Shown piece after piece: positions 1 through 57,476 of a stretch of 57,476 bases of DNA (positions are counted from its first letter, which is position 1; each line of letters starts with the position of its first letter). The position numbers and the translations under genes were made by a program. Origin of the DNA: a virus (Duplodnaviria; Caudoviricetes); IMG/VR virus record IMGVR_UViG_3300024325_000004, positions 1 to 57,476 of that record; one strand, 5' to 3'. Under the pieces are notes generated by a model. The model was not told the DNA's origin. It was given only the letters and a program-made list of their open reading frames with translations, and searched no databases.

Positions 1-141
1 TGCTGTCGCCCCGGTATAAGAACCTGAAAAAGTTAAGGTTGCGTCAGTTGCCGTTAAGGCAGCAAGATTAGACCCTAAAGAAATACCACTAATCGTTGAG
101 TTAGCTAAATTCCCATTAGGAAGTAAGCCTGTTACATCAGC
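1..141. repeat. Terminal direct repeat, left copy (matches 57336-57476)
   Basis: Bases 1-126 are identical to 57336-57461; the last 15 nt differ at positions 127, 133 and 139. Confidence 0.95.
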
Positions 142-2184
142 GCCAGCCAAATTTACAGCACTGGAAGTAATAGCGCCTGCTGAACCAGAATGCAATATAC
201 CTGTACCATATGCGCCGAAAGTCAAAGCCTGCGCCTGATCGATCTTTATACCGTCAATCAACGTGCCAGATGCGTTAGCTGTTTGCAATTCCATTATTGC
301 AGGAACCTGGTTAGTTCCTATCGTGCCTGTCGAGGTAACCAACACCTTTGCCGCATCGATATAGTTTGTTCCATCATATCCGGCTGCTGTCCATGATCCT
401 AAAACATCCGCAGTCGTAATAACCGTAGGGGAAGCAGGTGTACCACGTGATTTACGCATCGTGATACGCGCTCCTACCGCATCCGCTGTATTCTGATCGG
501 ATAAAACACCTCTTGGGTTAGTTGATATCGTACTGATAGCGTGAATTGGGGCTAAAGGAGTTAATGAAGCACCCGCCGCAATAAAGTTTGTCCCTAAGTT
601 GACGTTTCCTGTGGCACCTGTATACGGTACGTACCCTGTTAGGGATGGTGCCCCTGTTAACTGGCTATAAGGCAACGAAAGGGCAGACAAAGTAGTTAAA
701 GTGGAATTGGAAGTCGCAGTTATATTGGAGGCCGTTCCGGTTGTGTTTTGGTTGAATGTCGGGAAGATGTTGCCGGCACCTGATAAATCCTTGTTGGTTA
801 ATGCGACTGAATTAGATAATGTTACAGGAAAAGTTATTGCCGTTGATGTGACAGCGGTCGTTAAGCCTTTAGCATTGACAGTAATAGCCGCTACATGCGT
901 AGCATCACCAAAAGAACCCACATTGCTGTTGACGGTTGCTAAAGTAGCTGCAACGCTTCCTGTACCTGATGCTGTTACATCGCCGGTTAAGGCTGTTATG
1001 CCGCTTGTATGTGCATTCACTGCACTATCAACCCTGCTCTTTACAGCCTTCCAAGTCGGAATCCATGTATCATAACGCTTGCCATTAACCGCGTAGGATG
1101 TGTCAGCGTATCTGTCGCCTACGGTGTCTACAATATCGGTATGTAATATACCTCTGTTAGTAACACCATAGATTATTGATTTTGAAAGTGTACCAGTTGA
1201 ATTTTGATATCCTGTTTTTAATTCAGCATCTGTTGATGAATTGGTTAGCTGAACAAAAACAGTTCCTAATCCTGATTTATGAGACGTTAATTGCAATACA
1301 TTATTAAATAATTGAAGTACAGACGTATTGCCGCTTGAATTTGAGCCTATAGTAAAGTTGGTTGTTATAGGAGATGATATAGCTACTGTTGATCCAATAA
1401 GAGTACCACTTGCTATCCTAAAATCACTCCCCGACAACCCCACGCCACCAGAAGCAGTATAAGTCGTCCCCGCATATTGCGGAATATTCAATACTCCCCC
1501 ACTATAGGTTGCAGGGCCGGACATACCTATTGTGGTGAGTGAAAAACTACCACCTGTAGGTGCTGGCCCAATCTCTATAAAACCATTTTTTAAATAAGCG
1601 ACGCTATCCCCTGAAGTATAAGCTCTTGCATTAGGAAACCTGACTTGATGAGGAAATACAGACGTATCAGTTAATGGTTCTACGTACCATAAATAATCAA
1701 CATTTGGTAAAGCAACTCCGTTCATCCGGCGTATACCAAATGCTTTATTTTGTCCTGCGGGGTTTGTACCCACTTCCCACCATTGATTATTCTTAGACGA
1801 CCTCATATGCACTACAGCCCGTCCGTCAATTGATTCAAATGCTTTAACTAGTAATCCTGGTTGTGCCTGATCTGAAATAACTGTTAGCGTTGGATTTAGT
1901 GTATCAGTAGAATTAATTACCCAGTGAATTTTAAGAAGTGTATCCCGCAAACCAAATTTACTGCTGGTTGTGCCTGCTCCCTCAAAATCAGTAACTTTGG
2001 CGATCAAATCTTTTCCTGAATATTTTTTAACCCAGGAAGTGTCAGGCAGTAATAAAGTGCCCTGTGGCGTTTTAGCACGTAATATACTATCCGACGGAAT
2101 TTTTCGCTGAAATTGCGGCGTAACCGGGGTTTGTGCAAAGCACCATACCGGTATGAACAGCAGGAATAATAAAAATTTTTTCAT
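1..2184 (-). CDS. Large tail-fibre-like protein with Sec signal peptide, 5' part (continues across the contig junction into 57335-56352)
   Basis: Not in the ORF track because it runs off the end. ATG at 2184 overlaps the upstream stop. Translates as MKKFLLFLLFIPVWCFAQTPV... then Thr/Gly/Ser-rich fibre sequence (ITALTGDVTASGTGSVAATL, TGYVPYTGATGNVNLG). In frame with the 56352-57470 ORF through the terminal repeat. Confidence 0.8.
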   Translation of the reverse strand, partial: MKKFLLFLLFIPVWCFAQTPVTPQFQRKIPSDSILRAKTPQGTLLLPDTSWVKKYSGKDLIAKVTDFEGAGTTSSKFGLRDTLLKIHWVINSTDTLNPTLTVISDQAQPGLLVKAFESIDGRAVVHMRSSKNNQWWEVGTNPAGQNKAFGIRRMNGVALPNVDYLWYVEPLTDTSVFPHQVRFPNARAYTSGDSVAYLKNGFIEIGPAPTGGSFSLTTIGMSGPATYSGGVLNIPQYAGTTYTASGGVGLSGSDFRIASGTLIGSTVAISSPITTNFTIGSNSSGNTSVLQLFNNVLQLTSHKSGLGTVFVQLTNSSTDAELKTGYQNSTGTLSKSIIYGVTNRGILHTDIVDTVGDRYADTSYAVNGKRYDTWIPTWKAVKSRVDSAVNAHTSGITALTGDVTASGTGSVAATLATVNSNVGSFGDATHVAAITVNAKGLTTAVTSTAITFPVTLSNSVALTNKDLSGAGNIFPTFNQNTTGTASNITATSNSTLTTLSALSLPYSQLTGAPSLTGYVPYTGATGNVNLGTNFIAAGASLTPLAPIHAISTISTNPRGVLSDQNTADAVGARITMRKSRGTPASPTVITTADVLGSWTAAGYDGTNYIDAAKVLVTSTGTIGTNQVPAIMELQTANASGTLIDGIKIDQAQALTFGAYGTGILHSGSAGAITSSAVNLAGADVTGLLPNGNLANSTISGISLGSNLAALTATDATLTFSGSYTGATA

Positions 2185-2639
2185 CCTTTTAAAATTACAT
2201 AAGTGTCTTCCTTAAAATTTCCGGATCCGTCGTCATGGCCATATATGTTCCAGCCTGTAAAAGTACCGCTACCGTCACCAACCGTATCCTGTTCTTCCAC
2301 TACCATATCGTTCCAGACCTGTAATCTACCTGTAGCTAGGCCTGTAATTGCATCATAAGAGGTTGCTTTGGTGATCACCTCGGAAGTTTCCGTAATTCCA
2401 CTATATAAAGTTATGTCAATAAAATAAGGAATAGGCGTACCCGCATTAATTACCGGGACAGATAAAGTAGGCACTCCCGCAGCAAAAGACATTCCGATTG
2501 CTTTTGTGATGAACTCGTTATCCGTCAGATCGGCCGCCGAAAACGTTTGCGAATAGCCCATTTTAGAATCAACTAAAATAGGATCGACCCCTGTGGATGC
2601 TTTAAGCCTGTCCAGAATTTTTATGATAAAACTGCTCAT
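2181..2639 (-). CDS. Hypothetical tail-region protein
   Basis: 152-aa ORF coupled by ATGA overlaps within the tail operon. Confidence 0.6.
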   Translation of the reverse strand: MSSFIIKILDRLKASTGVDPILVDSKMGYSQTFSAADLTDNEFITKAIGMSFAAGVPTLSVPVINAGTPIPYFIDITLYSGITETSEVITKATSYDAITGLATGRLQVWNDMVVEEQDTVGDGSGTFTGWNIYGHDDGSGNFKEDTYVILKG

Positions 2640-3697
2640 GGGTCGGTGATTGCTACAAAGTATAAAACAATTTTAGACTTGGGCCTGATATCGATTGCAT
2701 CAGGTGTTGCTTGCCCGTAAGCAGAAGTTGTTCCTATAGACGCGTTTCCATCGCCTGCCTGTTTCATATCATAATCCTGGTTACCGCTGGTATGATTAGA
2801 TGACCATGCGGCTACTTTATTACCTAACGTATCTGGTGCCAGCTGACCTATCGGCGCAGCGCCTGAAAATAATTTATGCCGGTGTTCGGGAATATTATTT
2901 TCAGCTATAGTAATCAGTCCTGAAGAATTTCCGAAAGTTGTCGCAGGCCTTAATGAATCGCCTACCTGCCAGCCTACAGGATAGAACCGGCCCATATCCT
3001 CCGTCCCGTTAGTTCCGGAGATCGCACAATTTGCATAAGGTGTTCCAGTCTTACCAAGACCTGTTGTAAAATCCCAGTTCGTATCGAGGTCAGTATCGTT
3101 AAGCGGTTCGAACATTCCTTTAAAGCATCTCGGGAAAACACCGCCGCTTGAACCACCTCCGCCACCTGTAGGCGGTGTGGCGGGCGATTCATCATACTGG
3201 AAATAAACAATAAAGATCGTATAACTTTTCCCGGCAAGACCACTTAGATATAAAGTAGTTGGTGTGCTGAATACTTTCGGACTGTTAATAGTAGATGTTC
3301 CGATCGGCACAGTAACTTCGTAAAGTTCGTTACCGCCTGATGACGTACCTAATTTAAGATCAATTACGCTTCCGCTTGAATTAATAACGATAACATCATA
3401 CAGACAGGATTTATCCCTGAAAACACTGGGGATAGTAATGTCCGTTGTCCCGGTGAAAGTTAATATTTTCTGGTTAAGAACATTACTGTAATAAGTAATG
3501 AAATAAGGGAGCTCAGAGAATTTCTTTGTACCATCCCCTATTTTAAAATTGACCAGGAAAGTACCAGTCGGGTCAAGCACAAACGCCTGTTCGCCCGCCA
3601 GTATAACGCCTAATTCATCCTCGACGGCCAGCCAGTCAGCTTCAGTAGCTACTTTCTGCATTACCCTGGCAAAAATAACTTCGTAAGGACCCGGCAT
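2636..3697 (-). CDS. Minor tail/baseplate protein with Mtd_N/hyaluronidase-type N-terminal anchor motif
   Basis: N-terminal LAGEQAF...FKIGDGTKKFSELPY motif; C-terminal collar-like ITIAENNIPEHRH...DIRPKS. Confidence 0.65.
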   Translation of the reverse strand: MPGPYEVIFARVMQKVATEADWLAVEDELGVILAGEQAFVLDPTGTFLVNFKIGDGTKKFSELPYFITYYSNVLNQKILTFTGTTDITIPSVFRDKSCLYDVIVINSSGSVIDLKLGTSSGGNELYEVTVPIGTSTINSPKVFSTPTTLYLSGLAGKSYTIFIVYFQYDESPATPPTGGGGGSSGGVFPRCFKGMFEPLNDTDLDTNWDFTTGLGKTGTPYANCAISGTNGTEDMGRFYPVGWQVGDSLRPATTFGNSSGLITIAENNIPEHRHKLFSGAAPIGQLAPDTLGNKVAAWSSNHTSGNQDYDMKQAGDGNASIGTTSAYGQATPDAIDIRPKSKIVLYFVAITDP

Positions 3698-5688
3698 TAG
3701 TTTGAGTTTAAATTATCATTTGAACTGTAGAAACTTTCTCTTAAGGTTATATTATCGTTACGGGCTTCCATCGCGATTATATTCACAATTCCTTTTTCTA
3801 CATAATACTTCGCATTTAAAGGTAGAAATTTTTTACCTAATAATGTGTCAACGGCATAAATTTCATCAAAGGACCAGTTTTGCCCGGAAACGAACATATC
3901 CGTATTAACGATCTGCGAAGGTTTATAGCGGAAACGCATCACGGCATGAGAGTTTACACCGGTAAGCGTACCGCTATAAATCAGCCCGTCATTAAATTTA
4001 CTTTCATCATCCGACCGGAAAGGGGAGGTCATAAAATTACTCAGCATATATCCGTTAAAACTGCTGCTGATATTCAGTTCGGCCGAGTCGGAAGAAGTGC
4101 ATGTGCTGGCGTCGTTAAATACTTCATATACGTCATTCCCGTTATCGATAGTAATGGACATATTATCCAGTGAATAGGTCTGCCCTGTTTTAACGCGGAA
4201 TACGATTTGCAGATCACATATATCCCCGGCCGAAGGTTCTGCTAAAGGCTGTGGCACTTTCACGCCCTGGAACTTATCAAAATTAACCCTTGCTATATCG
4301 CCCAATTTTAACCCATCTACTACAATGGGTATCCATGCTTCAACCGTACTCCATGTACCAAACTCATTCAGGAAATATTTTGATCCTCCCTGGTTAAGTA
4401 TCATTTTAAACTGTAAAGGCTGGCTGTCCCAAATAATCAGGTCAGAGCCGTCAACCGGCGCAAAGCCGGTACCCGGTGAAAAGGTAAATCCGAAATTAAT
4501 TACTTTGATCTGTGTATAAGCGTCAATCGGCAAGCCGTCATTTCCAAGCGTACCACCGACCTGTACCATCGTAAAATACTCGTCACCACTAACATTGGTC
4601 AACTGTGCACAATACCCGCTTCGGCCGTCAAGGGATGGCTTTGCATTCACCAGTAAAGTATCATAGCTTCCCCAGTATAAAAGGATATTCCCGGTTAAAA
4701 TCCCCGGTACGGTTAAATCTGATATACGGATATCGTAGTTGCCGTTGGGAATGATATTTTGCCGGATATTAGCAGTATAAGTAGTTTTGAAAGATTTTAA
4801 GCCTTGTACATTAGTCAGCACAGCATTTTCCATTACAAACCGGTAACCTGTTCGCCCGATCTGCCTGATCAGGTTTTGTGACCCGGACTGAACCACCATC
4901 ATTCCGAGATCGGCGCTAATCTCGTTATATAAAATAGCTGTTCCGGAGATAACATCGTTTACGCGCCGGATCACCCATTTGCCGTTATCCTGGTAAATAC
5001 GGCACTGCGTGGCTTGTAAAAATCCTTTCAGTATATACCCGCAGGTTTGTAAAGGCCCTTGTTGTTCACCATTTATACCTTGCTGATAGGTATAGAAACC
5101 TTCATTATAAGGTGACCATTGCACACTTCCGGTAAAAAAATCCCCACTAAAAGCTGTGCATTGAAGATGATTAGTCCAGCGGATAGGTAATTTTATCCCG
5201 AGGTTAGCATGCTGGAAAAGAATATTCCGTATATAGTTCATCGGGCAACGGCTTTGTGAGCCTGTCGTTCCTAAAAGATCGGTATGTACATATGGCATTG
5301 TATCGAGCAAAGTAAGCCCGCAGACAAAAGTGATCGATATATCATAGGGAACGGATTTCATCGGCCACTGGATATTTTCAGGCTGCAGAAAACCTGTCCA
5401 GAACAACTGTCCGTTACGGAACAGTTTGGCAAGAAAATCTTTATCCCCGGCGCCCATCAGTTCATCCCGGTCCATAAAGCCATCATTGTATACTTTCAAT
5501 ATGAGGCTGGACTTTTTTATCGGGTCGAAAGGATCGTCCGCTTTATCACCATCCCAGTCAATTTCAATAGCCTGTTCTGATACCCCGCGAATAGCAATAG
5601 CATCTCCTGTAAAGCCGTTTTTCTCAATGTCACATTGCCAGGCTATATTATCCGGAGATCGTAACTGGATGATGTATTTAACGCCCAT
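3697..5688 (-). CDS. Minor tail (hub/distal) protein
   Basis: 663 aa, directly downstream of the tape measure gene; beta-rich composition. Confidence 0.6.
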   Translation of the reverse strand: MGVKYIIQLRSPDNIAWQCDIEKNGFTGDAIAIRGVSEQAIEIDWDGDKADDPFDPIKKSSLILKVYNDGFMDRDELMGAGDKDFLAKLFRNGQLFWTGFLQPENIQWPMKSVPYDISITFVCGLTLLDTMPYVHTDLLGTTGSQSRCPMNYIRNILFQHANLGIKLPIRWTNHLQCTAFSGDFFTGSVQWSPYNEGFYTYQQGINGEQQGPLQTCGYILKGFLQATQCRIYQDNGKWVIRRVNDVISGTAILYNEISADLGMMVVQSGSQNLIRQIGRTGYRFVMENAVLTNVQGLKSFKTTYTANIRQNIIPNGNYDIRISDLTVPGILTGNILLYWGSYDTLLVNAKPSLDGRSGYCAQLTNVSGDEYFTMVQVGGTLGNDGLPIDAYTQIKVINFGFTFSPGTGFAPVDGSDLIIWDSQPLQFKMILNQGGSKYFLNEFGTWSTVEAWIPIVVDGLKLGDIARVNFDKFQGVKVPQPLAEPSAGDICDLQIVFRVKTGQTYSLDNMSITIDNGNDVYEVFNDASTCTSSDSAELNISSSFNGYMLSNFMTSPFRSDDESKFNDGLIYSGTLTGVNSHAVMRFRYKPSQIVNTDMFVSGQNWSFDEIYAVDTLLGKKFLPLNAKYYVEKGIVNIIAMEARNDNITLRESFYSSNDNLNSN

Positions 5689-8600
5689 TTGCTACACGGT
5701 CTAAAACAAACTGAATATTTTTACCACTTACTGTCGCTGTCAGCTGCCCGAAAGAGTTCAGGTCAACGCCTGTCACTATCCCCTGCTGCGTCATGCGCCC
5801 AATTATGGAGGTTGTATAAGCCAATGCATTTTGTCTTGCTATGAGTTCATTGGTTATTTTCTGCTGCTCTAATTGCTTCTGCTGCAATTCTTCCTGTTTT
5901 TTGGCTTTCGATGCGCTAAATAGCCCGCTGATACCACCAATGATCGCACCTCCAATCGCACCAATCACTGTTCCTTCCGGTCCGAAAGCAGAACCAATCA
6001 GAGCTCCTTCACCTGCACCTGATAAAATACCTCCTGCCGCTTGTCCTACTGAACTTGTAGGAGAAGATATACCTGAGATTACCCCACCGGCCAAACTAAG
6101 CGCAGACGCAGCCCTGGCTACAGATAATGACAAATTACTGCCACTGGTAGAGATAGCCTGACCTGCCTGGTTGCTACCGCTTACTATTTTATTCGCTGAC
6201 TTGGTCGCTGCCTCGGTAGTTGTATTAGCAAAATCTCCCGCTGATGAAGTAACCGTATCATTGAAGTCCGTAGCAGACGTACCGAAATTTCCTGTTAAGG
6301 ATCCGGTACCGGTATCCAGCGGAACTAATTCACCTTTTGCATTAACGCCCGTATTGCTTAACGGATTGAGACTTGCCCCTTTTACAGAATTGGCAAATTC
6401 AACTCCTGCCTGTTTTATCTCTACGGCAAGATTATCCCCTGCATTTCTAAGCGTATCGGCCACATTCTGCGCAGCTTTTTCTTCCGGGGAAATACTTAAT
6501 TGTTTAGCCGTCGGGGTAAGCAGCGTTTTACCTAAATTTTCGGTCAGCTGTTTTGTAAAGCTTTGCAGAATACTCTGATTAAAGCTGGCGCTGAACTTGC
6601 TTACCAGCGTACTGAAAACAGCACCAAAAGAAATAGTGGCTTCTTTCTCAATCCTTTTTAAATTATTGATCTGGTCAATAGTCGCCTGGTCGGAAGCACT
6701 GGCAAGCTGGTTGAAATATTTATCATCAATCGCCTGTCTTTGCTGCCCGAGATTAACCAGGCTGTCATAGAAATTGGTAATAAAACCATTTACGGCGGCT
6801 TGCATGGCGTCAGCAAAAGGTTTCGATATTTCTACCGATACCTGCTCTGCATTTGCGGCTTTCAATAAAACATTTACCTGCGCCTGTATCGTATTGATAT
6901 TATTGGTGGCAGACTGCGGGAGATTAGCTGCTTTTGCCAGGTCACGCAATTTATCGAAATACGCATTTGCCGAAGTAATCCGTTTCTGCCATTCCAGGTT
7001 GATCTTATCCGTACGCGCCGTCTCACCACTATCCAATGCCTCAAATGCCTGGTTAGCAATATCCGTGATCTTACCATAGGTCTGTTGTTCCTGCTGGATA
7101 TATTTTTCATCAACAGTCTCGATAGCAGGTAAAATATCCGCTTGTGCAGCCGCTATTTTAGCTGCTGCGTTCTGTGCCTGTTGTATCTGCGCTTCATAAA
7201 TTTTCTTAGCGTTTGATAAGGCCAAAGCATTTCCACCGGCATTCGCAACTGCGTTCTGATAATTTTCTTCGATCTGCTGGCGAGTTAATGCACTTTTCCT
7301 AGCTTCTTCGATGATATTATCGTATAGCCTTTTGATACGGGAAAGTTCCTCATTAAAGCCTGACTGCTGTTTTATACCAAACTGATCATTTATTTTCTGT
7401 ATAGCGTCTGCCGTAGCTTGCGCATCTTTTATCCGAGCCTGGTTGATGGCCTCATCTTCATTCTTAGGAATTGCAGCCTGTATACCCGGTAAAGGTTTTA
7501 ATAATTTTGTAGCCTCGGATGCACTTAATGCCCCGCGTAAAAAAGCTTTATTGACCTGAATACCAAAGTTCGTTACGCTATTGCTCAGATCCGTGAATTG
7601 TTTAACAATACCCGCTACTTCGGAAGCATATCCTGTTAAACCATTATTTCCCGCAAGAGAACTGCTTTTTTGAATGATCTCGTCCAGCTTTTGTTTAAGT
7701 GTCTCGAACTGGTCAATGATATCCGTGGTTTTATCCGGCTTTACAGTAACTAAGCCTGCCTTTGGCGCATTCTGATTGGCAATATCAATAAAAGACTGGG
7801 TTTTAGTCTTCGCCTCTGCTACAGCCGAATTATAACCTTTTATTTTATCAAGCAGATTATTGTATTGTACCTGCAACTGGTTTAATCCTGTTGCCGCAGC
7901 ACTTGCTCCGCCACCGCCGGGAGTAGTGAAAGATTGCGTAAATTCACTGCCTGCTTTCTTAAACGCTTCCCCCGCCGCGTCGATCTGATTTTTAAGATCA
8001 GTCAAAGGCTTTAATAAACTATTAGCCCCTGCCTGGTTGGAAATAGCTATTTCACGAAACTGCTGTGCCAATTTATTAGCGGCAGTAAAATTTCCTAGCG
8101 CCTCTAAAGACTCTTTAGCAGCATTGGCCGCGGCTGTGAACTTATCAGTCTTTGACGCGGCTTCATCAATATTAGCAAAAAATACAGGGTATAATTTCTG
8201 CAATTCTTCCAAAGCTGTCTTCCCATCAAAAAGGGCACCTGTATTATTTTTAACCGCAAATACCAATTCTTCCAGTTTAATAGTAGAAGCAGCATAAGTT
8301 TCGCCTGCGTGGGCTTCAACCTGCTGCGCCGGGGTAAGCGTAGTGATATAGTCGTCTAAAGCTTGTTTCTGTTCCCGTAAAGCTTTAATATGTGCAGTGG
8401 CATCTTTGGTAGCATTTTTCTGTGAGTTTTCATAAGCAATAAAAGCGGCACCTGCAGCGGCTATACCTAACACAATTAAACTGGTCGGTGTTAATAAAGA
8501 AGCAAACGCGGCGCCTAAAGCAGAAGTACTTAATGCAGACGCACCGGCGACTTCGCCTTCAACAGCGATAGCAGCAGTCGCACCTACGGTAGAAACTTTG

Positions 8601-9574
8601 GCAAACTGGGCGTTCTGTGCAAAGAACAAAAAGTCAACTGCAAGTAGTCCGATTGACCGGGCAAAAGTACCTACTGATGTAGAATCAAAAGTTCTTACCA
8701 GGTCACGGGATATTTGCCGGGCGCCAAATAAATTATTTGATAAAGATATCAGTTGCCCATTTATATTTTGCACAGAAACACCTTTTATAGCGTTTCCAAA
8801 ACTGTCAAACCCTTCTTTACCTATATTACGCAAACGTTGTATTTCAAATTCTGTCTGCTGTATCTCTGAGTTTAATTTTGGCAGATCACCTTCAACCAAA
8901 GTGTTTAACCGTGTTGTATTTAGATCGGCCAAAGCTTGTTTTAAACCTGCTATAATACCTACTTCAGACTCCAAAGCTCCTGAAGCACCTAATGCACTTT
9001 CTCCTAAAGTATTCAGGGTAGAACTTGACCTCAGTAACGCCTGGTTATATTCTTCTGTGGTTATAACCCCCTGCGCAAGTTGTTCATTTAAAGCAGCGAT
9101 TAATTGAGACTGTTCGCCAATTGAACCTGTTAAGTTTGGCCGCGCTAAGTTTTCAGCGGAAGGTAATGGAGAAGTATCATTTATAAATGATCCTGGAGGT
9201 TGTACATTTTTAACGTTTTTTAATGAATTAGTTAATTCATCAACATGCACTTTTAGCCGCTGAACATCTCCGTCCATCGGGTCAAATCCGTTGGCCAAAA
9301 GCGTATTTATCGCTGCCTGGTAAGCGTTTACTTCCTGTGTCTGTAGTTTGATGCTATCCCCGAAAAGCACAGCATTTCCTGTAATGACCGATAGCTTCTG
9401 ATCTAACTGATCCAAAGCCCCTACGCCCGCTTTAATTTGCGGGGAGATATCAGGAATGGTTATTTTGATTTGGCTGGACTGCGCACCAGCGTCACGGATG
9501 AGATTAGAAGCCTGCCCGATGGCACTTTCAAGACCTGATATATCGCCGGTTATTTCGTATACAAGCCTTGCCAT
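5678..9574 (-). CDS. Tape measure protein
   Basis: 1298 aa, Ala/Gln-rich helical with Gly-rich hydrophobic segments; follows the tail chaperones. Confidence 0.9.
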   Translation of the reverse strand: MARLVYEITGDISGLESAIGQASNLIRDAGAQSSQIKITIPDISPQIKAGVGALDQLDQKLSVITGNAVLFGDSIKLQTQEVNAYQAAINTLLANGFDPMDGDVQRLKVHVDELTNSLKNVKNVQPPGSFINDTSPLPSAENLARPNLTGSIGEQSQLIAALNEQLAQGVITTEEYNQALLRSSSTLNTLGESALGASGALESEVGIIAGLKQALADLNTTRLNTLVEGDLPKLNSEIQQTEFEIQRLRNIGKEGFDSFGNAIKGVSVQNINGQLISLSNNLFGARQISRDLVRTFDSTSVGTFARSIGLLAVDFLFFAQNAQFAKVSTVGATAAIAVEGEVAGASALSTSALGAAFASLLTPTSLIVLGIAAAGAAFIAYENSQKNATKDATAHIKALREQKQALDDYITTLTPAQQVEAHAGETYAASTIKLEELVFAVKNNTGALFDGKTALEELQKLYPVFFANIDEAASKTDKFTAAANAAKESLEALGNFTAANKLAQQFREIAISNQAGANSLLKPLTDLKNQIDAAGEAFKKAGSEFTQSFTTPGGGGASAAATGLNQLQVQYNNLLDKIKGYNSAVAEAKTKTQSFIDIANQNAPKAGLVTVKPDKTTDIIDQFETLKQKLDEIIQKSSSLAGNNGLTGYASEVAGIVKQFTDLSNSVTNFGIQVNKAFLRGALSASEATKLLKPLPGIQAAIPKNEDEAINQARIKDAQATADAIQKINDQFGIKQQSGFNEELSRIKRLYDNIIEEARKSALTRQQIEENYQNAVANAGGNALALSNAKKIYEAQIQQAQNAAAKIAAAQADILPAIETVDEKYIQQEQQTYGKITDIANQAFEALDSGETARTDKINLEWQKRITSANAYFDKLRDLAKAANLPQSATNNINTIQAQVNVLLKAANAEQVSVEISKPFADAMQAAVNGFITNFYDSLVNLGQQRQAIDDKYFNQLASASDQATIDQINNLKRIEKEATISFGAVFSTLVSKFSASFNQSILQSFTKQLTENLGKTLLTPTAKQLSISPEEKAAQNVADTLRNAGDNLAVEIKQAGVEFANSVKGASLNPLSNTGVNAKGELVPLDTGTGSLTGNFGTSATDFNDTVTSSAGDFANTTTEAATKSANKIVSGSNQAGQAISTSGSNLSLSVARAASALSLAGGVISGISSPTSSVGQAAGGILSGAGEGALIGSAFGPEGTVIGAIGGAIIGGISGLFSASKAKKQEELQQKQLEQQKITNELIARQNALAYTTSIIGRMTQQGIVTGVDLNSFGQLTATVSGKNIQFVLDRVANGR

Positions 9575-9834
9575 TATTCAAATTCTTTTAGTAAAGCCCA
9601 AGCTTGTTTACGGCTTGTTATTCTGTGTTTTATTTCCTCCCGGTCTAAGTCAAGCGGATAAATATCTTTCGGATGGTGAAACTCTTTTGCGCCCCATCCT
9701 GCATAATTCAATATAAAGGCCATAATATGCCTTGTCCTGTCCCAATCCCTTTCCTGCCTGCGTTTATAGCCTGTCAGCATCAAATTAAACTGGCCCAAAG
9801 TACAACGCTCTACTTCTGCCGGCTTAAGTCCCAT
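9574..9834 (-). CDS. Tail assembly chaperone, frameshifted (GT-like) portion
   Basis: The -1 frame downstream of the slippery site reads ASIAEILILAYE then MGLKP..., open to 9574. Confidence 0.75.
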   Translation of the reverse strand: MGLKPAEVERCTLGQFNLMLTGYKRRQERDWDRTRHIMAFILNYAGWGAKEFHHPKDIYPLDLDREEIKHRITSRKQAWALLKEFE

Positions 9835-9842
9835 CTCATACG

Positions 9843-10250
9843 CTAAGATGAGGATTTCCGCGATGCTGGCTTTTTTTTTGGAACTGGTTCCGATTTATTG
9901 GTTTCTTCCAGAACAATCCCCATCAGCTCAGCTACCGATTTACCGTATAAGTAAGATTTAAAAAAGTCCTGCACGATCGGGGTAGTAAAATCCGGACCTC
10001 GTTTATCTATCTCAACATTGATTTTTTGATAAGATATATTAGGTACAGGCTGATCATTAATTATAGCAAATGTATTAATGGCGCAGGAAATAAATTTTGA
10101 AAGAACGATCGTACCTTTTATCCCGGAGTCTTTTTGCATTAACAGTTCGATAGCAGGCGTCATATCCATATCTATCATTTCGCAAAAAGTATCGATTGTA
10201 TTCAATCCCCAGTAAATACCGTACTCTTTTCCGTCAATTTGTATCTCCAT
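9843..10250 (-). CDS. Tail assembly chaperone (G-like)
   Basis: Lies between tail tube and tape measure genes; ends PKKKPASRKSSS over an A-run. Confidence 0.75.
   Translation of the reverse strand: MEIQIDGKEYGIYWGLNTIDTFCEMIDMDMTPAIELLMQKDSGIKGTIVLSKFISCAINTFAIINDQPVPNISYQKINVEIDKRGPDFTTPIVQDFFKSYLYGKSVAELMGIVLEETNKSEPVPKKKPASRKSSS
9870..9879 (-). other. Programmed -1 frameshift slippery site (A AAA AAG)
   Basis: Minus strand reads CCA AAA AAA AAG CCA; a -1 slip joins it to the 9574-9834 frame, the canonical lambda G/GT arrangement. Confidence 0.8.
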
Positions 10251-10416
10251 TAGCTATAGCTTTTAAAATTTCTTCTTCCGTAGGTTGCGAGTTTTTTACC
10301 AAAGTAACTGTAAACCTGTCATAGCGGCAACCGCAACGTAACCAAACAATATAACTGCACACCCATCGGTTTCCAGGATAAGGTGTGCAGCGTTTGATCT
10401 CAATACCCGAAGGCAT
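10234..10416 (-). CDS. Small hypothetical protein
   Basis: 60-aa ORF filling the gap in the tail operon. Confidence 0.5.
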   Translation of the reverse strand: MPSGIEIKRCTPYPGNRWVCSYIVWLRCGCRYDRFTVTLVKNSQPTEEEILKAIANGDTN

Positions 10417-10419
10417 TTT

Positions 10420-10884
10420 TTATGTAGTACGGTTAGTTTCCGTTATGGTCATAGGCCCGTTACCGGTAATGGTAGCGTCATAAGTAGAAGCTCCTTTTTC
10501 CGGGGCATTCAGTTTCAAGCCTGTTAGCAGACCATCACCTTCATAAAGAACATCGTCACTTATTGTACCATCACCTAAATCAGGATTGGTCATAAAATGC
10601 GCAGTTACTTTCAGATCACTTTCAATGAAGAAACGTGATAACTGGTTGCCGGAAGCGCCCAGACCATCGGCAAAAGCTTTCGCAGAGAAAGTAATTACCC
10701 ATGATTTGTTGTCTACTGTGTTAGTCACCCATTGTATGGGGGCTGCACCTACACCCTGGTCAGGCTTGCAGGTATCATCTGCGGTAACTGCCGCAGAGAA
10801 AGTTAGGTCGGCATTTGTCTGGCATTTATAATAAACACCATCTAAGGTTACCCCTAAAAGCTTGCCGGGAAGTGCATTGCTCAT
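10420..10884 (-). CDS. Tail tube (major tail) protein, paralogue 2
   Basis: PGKLLGV...KSWVITFSAK...YEGDGLLTGLKLNAP...STYDATITGNGPM; TP901-1-like tube pattern. Confidence 0.75.
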   Translation of the reverse strand: MSNALPGKLLGVTLDGVYYKCQTNADLTFSAAVTADDTCKPDQGVGAAPIQWVTNTVDNKSWVITFSAKAFADGLGASGNQLSRFFIESDLKVTAHFMTNPDLGDGTISDDVLYEGDGLLTGLKLNAPEKGASTYDATITGNGPMTITETNRTT

Positions 10885-10885
10885 T

Positions 10886-11221
10886 TTATTTTTCCTCCTT
10901 TAATTTTGCTATAATTTCGTTAATACGTTCAGATTTTGCAATAAGGTCAACAATAGTTAAATTTCCACTTTTACCCCTAACTTCTCCTGTAAAAGCATAT
11001 TTTTTATTGTCTGATTTAAACAGACAATCTACCTTCAAACCTTTAACTATATGAGACTGTCCCTCAAATATATGATTTAATTTCAAAGTTTTACTTTCAA
11101 CAATATTTTTTTTGCCGTCAGGACCCGGAACAGGATCACGCTCAATGTCAAATATTACGTTATCGGAGCAAGCCCATCCCTCATCCCATACGATAAAACC
11201 TATTCCTTGTCCGTTCATCAT
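10886..11221 (-). CDS. Hypothetical protein inserted between the tail tube paralogues
   Basis: 111-aa ORF, AT-rich, ATGA-coupled. Confidence 0.55.
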   Translation of the reverse strand: MMNGQGIGFIVWDEGWACSDNVIFDIERDPVPGPDGKKNIVESKTLKLNHIFEGQSHIVKGLKVDCLFKSDNKKYAFTGEVRGKSGNLTIVDLIAKSERINEIIAKLKEEK

Positions 11222-11691
11222 GTTACAGATTCATCAACTATTATCGGGTAATCCGCCTCTGCTGGCATGGCATCGATCAGTATTGCGAAGTCCTCAAACG
11301 ATGTTGTTAAAGCCCCAGTACCTTGAAAAACAACGTTCCACGTGGCATTTCCTTTACTTGGCGCCGAAGTTGCTCCTGAGGCCAATAACGCGGTTCCTGA
11401 GATGGATAATTGTGTAGTAGCCGTTGGCCTGGTACCCCATATTAATGAAACGGGTAGCCTCGAAAAAAAGGTGTTCAGAATAGTTTTAAAATCTGCTCCT
11501 ACGGCTTCGGCTAATAACTGCCCGCTTACACTCATCGACCAGGAACGTATACCTTGTAACCACTCTTTCCACCCTGCACTGTCAATCGCAGAAGCAGGAA
11601 GCATATCAGCCTGGAAGTTAAAATCACAGGAAACCTCGCAGGAAATAAAAACCCCGTTAACTTTCAACCCGATCAATCTTCCTGGTATCAT
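11218..11691 (-). CDS. Tail tube protein, paralogue 1
   Basis: PGRLIGL...DSAGWKEWLQGIRSWSMSVSG...ATWNVVFQGTGAL; TP901-1-like tube pattern. Confidence 0.75.
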   Translation of the reverse strand: MIPGRLIGLKVNGVFISCEVSCDFNFQADMLPASAIDSAGWKEWLQGIRSWSMSVSGQLLAEAVGADFKTILNTFFSRLPVSLIWGTRPTATTQLSISGTALLASGATSAPSKGNATWNVVFQGTGALTTSFEDFAILIDAMPAEADYPIIVDESVT

Positions 11692-12135
11692 TTAATCTCC
11701 CACTGATTTTAAAATCGTTAATGCGCCGCCACAATCATAGATAACCCCATCAACTGTGCCCTGTATATTTAGCAATACTTGGGTACCGTGTTTAGCCTTT
11801 AATGTATAGCTGAAATTAACACTAAATCCTTCTGACGCCAATTCATTTAATGACAATGTTGCTACATTGCCATTTGGATCAGTGAATTGCAGTAAAAAGA
11901 ATACATTTTGAGACCCTGTATATACCCTTATATTAGAATAGCTATCAAACCTGATAATCTCATCCTTATCAGCGGATACATTATGTGTAAATAACGTTTT
12001 ATCGCCAAATTGCGCTAAGAAATCAAAACTTTCCGCTTGTAATTTAGCTAATACTGCGTCAACTAATTGGTTGCAATAATCCGATGTGAATTGATCTCCG
12101 GGGCTAAACGGGGCTGGATTTGGGAATGGTGTCAT
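11692..12135 (-). CDS. Putative virion accessory protein
   Basis: N-terminal GDQFTSDYCNQLV motif shared with the 54624-56276 protein. Confidence 0.55.
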   Translation of the reverse strand: MTPFPNPAPFSPGDQFTSDYCNQLVDAVLAKLQAESFDFLAQFGDKTLFTHNVSADKDEIIRFDSYSNIRVYTGSQNVFFLLQFTDPNGNVATLSLNELASEGFSVNFSYTLKAKHGTQVLLNIQGTVDGVIYDCGGALTILKSVGD

Positions 12136-12590
12136 GATAATTGAAATGGAAAAATGTAAGGAAATCCGTTATTTACTGGTTTTTCTGAAAGCCAATGCTC
12201 ATATATTAATACCCTGCGTTCGATAGTATTCGTTTTATCGGTCATATCCAAATTCATACTCTGTATCAAATTGATTGATTTTAAGTAAAAATTATCTATA
12301 GAAAATCCTGCCTCGACAGCAGTTATACATTTTTCTTCTGTATCATCCACATAAGTCGTAGCCGTATACCCTCTGTCATTAACCCTTATAATATGCAGAA
12401 TGATACGGCTCAGCCATTCAAATTCAGTTTTACTTCTTTCGGTAGTCGTTTTACTTTGCGACTCGATCAATACATATTCACTGGGTATAGGATTAGTTTC
12501 AGGTGGAATGCTTTTATTAAAAGCGGTTATTCCTTGTCCGGTTAACAAAGCTAAATAAGCTTTTCGTAAATTCTTATCCGGATTTTTCAT
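12132..12590 (-). CDS. Tail terminator/completion protein
   Basis: Follows the gp10-like gene; MKNPDKNLRKAY...YVLIESQ; C-terminal GFPYIFPFQLS. Confidence 0.65.
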   Translation of the reverse strand: MKNPDKNLRKAYLALLTGQGITAFNKSIPPETNPIPSEYVLIESQSKTTTERSKTEFEWLSRIILHIIRVNDRGYTATTYVDDTEEKCITAVEAGFSIDNFYLKSINLIQSMNLDMTDKTNTIERRVLIYEHWLSEKPVNNGFPYIFPFQLS

Positions 12591-12988
12591 AAGTTACCTA
12601 ATTCTTTTTCTATTTCAGGAAATAATTCTTCCTGGTGTTCATAAATAGCAGGAAAAAAATAAGGATGGGCACTTAATGTACCCTGTCCGTTCACAAAGAA
12701 TTTCTTCGCCTCGGCTACCTGTTCATCAGGTTTTCCTGCTAGAAATGTTTCTGCGTTCTGGCCGGTACCAAACTCGATGTATGCAGATAATTCATCGCCC
12801 GCATCTATAATAGTTTCCTCTCCTGTCTGGATCACACTTATTTTACCGGATAAGCTGCCTGGAGCCTGCGCCCGTGCACTCTCTGCTATTCGTTCAGCAA
12901 CAGTCAGCTCAGCGCGGTTAACCGCAGGGCGAATTTCCTTTAAAAGATGGCTCAATGGCCCTAAAGCTTCTTCCAGGTTTTTTATCAT
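12587..12988 (-). CDS. HK97 gp10-like neck/tail component
   Basis: SAYIEFGTG and AHPYFFPA motifs. Confidence 0.75.
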   Translation of the reverse strand: MIKNLEEALGPLSHLLKEIRPAVNRAELTVAERIAESARAQAPGSLSGKISVIQTGEETIIDAGDELSAYIEFGTGQNAETFLAGKPDEQVAEAKKFFVNGQGTLSAHPYFFPAIYEHQEELFPEIEKELGNL

Positions 12989-13383
12989 GTTCCTTTTTCA
13001 ATAGTCGTACACAATAAACGCCAGTAATGCACAGGCTGATCCACATCAATAATCGCCCTCAACCTGTAATTTATCACAACTCCATTCACACTAACCTGCA
13101 CACGCATATTCTTTTTCGGGTGCCAGTTCGGACGGTAACGAATAGAATAATAAGTATCCCCGTTCATTAACGTAGCGCCTGCTTCTTCCTCTAACTGCGA
13201 ATAAATACTGCCCGGCCTGTTTTGTATATTCTGCTGCGAGGCTTTGGTTGAATAACTTAAAACTTCGCTTGGTACCTGGTTCCCGTATTCATCTGGAGTG
13301 GTCGTTTGTTCATAAAATTGGATATTAAACCGAAGCCTGCCCGGGTCAATAAAAGTTTTATTTTCGTATAACAATTTTTTCAT
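12985..13383 (-). CDS. Head closure protein (head-tail adaptor)
   Basis: PGRLRFNIQF...TPDEYGN...IRYR pattern and synteny. Confidence 0.75.
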   Translation of the reverse strand: MKKLLYENKTFIDPGRLRFNIQFYEQTTTPDEYGNQVPSEVLSYSTKASQQNIQNRPGSIYSQLEEEAGATLMNGDTYYSIRYRPNWHPKKNMRVQVSVNGVVINYRLRAIIDVDQPVHYWRLLCTTIEKGT

Positions 13384-13949
13384 ATCAGTGCCCTCCGGTA
13401 CTGATTAATTAAAATTTGTATATCTGTAGGCTGTGATACCTGATAACTGTCACGATTTTCATATAAGTATGTGATCCATTTATACGCCGCTTCGATCAAT
13501 GGCGGTGGTATTTGTGCAATATCTTCTACAGCAAATCCAGTCTGTAAAGTAATAACACTATTTGGCAGTGCGTACAACAATGTTTTTAGTGCATTCTTCT
13601 TTGTAGTATATTCCACAGCTACAGGAGGATCGGACTGATCGGTAACCGAAGTTATCGTGAAAGGGTACAAGTAAATTGAAAGCCCTCCGGGGATACATTT
13701 TATACCTGATGAACCGTACCATTCACCATATCCCGCTATAGGAAAAAAATTAGCAGGATTGAAAAAAGGCTGCTGCCTGTTATAAAGTATTTCTGTACGT
13801 TGATAAGTTCTCCAACACGTATGTTTTTCTACCCAGTCAACAGCTGCTTTTATAAGCCTTGTAATAGTCGCATCATCATCCGTAAAGGCTAATTCTATAT
13901 TCAACCAGTTCTTAGCCGAATTAAGAGGTATGATATCTAATGCGTCCAT
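13380..13949 (-). CDS. Head-tail connector (HK97 gp6-like)
   Basis: AKNWLNI...DDDATITRLIKAAVDWVEKHT...YLYENR...INQYRR. Confidence 0.8.
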   Translation of the reverse strand: MDALDIIPLNSAKNWLNIELAFTDDDATITRLIKAAVDWVEKHTCWRTYQRTEILYNRQQPFFNPANFFPIAGYGEWYGSSGIKCIPGGLSIYLYPFTITSVTDQSDPPVAVEYTTKKNALKTLLYALPNSVITLQTGFAVEDIAQIPPPLIEAAYKWITYLYENRDSYQVSQPTDIQILINQYRRALI

Positions 13950-13953
13950 AAAT

Positions 13954-13961
13954 CAAATATA
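13954..13961 (-). promoter_or_regulatory. Bacteroidota -7 promoter element (TATATTTG)
   Basis: Matches TAnnTTTG, 4 nt before the connector ATG. Confidence 0.55.
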
Positions 13962-13964
13962 AAT

Positions 13965-13999
13965 AAAAAAGTCCCACATATTCAGTATACGTGGGACTA
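13965..13999 (-). terminator. Rho-independent terminator after the capsid gene
   Basis: AGTCCCAC/GTGGGACT stem followed by a U-tract on the minus strand. Confidence 0.75.
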
Positions 14000-14022
14000 A
14001 ACTTAAAAATCATGAAAAACGA

Positions 14023-15318
14023 TTAAGTAGTACGGGTAAAGTCAAGTTTCTTGAATGACTCAGGGAAGAAAGGAGTCATTGCCATACGTGCTTCAATTAA
14101 GAAGGTAACCAGGTTCTTGAAGAAGTTCTGGTCAGCTTCAGTCGAAGTACGTAAGGTAATACCCTTACGCTGCCATAAAGCCACGCCGCGGCTAAAATTA
14201 CCGGATATCCCTTCCAGTGCATTGAACACGGTATGGAAATAAATCGGGATACCTCCAACAGCCAATTGACCGGCAGTAGTAGCCTGGATCGGGTAATCGT
14301 ATTCTTGGGTAGCACCTTCTGATTTGTTCATCAAAAGTTCAGCATAAGCTTCCGGAGAAATCCAGACAGCGTCACCTGGACGCAAGCTACGGCGCGAATT
14401 GGTCAAGCCAACCACGATTTTATCCCAATTATTTGAGTTCGGGTTCGCTGTTTCAAAACCTGCATAATTCAATGCGGAGGCTACATTCGCGTACAAACCG
14501 TTCAATTCAGTTGTACCGTTCCCCTTGAACACCTGGCGGGTTTCTTCGTCTTTATAAGCCCATGGTAATTCCTGGGCTAAAAATGCACTTGAACCTACCA
14601 AATCATCCAAAAATTCTTCCTGCACACTTACCCAACCAGCAATTTTAATTACCGGTGCCAGTTTCCCGGTAGGTGTATAATCAAACTGCGGTTTAGTTGC
14701 GCCAGCAGCAGTAGAACCGATGCTACCGTCTTTTTTAGTGAACTGAACGTAGTTTATAGACGGAAATTCAGTTGGATACACTGGTATAATGTCGCGGGCC
14801 TGCACCATTTCATGCGGGATACCGATAGGCTGTAACCACTGCTGTGCAGTGGTACCTGAAGGCACTCCGATCACGCCAGGCGCTTTTTCAGCCAATAAGC
14901 CTTTACCTTCCAGTTCCACATTGAAAGATTTTCTGGTCTTGAACCCCGCAAGCTGTTTGTATCCTTCACTTTCCTTGTTTTCAAACATTTCAGTGATCTC
15001 GGCTTTCAAACCAGACATTTCAGCCTGTTTTTGCTTAGCATGGATACGTTCCATCTTAGCTTCAACAGCTTCACGTTTCTTGTCTGTTTCGTCAATTTTA
15101 ACTGTCAGTGCATCAATCTCAACTTTTTGGGCTTCGATTGTTTTTGTCAGTTCTTCTTTAACTACTTTGACTTTCTCATCCGCAGCAGTTTCGGCAGCGA
15201 CTTTCGCGGCTTCCTGCGTTTCCTTCATTTCGTGGTTACGCTTATCATCAGCGTATTTCTCTTTCTGATAATCAGTAAGAGCATCGAACTGGGCTTTGGT
15301 TAAATACTCAAATTTCAT
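14023..15318 (-). CDS. Major capsid protein, HK97 fold, with N-terminal coiled-coil delta domain
   Basis: Charged helical first ~140 aa; KIAGWVSVQEEFLDD, GNGTTELNGL, FFKNLVTFLIEAR. Confidence 0.9.
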   Translation of the reverse strand: MKFEYLTKAQFDALTDYQKEKYADDKRNHEMKETQEAAKVAAETAADEKVKVVKEELTKTIEAQKVEIDALTVKIDETDKKREAVEAKMERIHAKQKQAEMSGLKAEITEMFENKESEGYKQLAGFKTRKSFNVELEGKGLLAEKAPGVIGVPSGTTAQQWLQPIGIPHEMVQARDIIPVYPTEFPSINYVQFTKKDGSIGSTAAGATKPQFDYTPTGKLAPVIKIAGWVSVQEEFLDDLVGSSAFLAQELPWAYKDEETRQVFKGNGTTELNGLYANVASALNYAGFETANPNSNNWDKIVVGLTNSRRSLRPGDAVWISPEAYAELLMNKSEGATQEYDYPIQATTAGQLAVGGIPIYFHTVFNALEGISGNFSRGVALWQRKGITLRTSTEADQNFFKNLVTFLIEARMAMTPFFPESFKKLDFTRTT

Positions 15319-15330
15319 TTTGGGTTGTTT

Positions 15331-16167
15331 TTAAAGTTCGTAAAAATAATCTGATTTAACCTCAGTGCTGCTGTCTGCGGGCGGTTCGGTTTCTTTTTTC
15401 GACTGTTTGTTAGACGGGTCGGTATATAAAATCGGTGTAGCGCGGTTGGATCCTGCGAGTACCGCGCTTCCTTCTTTAACAATTTTAGCGGATTGAATGC
15501 CCCAGTAATACCCTGCGGCCATTACTTCCTCCTTATTGGCGATCTTCGGCAGGTATGTGTAAAAATTCATACGTTCCTGTTCCAGGCCTTTGGCAGTGCT
15601 GTCTACACACAATACCATTTTTTCATATTGCATCCTTACAGAGTTCTGCAAGGGAACGCCAGCCTTGATCGCTTTTTTAGCGTCTTTATTTGACTTGTCA
15701 GTGATCTGAGCTGCAAAAATCAGCGCCTGGGTCTGACCATCATAATTCTCTCCTACATCGGACCAGTTCAAAGTTTTAACCATCGGGTCAACCTCATCTG
15801 GGTAGCTAATAATACTGCCAAGCTTAAGTTCGTGATTGATCGCATAATATAATTTACCTTTTTGCTGCTCTACCGAAGTATTCCAGATATCGTCCAGGTG
15901 AACGTCACCGTGACTGTCATACCAATTTGTCGTGTTGATAACAGGATAAATCGTATCACCATCTTTTACGGTTTTTAATTTATCCGGTGCTACGCCTTTA
16001 GCTACATCTTCCCGGCTTTCACGAAAACTATACCCTACAGGATCACTGTCCTTGATAGCTGCTTTCTTGATCGAGATGATTTTATCGACATTTCCCTTCA
16101 ACGCAAAAAACATTTCATCCTTGGACGAAAATTTCTTGTCAAGTTCACGACAATAGATTTTGCTCAT
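15331..16167 (-). CDS. Putative prohead protease
   Basis: Immediately upstream of the capsid gene; DSHGDVH, NH, SV and EGSAVLAGSN motifs resemble HK97-type proteases. Confidence 0.65.
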   Translation of the reverse strand: MSKIYCRELDKKFSSKDEMFFALKGNVDKIISIKKAAIKDSDPVGYSFRESREDVAKGVAPDKLKTVKDGDTIYPVINTTNWYDSHGDVHLDDIWNTSVEQQKGKLYYAINHELKLGSIISYPDEVDPMVKTLNWSDVGENYDGQTQALIFAAQITDKSNKDAKKAIKAGVPLQNSVRMQYEKMVLCVDSTAKGLEQERMNFYTYLPKIANKEEVMAAGYYWGIQSAKIVKEGSAVLAGSNRATPILYTDPSNKQSKKETEPPADSSTEVKSDYFYEL

Positions 16168-16292
16168 TTTGTGAAAGGCGTTTGAATGTGTTTTTGCTTC
16201 TCAGCGATTGATTTTTTGACGTTTTCAGGCAGGTTTTTCTCTTTAAGCTTTTCCAGCTTTTCGATTTGTTCCTTCTGTTTCTGATCGTTCAT
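16164..16292 (-). CDS. Small basic protein (42 aa)
   Basis: MNDQKQKEQIEKLEK...; ATGA overlap with the protease gene; TATATTTA just upstream. Confidence 0.55.
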   Translation of the reverse strand: MNDQKQKEQIEKLEKLKEKNLPENVKKSIAEKQKHIQTPFTK

Positions 16293-16373
16293 TTGTGTAA
16301 ATATAGATTTAAATAAAAATTTATTTTTCATAACGCTTGCATTGAATAGTATGAATGATTAATTTTGATTAAT

Positions 16374-16529
16374 ATGAAGAAAAATCGTATACAAATCGTT
16401 CTACCAGAAGCAGCAGTAGAAAAGTTTGAAAAGCAAGCTAAAAAACAGGGCCGGTCAGAATCAAATCTGGGCCGTAAATATTTAATGGAGGGCCTTTCTA
16501 AAGACGAACAACAGGAGGTAAAGAAATAA
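16374..16529 (+). CDS. Ribbon-helix-helix-like regulator (51 aa)
   Basis: MKKNRIQIVLPEAAVEKFEKQAKKQGRSESNLGRKYLMEGL; heads the glycosyltransferase island. Confidence 0.65.
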   Translation: MKKNRIQIVLPEAAVEKFEKQAKKQGRSESNLGRKYLMEGLSKDEQQEVKK

Positions 16530-16786
16530 TGCCATTGCGTAGATTTCAAATTTTAGGTATTGCGGTTCAAATGACTTTTAAACAGGATTTGGATTCACAA
16601 AAGATGCATCATACTGGTGAAGTGGATTTTATCAATAAACGGTTTGAAGGTATGATACAACTGGATATTCAAACAAACGGTGACTTTTCCGATTTCGATG
16701 AAGAAAAATTAAAAAGTTTAATTACTACATATTTTCAAGCAAATACAAAAATCGTAATACCTGATATAGTAAGGAGTTCAAACTAA
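16529..16786 (+). CDS. Hypothetical protein
   Basis: Coupled ORF in the island. Confidence 0.5.
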   Translation: MPLRRFQILGIAVQMTFKQDLDSQKMHHTGEVDFINKRFEGMIQLDIQTNGDFSDFDEEKLKSLITTYFQANTKIVIPDIVRSSN

Positions 16787-16995
16787 TGGATAGTAGATTT
16801 CCCTCTTTATGTATCGGACAAGTTTTTAGTGTTTTTGAAATTATAACGCATAACAATCAAAATCGTCAAGAAATAGCATATAAATGGATTATTGACTCTG
16901 AAAACGATGCGCTGCCTTGTTTTGTAAGAACAAGTTATGGTGTTATAAAAAGTTATAAACTAATAGGACGTTTAATTATTAAAGTTATAAAATGA
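16786..16995 (+). CDS. Hypothetical protein
   Basis: Coupled ORF in the island. Confidence 0.45.
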   Translation: MDSRFPSLCIGQVFSVFEIITHNNQNRQEIAYKWIIDSENDALPCFVRTSYGVIKSYKLIGRLIIKVIK

Positions 16996-17651
16996 ATATT
17001 GGAGTTGCAATTTCTACACATAATCGCCGGGACATCGCCGATCACTCTATTGAACAGTGGCGGCGATTCCTGCCGGCAGGTGCTAAACTGGTTATCGTAG
17101 ATGATGCTTCGGATATTCCTTATCCTGGCGCAGATTATGCTTTTACCTCGCAACAGGGAATAGCTGTAGTAAAGAACAAATGCCTTCAATTGCTGGAAGA
17201 TTGTACTCATAAATTCCTGGTCGATGATGATATTTATCCCCTCGAAGCAAGCTGGTGGAGCGATTATGTATTCAGCAATTTAATGCACGCCTGTTATATT
17301 TTTGATCGTAAGTTGCTATGGAAAGAACCGTCTTACGCTTCTTATGAACTTCCAAGAGGTTGTATGCTTTATTTTACGCATTTCTGCATAGCTGCCGCAG
17401 GTGGTTTTGACACCAGGTTTAAAATATATGGATACGATCATGCCGAATTGTCCAGGCGTATTTTCAATATGAATTTAACTCCTGCCAGATATGTCGATAT
17501 ACCCAATTCAAACGGATTATTTTATTCGCACGATGAGCAGAACACAGCTGCATCAAGTTTAGATATTGTTGAGAGAAACAAATTTATCCGTGGGAATAAA
17601 AAGTATTTTGACGAGACTTTTTTAAGTAATTCTTTTATACCTTACAAATGA
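16992..17651 (+). CDS. Glycosyltransferase, GT2/GT-A fold
   Basis: VAISTHNR, IVDDAS, DDD (DxD) and GGFDTRFKIYGYDH motifs. Confidence 0.9.
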   Translation: MNIGVAISTHNRRDIADHSIEQWRRFLPAGAKLVIVDDASDIPYPGADYAFTSQQGIAVVKNKCLQLLEDCTHKFLVDDDIYPLEASWWSDYVFSNLMHACYIFDRKLLWKEPSYASYELPRGCMLYFTHFCIAAAGGFDTRFKIYGYDHAELSRRIFNMNLTPARYVDIPNSNGLFYSHDEQNTAASSLDIVERNKFIRGNKKYFDETFLSNSFIPYK

Positions 17652-18298
17652 GAATATCTGTAATACATCCTACTCGTAACAGACCAAAACAAGCATATCA
17701 GACTTGGAGTAATTGGTATGATAAAGCAGATAATGTTTTTGAGTATATTTTATCAATAGATGAAGATGATAAATATGACTATTTAGAATTTCCTTGCAAA
17801 GTTTTAACGCGCCCAAATAAATCTGCTATTGAAGCAATTAATAATGCTGTAAAATTCATAACGGGTGACTTAATAATTGTTATTTCAGATGATTTTGACG
17901 CACCTGATCATTGGGATACATTACTTTTAAACGAACTTAAAGACAAAACTGATTTTTTACTAAAAACTGATGACGGACTACAACCTACCCTTGTTACACT
18001 CCCTATACTTGACCGTGTTTACTATAACCGCTTTGGTTACGTGTATCATCCTGATTACAAGCATATGTGGGCGGATACGGAAATGACAGCTGTAGCATTA
18101 ATGATTGGTAAATGCATCAAGTCGGACCTTAGTTTTCCTCACTTGCATTATAGTACTGGAAAATCTCCGAAAGATGAGATCAACGTACGCAATGATGCTA
18201 CGTGGAAGCAGGGTGAGAGATTATTTAACGAAAGATTGAAAACAAACTTTGGAATCACCGAACCAGTAATGGCTTATTCAGATATAAAATGGAAATAA
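17648..18298 (+). CDS. Glycosyltransferase, GT-A fold
   Basis: ISVIHPTRNRP, SDDFD, HMWADTE and HLH motifs. Confidence 0.8.
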   Translation: MRISVIHPTRNRPKQAYQTWSNWYDKADNVFEYILSIDEDDKYDYLEFPCKVLTRPNKSAIEAINNAVKFITGDLIIVISDDFDAPDHWDTLLLNELKDKTDFLLKTDDGLQPTLVTLPILDRVYYNRFGYVYHPDYKHMWADTEMTAVALMIGKCIKSDLSFPHLHYSTGKSPKDEINVRNDATWKQGERLFNERLKTNFGITEPVMAYSDIKWK

Positions 18299-18501
18299 TT
18301 AAAGATCACGAAGGTCAAGATCAGATGGCTATAAAAGCGAAAGTTTCTATTAGTCATACTGCTAAATTTGAGGATGCTATAATTTATATTTCTGTCAATG
18401 AATTTACTGAATGCTTAGAAGCAGCACTGAGTGCAAAAATAGCAGATGGTAAATCTAATCCTTTTTGGAAAGTGATTGAAACGAAAGGTACACCAAGATG
18501 A
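18289..18501 (+). CDS. Hypothetical protein
   Basis: Small coupled ORF between glycosyltransferase genes. Confidence 0.5.
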   Translation: MEIIKDHEGQDQMAIKAKVSISHTAKFEDAIIYISVNEFTECLEAALSAKIADGKSNPFWKVIETKGTPR

Positions 18502-19034
18502 TTCAACTTTCAATCCTTATTGCCACTATGCCCATACGAGCTCATAAACTTGCTAATCTTCGCCAGGTTCTTGATCGCCAGTTAACGCCTGAAGTGGAAG
18601 TGATCACGGATATTTCTATGAACTATAATATCGGTACCAAGCGTAATAAATTACTTGCACTTGCCTCTGGTAAGTATATAGTCTTCCAGGACGATGATGA
18701 TCTTATCAGTTCAGATTATATCGAAAAAATCCTGAAAGCTTGTGAGCATGATTGTGACTGCATAGGTATTAGTGGCGTAATCACCACAAACGGAAGTCAT
18801 CAGCGCGATTGGCATATCTCGAAGGACTTCCAGATGTGGTTTGAGCGTGGAAACGTTTATTATCGTACACCGAACCATATATCCCCTGTGAAACGTGAAC
18901 TGGCGCTTGCTGCAGGGTTTCCCGAGATCAGCTTCGGAGAAGATTTTGAATACTCCATGCGGCTTTTACCGATGCTAAAGACTGAAACGAAAATACCAGG
19001 TATACTTTACTATTACAGATATTCGTCAAAATGA
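18498..19034 (+). CDS. Glycosyltransferase, GT2
   Basis: LSILIAT, IGTKRN...GKYIVFQDDDD, FGEDFEY. Confidence 0.9.
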   Translation: MIQLSILIATMPIRAHKLANLRQVLDRQLTPEVEVITDISMNYNIGTKRNKLLALASGKYIVFQDDDDLISSDYIEKILKACEHDCDCIGISGVITTNGSHQRDWHISKDFQMWFERGNVYYRTPNHISPVKRELALAAGFPEISFGEDFEYSMRLLPMLKTETKIPGILYYYRYSSK

Positions 19035-19315
19035 AAAAATTAGAAAAAACAGTAGAAAAGTCAACCTGGGATGATTTTCGCAAGAGCGGATTATTCATGT
19101 TCGTAAATGTTATTTTACATGCCTTTGGTTGGGCTTTATGTGTAGAAGTTGAATATGATAAAGAAAAACAGATTGAAACCGGCCCTGTAACTTCGGTTTT
19201 TCCTGCTCGGGTTAAATTCAGAGGTTTCACTGAAGAAGATCAAATCGAAATGCATGAACATATTGCAAAATATTTAGCAGAAACAGCACCTAATTTTCCA
19301 GAAGAAATAAAATGA
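19031..19315 (+). CDS. Hypothetical phage protein
   Basis: 94-aa coupled ORF. Confidence 0.6.
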   Translation: MKKLEKTVEKSTWDDFRKSGLFMFVNVILHAFGWALCVEVEYDKEKQIETGPVTSVFPARVKFRGFTEEDQIEMHEHIAKYLAETAPNFPEEIK

Positions 19316-20541
19316 TACAGTTGTCCGTTCTCATCCCTTCAATACCCTCACGCTTCGATAAAGCCTATACACTGTACCAGAAGTTACAGGAAATGGCTGG
19401 TGATAAGCAGATTGAGATATTGATGATAACAGATAACAAAAAACGTTCTATTGGTGCCAAACGTGAAACTTTGAAAAATATAGCCCAAGGAAAGTTCTTT
19501 TGTTTCTGCGATGATGACGATGAGTTTGTCTCTTTGGATGAAATCTACGAAGCTACTTTTCTGGATGTTGACGTGATCAATTTTAAAGCCGAATGTACTA
19601 ATCCTGACGGATCCAGTTTTATTATTACCCAACAACTAGGTAATCAGGTTGAGCATAATACCAAGGACGGAAAATACCTGGACTGTAAGCGCCCTCCTTT
19701 TCCAAATTGTGCCTGGAATACGCATAAAGTGCTTGGTTGTACTTTCCCGGATATCAGCTATGGCGAGGACTGGGCTTTTGTGCAGGAATGTTTATCAGTA
19801 GTTCGTACAGAACATTTTATTGATAAAGTCTTATTCAAATACAATTTCGACCCAAAAATAACAGAAGCATCCACGGAAGATAATCCTTACTGGACCAACC
19901 CGAACCATAAAAAAGTGATCAGCAAATGTATTGTAAACGTGTCTACGGATAAATATCGCAAGGGACAAAAGCGTTTGGCTACCAGTTTAAGAGGCAAAAC
20001 AAATGCTACGGTGCTTCTTTTTGAAAGTGAGGAAGAAGTAGGTGCTGCGCCTCACGCTGAGATGAATTACGGCTTTAAGCCTATGGCTATGATCAAAGCT
20101 TATGAACACGGTTTTCGGCAAATCCTATGGCTGGATGCTTCGATGCGTGCGATAAAGAATATCGATGTAATATTTGATATTATTGAACGTGACGGGTATT
20201 TCTTCCAAGATAGTGGCTGGTTAAACTCTCGCTGGACACATACGGAGGCTTTAGCTTACTTCGGTACTAATGGCGGTCCTATGCTGAGTTCAGGAGTTCT
20301 TGGGCTTGATCTGGATAGCGAGATAGGCTATAAATTCTTTGATGCCTGGACACAGGCAATGCGTGACGGTATGTTCAATGGCTCCTGGGATATTTATCGC
20401 CACGATCAATCTGCAGCATCGTTGATCGCTTATAAAATGGGATTAAAATTGCAAAAAGGTAACACGTTTTTTGTATACGGAAAAGACGATGAACCGACAA
20501 TAACTGAACAAACTGTTTTACTCGCAGACGGAGTCTGTTAA
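19312..20541 (+). CDS. Two-domain glycosyltransferase (GT2 plus a second nucleotide-diphospho-sugar transferase-like domain)
   Basis: N-half paralogous to 18498 (FCDDDD, YGEDW); C-half has YGFKP, LWLDAS and RHDQS motifs. Confidence 0.85.
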   Translation: MIQLSVLIPSIPSRFDKAYTLYQKLQEMAGDKQIEILMITDNKKRSIGAKRETLKNIAQGKFFCFCDDDDEFVSLDEIYEATFLDVDVINFKAECTNPDGSSFIITQQLGNQVEHNTKDGKYLDCKRPPFPNCAWNTHKVLGCTFPDISYGEDWAFVQECLSVVRTEHFIDKVLFKYNFDPKITEASTEDNPYWTNPNHKKVISKCIVNVSTDKYRKGQKRLATSLRGKTNATVLLFESEEEVGAAPHAEMNYGFKPMAMIKAYEHGFRQILWLDASMRAIKNIDVIFDIIERDGYFFQDSGWLNSRWTHTEALAYFGTNGGPMLSSGVLGLDLDSEIGYKFFDAWTQAMRDGMFNGSWDIYRHDQSAASLIAYKMGLKLQKGNTFFVYGKDDEPTITEQTVLLADGVC

Positions 20542-20552
20542 AATTTATCATT

Positions 20553-20735
20553 ATGGGATTTTTCGGAAAATTAACAAAATTAGCTTTGGATGTTATAGAA
20601 ACTCCAATAGCTGTCGTAAAAGACGTGACAACACTTGGCGGTTCTTTGACTGATCAAAATGAGCCTTATACCTTAAAAAAGTTGAAGGATATTGGTGAGG
20701 ATTATGAAGAAATGAAAGATAGTTTGGACGATTAA
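20553..20735 (+). CDS. Small hypothetical protein
   Basis: 60-aa ORF. Confidence 0.55.
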   Translation: MGFFGKLTKLALDVIETPIAVVKDVTTLGGSLTDQNEPYTLKKLKDIGEDYEEMKDSLDD

Positions 20736-20739
20736 ATTT

Positions 20740-20910
20740 ATGAACTGGTCTAAAGTTGAAAAACCATTTCAGAAACCGTTAAAATGGTGGTACTATAAAT
20801 TACTCTGTGAATTTTGGTATAACTGGTATGGCACTTCAAATCGGCGATATTATAAATATCTCAACTTGCTCTGTGATTTAGGATGGAATTTATACGGAAA
20901 GAAAATATGA
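20740..20910 (+). CDS. Small aromatic-rich protein (56 aa)
   Basis: MNWSKVEKPFQKPLKWWYYKLL...; ATGA-coupled to the next gene. Confidence 0.5.
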   Translation: MNWSKVEKPFQKPLKWWYYKLLCEFWYNWYGTSNRRYYKYLNLLCDLGWNLYGKKI

Positions 20911-21179
20911 AAGCAATAAAATTTAAACATTGCAATGTTACTTACGCTGAAAATCAGCCGGAGTACAATCCTCTGCCTGGATTAAAACTTGAAGGCAAAG
21001 AGGGGTATTTTATAGTTTGTTATAAAATGAATTTTTGGGAAAGGTTAAAAGTCTTATTTACCGGCAAAACATGGATTTCATTCATGACTTTCAATAATCC
21101 TTTAACTCCACATTTTATTACGGTTAACCGTAAAGATGTTTACAGTCATGCAGATGATAAGAAAGGATTGTTTTCATGA
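20907..21179 (+). CDS. Hypothetical phage protein
   Basis: Probable start MKAIKFK at the ATGA overlap; YAENQPEYNPLP motif. Confidence 0.6.
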   Translation: MKAIKFKHCNVTYAENQPEYNPLPGLKLEGKEGYFIVCYKMNFWERLKVLFTGKTWISFMTFNNPLTPHFITVNRKDVYSHADDKKGLFS

Positions 21180-21793
21180 AAAGCTACGCACAAAACAAAG
21201 AAGATCAGTTCATCGCCAATTATTTCGGTGATCACAAAGGTACTTTGCTCTCCATCGGTGAGAACGATGGACTGACGTTCAGTAATGTACGTGCTTTACT
21301 GGAAAATGGATGGTACGGACACCTGGTAGAACCGTCTGGCGTTTTCTATGCCCTGAAACGGCTTTATATCGGCAATGAAAAAGTACAATGCTATAATGTA
21401 GCAATCGGCCTGGAACAAGGTATAGTTGATTTCTACGAGTCTGGTGCCCACGTTCCAAACGGTACGGATAAAGCCCTGGTATCAACACTGAACTTCAACG
21501 AAACACAGCGTTGGACTAATGTCGATTTCCATAAAATAAAGGTGAACGTTGTTCCGTTTGCATTCCTGTGGGAGATGACTGATTTCGCGCAGTTCGACTT
21601 CATCTCAATTGATGCGGAAGGCTACGATCTGGATATCCTGGAACAGATCGATCTTGCAGCCGTAGGCTGTAAATGCCTGATTATTGAACATAATAGTAAC
21701 AAAGACTTAATAGACGCTTACAAAGGTTACTGCCGTAACTTTGGCCTTGTAGGAGTACTTGAAAACGCTGAAAATATCATATTCATAAAATAA
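21176..21793 (+). CDS. FkbM-family SAM methyltransferase
   Basis: YAQNKED, IGENDGLTFSN, LVEP and FDFISIDAEGYD motifs. Confidence 0.9.
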   Translation: MKSYAQNKEDQFIANYFGDHKGTLLSIGENDGLTFSNVRALLENGWYGHLVEPSGVFYALKRLYIGNEKVQCYNVAIGLEQGIVDFYESGAHVPNGTDKALVSTLNFNETQRWTNVDFHKIKVNVVPFAFLWEMTDFAQFDFISIDAEGYDLDILEQIDLAAVGCKCLIIEHNSNKDLIDAYKGYCRNFGLVGVLENAENIIFIK

Positions 21794-22479
21794 TGTACAT
21801 ACCTCAGACATTAACCCCTTCTCAAATAGAACGCTGTTTTAATACAGTAAGTAGCAATGCTTTTTTCTTAATCGTAGCCGATAAATTAGTAAGACGGGAA
21901 AGTTTATCTGTAGTTCGTATGGCTGACGGAGAAAAAGCTTTATTTGAAAGTTTGAATAATCCGTTTGATGAAAGCTGGAATGAACGTTTAGGTACAGCAG
22001 GGATATCCAGGGAACAATTAATAGAAAATATGTGGAGGGCTATTAATTACTGTGATTTTTTTGCCTCATCAATATCAGGGGTAATAATGAATAATTATTT
22101 TATGGATAATTATAGGCCACAACGCCGTTATATTGATAACTTTTTCCCTCATGCATGGTTTGAGTCCATGAAAGTAAATTTATATAAAGAAGCGAAGCAT
22201 GTGTTGATTATTCACCGTAATGAAAATACAGCAAATGCATTAATCAGAAGGGCAGAACAATATTTAAACGTAAAAGTTTCTTACCTTCATTTATCGAATT
22301 GGGATCAGGCTGAAAACGTGGTAAAACAAGCTAATGAGATCGATGCACCATTGGTAATTTTCAGTGCCGGACCGGCTAGTAAATGGATCGGTCCTGAAAT
22401 CGCTAAACAAGGAAAAATAACCCTGGATATAGGTCAGGCTATGGATAAATGGACATTACTTCAAACAGAAAAATCATGA
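21793..22479 (+). CDS. GT-D fold (DUF1792-like) glycosyltransferase
   Basis: SLSVVRMADGE, SAGPASK and LDIG motifs. Confidence 0.75.
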   Translation: MYIPQTLTPSQIERCFNTVSSNAFFLIVADKLVRRESLSVVRMADGEKALFESLNNPFDESWNERLGTAGISREQLIENMWRAINYCDFFASSISGVIMNNYFMDNYRPQRRYIDNFFPHAWFESMKVNLYKEAKHVLIIHRNENTANALIRRAEQYLNVKVSYLHLSNWDQAENVVKQANEIDAPLVIFSAGPASKWIGPEIAKQGKITLDIGQAMDKWTLLQTEKS

Positions 22480-23477
22480 AAATACTATTTTTAATCAAAC
22501 TCAGCTCGGAGTACAACGAAGCCAACTCTTTCATTTCCAAAGCCGGCCTGCGAAATTCTGCAAAATTCGTCGTGGACGCGATTAATGAATTTCCACGAAC
22601 TGAGGCTATATTAGAAATAGTAACTGACCAAAACCGAATACATATGCGGTTGAAACATCATAAACCTGATATGTGTATATTGGAAGCAATATGGGTGACT
22701 CCTGTCAAGTTAAGGGAACTTATTGAACTTCATCCTGATATTAAATTTGTAATCCGGGTGCACTCCCGTGTTCCGTTCCTGGGTATGGAAAGTAATGCAA
22801 TTACCTGGATAAAAGAATACGGTAAGTATGCTACTGTATCGTTTAACCACATCCAAACAAGCCGTGAATTTGAAAAACTTGGAGTAAAAAACGTATATCT
22901 GCCTAATATTTATCCTACCGTTAAATTTTGTCCTGAAGAACAAAAACATCCGGCACAAAAACACTTTTATAAAATCGGATGCTTTGGTGCTATCCGACCT
23001 TATAAAAATCAACTTTCACAGGCTGTTGCAGCAATTTTATTCGGTGAAAAATATAATACCCCGGTACATTTCTATATCAATTCGACCAGGGTAGAACAAC
23101 GTGGAGAAAGTATACTTAAAAATATCCGTTCACTTTTTGAGAATACCCGGCATAAGCTTATCGAAATACAATGGCTTGAACATGATGAATTTATCCGGAT
23201 AATATCTCAAATGGACGTTTGTATGCAGGTTAGCTATACAGAAACATTCAACATTGTGACCGCCGATGCTGTTGCTGCACACGTCCCTATAGTAGCGTCT
23301 GAGCAAATTGATTGGTTGAGCTGTGAAAAAGCCGACCCAAATAACGAATCAGATATGGCAAAGGTGATCCGTAATATGATCGAAAAACGCTGCGAAGTCG
23401 TAGAAGATAATATCAATGATCTTACAGCTTATAACCACCACGCAATTCTGAAATGGTTCCGTTTTGTTGAAAGATAA
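22476..23477 (+). CDS. Glycosyltransferase, GT-B (GT4-like)
   Basis: IGCFGAIRPYKNQ and SYTETFNIVTADAV...VP motifs; probable start MKILFL at the ATGA overlap. Confidence 0.85.
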   Translation: MKILFLIKLSSEYNEANSFISKAGLRNSAKFVVDAINEFPRTEAILEIVTDQNRIHMRLKHHKPDMCILEAIWVTPVKLRELIELHPDIKFVIRVHSRVPFLGMESNAITWIKEYGKYATVSFNHIQTSREFEKLGVKNVYLPNIYPTVKFCPEEQKHPAQKHFYKIGCFGAIRPYKNQLSQAVAAILFGEKYNTPVHFYINSTRVEQRGESILKNIRSLFENTRHKLIEIQWLEHDEFIRIISQMDVCMQVSYTETFNIVTADAVAAHVPIVASEQIDWLSCEKADPNNESDMAKVIRNMIEKRCEVVEDNINDLTAYNHHAILKWFRFVER

Positions 23478-24031
23478 TGCGCGTTCATTACATACAACCT
23501 TACCGCGCCGATAAAAACATCGGTTTGGCAATCAATGAAGCATTAGAAGAACTTAAAGCGGTGGAGTTTGGCCGGGATGAGTGGATATGCCTTATGGACC
23601 ATGATATACTTTGGTTATTACCGGACACTAAGGCACACGTAGAAGAAATATTGGCTAACACCCCGTACGATGTACTGGGTTGTATGACCAATCGCCTACG
23701 GTCACCGGAACAGTTGGTCGGTGGCCGTTTTAACGAAGACGACCGCATCAGAGAACATATCAAGATAGCGCAGGAATGCTGGAAGAACGCCGGGCCGATG
23801 GTGATTGACGCCAAAGGCGTGATGGCTGCATTCATGCTTTGTTTCCGGCTGCGGGTATGGGAGTCGGTCAGCGGCTTTGTGGAAGGGTCGCTTGCCTTTG
23901 ACCGGTTATTTGACTTCGAGGCCCGGAAAATGGGGTTTAAAGTCGGGCTAATGAAAGGAATATATGTTTTTCACAGTTACCGCATGTGGAGTAACCATCC
24001 GAAAACAGAATGTAAACACTTAATAATTTAA
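23477..24031 (+). CDS. Glycosyltransferase-like protein, GT-A fold
   Basis: KNIGLAIN, WICLMDHD, FD and YVFHSYR motifs. Confidence 0.75.
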   Translation: MRVHYIQPYRADKNIGLAINEALEELKAVEFGRDEWICLMDHDILWLLPDTKAHVEEILANTPYDVLGCMTNRLRSPEQLVGGRFNEDDRIREHIKIAQECWKNAGPMVIDAKGVMAAFMLCFRLRVWESVSGFVEGSLAFDRLFDFEARKMGFKVGLMKGIYVFHSYRMWSNHPKTECKHLII

Positions 24032-24035
24032 AACC

Positions 24036-24260
24036 ATGGATCAAAAATTACTAGACGGCATTATGTCAGAATTTGACAAACTATCTCACAACGAGCAGGT
24101 AGATTTATTTCTTGAAATCAGGGGACAACTATTAAAAATGCGCGATGCGCGTATGAATACCTACAGAGAAAATGCAAACATAGCGCAGGATAATATAGAA
24201 ACTCTTGCAAAAGGTAGTGCAGCTATCTCAAATCCTGCAGATCAAAAAGTAGCCGGTTAA
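24036..24260 (+). CDS. Hypothetical protein
   Basis: Last ORF of the island; its stop shares TTAA with the portal stop. Confidence 0.55.
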   Translation: MDQKLLDGIMSEFDKLSHNEQVDLFLEIRGQLLKMRDARMNTYRENANIAQDNIETLAKGSAAISNPADQKVAG

Positions 24261-25711
24261 TCTTCCTTCAAACTCTCAAAATAACTCTTAGGCGCAGCAG
24301 GTGGTTGGGTCGGTCCGGATGATACCTGAACGTGTGCACTACCCTGCTGCACCTTTCCATCCAGGATATCTTTCATCGGCGTGATGGTGATCGGTACCCA
24401 TATCTGGTCCATCCCCGGCTCACTGGATCTCCCCCAACGCTTGACCTCGCGCTTCTCGTTCGGCGTCAAATCCCAGGACTTATCGAGCCACTCTGCCACC
24501 GTTTTCATATCATCATTTAACTCCGGCAATCCCATGAAATCTTTCTCAACGATATAGGTATTTTGGCTAGTATTATACGGCCTGCAAAGGAAAGCGGTCA
24601 TCGCCTTGGAAAATTTTCTACATATCGGTGCAATAGCATTATATGCCAGCTGCCGGTTAGCAACAGGCAAATTATTATACGTAGCAGTGTCCTGAGACCG
24701 AAACTGCAAAGGTACGTGGTATCCACGGTAAATATCATCCGCCTTGGCATCTGATAATTCAATGAGCTTCAGATCAGCGATCGGCAGACCGATCTGGGTC
24801 CATTTCAGCGGGATAGCGACCGGCACGATCCGATCCATCTTATCCGTCGAATTATAAGCTTCTTTTAACGATTCCTGGGTTTGATCGCGCTGTTCATCCC
24901 CCCACACATCTTCTTTATTCTCCGGGTTGAGTAATCCTACTGAGCCACCGTTCTTTACTTGTTTATCCGCTTCCTTATCTGCATTACGCAGGATGTCAAG
25001 CGAATAAAGATAAGCCCGGAGCGGAGAAATACCGAAACGCTGAGTCCCTGCAGGGTCATACCTTGGGTTCAGCGTCTTAACATGCTTGATCTGCGCGGCC
25101 GGGAACTTCTGGTTCTGCAAATAATTGGTCATCTGGTAAGAGATGATCGGATCCATAAAAGACTGGCCGGCGGTGATCGTCATATCAGAAGGGACGCCCC
25201 ATAATTCTGACCAACGACCGTTAGCACGGTCCTGGTCATTACCTGCATTCCCATAAATGTAGGAATTACCTCTTAGGAGAAGGAGCGCTGCCTGCAATTC
25301 CCAAAAGTCATCGCCTTCCGTTTCTGAGTTCGGGTTTTCCAGCAGCTTTTCTATTGCAGGGACGGATACTTCTTCCAGGGCTTTGGCCTTGGCTAAGAGC
25401 GCCGGGCCTAAAGTGTCGGCATTTTCACTGAGCTGAAGATACTTTTTATACTCCTTTACGTTCTTGACCTTGTAAATGATCCATGGACACGCAACGAATT
25501 TCTTGACGATCAGGTCAACGCATTCATACACCGCGCCTACCTGTTCGAAACCTTTTACAATGTAGTCATACTGGTTGGAATTGATGGTTACCTGTACATT
25601 GTTGAGTACCTGGTTGAGGTTTCGGTTGGACTGGTTAACTGTGATTCCCGACACTTGTTCGGTAACTCTTTTACTAATAGCCTTTCCAAACAGTATGTCT
25701 ATTAAACTCAT
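24257..25711 (-). CDS. Portal protein, HK97 family
   Basis: VYECVDLI, LLENPN, LLRGNSY, GISPL and LTPNEKRE motifs. Confidence 0.92.
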   Translation of the reverse strand: MSLIDILFGKAISKRVTEQVSGITVNQSNRNLNQVLNNVQVTINSNQYDYIVKGFEQVGAVYECVDLIVKKFVACPWIIYKVKNVKEYKKYLQLSENADTLGPALLAKAKALEEVSVPAIEKLLENPNSETEGDDFWELQAALLLLRGNSYIYGNAGNDQDRANGRWSELWGVPSDMTITAGQSFMDPIISYQMTNYLQNQKFPAAQIKHVKTLNPRYDPAGTQRFGISPLRAYLYSLDILRNADKEADKQVKNGGSVGLLNPENKEDVWGDEQRDQTQESLKEAYNSTDKMDRIVPVAIPLKWTQIGLPIADLKLIELSDAKADDIYRGYHVPLQFRSQDTATYNNLPVANRQLAYNAIAPICRKFSKAMTAFLCRPYNTSQNTYIVEKDFMGLPELNDDMKTVAEWLDKSWDLTPNEKREVKRWGRSSEPGMDQIWVPITITPMKDILDGKVQQGSAHVQVSSGPTQPPAAPKSYFESLKED

Positions 25712-25716
25712 GAAAA

Positions 25717-25724
25717 CAAATATA
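25717..25724 (-). promoter_or_regulatory. Bacteroidota -7 promoter element (TATATTTG) for the portal gene
   Basis: TAnnTTTG 5 nt before the ATG. Confidence 0.55.
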
Positions 25725-25768
25725 AAAATTAGTTTCGCATATAGATGAAAAAATTTTTCCGGGAAATT

Positions 25769-26173
25769 TTAGCAATCTGTCAAATATCCGTTTCGTAAAA
25801 ATCCATGATATGAACCTATTGCTATACTTCCGGCACCTGCTGAGCAAGTATTTCCGACCTTATCAACGGTAAAATCAGGTGCTTCTCCGTGTCTACACCA
25901 ACACCTATGTTCTTTATCGTCCGGTTTAGTACAATTAGACGCCTGACTATCAATATGCCACCAATTATTACCAGGACAAACGCATACATAGCTTTTTCCG
26001 TCCGGTCCGGTTTGAAAACCCTGATCAGTTATATCTATAATTGCACCGGTACCAAAATAATGAGAAGTTCCTGTTTCGCCAGTATCAACCCGTCTGTAAA
26101 CAGGTCTACTTATACCATCTTTAAAAGGTGTATATTCTCCTGTTTTCTCTATTAAAAAGCACTTAATATCCAT
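25769..26173 (-). CDS. Cys/His-rich hypothetical protein, likely metal-binding
   Basis: CVCPG...HRCWCRHG...C...YHGFLRNG. Confidence 0.65.
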   Translation of the reverse strand: MDIKCFLIEKTGEYTPFKDGISRPVYRRVDTGETGTSHYFGTGAIIDITDQGFQTGPDGKSYVCVCPGNNWWHIDSQASNCTKPDDKEHRCWCRHGEAPDFTVDKVGNTCSAGAGSIAIGSYHGFLRNGYLTDC

Positions 26174-26667
26174 AATTATAAAGAAAAACCACCGAAATCC
26201 TTATGTTCCGGCGGTTTTTACATGAAAAAGTAGCCTGCCTCTGTAAATATAATAAAAATAAGTTCCATAATAGGCGGTTTTTGCTCAGATATTTTTCCAG
26301 ATAGGGTCTGCGCCAGGCAAAATTACAAAGTTGTCCTTTTTGTTTTAATGGCTTTTTGAGATATTACTTCTTTGACAATCAGCGAATTATGTTAATAAAA
26401 TGTTGATAACTTTCGCAACAAAACACTTGACAAGTACGTAAAATGTCGTATCTTTATATAACAAAACAAACAAGATCATGAAAAAAGTAAACATCTTAAT
26501 CGCAGTCATTACAGTAATGGCAGTTATCACATTCGTTGCAATCGTTATGCCTTCATTAGCACATAACATAATGAATGATCTGATAGCAAGGCGTTAAACT
26601 GATTAAGGCGTGAAAACCGTGCGTTACCGGCCTTTATAGGCTGGTAGGTTCAGTAAAACTTAAAAAC

Positions 26668-26883
26668 ATGAAAACGATACAATTATTCAAGGACGGTAAG
26701 CAAATGATTGCTACAGATGGTATTATGAAGGTAGACGGGCGGTTTAATGCTGCATCCATTTATCGCGAAGTACGGGCACGTAATAACAGATTTGCAACTC
26801 ATTTTCCACATAAAGTTGCTGATCAATATGCCATATATCGCAACGGTTTAAACAGTTCATTAGGTAAACTTAATAATATTTAA
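26668..26883 (+). CDS. Hypothetical early protein
   Basis: Preceded by an AAAACTTAAAAACATG leader. Confidence 0.6.
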   Translation: MKTIQLFKDGKQMIATDGIMKVDGRFNAASIYREVRARNNRFATHFPHKVADQYAIYRNGLNSSLGKLNNI

Positions 26884-26887
26884 AAAC

Positions 26888-27097
26888 ATGAAAACTAAAA
26901 AAATCTATTACGTTATTGTTGGCAATGTTGGCACAATGGATTATACTTCTAAGAAGTTGGCAATTGATTGCTTTAAAACATATCGTACACTCAGTATGCA
27001 AGGCATTACAAGTGCTGCGGGTGAAAGTGTTACGCTTTTCGAGGGTGATAATATAATCGATGAGTATATAGGCACCTTAGATTTAAACGAAGCATAA
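26888..27097 (+). CDS. Hypothetical early protein
   Basis: TAAAAACATG leader. Confidence 0.6.
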   Translation: MKTKKIYYVIVGNVGTMDYTSKKLAIDCFKTYRTLSMQGITSAAGESVTLFEGDNIIDEYIGTLDLNEA

Positions 27098-27156
27098 CAT
27101 GGAAACTCAATACTTAACCCATTATTGCTACGGTATCAGATACCATTATAGCATGT

Positions 27157-27507
27157 TTGTACACAATAAAATGGTTTTTTACTCAATCCTTAATTAACAT
27201 GACAAAGCACTCAATCAATATACTCAAAGTTGCTAAACAGTTTAGCATAGTACTTAATCAATGGATACCTGAAAAGTTGTACGAAGTTAATCTTCGCAAC
27301 AAAGAGCAAAGTTATATTGAGCATAACTGTTGCGCAACACACGATTTTTGTGATCCTAATCAAGCAATAATAGACGCGTTTTCAGTTGTTTTTGGTCGGG
27401 AACCGTCTGTAAAGAACCAAAAAGATAATATGATTATCAATAATGCGTGGCTTATAGCTAAAACCGCCGGATTTAAAGTTGATTATCCTTTATACTCAAA
27501 CTTATGA
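27157..27507 (+). CDS. Hypothetical protein
   Basis: Contains CATHDFCDPNQ; start uncertain. Confidence 0.6.
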   Translation: MYTIKWFFTQSLINMTKHSINILKVAKQFSIVLNQWIPEKLYEVNLRNKEQSYIEHNCCATHDFCDPNQAIIDAFSVVFGREPSVKNQKDNMIINNAWLIAKTAGFKVDYPLYSNL

Positions 27508-27737
27508 GAAATTTACCTGAAGTTGGTATGAAACTACCAAAACAATACTTTGCTCTTTGGAAGGACCCAAAGGGTAAATGGCACCAATTTGATAGTAACA
27601 ATATGGAAGTTGCTAACAAAAAAGCTGCCTTAAATGACGGTGAACTTTATATAGATACCCGGTACAAAGCAAAATTGCGCTTGTACCGATACTTGGTCCG
27701 CAAACAATTATATGCAAACGATTATGTTAAACATTAA
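27504..27737 (+). CDS. Hypothetical protein
   Basis: Coupled ORF. Confidence 0.5.
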   Translation: MRNLPEVGMKLPKQYFALWKDPKGKWHQFDSNNMEVANKKAALNDGELYIDTRYKAKLRLYRYLVRKQLYANDYVKH

Positions 27738-27894
27738 ATCAGACTTGTTAAATAAGTCCGCAATAGCAAAAAAATTAGGTTTAAAACCTAAAAACTACTA
27801 TGATAAGTTAAACAGTCGCGGCAAAGCTAAACCGTTTACGGCCGACGAATTAATGAACATTGAAAACATTATTAAAAACGATTTAAAACTATGA
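27712..27894 (+). CDS. Small HTH DNA-binding protein
   Basis: NKSAIAKKLGLKPKNYYDKLN...FTADEL. Confidence 0.65.
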   Translation: MQTIMLNIKSDLLNKSAIAKKLGLKPKNYYDKLNSRGKAKPFTADELMNIENIIKNDLKL

Positions 27895-28844
27895 ACAACT
27901 ACGATAAATACATTGTCGCATTTAGCGGTGGTAAAGATAGCATTGCGTGTTTCTTAAACCTTTTAGAAATTGGCATACCAATTGAAAAAATAGAGCTCTG
28001 GCACCATGATATTGATGGTAAAGGAGTGACTTTTATGGATTGGGAGTGTACACCGGCCTATTGTAAAGCTTTTGCAGATCATTTTAAAGTGCCTATTTAC
28101 TTTTCCTGGAAAGAAGGCGGTTTTAAACGTGAAATGCTTCGTAAAGAACAATACACCGCGCCGGTTAGTTTTGAAAATGAAAATCACGAAATTATTACCG
28201 TCGGCGGTAGCCGCGGAAAACTTTCTACCAGATTAAAATTTCCACAAGTAAGCCCAGATTTATCCGTTCGTTGGTGTTCAGCTTATTTGAAAATAGATGT
28301 TTGTGCAATCGCTATACGTAACCAGTCAAGATTTGACAATATACGTACGTGCGTACTATCTGGCGAGCGCGCTGAAGAAAGTGCTGCCAGAGCAAAATAT
28401 GAAGTTTTAGAGGATGATAGATCAGCATCTAAAACCAGACTGGTGCACCGCTGGCGACCTATAAAACTATGGAAAGAAACAGATATTTGGGGTATCGCTG
28501 AACGTTGGAACATTCGTATGCATCCAGCGTATTATATGGGCTGGTCCAGACTATCATGTAAATCTTGTATTTTTGGAAACGCCGATCAGTTTGCCAGTGC
28601 AAACGCTATAAGTCCTGCTCAAATCAATGAAATTATATTTTTTGAAGGCGAATTTGGTACAACTATCAAGCGAAATATCAGCATTAAAGATTTACTTTTG
28701 CTCGGTACTCCTTATAAAAACATAACCGCCGAATTAGCTAAATTAGCCACATCTTACACCTACGATTTAAGTATAATAATGTTACCAGATGAAAAATGGG
28801 TATTGCCTACCGGCGCATATGGTGAAAGTTGCGGGCCGTCTTAA
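27891..28844 (+). CDS. PAPS-reductase-family (PP-loop) protein
   Basis: SGGKDS PP-loop, RWCSAYLK, GERAEESAARAK and HPAY...RLSCKSCIF. Confidence 0.88.
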   Translation: MNNYDKYIVAFSGGKDSIACFLNLLEIGIPIEKIELWHHDIDGKGVTFMDWECTPAYCKAFADHFKVPIYFSWKEGGFKREMLRKEQYTAPVSFENENHEIITVGGSRGKLSTRLKFPQVSPDLSVRWCSAYLKIDVCAIAIRNQSRFDNIRTCVLSGERAEESAARAKYEVLEDDRSASKTRLVHRWRPIKLWKETDIWGIAERWNIRMHPAYYMGWSRLSCKSCIFGNADQFASANAISPAQINEIIFFEGEFGTTIKRNISIKDLLLLGTPYKNITAELAKLATSYTYDLSIIMLPDEKWVLPTGAYGESCGPS

Positions 28845-30370
28845 TCATTCAACAAACTAACCGGTTGATCCCTTTCAATCGGCGGTTTTTTCTTCCAACC
28901 AACAGCGAATTTACGTTCCGGGCGTCCGAAATGACGCTGTATAGCCTGGGCAATCGTATCCGCTAAATCCTGTTTGGCACCGTTCGGGAATTTTAAAATA
29001 CCCTGGTCTTCATCATGGTATATAAATGGCAAAATAGATGCCCGGACATATACCATACCCGCCGCCGCTTTCGGTGTAGCATCACGTGCACGGGCTATTT
29101 TATCCCCGTTTACCTGTACTTCAATAGCTGCAATACCGGCGGTTGTTAGTGTTTGTTTAGCACTTTTACCACTGGCTTTTGCTTCGATAAAATGCGGATC
29201 CGGAAATAATTTCATCGTATCGATCAGCGCCGGGAACTCTTTATGAAAACAGGCAACCCGGTCGATATACATTTTTGACTGAAATTTACCGGAAACCACC
29301 GCCGCACTACCGGCATTTGTTACCTTCTCAGTATAGGCGGTATCCCAGTCCGTGCCATATCCTTCCATATCTTCCGGTCGTGGCATATTTTTATCCGGTA
29401 CGGGCACGAACCATTCCTGCCAAACGCCGCCGCCTTCAGGCGAAGGATTTTGTCCCATTTGACCGGCAAAACCGTAAGGACCTAGCTCAATGGCCGCCTC
29501 TTCTAATATCTCTTTACTAAGCCGGTCAATATCTAGCAGTCCGTCTATATATCGTTCTGACAGTTCAGGCGGGTAAACTTTTGGGGATAACCTGGCCGGT
29601 AAGCAAATATGTTTGATTTTACGGCCTTCCTGGTCCCGCTGTCGGAGCCAAACACCTGAAGGGTCCAGTGCGTGCAGCCGTTGCATTACCATGATCGTTA
29701 ATGTCACCGCTTTGTCAACTTTTCTAGTGCTTAAAGTCGTGTTGACAAACGCCGCCGCCGCCGGTAAGTCGCTCTCTGATAATGATTGTTTAGTGTTCAA
29801 TGGGTCATCCACTACTATAATATGCGCGTGAATACCCATGATTGTACCCCCTACGGACGTCGCGTAGCGTTCACCGTTTTGGGTATTTTTATAGTTATTC
29901 TTATTGTTAAAATCAGCCCGTATCTCTATCTCAGGGAAGTATTGCCGGTATTTATCACTTTGAATAATGTCACGGGACTTTACCGCGTGATCCTGGCTCA
30001 GATCGCCTGAATAAGAGGCTGTAATGATACGTAGTGTCGGATCAACAACCCATGCCCAGGCAGGCATCATAACAGTGATAATAGTAGATTTGGTGCTACC
30101 TGGTGGAATATTAACCAGCAAATCGTGTAATTTCTTTTCACGTGGCTTCGCCGGCATCGTAAAACGGACTCCTTCAAATACCGCCGGGCGTTCTTTAAGC
30201 CTGCAAACCCGTAGAACGTCTGCCTGTATTTCATTACATAAATATTCAATGTGCCAGTTCCAAACTGGATCTTCCGGGATAATGACGTCCCAAAACTCCT
30301 GAACAAATTCGTATAACGAACGACGGCAAAGCTCAGCTACCGCCCTGGATGCGTTTATTTTCTCTTGCAA
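28841..30370 (-). CDS. terL: Terminase large subunit
   Basis: NIPPGSTKS Walker A variant, IVVDDP Walker B, MQRLH; nuclease DTA...DLAD. Confidence 0.92.
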   Translation of the reverse strand: MQEKINASRAVAELCRRSLYEFVQEFWDVIIPEDPVWNWHIEYLCNEIQADVLRVCRLKERPAVFEGVRFTMPAKPREKKLHDLLVNIPPGSTKSTIITVMMPAWAWVVDPTLRIITASYSGDLSQDHAVKSRDIIQSDKYRQYFPEIEIRADFNNKNNYKNTQNGERYATSVGGTIMGIHAHIIVVDDPLNTKQSLSESDLPAAAAFVNTTLSTRKVDKAVTLTIMVMQRLHALDPSGVWLRQRDQEGRKIKHICLPARLSPKVYPPELSERYIDGLLDIDRLSKEILEEAAIELGPYGFAGQMGQNPSPEGGGVWQEWFVPVPDKNMPRPEDMEGYGTDWDTAYTEKVTNAGSAAVVSGKFQSKMYIDRVACFHKEFPALIDTMKLFPDPHFIEAKASGKSAKQTLTTAGIAAIEVQVNGDKIARARDATPKAAAGMVYVRASILPFIYHDEDQGILKFPNGAKQDLADTIAQAIQRHFGRPERKFAVGWKKKPPIERDQPVSLLND

Positions 30371-30866
30371 TTTTAATCTCTTTTAAGGCCTCATCGGAGA
30401 CTTCGGTATAGTCAATATAGTCTGAAGCATTTTGATTGATCTGGTGGACTTGCTGACGTTCTGCAAGGCCTGTTTCACGTGCTATGAGGTTCTCTTTGAG
30501 GAATCCTGCAGCGGCGGCGGTGAATTTCTGCATGTATATTGTATCGTAGATGTTGGAAATGATTCGACAAAAATCTTGACTTTCTTTATCGTCACGACCG
30601 CCACAAGATTCCCTAAACCGATGCATAAAATCTTCGTTCACATGTAAAAACATACATAACCCTTTGAGTGTGAATGCCCTGACTTTTGGAATTTCAACCA
30701 GCGTCGCGTCTTTACCACGATAATCAATCTCAATTAAAGGATTTTCTTCACACCAGGTAAAATAACGAACCGCCTCTTTCCAAAGCATATCTGCATCAGA
30801 AAATATCTTATCTCTGCCGTGTTTTGACCGTTGTTCCCAAAATCTATTTCCCGCCGGTGCTGCCAT
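30333..30866 (-). CDS. terS: Terminase small subunit (P22 gp3-like)
   Basis: MAAPAGNRFWEQRSKHGR...RAFTLKGLCMFL...AAAGFLKENLIARETGL. Confidence 0.88.
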   Translation of the reverse strand: MAAPAGNRFWEQRSKHGRDKIFSDADMLWKEAVRYFTWCEENPLIEIDYRGKDATLVEIPKVRAFTLKGLCMFLHVNEDFMHRFRESCGGRDDKESQDFCRIISNIYDTIYMQKFTAAAAGFLKENLIARETGLAERQQVHQINQNASDYIDYTEVSDEALKEIKIARENKRIQGGS

Positions 30867-30943
30867 AATTTATTTTTATTGTAAATATATCAATAATACT
30901 ATCAAAAGTTCAAATAAACATCTAAATCATTGTAAATCAACAT

Positions 30944-31217
30944 TGTAACCTTTGTAACCTTTCTGTAACCACTTTGTAACCACCTGTAGGCCCTGAGTAT
31001 CAACGTTGTAACCGTTGTAACCACTAAACCTCTATACTACTATATAGGATTTTATTATTTTTTAATTTTTCTATTTATAACAACATACTTTTTTATTGTA
31101 TTTTAATAAATTCTATACGCGATAATAGAAAAAAAGTGGTTACAACGGTTACATATACTGATTATCAGCATTTTAAATGGTTACAAAGTGGTTACAAAGT
31201 GGTTACAACAGGTTACA
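30944..31217. repeat. Putative replication origin: 6x TGTAACC, AT-rich core, 6x GGTTACA in mirror arrangement
   Basis: TGTAACC at 30944, 30953, 30964, 30975, 31007, 31016; GGTTACA at 31138, 31147, 31179, 31190, 31201, 31211; upstream of the primase gene. Confidence 0.8.
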
Positions 31218-31275
31218 AAAAATCTCTTGCTTTATTGAAAAATTAATATCATATTTGAAAGCAAAACAACAACCC

Positions 31276-31497
31276 ATGAGTACCGTAACCGAAAAATTAC
31301 AGTTAAAACCAGCCATATTAGTAGAAATAACCGGTAATAATCGCATTCAGAACCGCCTGCAATTAGCATTCGACAAGTCTTATTTTTCAATAAGACGCTG
31401 GATCTTGTGTAACCACCCGATGCTTACAACAATCACTTCTTTGAATATAATTTCCGAAGAAACCGGTAAAACTATTGACGACTTATTAGATAACTAA
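31276..31497 (+). CDS. Small HTH-like protein
   Basis: Likely start MSTVTEK; the longer start at 31177 lies inside the repeats. Confidence 0.55.
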   Translation: MSTVTEKLQLKPAILVEITGNNRIQNRLQLAFDKSYFSIRRWILCNHPMLTTITSLNIISEETGKTIDDLLDN

Positions 31498-34022
31498 TGG
31501 TTGAACTTTCCGCAGTTTGGGAACAGGTAAAGTACCTGCTTTCCGAAAATATTAGTCTCATACCTGTCCGCGACAAACCGGAAACTGATAAAAATGGTCG
31601 GAAATATGAGGCTAAATCTGCCTACCCATGGGCTGCTCAGCAAAAGAAAAAATATACCGAAGCTCAGCTTTGGAAACAAATGGAATACCGGGATACAACC
31701 GCCATTGCGATTGTTTGCGGAGAAGTTTCGGGTAATCTGGAAATAATAGATATCGACGTTAAATATAAACCAGGTATTGACGCCCTCCTGTTTAAAAGTA
31801 TCCAAAGCCTGTATCCCAATCTTTACGATAAACTACGGATACATAAAAGTCCGTCTGGCGGTTATCACATACTTTATAAGATACACAACCACGAAGTGCC
31901 GGGAAGTACCAAACTTGCCGGGCGAAAAACAACTAATGAAGAACAGGAAGCCAGAATTGCAGCAGGTCACAAGAAATCAAACAAAGAAGCAAATTTTATA
32001 GAAACCAGAGGTGAAGCAGGCTATGCTTTGGCTCCCCCTTCAATGGGGTATAGTATCCATAAAGACAATCCAATACCCACATTTACATGGGATGAGCGAA
32101 ATTCTTTGATCACTTTGTGCAAAAGTTATACGGAGATCATAAAAGTAATACCACCGGCTAAACCACCACGCAGCCAGGAGGACCAATATGATACCAACCC
32201 GTTTGAGGATTATAACTGCCGGATTGATCCCTACGAATTACTAACTGAATATGGATGGTCTGAGGTTCGGGAGGACCATCAATTCATATGGTTCACACGG
32301 CCCGGTAAAGATGTAGGAGTTTCCGCCAGCTGGAACAAGGAAAAAGAAATATTTTATGTGTTTACCTCATCAACCGAATTTGAGCCTGAGAAAGGCTATC
32401 ACCCGGCCACGATCCTTGCACTATTGAAATTTGACGGGGATAAAAAGAAAACGTATAAATACCTCACTGACAACGGCTATGGTATATTTAAACCGTTTTA
32501 TGAAGAAAAAAAGATCAAACGAGAAGTGATCAACAAAGGCGAAATGCCGGCCAATATATCTGACGAGGGAAAACAGAGATTTGAAACCTTAAAAACAGAA
32601 TATGAAAAAAACCTGCCTCACGGTAGGTTCTGGTCCTACAACAAAGACCGCTTCGATATCAGCCGGGAAGAACTATACCATGTAGCACATGAGCTTGGTT
32701 ACCGCCTTTATAATCGTACACAGATCACCCGGATAGAAAGTAACCTGATACATAAGCACACCGACAAAGAGTTTTACAATGGTCTTAAAACATATATCTG
32801 GGATACTGACAAAAAAATCTATACACAAATCTGTAATGCATTCGAGGCATTCATTCAGAAATCAGGCACTTTTACGATAAGCAGACTAAAAGATATTGAC
32901 AAAAAAGAGATCCTGCAGGACGACCAAAACACTGCCTATAAGTATTTCTCAAATGGCATCTTAAAGATAACCGAAAAACGTACCGAATTGCTGCCATACA
33001 CCGCTGTCACAGGCTTATTATGGTCACACAAGATATATGACCGCCCCTGGACAGAAAAACGTGTTAAAAGCGTTTATTTGACATTCCTTGAAAATGCCGT
33101 CGGCATCACCCCCTATCTGAAACGAATAATTGGTTACCTGGCCCACGATCATAAATCTGAGTCCGCCGGTTACCTGATCGTTCTGACTGAAAAGACGGTT
33201 GACCCGAAAGACGGCGGCGGATCCGGTAAGAACATTTTTGGTAACATTCTGTCTGGCACCATATCCGTAAAAACGGTGCCTGGTTCATCTATAAAGTTTG
33301 ATGATAAGTTCCTTGCGGCGTGGAACTATGAGAGGCTTTATTTTCTGGCGGACATACCGAAAAAAATTGACTGGCTTTTTTTGAAAGAGATGGTAACGGG
33401 CACCGGCTATGTCAATAAGAAATACGTTGCAGAGTTTGATGTGCCTGCCGAGGAAATGCCGAAACTACTATTGAACACTAATTATTCGTATGATGACGTG
33501 GATGGCGGGCTGAAGCGCCGGATCCGGCAGGTGGAGTTCACTGACTTCTACACAACCCGTGGCGGAGTAGATACGGTTCATGGGAAAATGTTTCCCACTG
33601 ACTTTACTGAAGATGACTGGACCGGCTACGATCAGTTCATAGTAGAAAGCCTGCAGGAGCTTTTCAAGGCAAAAGGCAAGATTGAGCAGGTAGCCCTATC
33701 AGATGAAGGCTGGACGAAAAAGTTCAACATGAAGCACCATGAAAGTATGTACGAGTTCATCACCGACCATATTGAGGAATGGTGTAAAGAAGGTTTTGCA
33801 TCGAACGGCTGGATAGTAGAGCAGTACAATGAGTTTTGCCGGGTAAATACCGTAAATCCCCGGTATAAAAAAGAGCTGGCCTCGATCACTACGGCCATAA
33901 AAGAGTTTTGCCTGCATCACGGGATCAGTTATGAGAACAACCATGCAGGCCGCTCCGACTGGAATAACGGTGAGGTAGGAAAAGGAAAAAAATTCGGACC
34001 ATATACATTAGACATATTATGA
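31497..34022 (+). CDS. Bifunctional primase-polymerase / SF3-type helicase
   Basis: IIDID and SPSGGYH prim-pol motifs, ETRGEAGY; GGSGKN Walker A; LLNTNY. Confidence 0.9.
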   Translation: MVELSAVWEQVKYLLSENISLIPVRDKPETDKNGRKYEAKSAYPWAAQQKKKYTEAQLWKQMEYRDTTAIAIVCGEVSGNLEIIDIDVKYKPGIDALLFKSIQSLYPNLYDKLRIHKSPSGGYHILYKIHNHEVPGSTKLAGRKTTNEEQEARIAAGHKKSNKEANFIETRGEAGYALAPPSMGYSIHKDNPIPTFTWDERNSLITLCKSYTEIIKVIPPAKPPRSQEDQYDTNPFEDYNCRIDPYELLTEYGWSEVREDHQFIWFTRPGKDVGVSASWNKEKEIFYVFTSSTEFEPEKGYHPATILALLKFDGDKKKTYKYLTDNGYGIFKPFYEEKKIKREVINKGEMPANISDEGKQRFETLKTEYEKNLPHGRFWSYNKDRFDISREELYHVAHELGYRLYNRTQITRIESNLIHKHTDKEFYNGLKTYIWDTDKKIYTQICNAFEAFIQKSGTFTISRLKDIDKKEILQDDQNTAYKYFSNGILKITEKRTELLPYTAVTGLLWSHKIYDRPWTEKRVKSVYLTFLENAVGITPYLKRIIGYLAHDHKSESAGYLIVLTEKTVDPKDGGGSGKNIFGNILSGTISVKTVPGSSIKFDDKFLAAWNYERLYFLADIPKKIDWLFLKEMVTGTGYVNKKYVAEFDVPAEEMPKLLLNTNYSYDDVDGGLKRRIRQVEFTDFYTTRGGVDTVHGKMFPTDFTEDDWTGYDQFIVESLQELFKAKGKIEQVALSDEGWTKKFNMKHHESMYEFITDHIEEWCKEGFASNGWIVEQYNEFCRVNTVNPRYKKELASITTAIKEFCLHHGISYENNHAGRSDWNNGEVGKGKKFGPYTLDIL

Positions 34023-34219
34023 AAAGTAAAGAAGAGTTGGCAGAAAAATTTTTAGAAGCAATGCTTCACAACTACAATGGGAAAGATCACCCTGAAGTTT
34101 TAGCTTTTGTGGCGTTTGACATTGCGGAGGCTTTTATTGAGCAAGCCGATATTCGAAGAACACCGCGTAAGCCACCAACTATATCAGAGGATAAATTATT
34201 TTTAATAAAAAACTTGTAA
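34019..34219 (+). CDS. Hypothetical protein
   Basis: ATGA-coupled to the primase gene. Confidence 0.55.
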   Translation: MKSKEELAEKFLEAMLHNYNGKDHPEVLAFVAFDIAEAFIEQADIRRTPRKPPTISEDKLFLIKNL

Positions 34220-34236
34220 ATATTAAAAATAAGTTT

Positions 34237-34244
34237 TATATTTG
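34237..34244 (+). promoter_or_regulatory. Bacteroidota -7 promoter element (TATATTTG)
   Basis: TAnnTTTG with TTG about 20 nt upstream; precedes the early small-gene cluster. Confidence 0.55.
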
Positions 34245-34286
34245 TTATGTATTAGTAATGTATCTGATATTAAAAGCTTGACGGCA

Positions 34287-34490
34287 ATGAAAACAGAACA
34301 ACTCCAACCAATTTATATGACTGTTAAGGTTAATGGTCAATCTTGGGACAAAACACCACAAACTTATTTAGGCTTAATCAAATGGTCGGATGCTGTAAAA
34401 ATAGCCAAGCAGCAAAATAATGAAGTTAGATTGTGTATTGGCGCGGGATACGGCAATAATGGTAGCTATTTCAGTAAGGTAATCTTATAA
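34287..34490 (+). CDS. Hypothetical protein
   Basis: Likely start MKTEQLQ within the listed 34242 ORF. Confidence 0.5.
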   Translation: MKTEQLQPIYMTVKVNGQSWDKTPQTYLGLIKWSDAVKIAKQQNNEVRLCIGAGYGNNGSYFSKVIL

Positions 34491-34825
34491 ATCCAGTTAA
34501 TGAAAATGCATCATAGATTAAAAATATTTGAATGCCGTTGGATTATATTTTGGTCAAAGGTATTCGGTGCTGAACCATATCAATATCAATGGTGGGAAAG
34601 AAGATTAAACCTGTTATTATCAGGTGAAATAGATTAACCCGTTTAAGCCCGTCAAGCACGGGTTAAACATCAGCGCAACACTCACAAGGCTTGCGCTTTT
34701 GGTGGCAAAAATAACACAAAAAGCAGGAGGTACAATGATTAATGGCTCATAGAAGTGGTTAAGGTAACCATACAGCCCGACACCTAACAAGGTTCGGGGC
34801 TTATGGTGGTAAAAAACTTAAAAAC

Positions 34826-35461
34826 ATGAAAACACAAATTTTTAAATCCTTAACAGATTTCTACAATAGGGAAGATAAAGCCTTAAACGGTGTTTCTCAA
34901 TCCTTCGCTGACGAAAACCCGGAATATGAGGCTCGGAACTTAGATAATGAGGCTTGTTGGAATTGTAGCGGTTGTAGCGATTGTAGCGATTGTAGCGGTT
35001 GTAGCGGTTGTAGCGGTTGTAGCGGTTGTAGCGGTTGTAGCGGTTGTCGCGGTTGTCGCGGTTGTAGCGATTGTAGCGATTTACAATGGAAAGATAACCA
35101 AACTGATACAAAAGAAACAATTGCTAATGAATTGGAAACAGAGCAGTTCGCAACATTCGCGGGGCTTAAAATACCCATCATTAAAAATATTCATCGGGCA
35201 ATTCTTGATGCTGTTACCCCACCAGATCATAAATTAAACATGAGTACCTGGCATACTTGTGGAACTACTCATTGCAGAGCAGGATGGGCAGTTCACTTAG
35301 CAGGTGAAGAAGGATATAAACTGGAAAATTTAGCAGGAACTTGTTTTGCTGCAATGATGATCTTTAAATATTCATCACCGGATATCAGAGTTAGCCCCGT
35401 CAGGTTCTTTGAAGCTAATGAAATCGCCTATATAGAGATATTAAAAAATGTGCTGAGTTAG
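34826..35461 (+). CDS. Cys-repeat protein with C-terminal WHTCGTTHCRAGW domain
   Basis: 13 tandem C-S/R-G/D tripeptides; AAAACTTAAAAACATG leader. Confidence 0.75.
   Translation: MKTQIFKSLTDFYNREDKALNGVSQSFADENPEYEARNLDNEACWNCSGCSDCSDCSGCSGCSGCSGCSGCSGCRGCRGCSDCSDLQWKDNQTDTKETIANELETEQFATFAGLKIPIIKNIHRAILDAVTPPDHKLNMSTWHTCGTTHCRAGWAVHLAGEEGYKLENLAGTCFAAMMIFKYSSPDIRVSPVRFFEANEIAYIEILKNVLS
34964..35080 (+). repeat. 9-bp tandem repeat (TGTAGCGGT-like) x13
   Basis: Directly visible; encodes the CxX repeats. Confidence 0.95.
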
Positions 35462-35565
35462 AAAGTAAAAAATGAGAGTATTTTTAATAGCTATTGCAGT
35501 GATCATCTTAACTCCGGTTATGATTGCAGGACTGATGATAGCCAGTGTATTTTTCGTAGGTTGTG

Positions 35566-35616
35566 ATGACCGAGGAACAAATCTGGCCGTTATTTGAAGC
35601 AAAGGATATATTATGA
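35566..35616 (+). CDS. Micro-ORF MTEEQIWPLFEAKDIL (16 aa) or remnant 3' end of a gene
   Basis: Ends GAT ATA TTA TGA, overlapping the next ATG at 35613. Confidence 0.35.
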   Translation: MTEEQIWPLFEAKDIL

Positions 35617-35907
35617 ACGAAGAATATCAAAGATACCAGAAAGGAACCGACACTTGGGTTGATATTTATAACTGCCCGATTAAGCTTTTCCGAAGAAAAT
35701 ATCCGAGATGTAAAACTCGGAAAACTTTATTGATACCAGTAAATGAGCACATGTTCAATAAATTTTTAAAAGTAATATGAAAACATCGACTCAAAAGACA
35801 GTTACCCCGAAAGGCTATACTGGCAGGAACTACAATGAGTGGATGGCTTATGTCAACCAGCAGGTCAATAAATTAACCGGTACTAAAGTGATGGAAAGAT
35901 TGACTCG

Positions 35908-36453
35908 ATGATCATTTTCCAGGAACATACCCAAACAGGTTATGCCATGCGTACCTGGGATAACGCCCGGCTCAGTGATTTGACAGTAGCAATAGCTAAT
36001 GACTTCTCCACTTCAGGTGAACTACTTACGCGAAAAGCTGCATACGGCAAGTACCTGGGTATCGAGTTTGACCTGTTGCTTACTGATATTAACAAAGCAG
36101 CGTCAACCATTTTAAAGGAGATGGAAAAGCGAAAAGTACGGGTTTTAAATATTGCAGGTAACGGGATTTACATCTTAAAACATCTTTGTGACCAGGCGTT
36201 TGTTGATGATCGTTTATTGCTGCTTTTTACGATAACCGTTCTGAACTACGGAAATGATTTTGATATTCGCACAGGGGGTCAAACAGGAATTGATGAAGCT
36301 ACTCTTAAAGCAGGAGATTTTCTAAACATGCCGACAACTTGTCTCGCGCCGAAGAACTGGATGTTCAGAAATGAGCAAGGACAGGATATCTGTTCTGATA
36401 GTTTGTTTTTGAAACGTTTTGGAGAGAAATATGATGTAACTGATATATTATGA
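35908..36453 (+). CDS. SLOG-superfamily (cpYpsA/MoCo-carrier-like) protein
   Basis: RTWDNARLSDLT, LNIAGNG and TGGQTGIDEA motifs. Confidence 0.7.
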   Translation: MIIFQEHTQTGYAMRTWDNARLSDLTVAIANDFSTSGELLTRKAAYGKYLGIEFDLLLTDINKAASTILKEMEKRKVRVLNIAGNGIYILKHLCDQAFVDDRLLLLFTITVLNYGNDFDIRTGGQTGIDEATLKAGDFLNMPTTCLAPKNWMFRNEQGQDICSDSLFLKRFGEKYDVTDIL

Positions 36454-36869
36454 AAAATAGAGACGGTTCAGAGCCTAATGACCACTGGGCAACTCCGAAA
36501 TGGTTATATGATCAATTAAACGAAGAATTTAAATTTGATTTCGACCCGTGTCCTTTACATGCTAATTTTGACGGTTTAACCATTGAATGGGGAAGATCTA
36601 ATTTTATAAACCCTCCTTATAACAGGGTAGACAAGCCAAAATTTATTCAGAAAGCCTTTGAAGAATGTTTAAAAGGAAAGGTGTGTGTGATGTTAATCCC
36701 TGTTTCTACAAGTACAAAACAGTTTCACGAAGTAATTTTACCAAACGCCGAAATAAGATTTTTAAAAGGCAGAGTCGCTTTTTCAGGGTATAACGACAAA
36801 GGAGTATACACTGATAAGAATAAAGGAAAGCACGATAGTATGATTGTTATTTTTAATAACATACTATAA
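36450..36869 (+). CDS. Phage DNA N6-adenine methyltransferase
   Basis: WATPKWLY...FDFDPC...INPPY...RFLKGRVAF. Confidence 0.85.
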   Translation: MKNRDGSEPNDHWATPKWLYDQLNEEFKFDFDPCPLHANFDGLTIEWGRSNFINPPYNRVDKPKFIQKAFEECLKGKVCVMLIPVSTSTKQFHEVILPNAEIRFLKGRVAFSGYNDKGVYTDKNKGKHDSMIVIFNNIL

Positions 36870-37138
36870 TGGCTGAAAAACAAATTGAGCAGCGGTTCAG
36901 GCTGGCGGTCAAGTCTAGTGGCGGTCTTTCACTTAAACTGACAACGCCCGGATTTACTGGAATCCCCGACAGACTTAATTTACTGCCCGGAGGACGATTA
37001 TTCTTTGCGGAGTTCAAATACGGTAAGGGAAAGCTCAGCGTTCGCCAGGAAGCGGTTATTCGTGTGCTGAGAGGGCTTGGTTTTGAGGTTTGGATTATTA
37101 ATCAAGATAATATAGATGAATATATTGAGAAATTATGA
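36869..37138 (+). CDS. VRR-NUC nuclease
   Basis: EKQIEQ...GIPDRL...FAEFK...LSVRQ. Confidence 0.88.
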   Translation: MAEKQIEQRFRLAVKSSGGLSLKLTTPGFTGIPDRLNLLPGGRLFFAEFKYGKGKLSVRQEAVIRVLRGLGFEVWIINQDNIDEYIEKL

Positions 37139-38640
37139 TAAAAGTAGGAACATTCTGCACAGGAATCGGTTCACCTGAATTTGCACTAGAAGAAACTGAG
37201 CATGAATTAACTTTTGCCTGTGAGATAGATAAGTTCGCAAGAGCCTCATTTTTATCCAGGTTTAAACCTAAATTGATGTTTCAGGATATGACAAAAATTG
37301 ACTGGAATAATCCTGCTTTATCAACTAATATAGTGATAGCGGGCTTACCTTGTCAGGCGTTCAGTATAGCAGGCAAAAGATTAGGTGAGCAGGATAAACG
37401 TGGTATTTTAATATACGATTTTTATAGATATTTAAAAGTGCATCAGCCGGAAATCTTTATACTAGAAAATGTAAAAGGGCTTAAAAGCATTAATAAAGGT
37501 GAAATATTTTTAAACTGGCAACGGATACTTGGCAGGTCGGTTAATGGAAAAGTTATTGATGATCCACATCCTGAGACTTTAGGGTACAATCTGCACTGGA
37601 AAGTATTGAACACAAAAAATTTTGATCTGCCACAAAACAGAGAGAGAATATTTATTGTCGGGGTTCGTTCTGATATTCCTAATATTTATGAATTTCCGGA
37701 AAATCGTATCCTTAAATTAAGGCTAAGAGATATGTTAGAAGAAAACGTACATGAGAAGTATTATCTAAGTGAACAGTTGATTTCAAGTTTTTTAAAACAC
37801 GCTGACAGGCATAATGAAAAAGGAACAGGTTTTGCATGTAAGCCAAAAACCGAAGATGATATTGCAAATTGTATCCGGGCAAATGCAGCTTTATGCCCAA
37901 CGGATAATATTTTAATTGAAAAATTAATTCCTTTTGGTAATTCTCAGGACCAGAAATTATCGCCTCTTGACGGGATAGCACAAACTTTATCTGTAGGCCA
38001 TTTTAACCAGCCTAAAATATTGGTAAAAACCGCTACAAAACAAGGTTATGAGGCAGCAGCAGGCGATAGCATTAATTTCTCGCAACCAAATTCAGAAACA
38101 CGAAGGGGGCGTGTAGGCCATCAAATTGCTAATACTTTAGATACCGCCTGTAATCAGGCAATTGTTTTAGAGGTTGTTGCTAACACTGACTCGGTTAATG
38201 AAATGCGTGGTCGTGTTTACGGAGATCATGGTTTATCCCCTACAATTACCGCAAAGCAAGGAGGCGGCCACGAACCATTAATTGCAGTCAAACAACTCAA
38301 CCCATCAAAAGAATCAGGAGGTCAACAGTCCTATAAACAAAATAGAGTTTTTGATGGAGATCAGTTATCCCCGGCTTTAGATACTGAATGTGGACGTCCT
38401 TCATATACTGTTAAAAATCGCATCCGTCGATTAACTCCTTTAGAGTGCTGGCGTTTACAAGGTTTTTCAGATGAATATTTTTACCAGGCGAAGCATGAAT
38501 CTAAAGTTGAAGGCAAGAAAAATAGGGGTATGAGTAACACTCAGCTTTACAAACAGGCAGGTAACTCAATCAGCAATACAGTGGTTAAAGCAGTGTTACA
38601 ACCTGCAATAATGTTAATTGAAAGCCTGGATATATTATGA
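37135..38640 (+). CDS. dcm: DNA cytosine-C5 methyltransferase
   Basis: FCTGIG, PCQAFS, ENVKG, PQNRER, RRLTPLECWRLQGF and QAGNS motifs. Confidence 0.93.
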   Translation: MIKVGTFCTGIGSPEFALEETEHELTFACEIDKFARASFLSRFKPKLMFQDMTKIDWNNPALSTNIVIAGLPCQAFSIAGKRLGEQDKRGILIYDFYRYLKVHQPEIFILENVKGLKSINKGEIFLNWQRILGRSVNGKVIDDPHPETLGYNLHWKVLNTKNFDLPQNRERIFIVGVRSDIPNIYEFPENRILKLRLRDMLEENVHEKYYLSEQLISSFLKHADRHNEKGTGFACKPKTEDDIANCIRANAALCPTDNILIEKLIPFGNSQDQKLSPLDGIAQTLSVGHFNQPKILVKTATKQGYEAAAGDSINFSQPNSETRRGRVGHQIANTLDTACNQAIVLEVVANTDSVNEMRGRVYGDHGLSPTITAKQGGGHEPLIAVKQLNPSKESGGQQSYKQNRVFDGDQLSPALDTECGRPSYTVKNRIRRLTPLECWRLQGFSDEYFYQAKHESKVEGKKNRGMSNTQLYKQAGNSISNTVVKAVLQPAIMLIESLDIL

Positions 38641-38711
38641 GCATCAATACCTGTATACCGGATACCATCGTTCATTTGTTTGAACCTTTATTGTGGGAGG
38701 ATATTCTTTGA
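38637..38711 (+). CDS. Micro-ORF MSINTCIPDTIVHLFEPLLWEDIL (24 aa)
   Basis: ATG overlaps the dcm stop (ATGA); its TGA overlaps the in-frame TTG of the SNF2 gene. Confidence 0.5.
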   Translation: MSINTCIPDTIVHLFEPLLWEDIL

Positions 38712-40054
38712 TCTACAAACCTCATCATTATCAAGATAATGGTACAAAGCACCTTTTAGATAATACCCATGCTGCCCTCTTTGCCCAGATGGGGCTCGGG
38801 AAGTCGATTATGACGTTAACCGCCTTAGAGTGGCTTTTAGGTACTTTAGCAATTGACAAACCATTGATTATTGGTCCAAAACGTGTTGTATCGCATACCT
38901 GGCCTTCGGAAATCCGGAAATGGTCACATACACAGCACCTTAAAATATCCGTGATCCAGGGGACTGAAAAGCAGCGATTACAAGCGCTGTATACGAAAGC
39001 CGATATCTATGCTGTCAGTAGAGATAATATTGCCAAGCTGGTGCATTTTATAGGTAAAAACAAGGGTAAATGGCCGTTTGATACTTTAGTGATCGATGAA
39101 TCAAGTAATTTTAAGAACTCATCGACGCAAAGATACAAAGCTGTCAAACGGATACTGCCTTACTGCAGGCGCGTGATCTTACTAACTGGTACCCCATCAC
39201 CGAACTCTTTATTAGGTTTATGGGCACAAATATTTTTATTGGATGCCGGTAAAAGGTTAGGCCACACATTCGGGGGGTTTAAAGAAAATTACTTTATACC
39301 AGGCTCTCGGCAGGGGCCCATTATTTTCAATTGGATACCGAAGAAAATCGCAGAGCAGCAAATCTATGATCAAATATCTGATTTGTGCTTGAGTATGCAA
39401 TCCGCTGATTACCTTGAACTGCCGCCGCGAATTGATATTTATGAAGAAGTGGAGTTAAAGTCCTATGAACGATATAAGGAGTTCAAAGATACCGAAGTGC
39501 TTCAGCTTAGTAATGACTTCAACCTTACACCGGTTAACTCTGCGGCGATGTATTCTAAATTATTGCAGTACTGTAACGGCGCTGTTTATCGCGGGGACGG
39601 ATCTTATGAAGTGGTCGATGATTCGAAACTGGAAGCATTGGCCGAAGATGTAGAGTCACTGGATGGTGATCCTGTATTTATTGCATATATGTTCCAGAGT
39701 GACTTTGAGCGTATGCAGAAAGCAATTCCTGGAATTAGAAAAGTAAGTACTGATGCTGAAATTGATGAGTGGAATGCGGGTAAAATACCGGTAGCATGTG
39801 CACAGATACAATCTTTGGCTTACGGTATCAATCTGCAGGAAGGGGGAAATCATTTATATATGTTCGGGCTATCATGGGACCTGGAAGTCGTGCTTCAGAT
39901 GCTTGCGAGGATCGACAGGCAGGGAAAAACCAAACCGACTATCGTAAAATACTTCGTGGCTAAGAACAGCATTGAACAGGTAGTGATCGAACGATTAGCC
40001 GGGAAACTGGACACGCAGGAAAAATTAATGAACGCTTTAAAACGATATTTATGA
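38708..40054 (+). CDS. SNF2-family helicase
   Basis: MGLGKS, IDESS, LTGTP, GINLQ and RIDRQG motifs; probable TTG start at 38708. Confidence 0.92.
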   Translation: MIYKPHHYQDNGTKHLLDNTHAALFAQMGLGKSIMTLTALEWLLGTLAIDKPLIIGPKRVVSHTWPSEIRKWSHTQHLKISVIQGTEKQRLQALYTKADIYAVSRDNIAKLVHFIGKNKGKWPFDTLVIDESSNFKNSSTQRYKAVKRILPYCRRVILLTGTPSPNSLLGLWAQIFLLDAGKRLGHTFGGFKENYFIPGSRQGPIIFNWIPKKIAEQQIYDQISDLCLSMQSADYLELPPRIDIYEEVELKSYERYKEFKDTEVLQLSNDFNLTPVNSAAMYSKLLQYCNGAVYRGDGSYEVVDDSKLEALAEDVESLDGDPVFIAYMFQSDFERMQKAIPGIRKVSTDAEIDEWNAGKIPVACAQIQSLAYGINLQEGGNHLYMFGLSWDLEVVLQMLARIDRQGKTKPTIVKYFVAKNSIEQVVIERLAGKLDTQEKLMNALKRYL

Positions 40055-40851
40055 TCAATCAAATTTACAATGAATGTTGTGTTGATACCATGGCGCGGAT
40101 GCCTGATAATTTTATTGATCTTACGGTTACTTCACCGCCTTATGATGCGCTTCGCGTATATAAAGGCTATTCATTTGATTTTGAAGGAACAGCATTAAGT
40201 TTACATAGAATAACTAAAAAAGGCGGAGTAGTTGTATGGGTTGTTAATGATTCTACTATAAAAGGTAGTGAATCTGGAACTTCTTTTAAACAAGCTTTGT
40301 TTTTTAAAGAAATTGGCTTTAATATTCACGATACCATGATTTATAAAAAGGCTACCGCCCCGTTAAATCATAATCGATATGAGCAGGATTTTGAATATAT
40401 GTTTATATTATCTAAAGGCAGGCCAAAAACATTCAATCCGATTAAAATACCTTGTAAATGGTATGGTCATGATAGTGATCGAACAGGTCAAAAAATGGGG
40501 TTACACGGAGAAAAAAGTAAGCGTGTGCGCAGCGGAAAAGATAGGACTAATATAAAACCAGGTAAAATTAAAGGTAATATCTGGGAATATAATACAGGTT
40601 TCAATCATACTACCGAGGATAAGTTTGCTTTTGGACACCCGGCTATGTTTCCTGAAAAATTAGCACAAGACCATATTTTAAGCTGGTCAAATGAAGGTGA
40701 GGTTGTGTATGACCCTTTTACCGGCGCCGGAACCACATTAAAAATGGCACTTATAAATAACCGCCAATTCATAGGTTCAGAAATATCTTCGGAATATTGT
40801 AAAATAGCCACACAGAGAATAGAAAAATTTAATCCTTATGATGTTATTTGA
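40051..40851 (+). CDS. DNA N4-cytosine/N6-adenine methyltransferase (beta class)
   Basis: VTSPPY, HPAMFP and DPFTGAGTT motifs. Confidence 0.92.
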   Translation: MINQIYNECCVDTMARMPDNFIDLTVTSPPYDALRVYKGYSFDFEGTALSLHRITKKGGVVVWVVNDSTIKGSESGTSFKQALFFKEIGFNIHDTMIYKKATAPLNHNRYEQDFEYMFILSKGRPKTFNPIKIPCKWYGHDSDRTGQKMGLHGEKSKRVRSGKDRTNIKPGKIKGNIWEYNTGFNHTTEDKFAFGHPAMFPEKLAQDHILSWSNEGEVVYDPFTGAGTTLKMALINNRQFIGSEISSEYCKIATQRIEKFNPYDVI

Positions 40852-43032
40852 TTATTTCATGTAGTAATCCCCTATGAAGCCATCTGCCCGTACTGGCCAC
40901 CAGGAAGCCCAGTCAGGTAACTGCAGCATGATCTTTTTTACCTCCTCCAACGTAATACCCAGGCTTTTTAATACCTCAGCCACAAATTCATCGTGTACCG
41001 TAAGCACAACTGGATACCCGGCTTTTTCTACGTTTATAATAGAGTGCATCAGCAGATCGCGGCAAGCTGCCTGGACCAGATTTTCAAAGAATTTCGGCCC
41101 GTATGTCTCAATTACTTTCCAGATACCGTCCATACCCCAGAAACACACCGTCTCACGTTTACCGGGTTTCGGCTTTTCATAGGTTAGGCCAAATTCCTTC
41201 AGGTATTCATTAAAGCCGCTTGTATCATACGCAAGTCCGGCTTTTTTAAGGTACCATAAGTATTCTTCAAGAGTATCTTTCTGTACCTTGCCGATCTTTA
41301 CAGCTATGAATTTTACAAACGGATTGTTTTCTTCGTCAAAATGAATTTTCGGTACAATCTTACTGTTTACGGTGTGAACGTCCGGCACTTTGGCGATATA
41401 AAACTTCTGTAAAAATGCTTTTTGATAAACAAGGCAGCGGCCTGATGGTAGTTTCATTAACAGGTTGCCGTTTTTCATACCGAAAGCCACGCCGTTTTTC
41501 ACAGGTACCAATTGTCCTGTGTTGATAGCCAGCTTTGCGGCCGCGTCCATATCCCACCACATTTGTACGATAGCAGGATTAGCTTTTCGCCAGGTCTTGA
41601 CAAGTCCCGGAATTTCTTCTACTGGTATACGTTTCTTCGGATCCTCAATGGTATCATTGTTCCGTTCCATAGCGGCTGAACCGCCGCCATACTGGAAAAG
41701 CAGCTCTGACACCTTCGATTTTTGCCGATCTTCTTTAGTAATTTGCTCAATGGGCTTATGAAACATCATAGCACTGGAAGCTTTATAGATATCACCGCCC
41801 TGTTTGAAAAAATCAATACGCCATTGTTCTCCTGCTAAACAAGCACTTGCCAGCGATTCAATCGATGAGAAATCCAATACAATAAACTCTTTACCAGGCG
41901 TCGCGATAAATGTTGGCCGCAGTAATTGGGACAGGATGTTTGATAAATTCGGAAAAACCATGTGCAGGCTTTCAGTATCCCGCAGCCGGACCAGTTCACG
42001 GGTATCATCCAGCAGTTTTGCAAAGTCCTCATCGATACGCGGGAAATTTTGCGGTTGTGGGCCTCTGCCGGCTTCTCTGCCAGTACGGTTTGCACCGTAG
42101 TATTGTATCGTGCCCCGGACACGTAAATCCTCACACGCGCCATATTTTAAAGCCAGGTACTTCGTAATGCTGGACTTTGACATAAGCTGTCTGATCTGAA
42201 GAATACGGCGTACCGCAGGATCTTCTTCATCGATCAGCATTTGCCGTACAGCAAGTTTATTTAAGGTAGTGACTTCTTCCTCCATTTCAGTCGATAGCCA
42301 TTCTTTTAGTTGCTTAGGCGAATTGACATTGGATAGACCTGATAGCTCTGTAGCTTCTTCGATCAGTTCTTCCCGGAACTCTTTATTAATAATGATAGCC
42401 GAATCGATCAGCGACATATCTACCATTACCCCGCGTTCATTCTTACGTTCGTTCAGGCACCAGATATGATGCTCTACAGCAGGGATTTTATACCACTGGC
42501 AGGCTTTATCAACTTCCTGTTCAACTACAACATCCTGACCGTTGTACGATTTGAACTGCTCCCATTTCTCCGGATCATGTTCGGGCAGGTTACGGGCGCG
42601 CATACCGTTAGCGACAGTTGGTTTACAGGGAACGCAGAAATATCGGATAAGTGATTTACCAATCGGGTCCTTTTTCTCAATCAGGCCAAGGGCTTTGCTG
42701 GCGTCATCCAGGCTGAGGGGCAGTCCGCACATGGCAGCGCGGGCTTGAGTGCATTCCCACTGTTCAGGAGGTGAGTAAATACCCAGAGTGATGTTCAGGT
42801 AATTCCGTTCATATGGGGCATTGAAAGCTTTCTTTATATAATCCGGGTCAGTCAGTGCCGATAACAACCAGGTCGGTATCTTCTCTTTAGTAAGATCAAG
42901 TACTACAACAGGGGCATAATCTAATGAGTAAGCAAGCAGAATGATCTCACCGGAATCAGCACGTTTATATACACCGTACTTAATGTCAACCGGGCTGAAA
43001 TCTTCAATATCAAGGGATAGGATGTATTTCAT
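40852..43032 (-). CDS. polA: Family A DNA polymerase (APSE/SPO2-type)
   Basis: DIE exonuclease motif, TGREAGR, QNFP, DFSSIE, RQKSK...YG, ENLVQA and VHDE. Confidence 0.93.
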   Translation of the reverse strand: MKYILSLDIEDFSPVDIKYGVYKRADSGEIILLAYSLDYAPVVVLDLTKEKIPTWLLSALTDPDYIKKAFNAPYERNYLNITLGIYSPPEQWECTQARAAMCGLPLSLDDASKALGLIEKKDPIGKSLIRYFCVPCKPTVANGMRARNLPEHDPEKWEQFKSYNGQDVVVEQEVDKACQWYKIPAVEHHIWCLNERKNERGVMVDMSLIDSAIIINKEFREELIEEATELSGLSNVNSPKQLKEWLSTEMEEEVTTLNKLAVRQMLIDEEDPAVRRILQIRQLMSKSSITKYLALKYGACEDLRVRGTIQYYGANRTGREAGRGPQPQNFPRIDEDFAKLLDDTRELVRLRDTESLHMVFPNLSNILSQLLRPTFIATPGKEFIVLDFSSIESLASACLAGEQWRIDFFKQGGDIYKASSAMMFHKPIEQITKEDRQKSKVSELLFQYGGGSAAMERNNDTIEDPKKRIPVEEIPGLVKTWRKANPAIVQMWWDMDAAAKLAINTGQLVPVKNGVAFGMKNGNLLMKLPSGRCLVYQKAFLQKFYIAKVPDVHTVNSKIVPKIHFDEENNPFVKFIAVKIGKVQKDTLEEYLWYLKKAGLAYDTSGFNEYLKEFGLTYEKPKPGKRETVCFWGMDGIWKVIETYGPKFFENLVQAACRDLLMHSIINVEKAGYPVVLTVHDEFVAEVLKSLGITLEEVKKIMLQLPDWASWWPVRADGFIGDYYMK

Positions 43033-43778
43033 AGAATCGATTTACAGAAATTATCAAATTGGCTTTCGTGTATAAAAAGCTTCTCAGTAGATTCTTTTGC
43101 GGGTCTATTATACATACCATTTTGAGATAATGTCCCTTTAAGCTTTCCCTCCCAAATACTAATGAAATCATCCGGCGCCTGATATTCGGAAATGAAAATT
43201 TGATTCGTAAGACTTTTCTTCCGACAAAAATTCCAAAAATTAGTGTGGTCAAATTTAATCCGATATCCAGTTGTCCCTTTATATGGCGGGTCACAGTAGA
43301 TAACAGAGTTTTCAGGAATTGGTACCTGATCGTAAGAGAGAGAGTAGAATTTTACGTTTTCTAATTTATGGATCTGATTGAGAACATTGTTCTTGGCTTC
43401 TAATTGATAATTTCTTTGAACACCGGTATCAGGAGTATGAATACCCGCAAAGCCAGAAAAAGGCTTACCTGAAAAGCTACAACAGAAACATGCAAACCCC
43501 ACTAACTCATCGGGAAAAAAGTCCTGGTTTTCCCAAATTTCATAATATTGTTCCCGGTTTATATAATCCGGTGGGGACCAACCATTCTGAAGGGCTTTCC
43601 ATAAAGCTATTAGTGGCTTGTTAACATCATTAGCAATACGTAAAGGATGATTTATTTTATCAATTAAATTACAACCGCCACAAAATAACTCTACATAATA
43701 TTGCTCAGGCGTTAGAGTTTCAGTAATAATAGGAATGATATGTTTAGCGATTCTACGCTTTGAACCCATGTATTTCAT
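43029..43778 (-). CDS. Dam-like (D12 class) adenine methyltransferase
   Basis: True start MKYMGSKRRIA at an ATGA overlap; ELFCGG and IYCDPPY motifs. Confidence 0.88.
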   Translation of the reverse strand: MKYMGSKRRIAKHIIPIITETLTPEQYYVELFCGGCNLIDKINHPLRIANDVNKPLIALWKALQNGWSPPDYINREQYYEIWENQDFFPDELVGFACFCCSFSGKPFSGFAGIHTPDTGVQRNYQLEAKNNVLNQIHKLENVKFYSLSYDQVPIPENSVIYCDPPYKGTTGYRIKFDHTNFWNFCRKKSLTNQIFISEYQAPDDFISIWEGKLKGTLSQNGMYNRPAKESTEKLFIHESQFDNFCKSIL

Positions 43779-43879
43779 TTGGCGAGATATATTAAGGTAA
43801 GAAACACTACCGCGCCTACAATTAGAATAATCAGTAGAATCCATTCATGTTTCGGGTTCGGTTCTTCAAGTTCCATCAT
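43775..43879 (-). CDS. Small single-pass membrane protein (34 aa)
   Basis: MMELEEPNPKHEWILLIILIVGAVVFLTLIYLAK; ATGA-coupled on both sides. Confidence 0.55.
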   Translation of the reverse strand: MMELEEPNPKHEWILLIILIVGAVVFLTLIYLAK

Positions 43880-44040
43880 AATATATCCCCCGCTTGTATC
43901 TCATCAATTTGCCGGTCAATCTCGGCTAATCCTGCCCTAAGCATGATCATCAATCCCCAGAAGTGCGCGTCATTCATAGCATCTAATGCTTTGATCTGTG
44001 CTTGGTAAATAAGCTTTTGTGATTTTAATTGCTCTATCAT
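43876..44040 (-). CDS. Small helical protein (54 aa) ending AGDIL
   Basis: MIEQLKSQKL...EIQAGDIL; TACCTTTG immediately upstream. Confidence 0.65.
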   Translation of the reverse strand: MIEQLKSQKLIYQAQIKALDAMNDAHFWGLMIMLRAGLAEIDRQIDEIQAGDIL

Positions 44041-44042
44041 AA

Positions 44043-44108
44043 ATCAAAGGTATAAAAATATTTTTTATTTTTCTTGCATATAATAAAAATAAATTATTAC
44101 CTTTGAAT
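44043..44108. promoter_or_regulatory. Divergent promoter pair with TACCTTTG on each strand
   Basis: CAAAGGTA at 44045-44052 and TACCTTTG at 44098-44105, each 4 nt from an ATG. Confidence 0.7.
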
Positions 44109-44109
44109 C

Positions 44110-44307
44110 ATGGCACAAAAACAAAAATCGAGATTTTCTGTCACGGTAACATGGCCGCTTCCGATGATCCAATTCGTGCAGGGAAAAGTTTATGATGAAA
44201 AGAAAATCAAAATTTCTCAACTGACCGAAATCGCCATGGAGCAATGGCTTAAAGAGAACGGCTATTGGAATGAATACCAGGCGACTTTGGCAGGAGATAT
44301 ATTATAA
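44110..44307 (+). CDS. Small RHH-like protein ending AGDIL
   Basis: Beta-strand followed by two helices (FSVTVTWP...KISQLTEIAMEQWL). Confidence 0.6.
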   Translation: MAQKQKSRFSVTVTWPLPMIQFVQGKVYDEKKIKISQLTEIAMEQWLKENGYWNEYQATLAGDIL

Positions 44308-44499
44308 AGAAAATTGGCAGTGAAGGCGCACGATCTGCTAAGGAAGAAACAGGGAATAACCGCCGGACTGATAATCCGGAGACGAAGGGGATTGGCGTCC
44401 CATCCATTGACCAGCTGAAAGGCGTAAGTGACGGTGTAGGTGAGCAACCAGTTAAAAACTCAGGCATGAGGATTTTAACCCCTGTTTTGAAATTACATG

Positions 44500-44548
44500 G
44501 TGATTGTAGCTCAAATGGTAGAGAGTTCAAATCTCTCCTTTCACACGA
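44500..44548 (+). pseudogene. tRNA remnant lacking the anticodon arm
   Basis: GTGATTG-TAGCTCAAATGGTA-GAGAG TTCAAAT CTCTC-CTTTCAC-A: D-loop consensus, perfect T-arm, 5/7 acceptor pairs. Confidence 0.6.
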
Positions 44549-44658
44549 AAGGTTTTTGATAGTTTTTCCAGGAATATGTCGGGTAGAAATGGTCGGCTCC
44601 CGCGATACGGCCCAAGAATAAAACTATCATTTTTGCTTAGAAACTTAAAAAGAAAACA

Positions 44659-45135
44659 ATGATAAAAATTGAACTTGAATTTCCTACCGGTGCAGAAGCT
44701 CGGCAGGCTTTAGCCGACCTTTTAGGCTATTCTCAGGTAGCATTTAATTTTCCTGAAAAACCCATAAATGACGAAAAAATTGCCGAAAATTTTGAGGCTC
44801 CAAAAACGGAAGTTTCTGAGGTAGAAACACCCGTAAAAAAACGCAGGACAAAGGCTGAGATAGCTTTAGAAGCTGCTCAGCCAGCAATAGAGGGACAATT
44901 AGGTGAGACTGATATACAGCGCGAAGAACCTGCAAAAGAAGAACCAAAAGCTTCTGCGATCACCAAAGAAATGCTGCAGGAAAAAGCTGTCAATCTGATC
45001 CGTAACGGTAAAAAAGCCGAGGTTACTGAAACCATTAAAAAGTTTGGCGCTGACTCCATCTCACAGGCTGATAAGAACCCCGTGAAAACCGAGGATTACG
45101 CAGCATTGATGGATGCGTTCAACGCCATTGGATAA
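44659..45135 (+). CDS. Hypothetical protein of the APSE-type replication module
   Basis: Acidic linker and C-terminal helical domain; precedes the DUF2800 gene as is typical. Confidence 0.7.
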   Translation: MIKIELEFPTGAEARQALADLLGYSQVAFNFPEKPINDEKIAENFEAPKTEVSEVETPVKKRRTKAEIALEAAQPAIEGQLGETDIQREEPAKEEPKASAITKEMLQEKAVNLIRNGKKAEVTETIKKFGADSISQADKNPVKTEDYAALMDAFNAIG

Positions 45136-45143
45136 AAACTGGC

Positions 45144-45231
45144 TCTGACTTCGAATAGCGGTTAGTTCGTGGCACCGTAGCCGAGGGTTTTACGTAATGC
45201 TTAAGCGTCGGTTCGAATCCGGCAGTCAGAC
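45144..45231 (+). tRNA. tRNA-like element with an aberrant, extended anticodon arm; identity undetermined
   Basis: TCTGACT/AGTCAGA 7-bp acceptor, GAAT-AGCGGTTA-GTTC D-arm, GTCGG-TTCGAAT-CCGGC T-arm. Confidence 0.65.
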
Positions 45232-45258
45232 AAATTAAAAACTGTTAAACTGATTAAA

Positions 45259-46410
45259 ATGTCAAAACACGCAATTTTATCCCCATCGGCAGCGAGCCGG
45301 TGGCTGACATGTACACCGTCTGCCAGACTGGAACAGGAGTTCCCAAATACTTCTTCCTCTTATGCTGATGAAGGCACCCTGGCACACGCTGTGGGTGAAT
45401 GTATCCTGCGCCAGCTTGCAGGCATGATCACCTCAGCTGAGGCAGAAACGATCATGGCTGTTCATATGAACAACCAGTACTATAATAAAGAACTGCATGA
45501 TTATGCCGAAGGGTATGCCTATTTCGTTTGGAACCAGTGCAAACCAGGCAAGACAGAATTGTTCATCGAAACGCGCCTGGATATGACCGAATGGATCGAG
45601 GATGGTTTCGGAACCGCTGATGCCATCATAATCGGCGACCGGGTACTGATCTTTGATGACCTGAAATACGGTAAAGGCGTTCCGGTTTCCGCGATGGACA
45701 ATTCACAACTGATGATCTACTCATTAGGGGCCTATGAAATGTTCAAAGAGATTTTTGAGATTGATAAAATCCAGATGAACATATACCAGCCACGTATCGA
45801 TAACATATCATCCTGGGAAATTTCTGTTGCTGAGCTTTTAGAATGGGCCGAGAAAGACCTGAAGCCAAAAGCGGCTTTAGCTTATGCCGGCGAAGGTGAA
45901 TTTGCGCCAGGTAAAGCCTGCTTGTTCTGCAGGGCTAAGGCAACTTGCAGAGCTCTGCATGATTACAATATGGAGTTAGCTACGCTGGAATTTAAAAATC
46001 CCGACTTATTAACTGATGAAGAAATCGCAAAAGTGCTAAGCCGTTCAGATGATTTTACCAAGTGGATTGGATCAGTAGAGAGCTATGCATTGGCAACAGC
46101 TGTTTCCGGTGAAAAAACATGGCCGGGATATAAGATAGTAGAAGGACGTAGCAATCGCAAGTACAATAGTGAGGTTATTGTCGCGACTAAGCTTGAAATG
46201 GCTGGTTATACAGACATTTATAAGCCGAAAGCACTGCTTGGTATCACTGAGATGGAAAAGAAGATTACGAAGCCCATATTCGCGGAAATTGTTGAACCGC
46301 TTCTGATCAAGCCACCGGGTGCACCTACACTTGTAAAAGAGACCGACAAAAGACAACCGTTCAGCGTTGCTACAGGAGAGTTCAAAGTAATTGCAGACGA
46401 GGATATTTAA
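45259..46410 (+). CDS. DUF2800 Cas4-like PD-(D/E)XK nuclease
   Basis: HAILSPSAASRWLTC, EGTLAH, GFGTAD, DLKYGKG and CLFCRAKATC motifs. Confidence 0.9.
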   Translation: MSKHAILSPSAASRWLTCTPSARLEQEFPNTSSSYADEGTLAHAVGECILRQLAGMITSAEAETIMAVHMNNQYYNKELHDYAEGYAYFVWNQCKPGKTELFIETRLDMTEWIEDGFGTADAIIIGDRVLIFDDLKYGKGVPVSAMDNSQLMIYSLGAYEMFKEIFEIDKIQMNIYQPRIDNISSWEISVAELLEWAEKDLKPKAALAYAGEGEFAPGKACLFCRAKATCRALHDYNMELATLEFKNPDLLTDEEIAKVLSRSDDFTKWIGSVESYALATAVSGEKTWPGYKIVEGRSNRKYNSEVIVATKLEMAGYTDIYKPKALLGITEMEKKITKPIFAEIVEPLLIKPPGAPTLVKETDKRQPFSVATGEFKVIADEDI

Positions 46411-46411
46411 T

Positions 46412-46513
46412 ATGGAAACGACCTTACATGTTCTTTGTGGCATTATCATAGGGTTATTGATTGCAATTGTTGTAGGCGTTTTTGTTATATACAAAGAAAT
46501 TAAGAAAAAATGA
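46412..46513 (+). CDS. Small membrane protein (33 aa)
   Basis: One hydrophobic helix plus a basic tail; ATGA-coupled to thyX. Confidence 0.5.
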   Translation: METTLHVLCGIIIGLLIAIVVGVFVIYKEIKKK

Positions 46514-47169
46514 AAGTAAGTCTTAAAACTATAACACCTGATGCTGAGATCAACATAGTTGAGATCGCAAGGGTAAGCAGTTCTCGCCTGGATAAAAGCG
46601 AAAAGCCGGAAGGTCTGATCGGGTACCTGATCAAAAATAAACACTGGTCACCGTTTGAACATTCATTCCTGACCTTTGAGATTGTTACCTCCAAAGCAAT
46701 AGGTATTCAGTTGCTCCGGCACCGGAGTTTTACCTTTCAGGAGTTTAGCCAGCGTTACGCTATTGTGGAAAATATCGAACAGTTTGAAATTAGGGAACAG
46801 GCGGCGCAAAACCGCCAATCAAGCACCGAAATATTCAATCCATGCGTTTCTGCAAATTACCGGGATGGGAAGTATGAAGGTCAACAGCTTTCGATTATAC
46901 TTGATAAGTTTATCAATATAGGTCAGCAGCTTTATAAAGAAATGATAGCTTTAGGTGTTGCCAAAGAATGTGCCCGGATGATTCTGCCCATGGCTACTCA
47001 GACCACTATCTATATGACCGGATCAATCCGGTCATGGATCCACTTTCTGGATATACGTGATGATGGTCATGCGCAGAAGGAAGCTCAGGAAATTGCCCGT
47101 GAGATCAAGAATATTTTTATTGATCAATTACCAATCATTTCAGCCGCTAAAGAATATGTCAAAAGATAA
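46510..47169 (+). CDS. thyX: Flavin-dependent thymidylate synthase
   Basis: HWSPFEH, RHRSFTFQEFSQRY, ECARMILP and HAQKE motifs. Confidence 0.95.
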   Translation: MKVSLKTITPDAEINIVEIARVSSSRLDKSEKPEGLIGYLIKNKHWSPFEHSFLTFEIVTSKAIGIQLLRHRSFTFQEFSQRYAIVENIEQFEIREQAAQNRQSSTEIFNPCVSANYRDGKYEGQQLSIILDKFINIGQQLYKEMIALGVAKECARMILPMATQTTIYMTGSIRSWIHFLDIRDDGHAQKEAQEIAREIKNIFIDQLPIISAAKEYVKR

Positions 47170-47380
47170 TATAAATCCTGATCACTATAAAGCTGGAAAG
47201 GTTGAGTGTATTGACGCTTTAGAAGCCGCTACAGTTAATAAAACAGGTATCGAGGCTGTATGCACTGCTAATGTTATCAAATATCTTTGGCGTTACGAAG
47301 CAAAAGCTAAACTGGAAGATGTGAAGAAAGCTCAATGGTATTTAAACAGGCTAATTAATCATTTAGAAAATGCAGTGTGA
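47156..47380 (+). CDS. DUF3310 family protein
   Basis: NPDHY...ECID...NVIKYLWRY...EDVKKAQWYL. Confidence 0.85.
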   Translation: MSKDNINPDHYKAGKVECIDALEAATVNKTGIEAVCTANVIKYLWRYEAKAKLEDVKKAQWYLNRLINHLENAV

Positions 47381-47660
47381 ACTTTGTAACCAGGAAAATC
47401 CGGTAAGCTGTGATCATGGCAAGAACGGTTATTGTCTTTTATTCAACCAGCAGGCCGAAAAAGATAAAAGCATGTTTGGTCCGAAGAATATGAAAACATT
47501 GGCTGACTTGGAAATAGGTGAAACGTTCCGATATAAAAACTCTGATCCAGATGATTGGCATACTGTTTCAGGTAAAGATGAGGCGAAGATTTATTACTCA
47601 GGTGGAAATACTGAACAAAGTAATTTCAGAGTTGAAAACGTTGAGGTAATCGTAAAATGA
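47370..47660 (+). CDS. Hypothetical protein
   Basis: N-terminal Cys cluster; coupled ORF. Confidence 0.55.
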   Translation: MQCELCNQENPVSCDHGKNGYCLLFNQQAEKDKSMFGPKNMKTLADLEIGETFRYKNSDPDDWHTVSGKDEAKIYYSGGNTEQSNFRVENVEVIVK

Positions 47661-48301
47661 AAAAATATCTTTTTTGTGATACCGAGACTACAGGTTTGCC
47701 GGTTACATATACTGCGCCATTTACTGACACAGATAATTATCCTCGTATCATAGAACTTGCCTGGGAATTATGTTGGGAGAACGGCGAAACCATTGAGAAA
47801 GCTTGTGACCTTATCTATCCCGATGGCTGGCGTTTTCCAACCGGTGACTTCTGGAAGGAACATGGCTTTACCGAGGATGAAAGTTTGCTGAATGGTATTG
47901 ACCCGATCATTGCTTTTACACAATTTGCTATAGCAATGAATTGCGCAGATGTGATGATCTGTCATAACCTGAGTTATGACAAGCCGATTATCGAATGCGA
48001 ACTTTTTCGCTATAAGATATACCCGAAAGCTGTTCGGAGACAATTAGTAGCAAATGGAATTAAAATAAAACATGGATTAAGGCCTGAAGGCGTTCCTTTA
48101 CAAAAAGAATGCACCAAGCTTCTTAGCACACCGATATTGAAACTGCCAGGCTTTAAAGGTGAGTACAGCTGGCCAAAACTGGAAGTAGCTTATGAATATG
48201 CTTTCGGTGAGAAAATGTCCGGCGCTCATCATGCTTCAACAGACGTTGAGGCAACTAAAAAATTATACCTTTGGATTAAATCTTTAAGTGATATATTGTA
48301 A
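47657..48301 (+). CDS. DEDDh 3'-5' exonuclease
   Basis: DTETTG, HNLSYD and AHHASTDV motifs. Confidence 0.9.
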   Translation: MKKYLFCDTETTGLPVTYTAPFTDTDNYPRIIELAWELCWENGETIEKACDLIYPDGWRFPTGDFWKEHGFTEDESLLNGIDPIIAFTQFAIAMNCADVMICHNLSYDKPIIECELFRYKIYPKAVRRQLVANGIKIKHGLRPEGVPLQKECTKLLSTPILKLPGFKGEYSWPKLEVAYEYAFGEKMSGAHHASTDVEATKKLYLWIKSLSDIL

Positions 48302-48319
48302 ACAATTAAATTGAGTAAA

Positions 48320-48859
48320 ATGAACACAGAGACAAAAGTGTCAACACCTGAGCTTGTACGGTTCAGCTATGTAAATTTGGTTGAGCCTAAATTGGCTCCC
48401 GGCGCGACTGAACCTAAGTATGGTATGAGCGTAATCATACCTAAGTCGGCAAAGAAAACAATTAAGGCAATTAAAGCTGCTATTGAAGCGGCAATTGAAG
48501 TAGGTACCGAAAAATTCGGTAAAAGCTTCAAAGCTAAAAAGCTTCCTCTACGGGACGGTGATGAGGAACGCGAAGATGCTGCATATGCGGATTCTTTCTT
48601 CCTGAATGCAAATGCTAAAAATCGTCCAGGTATGGTTGATCGCAAGGTACAGGCAATCCTTGATCCATCTGAGATCAAATCAGGCGATTGGGGAAACGTG
48701 AGCCTGAACTTCTATCCATTTAACGTCAACGGTAACAGCGGTGTAGCTGTGGGCTTAAATCACGTCCAGAAGGTAAAAGACGGCGAACCTCTTGGGTCGG
48801 TTACCAATGCTGCCGATGAGTTTGATGAAATCGAATTTGAAGACGATGATATCATGTAG
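48320..48859 (+). CDS. ssb: DUF2815 single-stranded DNA-binding protein
   Basis: RFSYVNL, PLRDGD and GVAVGLNHVQKVKDGEPLG motifs; acidic tail EFEDDDIM. The TTG at 48311 is an alternative start. Confidence 0.88.
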   Translation: MNTETKVSTPELVRFSYVNLVEPKLAPGATEPKYGMSVIIPKSAKKTIKAIKAAIEAAIEVGTEKFGKSFKAKKLPLRDGDEEREDAAYADSFFLNANAKNRPGMVDRKVQAILDPSEIKSGDWGNVSLNFYPFNVNGNSGVAVGLNHVQKVKDGEPLGSVTNAADEFDEIEFEDDDIM

Positions 48860-48865
48860 AAAAAT

Positions 48866-48896
48866 AATGCCGCTGCTTTTTGCAGTGGCATTTTTA
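48866..48896 (+). terminator. Terminator-like hairpin after ssb, overlapping the next start codon
   Basis: ATGCCGCTGC/GCAGTGGCAT stem followed by TTTT. Confidence 0.55.
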
Positions 48897-49187
48897 CTCC
48901 TTTGTAGCATTGGAGTAAATGCGCAGAATACAAGTTCTCATATCAAACATGCGGATGTAGTTAATATCGGAACTTCTAAAAATGACTCTACGTTATACAC
49001 GCTATCTGAGCCAAATGTCATACTGATCACGGAGTTACTCAGTTATGCTGACGGAGTGGCTGGTAACAGTGATAAGATCACTACCCGCGATTACAATAGC
49101 TTTCATCTGCAGGTATTTAAAATTGATAGTATACTAAGGGTCCAGTATCTACAGAAACATCCACCAAAGAAAGATGCCAAAAAGTAG
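48867..49187 (+). CDS. Secreted hypothetical protein
   Basis: MPLLFAVAFLLLCSIGVNA-Q signal peptide. Confidence 0.55.
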   Translation: MPLLFAVAFLLLCSIGVNAQNTSSHIKHADVVNIGTSKNDSTLYTLSEPNVILITELLSYADGVAGNSDKITTRDYNSFHLQVFKIDSILRVQYLQKHPPKKDAKK

Positions 49188-49294
49188 TTTCTTTCAGCGA
49201 TTAGCCCAGGAAAAACAGCCACCTAATTATTCACAAAAAGAACTGATTTACTATTTAGAAGTATTACCTTTAAACAAAAAATCCAGTATCAATC

Positions 49295-49771
49295 ATGAGC
49301 ATCGAATCATTCTTATCCAACCTATTCAAAAAGATATGGGCGTGGATCACTGCAGCGGAAAAACAGCTTGTTCCGATTATTGACATTGCTGAAGGACTTT
49401 TAAACGCATTAAAAAAGTTTGATAATTCTATAGTCGGTCAGACCGTAGAGGGGATTGTTGAACAATTCGTTCCGGCTTCTACCGGTTTAATAAATGCATT
49501 TCATCTTCAACTGCCGATATGGCTTATTGACCTGGGATGGATTAAGAATGAAGCGGGAAAATCTCTTACTGAACAGTGGCAGGATGCGTTAAATTATCTT
49601 AACACAATTCAGGATCCAAAAGTAAAAGCGGTTCAATTAGCCGCATTAAAAGCTCTATTCCTGCATTTCTTTGGTACTAATTCAGGTGCTTTGGTGAATG
49701 GAAAAGAATTGACTATACAGCAAATGATCATACTTTCTCCACCTACGCATGATCCCGAAATTGTTTCTTAA
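49295..49771 (+). CDS. Hypothetical protein
   Basis: 158-aa ORF with upstream TACCTTTA and a downstream terminator. Confidence 0.65.
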   Translation: MSIESFLSNLFKKIWAWITAAEKQLVPIIDIAEGLLNALKKFDNSIVGQTVEGIVEQFVPASTGLINAFHLQLPIWLIDLGWIKNEAGKSLTEQWQDALNYLNTIQDPKVKAVQLAALKALFLHFFGTNSGALVNGKELTIQQMIILSPPTHDPEIVS

Positions 49772-49774
49772 CTT

Positions 49775-49805
49775 AAAAGCCTCTGATAATTTCAGAGGCT
49801 TTTTT
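49775..49805. terminator. Bidirectional rho-independent terminator
   Basis: AAAAGCCTCTGA-loop-TCAGAGGCTTTTTT between convergent operons. Confidence 0.85.
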
Positions 49806-49806
49806 A

Positions 49807-50097
49807 TTATGAAGTAATTTTTATTCCCCAGAAATCCTCTGCCTTTTGAAGTATCAGCAGAATAACTGCCATATATTCCAGGATTTGTTTTTTAGTATCC
49901 GCAGGTATTTCCGAAATACCGTTTGCTACTAAGCCGGCCACAATTGTAAAAAACATGATCATCTTAAAAATGGCCTTTACCTTGTCAGGTGTAGGTAGTG
50001 ATAATGCTTCAAGACCGGTTACCGTTTTAGTATTTGATTCCGTAGTAGCTACCGGCTGCTGTGCTATTACAGGTTCATCTGTTTTTTGATCTGTCAT
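49807..50097 (-). CDS. Putative holin
   Basis: Two hydrophobic helices; downstream of the endolysin gene. Confidence 0.55.
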   Translation of the reverse strand: MTDQKTDEPVIAQQPVATTESNTKTVTGLEALSLPTPDKVKAIFKMIMFFTIVAGLVANGISEIPADTKKQILEYMAVILLILQKAEDFWGIKITS

Positions 50098-50108
50098 TGT
50101 TTTAAAGT

Positions 50109-50426
50109 TTAAACTAATTCAGGTTCATAATAAGGGCGCCAGTGACTAACCAATTCAGGCTTAATCATACAACTATCTTCGTACGGGTTGTAGTAATCCT
50201 GATAGCCATTTTTAGACCTGAAGGCTGTTTGCCACCGCTGTAATGCTGTATTATACACCTCTATCTTTTGATCGTATTCTGGCTGTAACTCTTTAATATC
50301 AAAGCCATATTTAGCCTCATCAAGTTGTTTTCTTAACGCCTCCAAAGCAGATTTCAACTGCCCGTTAGAGATATAAATACTTTCATACTCTCTGGCAAAA
50401 TCACTTACTTGTTTTGGATTTGTCAT
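50109..50426 (-). CDS. Hypothetical protein
   Basis: Coiled-coil ORF in the lysis region. Confidence 0.5.
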   Translation of the reverse strand: MTNPKQVSDFAREYESIYISNGQLKSALEALRKQLDEAKYGFDIKELQPEYDQKIEVYNTALQRWQTAFRSKNGYQDYYNPYEDSCMIKPELVSHWRPYYEPELV

Positions 50427-50884
50427 ATATTAACAAAATTAGTACCGGCAATAAAATCACCTGAATTATGCAAAGTTAATAGTTGTCTCCAATTATATCC
50501 GAGTTTATTTTCCAGGTGCGGATAATCTTTAAAACTCCCGGCAAAATCGCCGCCCCATGTAAACCCATGTTTTTTAAAAATATTCACTACGATCATCCAG
50601 TTGTGATCAACTTCCCAACTATCTTTACCGTCGATCTGTAAATGAAAATCCAAAGCGAGTGAATAATTATGATAGGACTGTCCGGCCTTAGAGTTGCTTA
50701 CTATTTCTCCCGGCGTAGTTCTTCCCTGCTGATATAGTTTATCGCTTTCCTCAAAGCTTCTGTACGTCTGATCAATCACAGGGTGCACATCTGCTGGTGT
50801 TGCTTTTACTGCTTCTGCATAAGCGTCTAATGCAGCCTGGCGAATTTTCGGATGAAGCAGGTTTAATTTTTCCAGTGAGTTCAT
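50423..50884 (-). CDS. Endolysin, M15 family (L-Ala-D-Glu peptidase-like)
   Basis: YRSFEE, SYHNYSLALD, WGG and DYPHLE motifs. Confidence 0.9.
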   Translation of the reverse strand: MNSLEKLNLLHPKIRQAALDAYAEAVKATPADVHPVIDQTYRSFEESDKLYQQGRTTPGEIVSNSKAGQSYHNYSLALDFHLQIDGKDSWEVDHNWMIVVNIFKKHGFTWGGDFAGSFKDYPHLENKLGYNWRQLLTLHNSGDFIAGTNFVNI

Positions 50885-50963
50885 ATTCCTAAAGCTATAC
50901 TAAGTGCATAGAAAAATATCAATGCACAAATAAACAAAAATATTAACAATCCTACTGCGTTTT

Positions 50964-52064
50964 TCATTGTAATTTAACTGGACCTGCACCGGTGACCACG
51001 ATATCCCCTCCTAACGGGGGAGGCGGTGGAGGAGGTGGCGGTGGTCCGCTACATGCTGTTATCATTGGTGTAGGCGCTATAGACGTATTCGTAGCCCCTG
51101 CAATATTTGTTTGCGTGTTGGTTATCCAGTTAATCGGATCAGGCAGTGTAGGGCCTCCTACATGGCCTGAAGCGGTTGACGCTGCTACCGCACTTGCTTT
51201 ATCTACCCAACGGTTGAAAACTGCAAACGAGTGCGCAGCAGTCTGACGCCAGTAGATCGTATTATAGCTCATCTCTACCGCGTAGGTAGTATCTCCTGAA
51301 TAATTGCCATATTCGATACCCTCAAAAGATAATGCACCGTGTCCGTCACCATAGATATAGTTATGATCTGCTTTTATTGAATGGGATCCCTGTACCTGTA
51401 TACCTACAGCCCCGGGGTTAACTAACCTATTTCCCCTGGCGACCTGGTAGCCACCACCTCCAACATCTCCAAGTACAATCCCTGCCGCACCGCCGGAATC
51501 ATTATTAACCTGCCCACCTTTGATAAAATTGTTCAATATCATAATAGAATCACCGGGAAGCCCTGCAGATTGAAACACGCTTATAATATCCTGCGGGTGC
51601 CGTGAAAAATCATCTATGCATTCAAAGAAATTATTCTGGATTAAAATCCCTCCTGAGTTAACATTATTAAGTTGTATACCGTTCCCTAAAGGGAAAGGAC
51701 CACGTATGTTTTTAACGTAACAGTTGGTCATTTTTACCCACCCGGAAGAATAATTATGATGCACTCCGTCGGATACATTTTCAATATCACAGCTATCGAT
51801 TGTTACGTTTTTACAGTTAGTAAGTAAAATACCCTGAGCAGTTGAATTGATAAGTTTACATCTTTTTATAGTTACCGAAGTATAATTGGTAAGCTGAATA
51901 CAGGGAATAGAACTATTAACGGAGTTAATACTATCACCACGTATGGTGATACTGCCTGTACTTGTTAGATTTATAGTGGCATGTACAGTATAAGTATTAC
52001 TGCATAGATTGATCTGTGCTAAGGCGCTTAAAGGCAGTAACAACAAGAGAAAAAGCCATCTCAT
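50964..52064 (-). CDS. Secreted right-handed beta-helix protein (pectin-lyase-like)
   Basis: MRWLFLLLLLPLSALA-Q signal peptide; Asn-ladder repeats; C-terminal poly-Pro. Confidence 0.75.
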   Translation of the reverse strand: MRWLFLLLLLPLSALAQINLCSNTYTVHATINLTSTGSITIRGDSINSVNSSIPCIQLTNYTSVTIKRCKLINSTAQGILLTNCKNVTIDSCDIENVSDGVHHNYSSGWVKMTNCYVKNIRGPFPLGNGIQLNNVNSGGILIQNNFFECIDDFSRHPQDIISVFQSAGLPGDSIMILNNFIKGGQVNNDSGGAAGIVLGDVGGGGYQVARGNRLVNPGAVGIQVQGSHSIKADHNYIYGDGHGALSFEGIEYGNYSGDTTYAVEMSYNTIYWRQTAAHSFAVFNRWVDKASAVAASTASGHVGGPTLPDPINWITNTQTNIAGATNTSIAPTPMITACSGPPPPPPPPPPLGGDIVVTGAGPVKLQ

Positions 52065-53161
52065 TTGTAAGTGATAATATTATCAGGTATAATAGTCGAC
52101 GTTAAAGTAGCGTCATTCCAGTTGTTATTAGTAAAAGTTACCCCGGCCTGTGTAGTTGCACCGGATTTTCCGAGCCATAAGCCCAAGTAACTTCCGTCCG
52201 GACGTATCCAGCGGGCGCGATTACCCGATACGGTCATATTCGTTTTTGTGCCGGTGAAAGTAAAACCATCATAACTTTTCATGGTCTTGTCGTCACAAAT
52301 AGCAATATTATTTGCTACATTTATTGTATCGGCGGTAGCTACAACAATAATTCCATTCACACCGCAGTTGACTACCACATTATCAGTTATATCATAATGG
52401 TTTCCTGATACATCCGGTGCGGTGATTCCTACACCTGTATCTCCTGTATTCGGCCATCCACCATCTGTCTGACCTCCTTTTATTTTATTACGCTTGATCT
52501 GGATAGGTGAACCGGAAGCACCGCTGGTCTGAAAGATACTGATACAATCATGCGGATGAACAGCAATACCCCGTTGACTAAAGAAAATATTATCATTGAT
52601 TTGCTGACCGCTACCTGAACAGTTAATATATTGAACGAAATGAGCAAAGTTGTTATTGTACTTCACAGGTGCCCAAAGATTCAACCCCTGGTTAAAATTA
52701 ACCTTAGTACCAATGCAGTTAGTAGCCATTACACCAAAGTTAACCATTGTGAAAAAGTTGTAGTCAACCGTTATGTTAGTGCAGTTGTTAAGCCGAATAG
52801 ATATGCCATTGGTATTCGAGAACCGGCACATAGTTATATGGACATTCGTACAGCTATTGAGCGTTAACAGGTCAACTGCCTTACCAGTACCATCAAACGA
52901 CAGCCCGCTGATAATCAATCCGCTTTGACCTGAGTACACTTTCGGTGCAGATGGAGTGCCGCCTGGCATAGCAGGTGCAGGCACAGAGTAGTCTATTGCA
53001 CCAAACGCCGCGACCATCGCCGAAATACCCGCGTCAACTGCCGCATCTTCTTTGGCTTGTGCTGTAGAGTTTGGGAAAGTTCTTGCGTGAAGGATTGTTT
53101 TCAGTGCTATAGCTGCATCGTTTGTGGCTGCAATAGCGTTGTCTTTGGTGGCTGTGCTCAT
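52061..53161 (-). CDS. Right-handed beta-helix protein, paralogue without signal peptide
   Basis: Shares HP.D.IS.FQ..G..G..I.I..N.IKGGQ with 50964. Confidence 0.75.
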   Translation of the reverse strand: MSTATKDNAIAATNDAAIALKTILHARTFPNSTAQAKEDAAVDAGISAMVAAFGAIDYSVPAPAMPGGTPSAPKVYSGQSGLIISGLSFDGTGKAVDLLTLNSCTNVHITMCRFSNTNGISIRLNNCTNITVDYNFFTMVNFGVMATNCIGTKVNFNQGLNLWAPVKYNNNFAHFVQYINCSGSGQQINDNIFFSQRGIAVHPHDCISIFQTSGASGSPIQIKRNKIKGGQTDGGWPNTGDTGVGITAPDVSGNHYDITDNVVVNCGVNGIIVVATADTINVANNIAICDDKTMKSYDGFTFTGTKTNMTVSGNRARWIRPDGSYLGLWLGKSGATTQAGVTFTNNNWNDATLTSTIIPDNIITYK

Positions 53162-53177
53162 ACTATAAAGCTAACTA

Positions 53178-53474
53178 TTATTTTTTATACTTTATAAAAA
53201 TATACAATCTTACTTTAGCCACAAAAGTCGGCACATTGATAAAGAACAACACCCAAGCCAATGAAATCAGTTGAAGGTATCCGAATAAGGTTGCTATGAA
53301 ATAAATTGCTGTAGAGCCGTATAAATAGGTCTTACTGACAAATAATTCCAGCCATAGAGTTCTGAGTTTTCCGTATTCGGATGATTGTTTAAACTCATAG
53401 GCTATCAGGCCGGAGATAGCTGCCATGCCTATAAGCATCATAATGATAAGGAAATCAGCGAAGGTAAGGTTCAT
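53178..53474 (-). CDS. Membrane protein (about 3 TM)
   Basis: Hydrophobic segments. Confidence 0.6.
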   Translation of the reverse strand: MNLTFADFLIIMMLIGMAAISGLIAYEFKQSSEYGKLRTLWLELFVSKTYLYGSTAIYFIATLFGYLQLISLAWVLFFINVPTFVAKVRLYIFIKYKK

Positions 53475-53734
53475 TTTCTATGTTCTAACATTGTTTTCAT
53501 TGAAGATACAATATCAGTATTTTTATTGAAACTATCATTGATTTTATTGGTCAGGTCAACTATTCTGTCAAACTGCTTTTCGGCTACTTTTGCCAGTTCT
53601 TCCCGTTCTTCGCGCCTTGACTTTTCTAACTGTTCGCGTTCTTCTCTATGCTGCTTATCTTTTTTAGCGTACCAATAAGCAAGTATGATGAGCATCGCTG
53701 CCGGGATACCAACTTCTTTGATAAGGTCGTTCAT
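53471..53734 (-). CDS. Single-TM coiled-coil protein (BhlA-like holin candidate)
   Basis: N-terminal TM followed by a charged coiled coil. Confidence 0.55.
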   Translation of the reverse strand: MNDLIKEVGIPAAMLIILAYWYAKKDKQHREEREQLEKSRREEREELAKVAEKQFDRIVDLTNKINDSFNKNTDIVSSMKTMLEHRK

Positions 53735-54036
53735 TTTTTAATCTCTTTCAACAACTCCTTAAACTGCGCGTCAGAATGATTCCTATCCGATTCGCGATAT
53801 TTAAAAAGCGTTTCTATCGACTCCTTTATTTCGCGCAACTCCCCGTCAAGCGTAGTCCGAAGCGTAGCCTTAACAATGTCCTGTATGAACTCTTGTTTCT
53901 CTTTGGCTTTATTCTTAAAGTAGTAATTGATATAATATATATAGCCTAACAGGAACGTCACGCATCCTGAAATCCATTTAATATTCTCGTTCCAATCAAA
54001 GGTAGGTAAAGGTGCAGTTGCCAATTTTTGTTTCAT
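53731..54036 (-). CDS. Single-TM coiled-coil protein
   Basis: TM at residues ~20-40 followed by a charged helix. Confidence 0.55.
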   Translation of the reverse strand: MKQKLATAPLPTFDWNENIKWISGCVTFLLGYIYYINYYFKNKAKEKQEFIQDIVKATLRTTLDGELREIKESIETLFKYRESDRNHSDAQFKELLKEIKK

Positions 54037-54054
54037 TTAAAAGGTACAATTGAA

Positions 54055-54423
54055 TCACTTGAATGTTTTGTATCTGATCTCGCAAAAAAATATAGTTAAA
54101 GTTATAAAAAAAACTGAAATATTAAAGGCGTAATAAATTGGTTGGGGCTTGTCATCCTGCAAATAACCCAAGTGCGTAAGCAGCCGTAAAATGTTATTTG
54201 TTATCACACACAGTATCAGTAACAAGTTAAACTGCTTATGGTGATAATTTACAAATCCGCATTTCAAGTCAATCAAAAAGAACAATAATGCCCCTATAGT
54301 AAGATAGTCGTAAAATAATTTATAGTAGTGCGCATCAATATGCGTTACCTCATAGATGTAAATATTGAACAGGCCGACATAAAGACATACGACAATTATC
54401 GTTATAGCTATCCTTAATTTCAT
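54055..54423 (-). CDS. Membrane protein (about 4 TM)
   Basis: Four hydrophobic segments. Confidence 0.6.
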   Translation of the reverse strand: MKLRIAITIIVVCLYVGLFNIYIYEVTHIDAHYYKLFYDYLTIGALLFFLIDLKCGFVNYHHKQFNLLLILCVITNNILRLLTHLGYLQDDKPQPIYYAFNISVFFITLTIFFCEIRYKTFK

Positions 54424-54605
54424 TACCCGTCAAATACGCATGTTTTTAACACTGAATCCCATACGTAACCAGTTGGACATCGCGGGTTGCTACTTGTTTG
54501 ATTCACGCTATCCAAATGCTCTCTCCACGCTTGCAACCTTTCTTCCTGATCGGGCAGCGTTTCTAAAAATTCAATACCGTCAATTAGTAATTCTTGTAAG
54601 TCCAT
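54423..54605 (-). CDS. Small protein with C-terminal CPTGYVWDSVLKTC loop
   Basis: 60-aa ORF, TAATG-coupled to the membrane protein gene. Confidence 0.55.
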   Translation of the reverse strand: MDLQELLIDGIEFLETLPDQEERLQAWREHLDSVNQTSSNPRCPTGYVWDSVLKTCVFDG

Positions 54606-54623
54606 TTTATTGTGAGTTTTAAA

Positions 54624-56276
54624 TTATCCTGCTAATATTACCGCATTAATTAAGTTAGCTACTGCCGCGTGTCCCGCATCTGTCCAATGCTGCCCATTCA
54701 ATAATCCATCTGGTATACTATGAGTAAGCCCGTACGTATAAGCATCGACAAATAAAATTCCTAAATCAGTAGCGATTTGAGCTATGTAAGGGGCAGCAGT
54801 ATCTACAGCAGGTGATGAAGGATTATAAAGCGGAGAAATAATAATAATTCTTCTTGGATTAAACCCTAAATCAATAAATGATTTAATTATACTTTTATAC
54901 ATAGCCGCCCAATTTGGCCCCGGTGTGGAGGCATTCGTGGCATAACCAAAACTCACATAACCATTTCTGTTAATTCCGTAATTAACTGATTTATATATCC
55001 CATTTAAATCCCTATTGTCAAATGCAATTCCGTAGCCGATATCCACGCTTGAAATAGCCATATTATGCAAATCAAAACCATTTGCGGCCGCCACAATTGG
55101 AGCATAAGCAGTGTTATTATTATCGCTTGATGTTCCTCCAACTGTTATACTGTCTCCATGCGCATAATAAGGTATTCCGCTTTGTGGATTATATTTATTA
55201 AAGAAATATGAAACAAGGCTGTTATGATCTTTCAGCGATGGCACATTATTATAAATCATCAACTCCTGGATGTTAAAAGCATTTCCACTTCCTGCAGTAT
55301 CGCCTATTGTTAATTTAGCGGTACTAGAAGTTCCCACATTCAAAGAACTATATTGCGGATCACCTCCCTCTACTCTTTCATCATAAACAGAATATCTTAC
55401 AGTACCATCTGCCGCAGCGGTCAACCTGATTAACATCCACTTGTTTTTATAAAATGCATTCTGTGTTGGCTGATAACCTGCACCGGAACACAATGTTATT
55501 GCATGCCCACCTGTTTGTACGGCGACCTTCATATACACACCATTCACAAAGCTGGTATCGAATTCCAATATTGCCCCTGTAGTAACATAGGTGATCGGCT
55601 TTACGTACATGTAAATAGTGTATGGAACGGCCAATACATAGGGTGTTATAGTGATTCTGTGGCCGCTCGCAATTTGCAACGCTGGCTTATTATTTTCAGA
55701 ATCAGCAAATGTCAAAACAGGCTTATTGGATGAGGCTGTTAAAGTCTTGCTATTACCTGATTTGTCTAATATTTGACTGACATTATTAGATGTATCAGTT
55801 ACTATAGTTGATAAATCTGTGATATCATACCAAACCTGTAATCCTGTAACTTTGTCTGGTGTTGTGCCTATTACTGATTGCAGGTCTTTTTGGCTTGATA
55901 GCGTTCCTGTTATTGCGCCCCATTGCGCAGATGCAGCTGGTAATTGCGCTGTTGGAACCTTACCGGTACTATCTAAACTGGCATATCCATTATTTTGCCC
56001 CTTGTTTGTAACATTTTCAGGTGTAAACCCTAATACGTTCTGTTTTCCGGCTACTTCGGTTGACAAAGAATCAACCTCCGATTGATCCGCTTTTGATGCA
56101 ACTACCGTTGAGAGTGAGTTTAAATCACTTTGATCCGCTTTACCAGAAACAATTCCTGCCAATGTATCTACATCCGTTTGGTCTGACTTTGTTGCTATTG
56201 ATGTAACAATAGAGTTGCATTCGTCTGCGGTAAATTGATCGCCTGTATTTTTTGTGGGTACGTTTGGGTTGCTCAT
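54624..56276 (-). CDS. Virion appendage protein: coiled stalk, LamG-like lectin domain and SGNH esterase
   Basis: Start MSNPNVPTKNTGDQFTADECN; KADQS heptad repeats; GLQVWYD lectin-like region; GDSITVG and HWTDAGH SGNH blocks. Confidence 0.75.
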   Translation of the reverse strand: MSNPNVPTKNTGDQFTADECNSIVTSIATKSDQTDVDTLAGIVSGKADQSDLNSLSTVVASKADQSEVDSLSTEVAGKQNVLGFTPENVTNKGQNNGYASLDSTGKVPTAQLPAASAQWGAITGTLSSQKDLQSVIGTTPDKVTGLQVWYDITDLSTIVTDTSNNVSQILDKSGNSKTLTASSNKPVLTFADSENNKPALQIASGHRITITPYVLAVPYTIYMYVKPITYVTTGAILEFDTSFVNGVYMKVAVQTGGHAITLCSGAGYQPTQNAFYKNKWMLIRLTAAADGTVRYSVYDERVEGGDPQYSSLNVGTSSTAKLTIGDTAGSGNAFNIQELMIYNNVPSLKDHNSLVSYFFNKYNPQSGIPYYAHGDSITVGGTSSDNNNTAYAPIVAAANGFDLHNMAISSVDIGYGIAFDNRDLNGIYKSVNYGINRNGYVSFGYATNASTPGPNWAAMYKSIIKSFIDLGFNPRRIIIISPLYNPSSPAVDTAAPYIAQIATDLGILFVDAYTYGLTHSIPDGLLNGQHWTDAGHAAVANLINAVILAG

Positions 56277-56351
56277 TTTAATACCATGAAGTTGTTCCTG
56301 AATCATAAGTCAATACTACTAACCCGCCTGCTGTTGGGGCTGTTATGCCAT

Positions 56352-57476
56352 CTACACCGTTCCGTTTGCATAGGTAACGGTAGTTATTGATTGTGTATAT
56401 TTTATGAACACACAATCATTATTCGCTGGCGATGATGGTAAATTAACTGTCAAAGAAACTAAAGATCCTGACGGATTTATAATATTATATTGATTATTTG
56501 TTAACGATATTGTCGCGCCAGTAGTAGGTGTAAAAATAATATGTGGCCTCGCTCCTATAGTGCCTAAACTGCCATCCGCAGCTATGTATTGTGAACTTGT
56601 GCCTATACCAGTTGAAGTTAAGTTTTTAGATGCGTCAGTAAAAACTACTTTGGAAGCAGTTAAGGCTGCTGAGTTTATAGTCCCGTCATCCTTAACTGAA
56701 TATTTACTTGTACCCGCTATCTGATAATCAACAAACTTAACTCCTCCTGAACCTGTTGCTGTTTCAGTTAAATTGGTTAACCAAGCCGTATAAGAAGCAG
56801 TCGAACTCTGGTTGAGGGTTTGAGTTAAATGCATCGGCGAAAATAAGCTAGTAGAGTTTGTAACCTGTCCTGGATTTATAAGTATACCGTCTCCCGAAGC
56901 ATTAAAAGTTCTCGATTGCAATAAATTAAATGAGGTATTATTTGTAGATGCCCTTATTACACTTGGGTTTACTTCAGTAGCTACAACTTGCCCTGCGCCG
57001 CTTGTAAATGTACTAATCCCCTGCGGATCAAAGATTGCTATTGTCGCCATTGTGCTGCTTCCAAATTGCCCCCTTATCACCATTTGCCCGTATTGGCCAC
57101 CACTTTGTAATGGTTGCCATCCAATATCACCCGATGAAGCAGCAGACGCGCCTAAGTCAGTTCTCCATTGACTGCCTGTAAATTGTATAAACGGACTCCA
57201 TTTCTGATTGCCTGATGTAGCTGCTGTAGCAGAACTGAACACAGTACCATAAGTTGCTGAAGCTGCTGTTGCCAAATTAACCGTAGGCGCAGCTGTCCAA
57301 GTATTAGGCTGCGCCAAATTCAAACCAACCGTTCTTGCTGTCGCCCCGGTATAAGAACCTGAAAAAGTTAAGGTTGCGTCAGTTGCCGTTAAGGCAGCAA
57401 GATTAGACCCTAAAGAAATACCACTAATCGTTGAGTTAGCTAAATTCCCATTAGGAAGTAATCCTGTCACATCCGC
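56352..57476 (-). CDS. Tail-fibre-like protein, 3' part (joins 1-2184); natural end probably at 56278 after a frameshift
   Basis: Continuous frame through the terminal repeat; C-terminal LTVNLPSSPANND fibre-tip motif. Confidence 0.8.
   Translation of the reverse strand, partial: ADVTGLLPNGNLANSTISGISLGSNLAALTATDATLTFSGSYTGATARTVGLNLAQPNTWTAAPTVNLATAASATYGTVFSSATAATSGNQKWSPFIQFTGSQWRTDLGASAASSGDIGWQPLQSGGQYGQMVIRGQFGSSTMATIAIFDPQGISTFTSGAGQVVATEVNPSVIRASTNNTSFNLLQSRTFNASGDGILINPGQVTNSTSLFSPMHLTQTLNQSSTASYTAWLTNLTETATGSGGVKFVDYQIAGTSKYSVKDDGTINSAALTASKVVFTDASKNLTSTGIGTSSQYIAADGSLGTIGARPHIIFTPTTGATISLTNNQYNIINPSGSLVSLTVNLPSSPANNDCVFIKYTQSITTVTYANGTV
57336..57476. repeat. Terminal direct repeat, right copy
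   Basis: Matches 1-141 with three substitutions. Confidence 0.95.

What the first reader, a model, noticed from the sequence alone, without database searches (positions are those of the whole stretch)
34011..48859. Shared C-terminal Asp-Ile-Leu-stop tag on unrelated early/replication proteins, mimicking the phage SSB tail
Seen: eight ORFs end in exactly DIL*. They are the primase-helicase (stop 34022), micro-ORF 35566-35616, the SLOG protein (36453), the C5 MTase (38640), micro-ORF 38637-38711, the 54-aa minus-strand ORF (43876), the RHH-like ORF (44307) and the DEDDh exonuclease (48301). Near variants end the SSB (DDDIM*), DUF2800 nuclease (DEDI*), N4/N6 MTase (YDVI*), N6 MTase (NNIL*) and Dam-like MTase (KSIL*). 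I saw no such ending in structural, lysis or glycosyltransferase genes. Codons vary synonymously (GAT/GAC; ATA/ATT; TTA/TTG/CTT; TGA/TAA), and two copies have no overlapping downstream start, which points to selection on the peptide. Established: bacterial SSB C-terminal tails (E. coli DDDIPF) are docking motifs, and free C-termini can act as degrons. Inference: a genome-wide address tag that recruits horizontally acquired DNA enzymes to one hub or times their proteolysis. PolA and SNF2 lack the tag and are candidate receptors.
Basis: partly seen in the sequence, partly recalled or inferred. Interest (0 to 1): 0.9.

Follow-up and report, generated by a model that had tools for sequence, protein, structure and literature searches.

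The report
Shared DIL tail on phage replication proteins
In this phage and its close relatives, about ten unrelated early and DNA-replication proteins end in the same three residues as the phage's own single-strand-binding protein, which most likely marks them for docking to one partner, though no binding has been tested.

Summary
Eight stop-to-stop frames end in DIL at the stated coordinates. Five of 84 called genes do so, against about 0.03 expected. Two of the eight are not independent: the micro-ORFs are the leftover 3' ends of a decayed HNH gene and of a replaced C5 methylase gene.

Four copies are the identical 12-mer GATATATTATGA. That uniformity follows mostly from the overlapping ATG start, the A preferred at -3, and codon bias.

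Related sequences favour selection on the peptide:
- Two complete sister phages carry DIL on 5-6 proteins each, and in one the SSB itself ends DDIL.
- The Leu codon changes with the overlapping start (TTA/ATGA, CTG/GTGA, CTT/TTGA) while Leu is kept.
- Amino-acid changes are rare in the tail codons (2 of 54 versus 41 of 234). Synonymous changes are not.
- SSBs of this clade end DIM, DIL or DII.
- 62 of 122 representatives of the primase-helicase family end in the bacterial SSB-tip-like PF, and here the tail is DIL.

The receptor is unknown and no binding was shown. This is a new variant of the T7 gp4/gp2.5 shared-tail principle.

The parts
31497..34022 (+). Prim-Pol/helicase (841 aa) ending ...GPYTLDIL. 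Its stop TGA overlaps the ATG of the next ORF.
   Evidence: Pfam Prim-Pol. DIL is kept in the 77%-identical G001 protein. The AF2 model has coil for the last 8 residues, with the last pLDDT value 61. 62 of 122 family representatives end in PF.
35563..35616 (+). Remnant (17 codons, ...WPLFEAKDIL) of an HNH endonuclease gene. It carries an exact GATATATTATGA whose ATG starts the ORF 35613-35780.
   Evidence: The homologous ORF is 51 aa in G004 and 112 aa in G005. The G005 protein matches Pfam HNH.
35908..36453 (+). cpYpsA SLOG protein (181 aa) ending ...KYDVTDIL.
   Evidence: Pfam PF12694. DIL is conserved in G004 and G005 although the downstream genes differ.
36450..36869 (+). Dam-family N6 MTase (139 aa) with the near-variant tail NNIL.
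   Evidence: Pfam PF05869; tail read.
37135..38640 (+). C5 cytosine MTase (501 aa) ending ...ESLDIL.
   Evidence: Pfam PF00145. Only 3 of the 120 best homologues end DIL (this protein and the 86%- and 73%-identical ones). The 46-61%-identical ones end [ED]VI, and 16 of 120 end IL.
38637..38711 (+). Remnant (24 codons, ...HLFEPLLWEDIL) of a different, G004-type C5 MTase. Its TGA overlaps a TTG at 38708 that is in frame with the SNF2 gene.
   Evidence: The G004 340-aa C5 MTase ends with the same peptide. W-G004 homology starts at 38661, and W-G005 homology starts exactly at the 12-mer at 38629.
38693..40054 (+). SNF2-family helicase without the tag (ends ALKRYL). It is conserved in all relatives and is a candidate receptor.
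   Evidence: Pfam SNF2-rel_dom; tails.
40051..40851 (+). N4/N6 MTase (266 aa) with the near-variant tail YDVI.
   Evidence: Pfam PF01555. The G005 counterpart (258 aa, same Pfam family) ends NMYDIL with a TAG stop.
40852..43032 (-). Family A DNA polymerase without the tag (ends GDYYMK). It is a candidate receptor by analogy with T7 gp5.
   Evidence: Pfam DNA_pol_A. It is conserved in 49 related loci.
43029..43844 (-). D12-class N6 MTase with the near-variant tail KSIL.
   Evidence: Pfam PF02086. The G005 orthologue ends NTIL.
43876..44040 (-). 54-aa protein of unknown family ending ...IQAGDIL.
   Evidence: It is conserved as a 56-aa protein in G004 (ENSDIL) and G005 (ESEDIL). G005 encodes the tail as GAT ATC CTG TGA, overlapping a GTG start. 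No Pfam hit.
44110..44307 (+). 65-aa protein ending ...ATLAGDIL, with a TAA stop and no overlapping start.
   Evidence: It is conserved in G004 (CTA TAA) and G005 (TTA TGA). No Pfam hit.
45259..46410 (+). DUF2800 PD-(D/E)XK nuclease with the near-variant tail ADEDI.
   Evidence: Pfam PF10926. In related loci this family usually carries DF near its end, like the local SSB tail.
47657..48301 (+). DnaQ-like 3'-5' exonuclease (214 aa) ending ...SLSDIL, with a TTG Leu codon, a TAA stop and no overlapping start.
   Evidence: Invariant D8, E10, D108, H191 and D196. 44 of the 50 best homologues end [DNSEQG][ILMV][LMI]. In the AF2 model the tail is the end of helix 193-213.
48311..48859 (+). Enc34/T7 gp2.5-type SSB ending ...EFEDDDIM. 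This is the reference tail.
   Evidence: Pfam PF10991. G005 SSB ends EEDDIL. Clade tails are DIM, DIL and DII.

Best explanation
D-I-L at the free C-terminus (more loosely [DNSE]-[ILV]-[LMI]) is a short peptide motif under selection in this phage lineage. It is the same tip as the tail of the lineage's own T7 gp2.5-type SSB.

Inference: the tip works as bacterial SSB tips and the T7 gp2.5 and gp4 tails do. A terminal hydrophobic pair with the free carboxylate, preceded by an acidic or polar residue, docks into a pocket on one receptor. Proteins that carry it (primase-helicase, SSB, DnaQ-like exonuclease, SLOG protein, DNA methylases, an HNH nuclease and two small proteins) would then be brought to, or compete for, the same site at the replication fork. 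The family A polymerase is my first guess for the receptor. SNF2 and the SSB groove are the alternatives.

Shown: enrichment, restriction to the early/replication block, conservation of the peptide with codon turnover, and identity with the SSB tip.

Inferred: docking, the identity of the receptor, and the purpose of recruiting methylases and small proteins.

The near-identical 12-mer is a by-product. It is what DIL looks like when the stop overlaps the next ATG (TTA TGA), with the A preferred at -3 (ATA) and the commoner GAT.
For: 1. Enrichment. DIL ends 5 of 84, 5 of 85 and 6 of 88 called genes in the window, G004 and G005. About 0.03 is expected in each. The looser motif ends 9/26, 6/29 and 7/34 genes of the replication block, against 1/58, 0/56 and 1/54 elsewhere.

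2. Link to SSB. G005 SSB ends EEDDIL, encoded GAC ATT CTT TAA with no downstream overlap. Of the 45 best SSB homologues, 15 end DIM, 9 DIL, 4 DII and 2 NIM. More distant ones mostly end DDFL[SDAG].

3. Peptide rather than DNA. Across the window, G004 and G005, Leu is encoded by TTA, TTG, CTT, CTA and CTG, and it tracks the overlapping start: ATGA, GTGA, TTGA or none. Codon pairs with an amino-acid change number 2 of 54 in the last three codons and 41 of 234 in the preceding 13 (Fisher p = 0.0097). Synonymous differences number 10 of 54 and 52 of 234 (p = 0.71).

4. The tail travels with the upstream protein. For the SLOG, 54-aa and HNH families it is kept although the downstream gene differs between the three phages.

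5. Primase-helicase. 62 of 122 full-length representatives end in PF, typically [DE][DE]x[ILVA]PF, and 82 of 122 end in F. The window and G001 members end DIL. In L002/L003 the primase-helicase ends DDGFPF and the phage SSB ends DDDLPF.

6. Covariation. In 14 exonuclease-SSB pairs, 24 of 42 tail positions are identical against 19.1 under permutation (p = 0.023). L052 has DDLLD on both SSB and DUF2800. L054 has DFLD on both SSB and a 798-aa protein.

7. Precedent, from passages read. T7 helicase C-tails contact basic patches of the polymerase, and removing them cuts processivity threefold (PMC8472574). The gp2.5 tail anchors to the polymerase front basic patch, and a DTDF peptide stands in for the gp4 tail in 6P7E (PMC12339929). 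The Enc34 SSB has a disordered acidic tail, and the gp2.5 tail is implicated in polymerase and primase-helicase contacts (PMC5686142).

8. Accessibility. The last 8 residues of the primase-helicase model are coil with falling confidence.
Against: - No binding was shown by any method. The only complex prediction gave no verdict (see Tried and rejected).
- Only SSB has the acidic run typical of SSB tails. The others have just D-I-L, preceded by L, T, G, S, K, N or Y.
- In the exonuclease model, DIL is the end of the last helix and continues its hydrophobic stripe. In C5 methylases a hydrophobic C-terminal helix ending IL is common in the family (16 of 120). In these two proteins the IL may therefore be structural, with only the D lineage-specific.
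- Nucleotide uniformity is somewhat higher than my rough model predicts. All seven independent ATGA-type families use ATA, whereas A at -3 occurs in roughly 46-72% of starts.
- The orthologue tests use non-independent pairs from only three or four genomes. The covariation test is weak (p = 0.02) and its pairing rests on equal contig lengths.
- Outside this lineage there is no general excess of [DE]-hydrophobic-hydrophobic ends: 47 of 1196 proteins (3.9%) against 3.5% of internal 5-mers.
- It is not obvious why methylases, an HNH nuclease or a small regulator-like protein should sit at a replisome.
Confidence: 0.55

Rival explanations
1. The selected object is the DNA or RNA string GATATATT(A/G)T(G/A)A at gene junctions. 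It would be a translation-coupling or initiation context for the next gene, or a microhomology boundary at which early-gene cassettes are exchanged. DIL would then be only its in-frame read-out.
For: - There are four exact 12-mers in 57 kb, with no match to the reversed control pattern. G004 has three more and G005 four more.
- The internal ATG starts the next ORF in 5 of 8 cases.
- Seven of eight tails use ATA against a 33% genomic share.
- Homology blocks between the three phages end or begin at the motif (35617, 36455, 38629, 44311).
- Three different genes occupy the slot before SNF2, and each ends in the motif.
- The remnants of dead genes keep the motif.
Against: - All copies are in frame at ORF ends, and none is out of frame or intergenic.
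- The generic start context is A-rich. Multiplying the window's position frequencies gives about 2e-4 for GATATATT per start.
- The tail stays with the upstream protein when the downstream gene differs.
- Tails without any overlapping start keep DIL: the exonuclease, the 65-aa ORF, the G005 MTase with a TAG stop, and the G005 SSB.
- Synonymous turnover in the tail codons is as high as upstream, while amino-acid change is suppressed.
- Across the wider exonuclease and SSB clades the peptide class is kept (DIL, NIL, DLM, ELL, DIM, DII), which cannot be one nucleotide string.
- Breakpoints at gene ends are expected in any mosaic phage.
Confidence: 0.15
2. The tail is a peptide signal, but it is a C-terminal degron or stability signal that times the removal of early proteins. 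It is not a docking motif for the replisome.
For: - The motif sits at the free C-terminus and ends in hydrophobic residues.
- It is restricted to early genes, including small regulator-like proteins and methylases whose activity might need to be transient.
- It is established, from recall and not from any call here, that non-polar C-termini can be read by bacterial proteases.
Against: - The same tip ends the SSB, which is needed in bulk throughout replication, and the primase-helicase.
- In related families the corresponding position carries the classical SSB tip (PF, DFLS), whose known role is protein docking (PMC5686142 passages; PMC5872125 abstract in the search listing).
- No phage protease or adaptor was seen in the proteins I scanned, but I scanned only about 30 of roughly 85 against Pfam.
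Confidence: 0.12
3. There is no common function. Several unrelated proteins simply end in an amphipathic helix whose last turn reads x-I-L, and shared ancestry within one small lineage inflates the count.
For: - The exonuclease tail is helical and continues the hydrophobic stripe.
- C5 methylases often end ...PIL or ...IL (16 of 120).
- Only three or four genomes of the lineage could be read as DNA.
Against: - About 0.03 DIL ends are expected per genome, or 0.2-0.4 even under position-specific C-terminal frequencies. Five or six are observed, in at least ten non-homologous families.
- There are none in about 55 structural, lysis and glycosyltransferase genes per genome.
- The D is lineage-specific in the methylase.
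- The primase-helicase tail is coil, and it replaces PF.
- The SSB tail is not helical in the solved family member (PMC5686142 passages).
Confidence: 0.08

Closest known systems
Acidic C-terminal tails of phage T7 gp2.5 (SSB) and gp4 (primase-helicase), which contact gp5 polymerase
   Same: The setting is the same: a T7 gp2.5-type SSB (Pfam Enc34_ssDNA-bd), a primase-helicase and a family A polymerase in one module. SSB and primase-helicase end in nearly the same tip (DIM and DIL). The role of the T7 tails is taken from passages in PMC8472574 and PMC12339929.
   Different: - The tip here is aliphatic (I-L/M), not a terminal Phe.
- Only SSB has the acidic run.
- The tip is also carried by at least eight further families (exonuclease, SLOG, three kinds of cytosine-methylase-slot proteins, N4/N6 MTase, HNH, two small proteins).
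- No binding data exist.
Bacterial SSB C-terminal tip (E. coli DDDIPF) and its many partner proteins
   Same: Both are a short motif at the extreme C-terminus, with a hydrophobic end plus a preceding Asp, used as a shared address (PMC5872125 abstract, seen in the search listing). 62 of 122 representatives of the window's primase-helicase family copy this PF tip.
   Different: In the bacterial system one protein (SSB) carries the tip and many partners read it. The sequence is a private variant (DIL) that differs from the PF tip, which I recall, but did not check, to be usual for Bacteroidota host SSBs.
Clamp-binding motifs and PIP boxes (many enzymes share one short peptide for a sliding-clamp hub)
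   Same: The logic is the same: unrelated DNA enzymes, including a maintenance methylase in eukaryotes, carry one short peptide that brings them to the fork. This is recalled, not from a call.
   Different: The sequences are unrelated. No clamp gene was seen among the window proteins I scanned. This is an analogy only.
Repeated regulatory cassettes between early genes of T4-type phages (PeSLs), and lambdoid boundary sequences
   Same: Both involve a repeated short nucleotide string at junctions of shuffled early genes (recalled). Here the 12-mer lies at synteny breakpoints.
   Different: Those elements are intergenic promoter and stem-loop units that do not depend on reading frame. Here every copy is the in-frame end of a protein, and the peptide survives codon changes.

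Membership tests
SSB-tip-type C-terminal docking motif | Located at the extreme C-terminus with a free carboxylate | tested here: met
   All copies are followed directly by a stop codon.
SSB-tip-type C-terminal docking motif | Terminal hydrophobic residues preceded by an acidic residue, matching the organism's own SSB tip | tested here: met
   The tag is D-I-L. SSB ends DDDIM in the window and G004 and EDDIL in G005. Clade SSB tails are DIM 15, DIL 9 and DII 4 of the 45 best hits.
SSB-tip-type C-terminal docking motif | Carried on a flexible or disordered, usually acidic, linker | tested here: inconclusive
   This is met for SSB (acidic run) and roughly for the primase-helicase (coil for the last 8 residues). 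It is not met for the exonuclease, where the tail ends a helix. The other proteins were not modelled.
SSB-tip-type C-terminal docking motif | Binds a pocket on partner proteins | not testable with these tools
Biochemistry is needed.
T7-type shared tail of SSB and primase-helicase | gp2.5-type SSB, primase-helicase and family A polymerase are all encoded | tested here: met
   Pfam PF10991, PF09250 and PF00476.
T7-type shared tail of SSB and primase-helicase | SSB and primase-helicase tails resemble each other and change together between lineages | tested here: met
   The window has DIL and DIM. L002/L003 have DDGFPF and DDDLPF. 62 of 122 family representatives end PF. G004 and G005 carry a different 710-712-aa protein ending GLI or DLV, which I did not analyse further.
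Nucleotide cassette-boundary or coupling element | The nucleotide string is conserved beyond what the encoded peptide requires | tested here: not met
   Synonymous differences number 10 of 54 codon pairs in the tail and 52 of 234 upstream (p = 0.71). Five Leu codons, three Ile codons and three stop codons are used. A residual excess of ATA is noted.
Nucleotide cassette-boundary or coupling element | Occurs independently of the reading frame of the flanking genes | tested here: not met
   Every exact 12-mer in the window, G004 and G005 is an in-frame DIL-stop.
C-terminal degron | The tag shortens protein half-life through a protease or adaptor | not testable with these tools
   No computation is available. 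Stability assays are needed.

The most novel reading that the evidence does not exclude
This phage lineage has evolved a private 'SSB-tip code'. A three-residue C-terminal address (D-I-L) differs from the PF tip that I recall as usual for bacterial host SSBs. The phage's own SSB, primase-helicase, proofreading-type exonuclease, several DNA methylases, a SLOG protein, an HNH nuclease and small regulators all use it to dock, in turn, on one receptor at the phage replisome. This would be a viral counterpart of the PCNA/PIP-box tool belt. Newly acquired genes would gain access to the fork simply by acquiring three codons. The PF-ending primase-helicases of related prophages would be the converse case, plugging into the host's SSB interactome.
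Probability: 0.3. Interest if true: 0.8.

Novelty: new variant of a known kind. Interest (0 to 1): 0.62.

Why it matters
If the tail is a docking address, it would show that a phage can wire many accessory DNA enzymes to its replication machinery with a three-residue tag. Methylases that must modify nascent DNA before host restriction sees it would be among them. It would also show that the tag can drift as a lineage-private code together with the SSB tip.

That would give a simple, testable rule for predicting which phage proteins of unknown function act at the fork. It would also give a handle for pulling down the receptor.

The side observation may matter more widely. Half of a large primase-helicase family ends in a bacterial SSB-tip look-alike, which suggests tip mimicry is widespread in mobile-element replication. 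I found no paper describing either pattern. My four full-text searches returned T7, E. coli SSB and unrelated phage or plasmid papers, and none reported such tags. That is not proof that the pattern is unpublished.

Tried and rejected
Complex prediction. I ran PolA (726 aa, 35-row alignment) with the last 43 residues of SSB. The verdict was no answer (score 0.00, mark 0.32, controls not run). I use it neither for nor against binding.

Generic translation-start context as the full explanation. I rejected this because non-motif starts are A-rich and give GATATATT only about 2e-4 per start (my multiplication of the frequencies). A at -3 does explain the ATA preference.

Promoter or methylation-site readings of the 12-mer. 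I considered them from recall only and did not pursue them, because every copy is an in-frame gene end.

Search for more lineage genomes.
- The metagenome scan with PolA gave only relatives of at most 45% identity.
- INPHARED holds no phage with an SSB 60% or more identical and no long nucleotide match.
As a substitute I paired exonuclease and SSB proteins by identical longest-contig length. That pairing is an inference.

General excess of SSB-like ends in the wider PolA/DUF2800/SSB module. None was found: 47 of 1196 against 3.5% background.

Rows dropped.
- ORFs under 50 aa, and + strand ORFs inside the 3'-open gene at 1-2184, were left out of the window counts.
- One truncated exonuclease (P0150) was left out of the pairing.
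- 28 of 150 primase-helicase representatives under 780 aa were left out.

The gene sets are my own greedy ORF calls, not the output of a gene finder. Supplementary files of papers were closed and were not consulted.

Full report
WHAT THE WINDOW IS. The window is a complete 57,476-base virus record. It holds a structural and glycosyltransferase half, and a replication/early block at about 31-50 kb. Pfam on selected proteins gave:
- Prim-Pol/helicase (31497-34022);
- cpYpsA SLOG (35908-36453);
- Dam-family MTase (36450-36869);
- C5 MTase (37135-38640);
- SNF2 helicase (38693-40054);
- N4/N6 MTase (40051-40851);
- family A polymerase (40852-43032, minus strand);
- D12 MTase (43029-43844, minus strand);
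- DUF2800 nuclease (45259-46410);
- ThyX (46510-47169);
- DUF3310 (47156-47380);
- an Enc34/T7 gp2.5-type SSB (48311-48859).

The exonuclease (47657-48301) has no direct Pfam hit. It has invariant D8, E10, D108, H191 and D196, and its distant homologues carry PF00929. A Bacteroidota host is plausible from three observations. The only nucleotide hits are to Riemerella and Flavobacterium phages. Named homologues come from Pedobacter, Arcticibacter and Flavobacterium. Start contexts are A-rich with A at -3 and little G.

THE OBSERVATION. Eight stop-to-stop frames end in DIL at the coordinates given, and the near variants are as stated. With my own greedy ORF set (at least 50 aa), 5 of 84 genes end in DIL. 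Composition predicts 0.031, the internal tripeptide rate predicts 0.029 (6 DIL in 17,198 internal positions), and independent position-specific C-terminal frequencies predict 0.29. The looser motif [DNSE][ILV][LIMV]-stop ends 9 of 26 genes in the replication block and 1 of 58 elsewhere. So the enrichment and its restriction to early genes are real.

- Four of the eight are the identical 12-mer GATATATTATGA. The others are GACATATTATGA, GATATATTATAA, GATATATTGTAA and GATATTCTTTGA.
- Seven of eight use ATA, which is only 33% of Ile codons in long genes.
- In five cases the ATG inside the motif is the start of the next ORF (ATGA overlap).
- In that setting the stop must be TGA and the Leu codon must end in A (TTA or CTA).
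- The third base of the Ile codon is position -3 of the next start. In non-motif starts A holds that position in 58-60% (window), 46-50% (G004) and 65-72% (G005).
- With GAT at 69%, I estimate roughly one in three DIL+ATGA junctions would be the exact 12-mer. Four exact copies of five in the window is then unremarkable (my estimate about 0.06).
- Across the lineage all seven independent ATGA-type families use ATA, which is somewhat more uniform than this model predicts.
- The generic start context cannot create the motif on its own. Multiplying the frequencies gives about 2e-4 per start.

THE MICRO-ORFS ARE REMNANTS. Two complete sister phages were found through the SSB (L004 and L005) and read in full as G004 (55,352 b) and G005 (55,909 b). 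Both have terminal repeats and a CheckV estimate of 100%.
- The frame 35563-35616 (...WPLFEAKDIL) is the end of a gene that is 51 aa in G004 and 112 aa in G005. The G005 protein is an HNH endonuclease by Pfam.
- The frame 38637-38711 (...HLFEPLLWEDIL) is the end of a 340-aa C5 MTase that is intact in G004.
- In the window a different 501-aa C5 MTase sits in that slot. In G005 an unrelated 215-aa protein does. All three end in DIL.
- The remnant's TGA overlaps a TTG (38708) that is in frame with SNF2, so the remnant probably still serves translational coupling.

This leaves six real DIL proteins in the window, plus two scars.

PEPTIDE OR DNA? Several lines of evidence favour the peptide.

1. 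The same tail recurs on orthologues and on further non-homologous proteins in the sister phages.
   - G004: exonuclease, 65-aa ORF, 56-aa ORF, 340-aa C5 MTase, SLOG, 51-aa HNH remnant.
   - G005: HNH, SLOG, 215-aa protein, N4/N6 MTase (TAG stop), 56-aa ORF, 62-aa ORF, and the SSB itself (EEDDIL).
   - That makes at least ten unrelated families. DIL ends 5 of 85 genes in G004 and 6 of 88 in G005.

2. The Leu codon follows whatever start overlaps it, and Leu stays.
   - TTA goes with ATGA, CTG with GTGA (G005 56-aa ORF into the D12 MTase), and CTT with TTGA (C5 remnant into SNF2).
   - TTG, CTA, TTA or CTT occur with TAA or TAG where nothing overlaps.

3. In ungapped comparisons of the last 16 codons of eight families, codon pairs with an amino-acid change are 2 of 54 in the last three codons. 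Both are the SSB M/L difference. In the preceding 13 codons they are 41 of 234 (Fisher p = 0.0097). Synonymous differences are 10 of 54 and 52 of 234 (p = 0.71). The pairs are not independent and the genomes are few, so I treat this as supportive, not decisive.

4. The tail stays with the upstream protein when the downstream gene differs between phages, as in the SLOG, 54/56-aa and HNH families. This argues against a start-region element owned by the downstream gene.

5. Every exact 12-mer in the three genomes is an in-frame gene end.

THE LINK TO THE SSB TAIL.
- Of the 45 best SSB homologues in the 5.8-billion-protein collection, 15 end DIM, 9 DIL, 4 DII and 2 NIM. More distant homologues mostly end DDFL[SDAG]. 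D-I-[LMI] is therefore the SSB tip of this clade.
- In 49 loci sharing the PolA/DUF2800/SSB module (38-46% PolA identity), the usual SSB tip is DDFLS. DUF2800 nucleases usually carry DF a few residues from their end.
- Exact matches occur. L052 has DDLLD on both SSB and DUF2800. L054 has DFLD on SSB and on a 798-aa protein.
- The strongest single result concerns the primase-helicase. Of 150 listed 50%-cluster representatives, 122 are 780 aa or longer. Of these, 62 end in PF and 82 end in F, typically [DE][DE]x[ILVA]PF, the form of the bacterial SSB tip.
- In L002/L003 the primase-helicase ends DDGFPF, the phage SSB ends DDDLPF, and a 370-aa protein ends PLPF.
- The window and its 77%-identical relative G001 end DIL instead. 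This protein family habitually copies an SSB tip, and here it copies this lineage's tip.
- Exonuclease homologues of 47-85% identity end [DNSEQG][ILMV][LMI] in 44 of the 50 best hits (DIL 10, NIL 10, SIL 4, DLM 4, ELL 4 and others). Those at 38% identity or less do not.
- I paired exonuclease and SSB proteins by identical longest-contig length (12 pairs, plus the window and G004). This gave 24 of 42 identical tail positions against 19.1 under permutation (p = 0.023). The only ELM SSB pairs with an ELL exonuclease, both NIM SSBs pair with NIL, and the only DIM exonuclease pairs with DIM.

CAVEATS FROM STRUCTURE AND FAMILY HISTORY.
- The AF2 model of the exonuclease (pLDDT 94.5) puts DIL at the end of the last helix (193-213). 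By eye, I213 and L214 continue that helix's hydrophobic stripe.
- Of the 120 best C5 MTase homologues, 16 end IL and 27 end L, on a hydrophobic C-terminal helix (...NLLPIL). Only the window protein and its 86%- and 73%-identical relatives end DIL. The 46-61%-identical ones end TEVI or TDVI.
- In these two proteins the terminal IL may therefore be partly structural.
- The primase-helicase model (pLDDT 90.8) ends in 8 residues of coil, with confidence falling to 61.
- Outside this lineage there is no general excess of such ends (3.9% against 3.5%). The spread over many proteins is a lineage-specific expansion.

MECHANISM. What is shown is a conserved C-terminal peptide identical to the SSB tip and restricted to early and replication proteins. 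What is inferred is docking.

The precedent is T7.
- Helicase C-tails contact basic patches on the polymerase, and removing them cuts processivity threefold (PMC8472574, passages).
- The gp2.5 tail anchors to the polymerase front basic patch, and a DTDF peptide represents the gp4 tail in 6P7E (PMC12339929, passages).
- The Enc34 SSB, the solved member of this SSB family, has a disordered acidic tail. In the crystal that tail lies in a neighbouring molecule's groove (PMC5686142, passages).

I therefore propose that the tails compete for one pocket. PolA is the first candidate. It is conserved, untagged, and plays the role of T7 gp5. SNF2 and the SSB groove are alternatives. The primase-helicase is an unlikely receptor, because G004 and G005 carry a different 710-712-aa protein while the tag system persists.

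RIVALS. I put a nucleotide junction or coupling element at about 0.15, a degron at about 0.12, and coincidence of helix ends plus shared ancestry at about 0.08. Their evidence is set out in the Rival explanations section.

NOVELTY. A shared tail on SSB and primase-helicase is known from T7. The extension to about ten families, including methylases, with a private D-I-L code, is a new variant of that kind. So is the widespread PF tip on a primase-helicase family. I found neither in print in four full-text searches. No cultured phage in INPHARED has an SSB 60% or more identical among 538 matching records.

Noticed in passing
window 31497-34022; proteins P0341-P0490: Of 122 full-length 50%-cluster representatives of this Prim-Pol/helicase family, 62 end in PF and 82 end in F. 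The typical ending is [DE][DE]x[ILVA]PF, which looks like the bacterial SSB C-terminal tip. This suggests widespread SSB-tip mimicry by primase-helicases of mobile elements.
   Followed up: partly
L008, L026, L027, L033-L037, L041, L048, L052-L055, L058, L067, L071, L076 (DUF2800 and SSB ORFs): DUF2800 nucleases next to Enc34-type SSBs usually carry a DF 2-5 residues from their C-terminus, echoing the local SSB tail DDFLS. In L052 both proteins end DDLLD.
   Followed up: partly
window 35472-35616: An HNH endonuclease gene is seen at three stages of decay: 112 aa in G005, 51 aa in G004, and 17 codons in the window. The 3' end is always kept. In the window a 41-aa hydrophobic ORF overlaps the scar in another frame.
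   Followed up: partly
window 37135-38711; G004 51343-52365; G005 31401-32115: The slot between the 89-aa gene that I read as VRR-NUC-like (no Pfam hit) and SNF2 holds three different genes in three sister phages: a 501-aa C5 MTase, a 340-aa C5 MTase and a 215-aa protein with a PPC motif. The window and G005 keep a scar of the 340-aa gene's 3' end.
   Followed up: partly
window 43844-43887 (- strand): After the 54-aa ORF, the ATG inside the 12-mer opens a 9-codon mini-ORF. Its TGA abuts the ATG of the D12 MTase. In G005 the MTase instead starts at a GTG overlapping the stop. This looks like a coupling relay.
   Followed up: no
G005 41054-41569 (L019 region): A 171-aa protein replaces the exonuclease just upstream of the SSB and lacks the tag. 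By eye it looks like an HNH plus AP2-type homing endonuclease. I did not scan it against Pfam.
   Followed up: no
window 34826-35461: A 211-aa protein contains a run of about 13 CSG/CSD/CRG triplet repeats. It has no Pfam hit.
   Followed up: no
window 27891-28844: A 317-aa protein with a PAPS-reductase-like domain lies next to the gp3-like small terminase gene and a 509-aa protein that has no Pfam hit.
   Followed up: no
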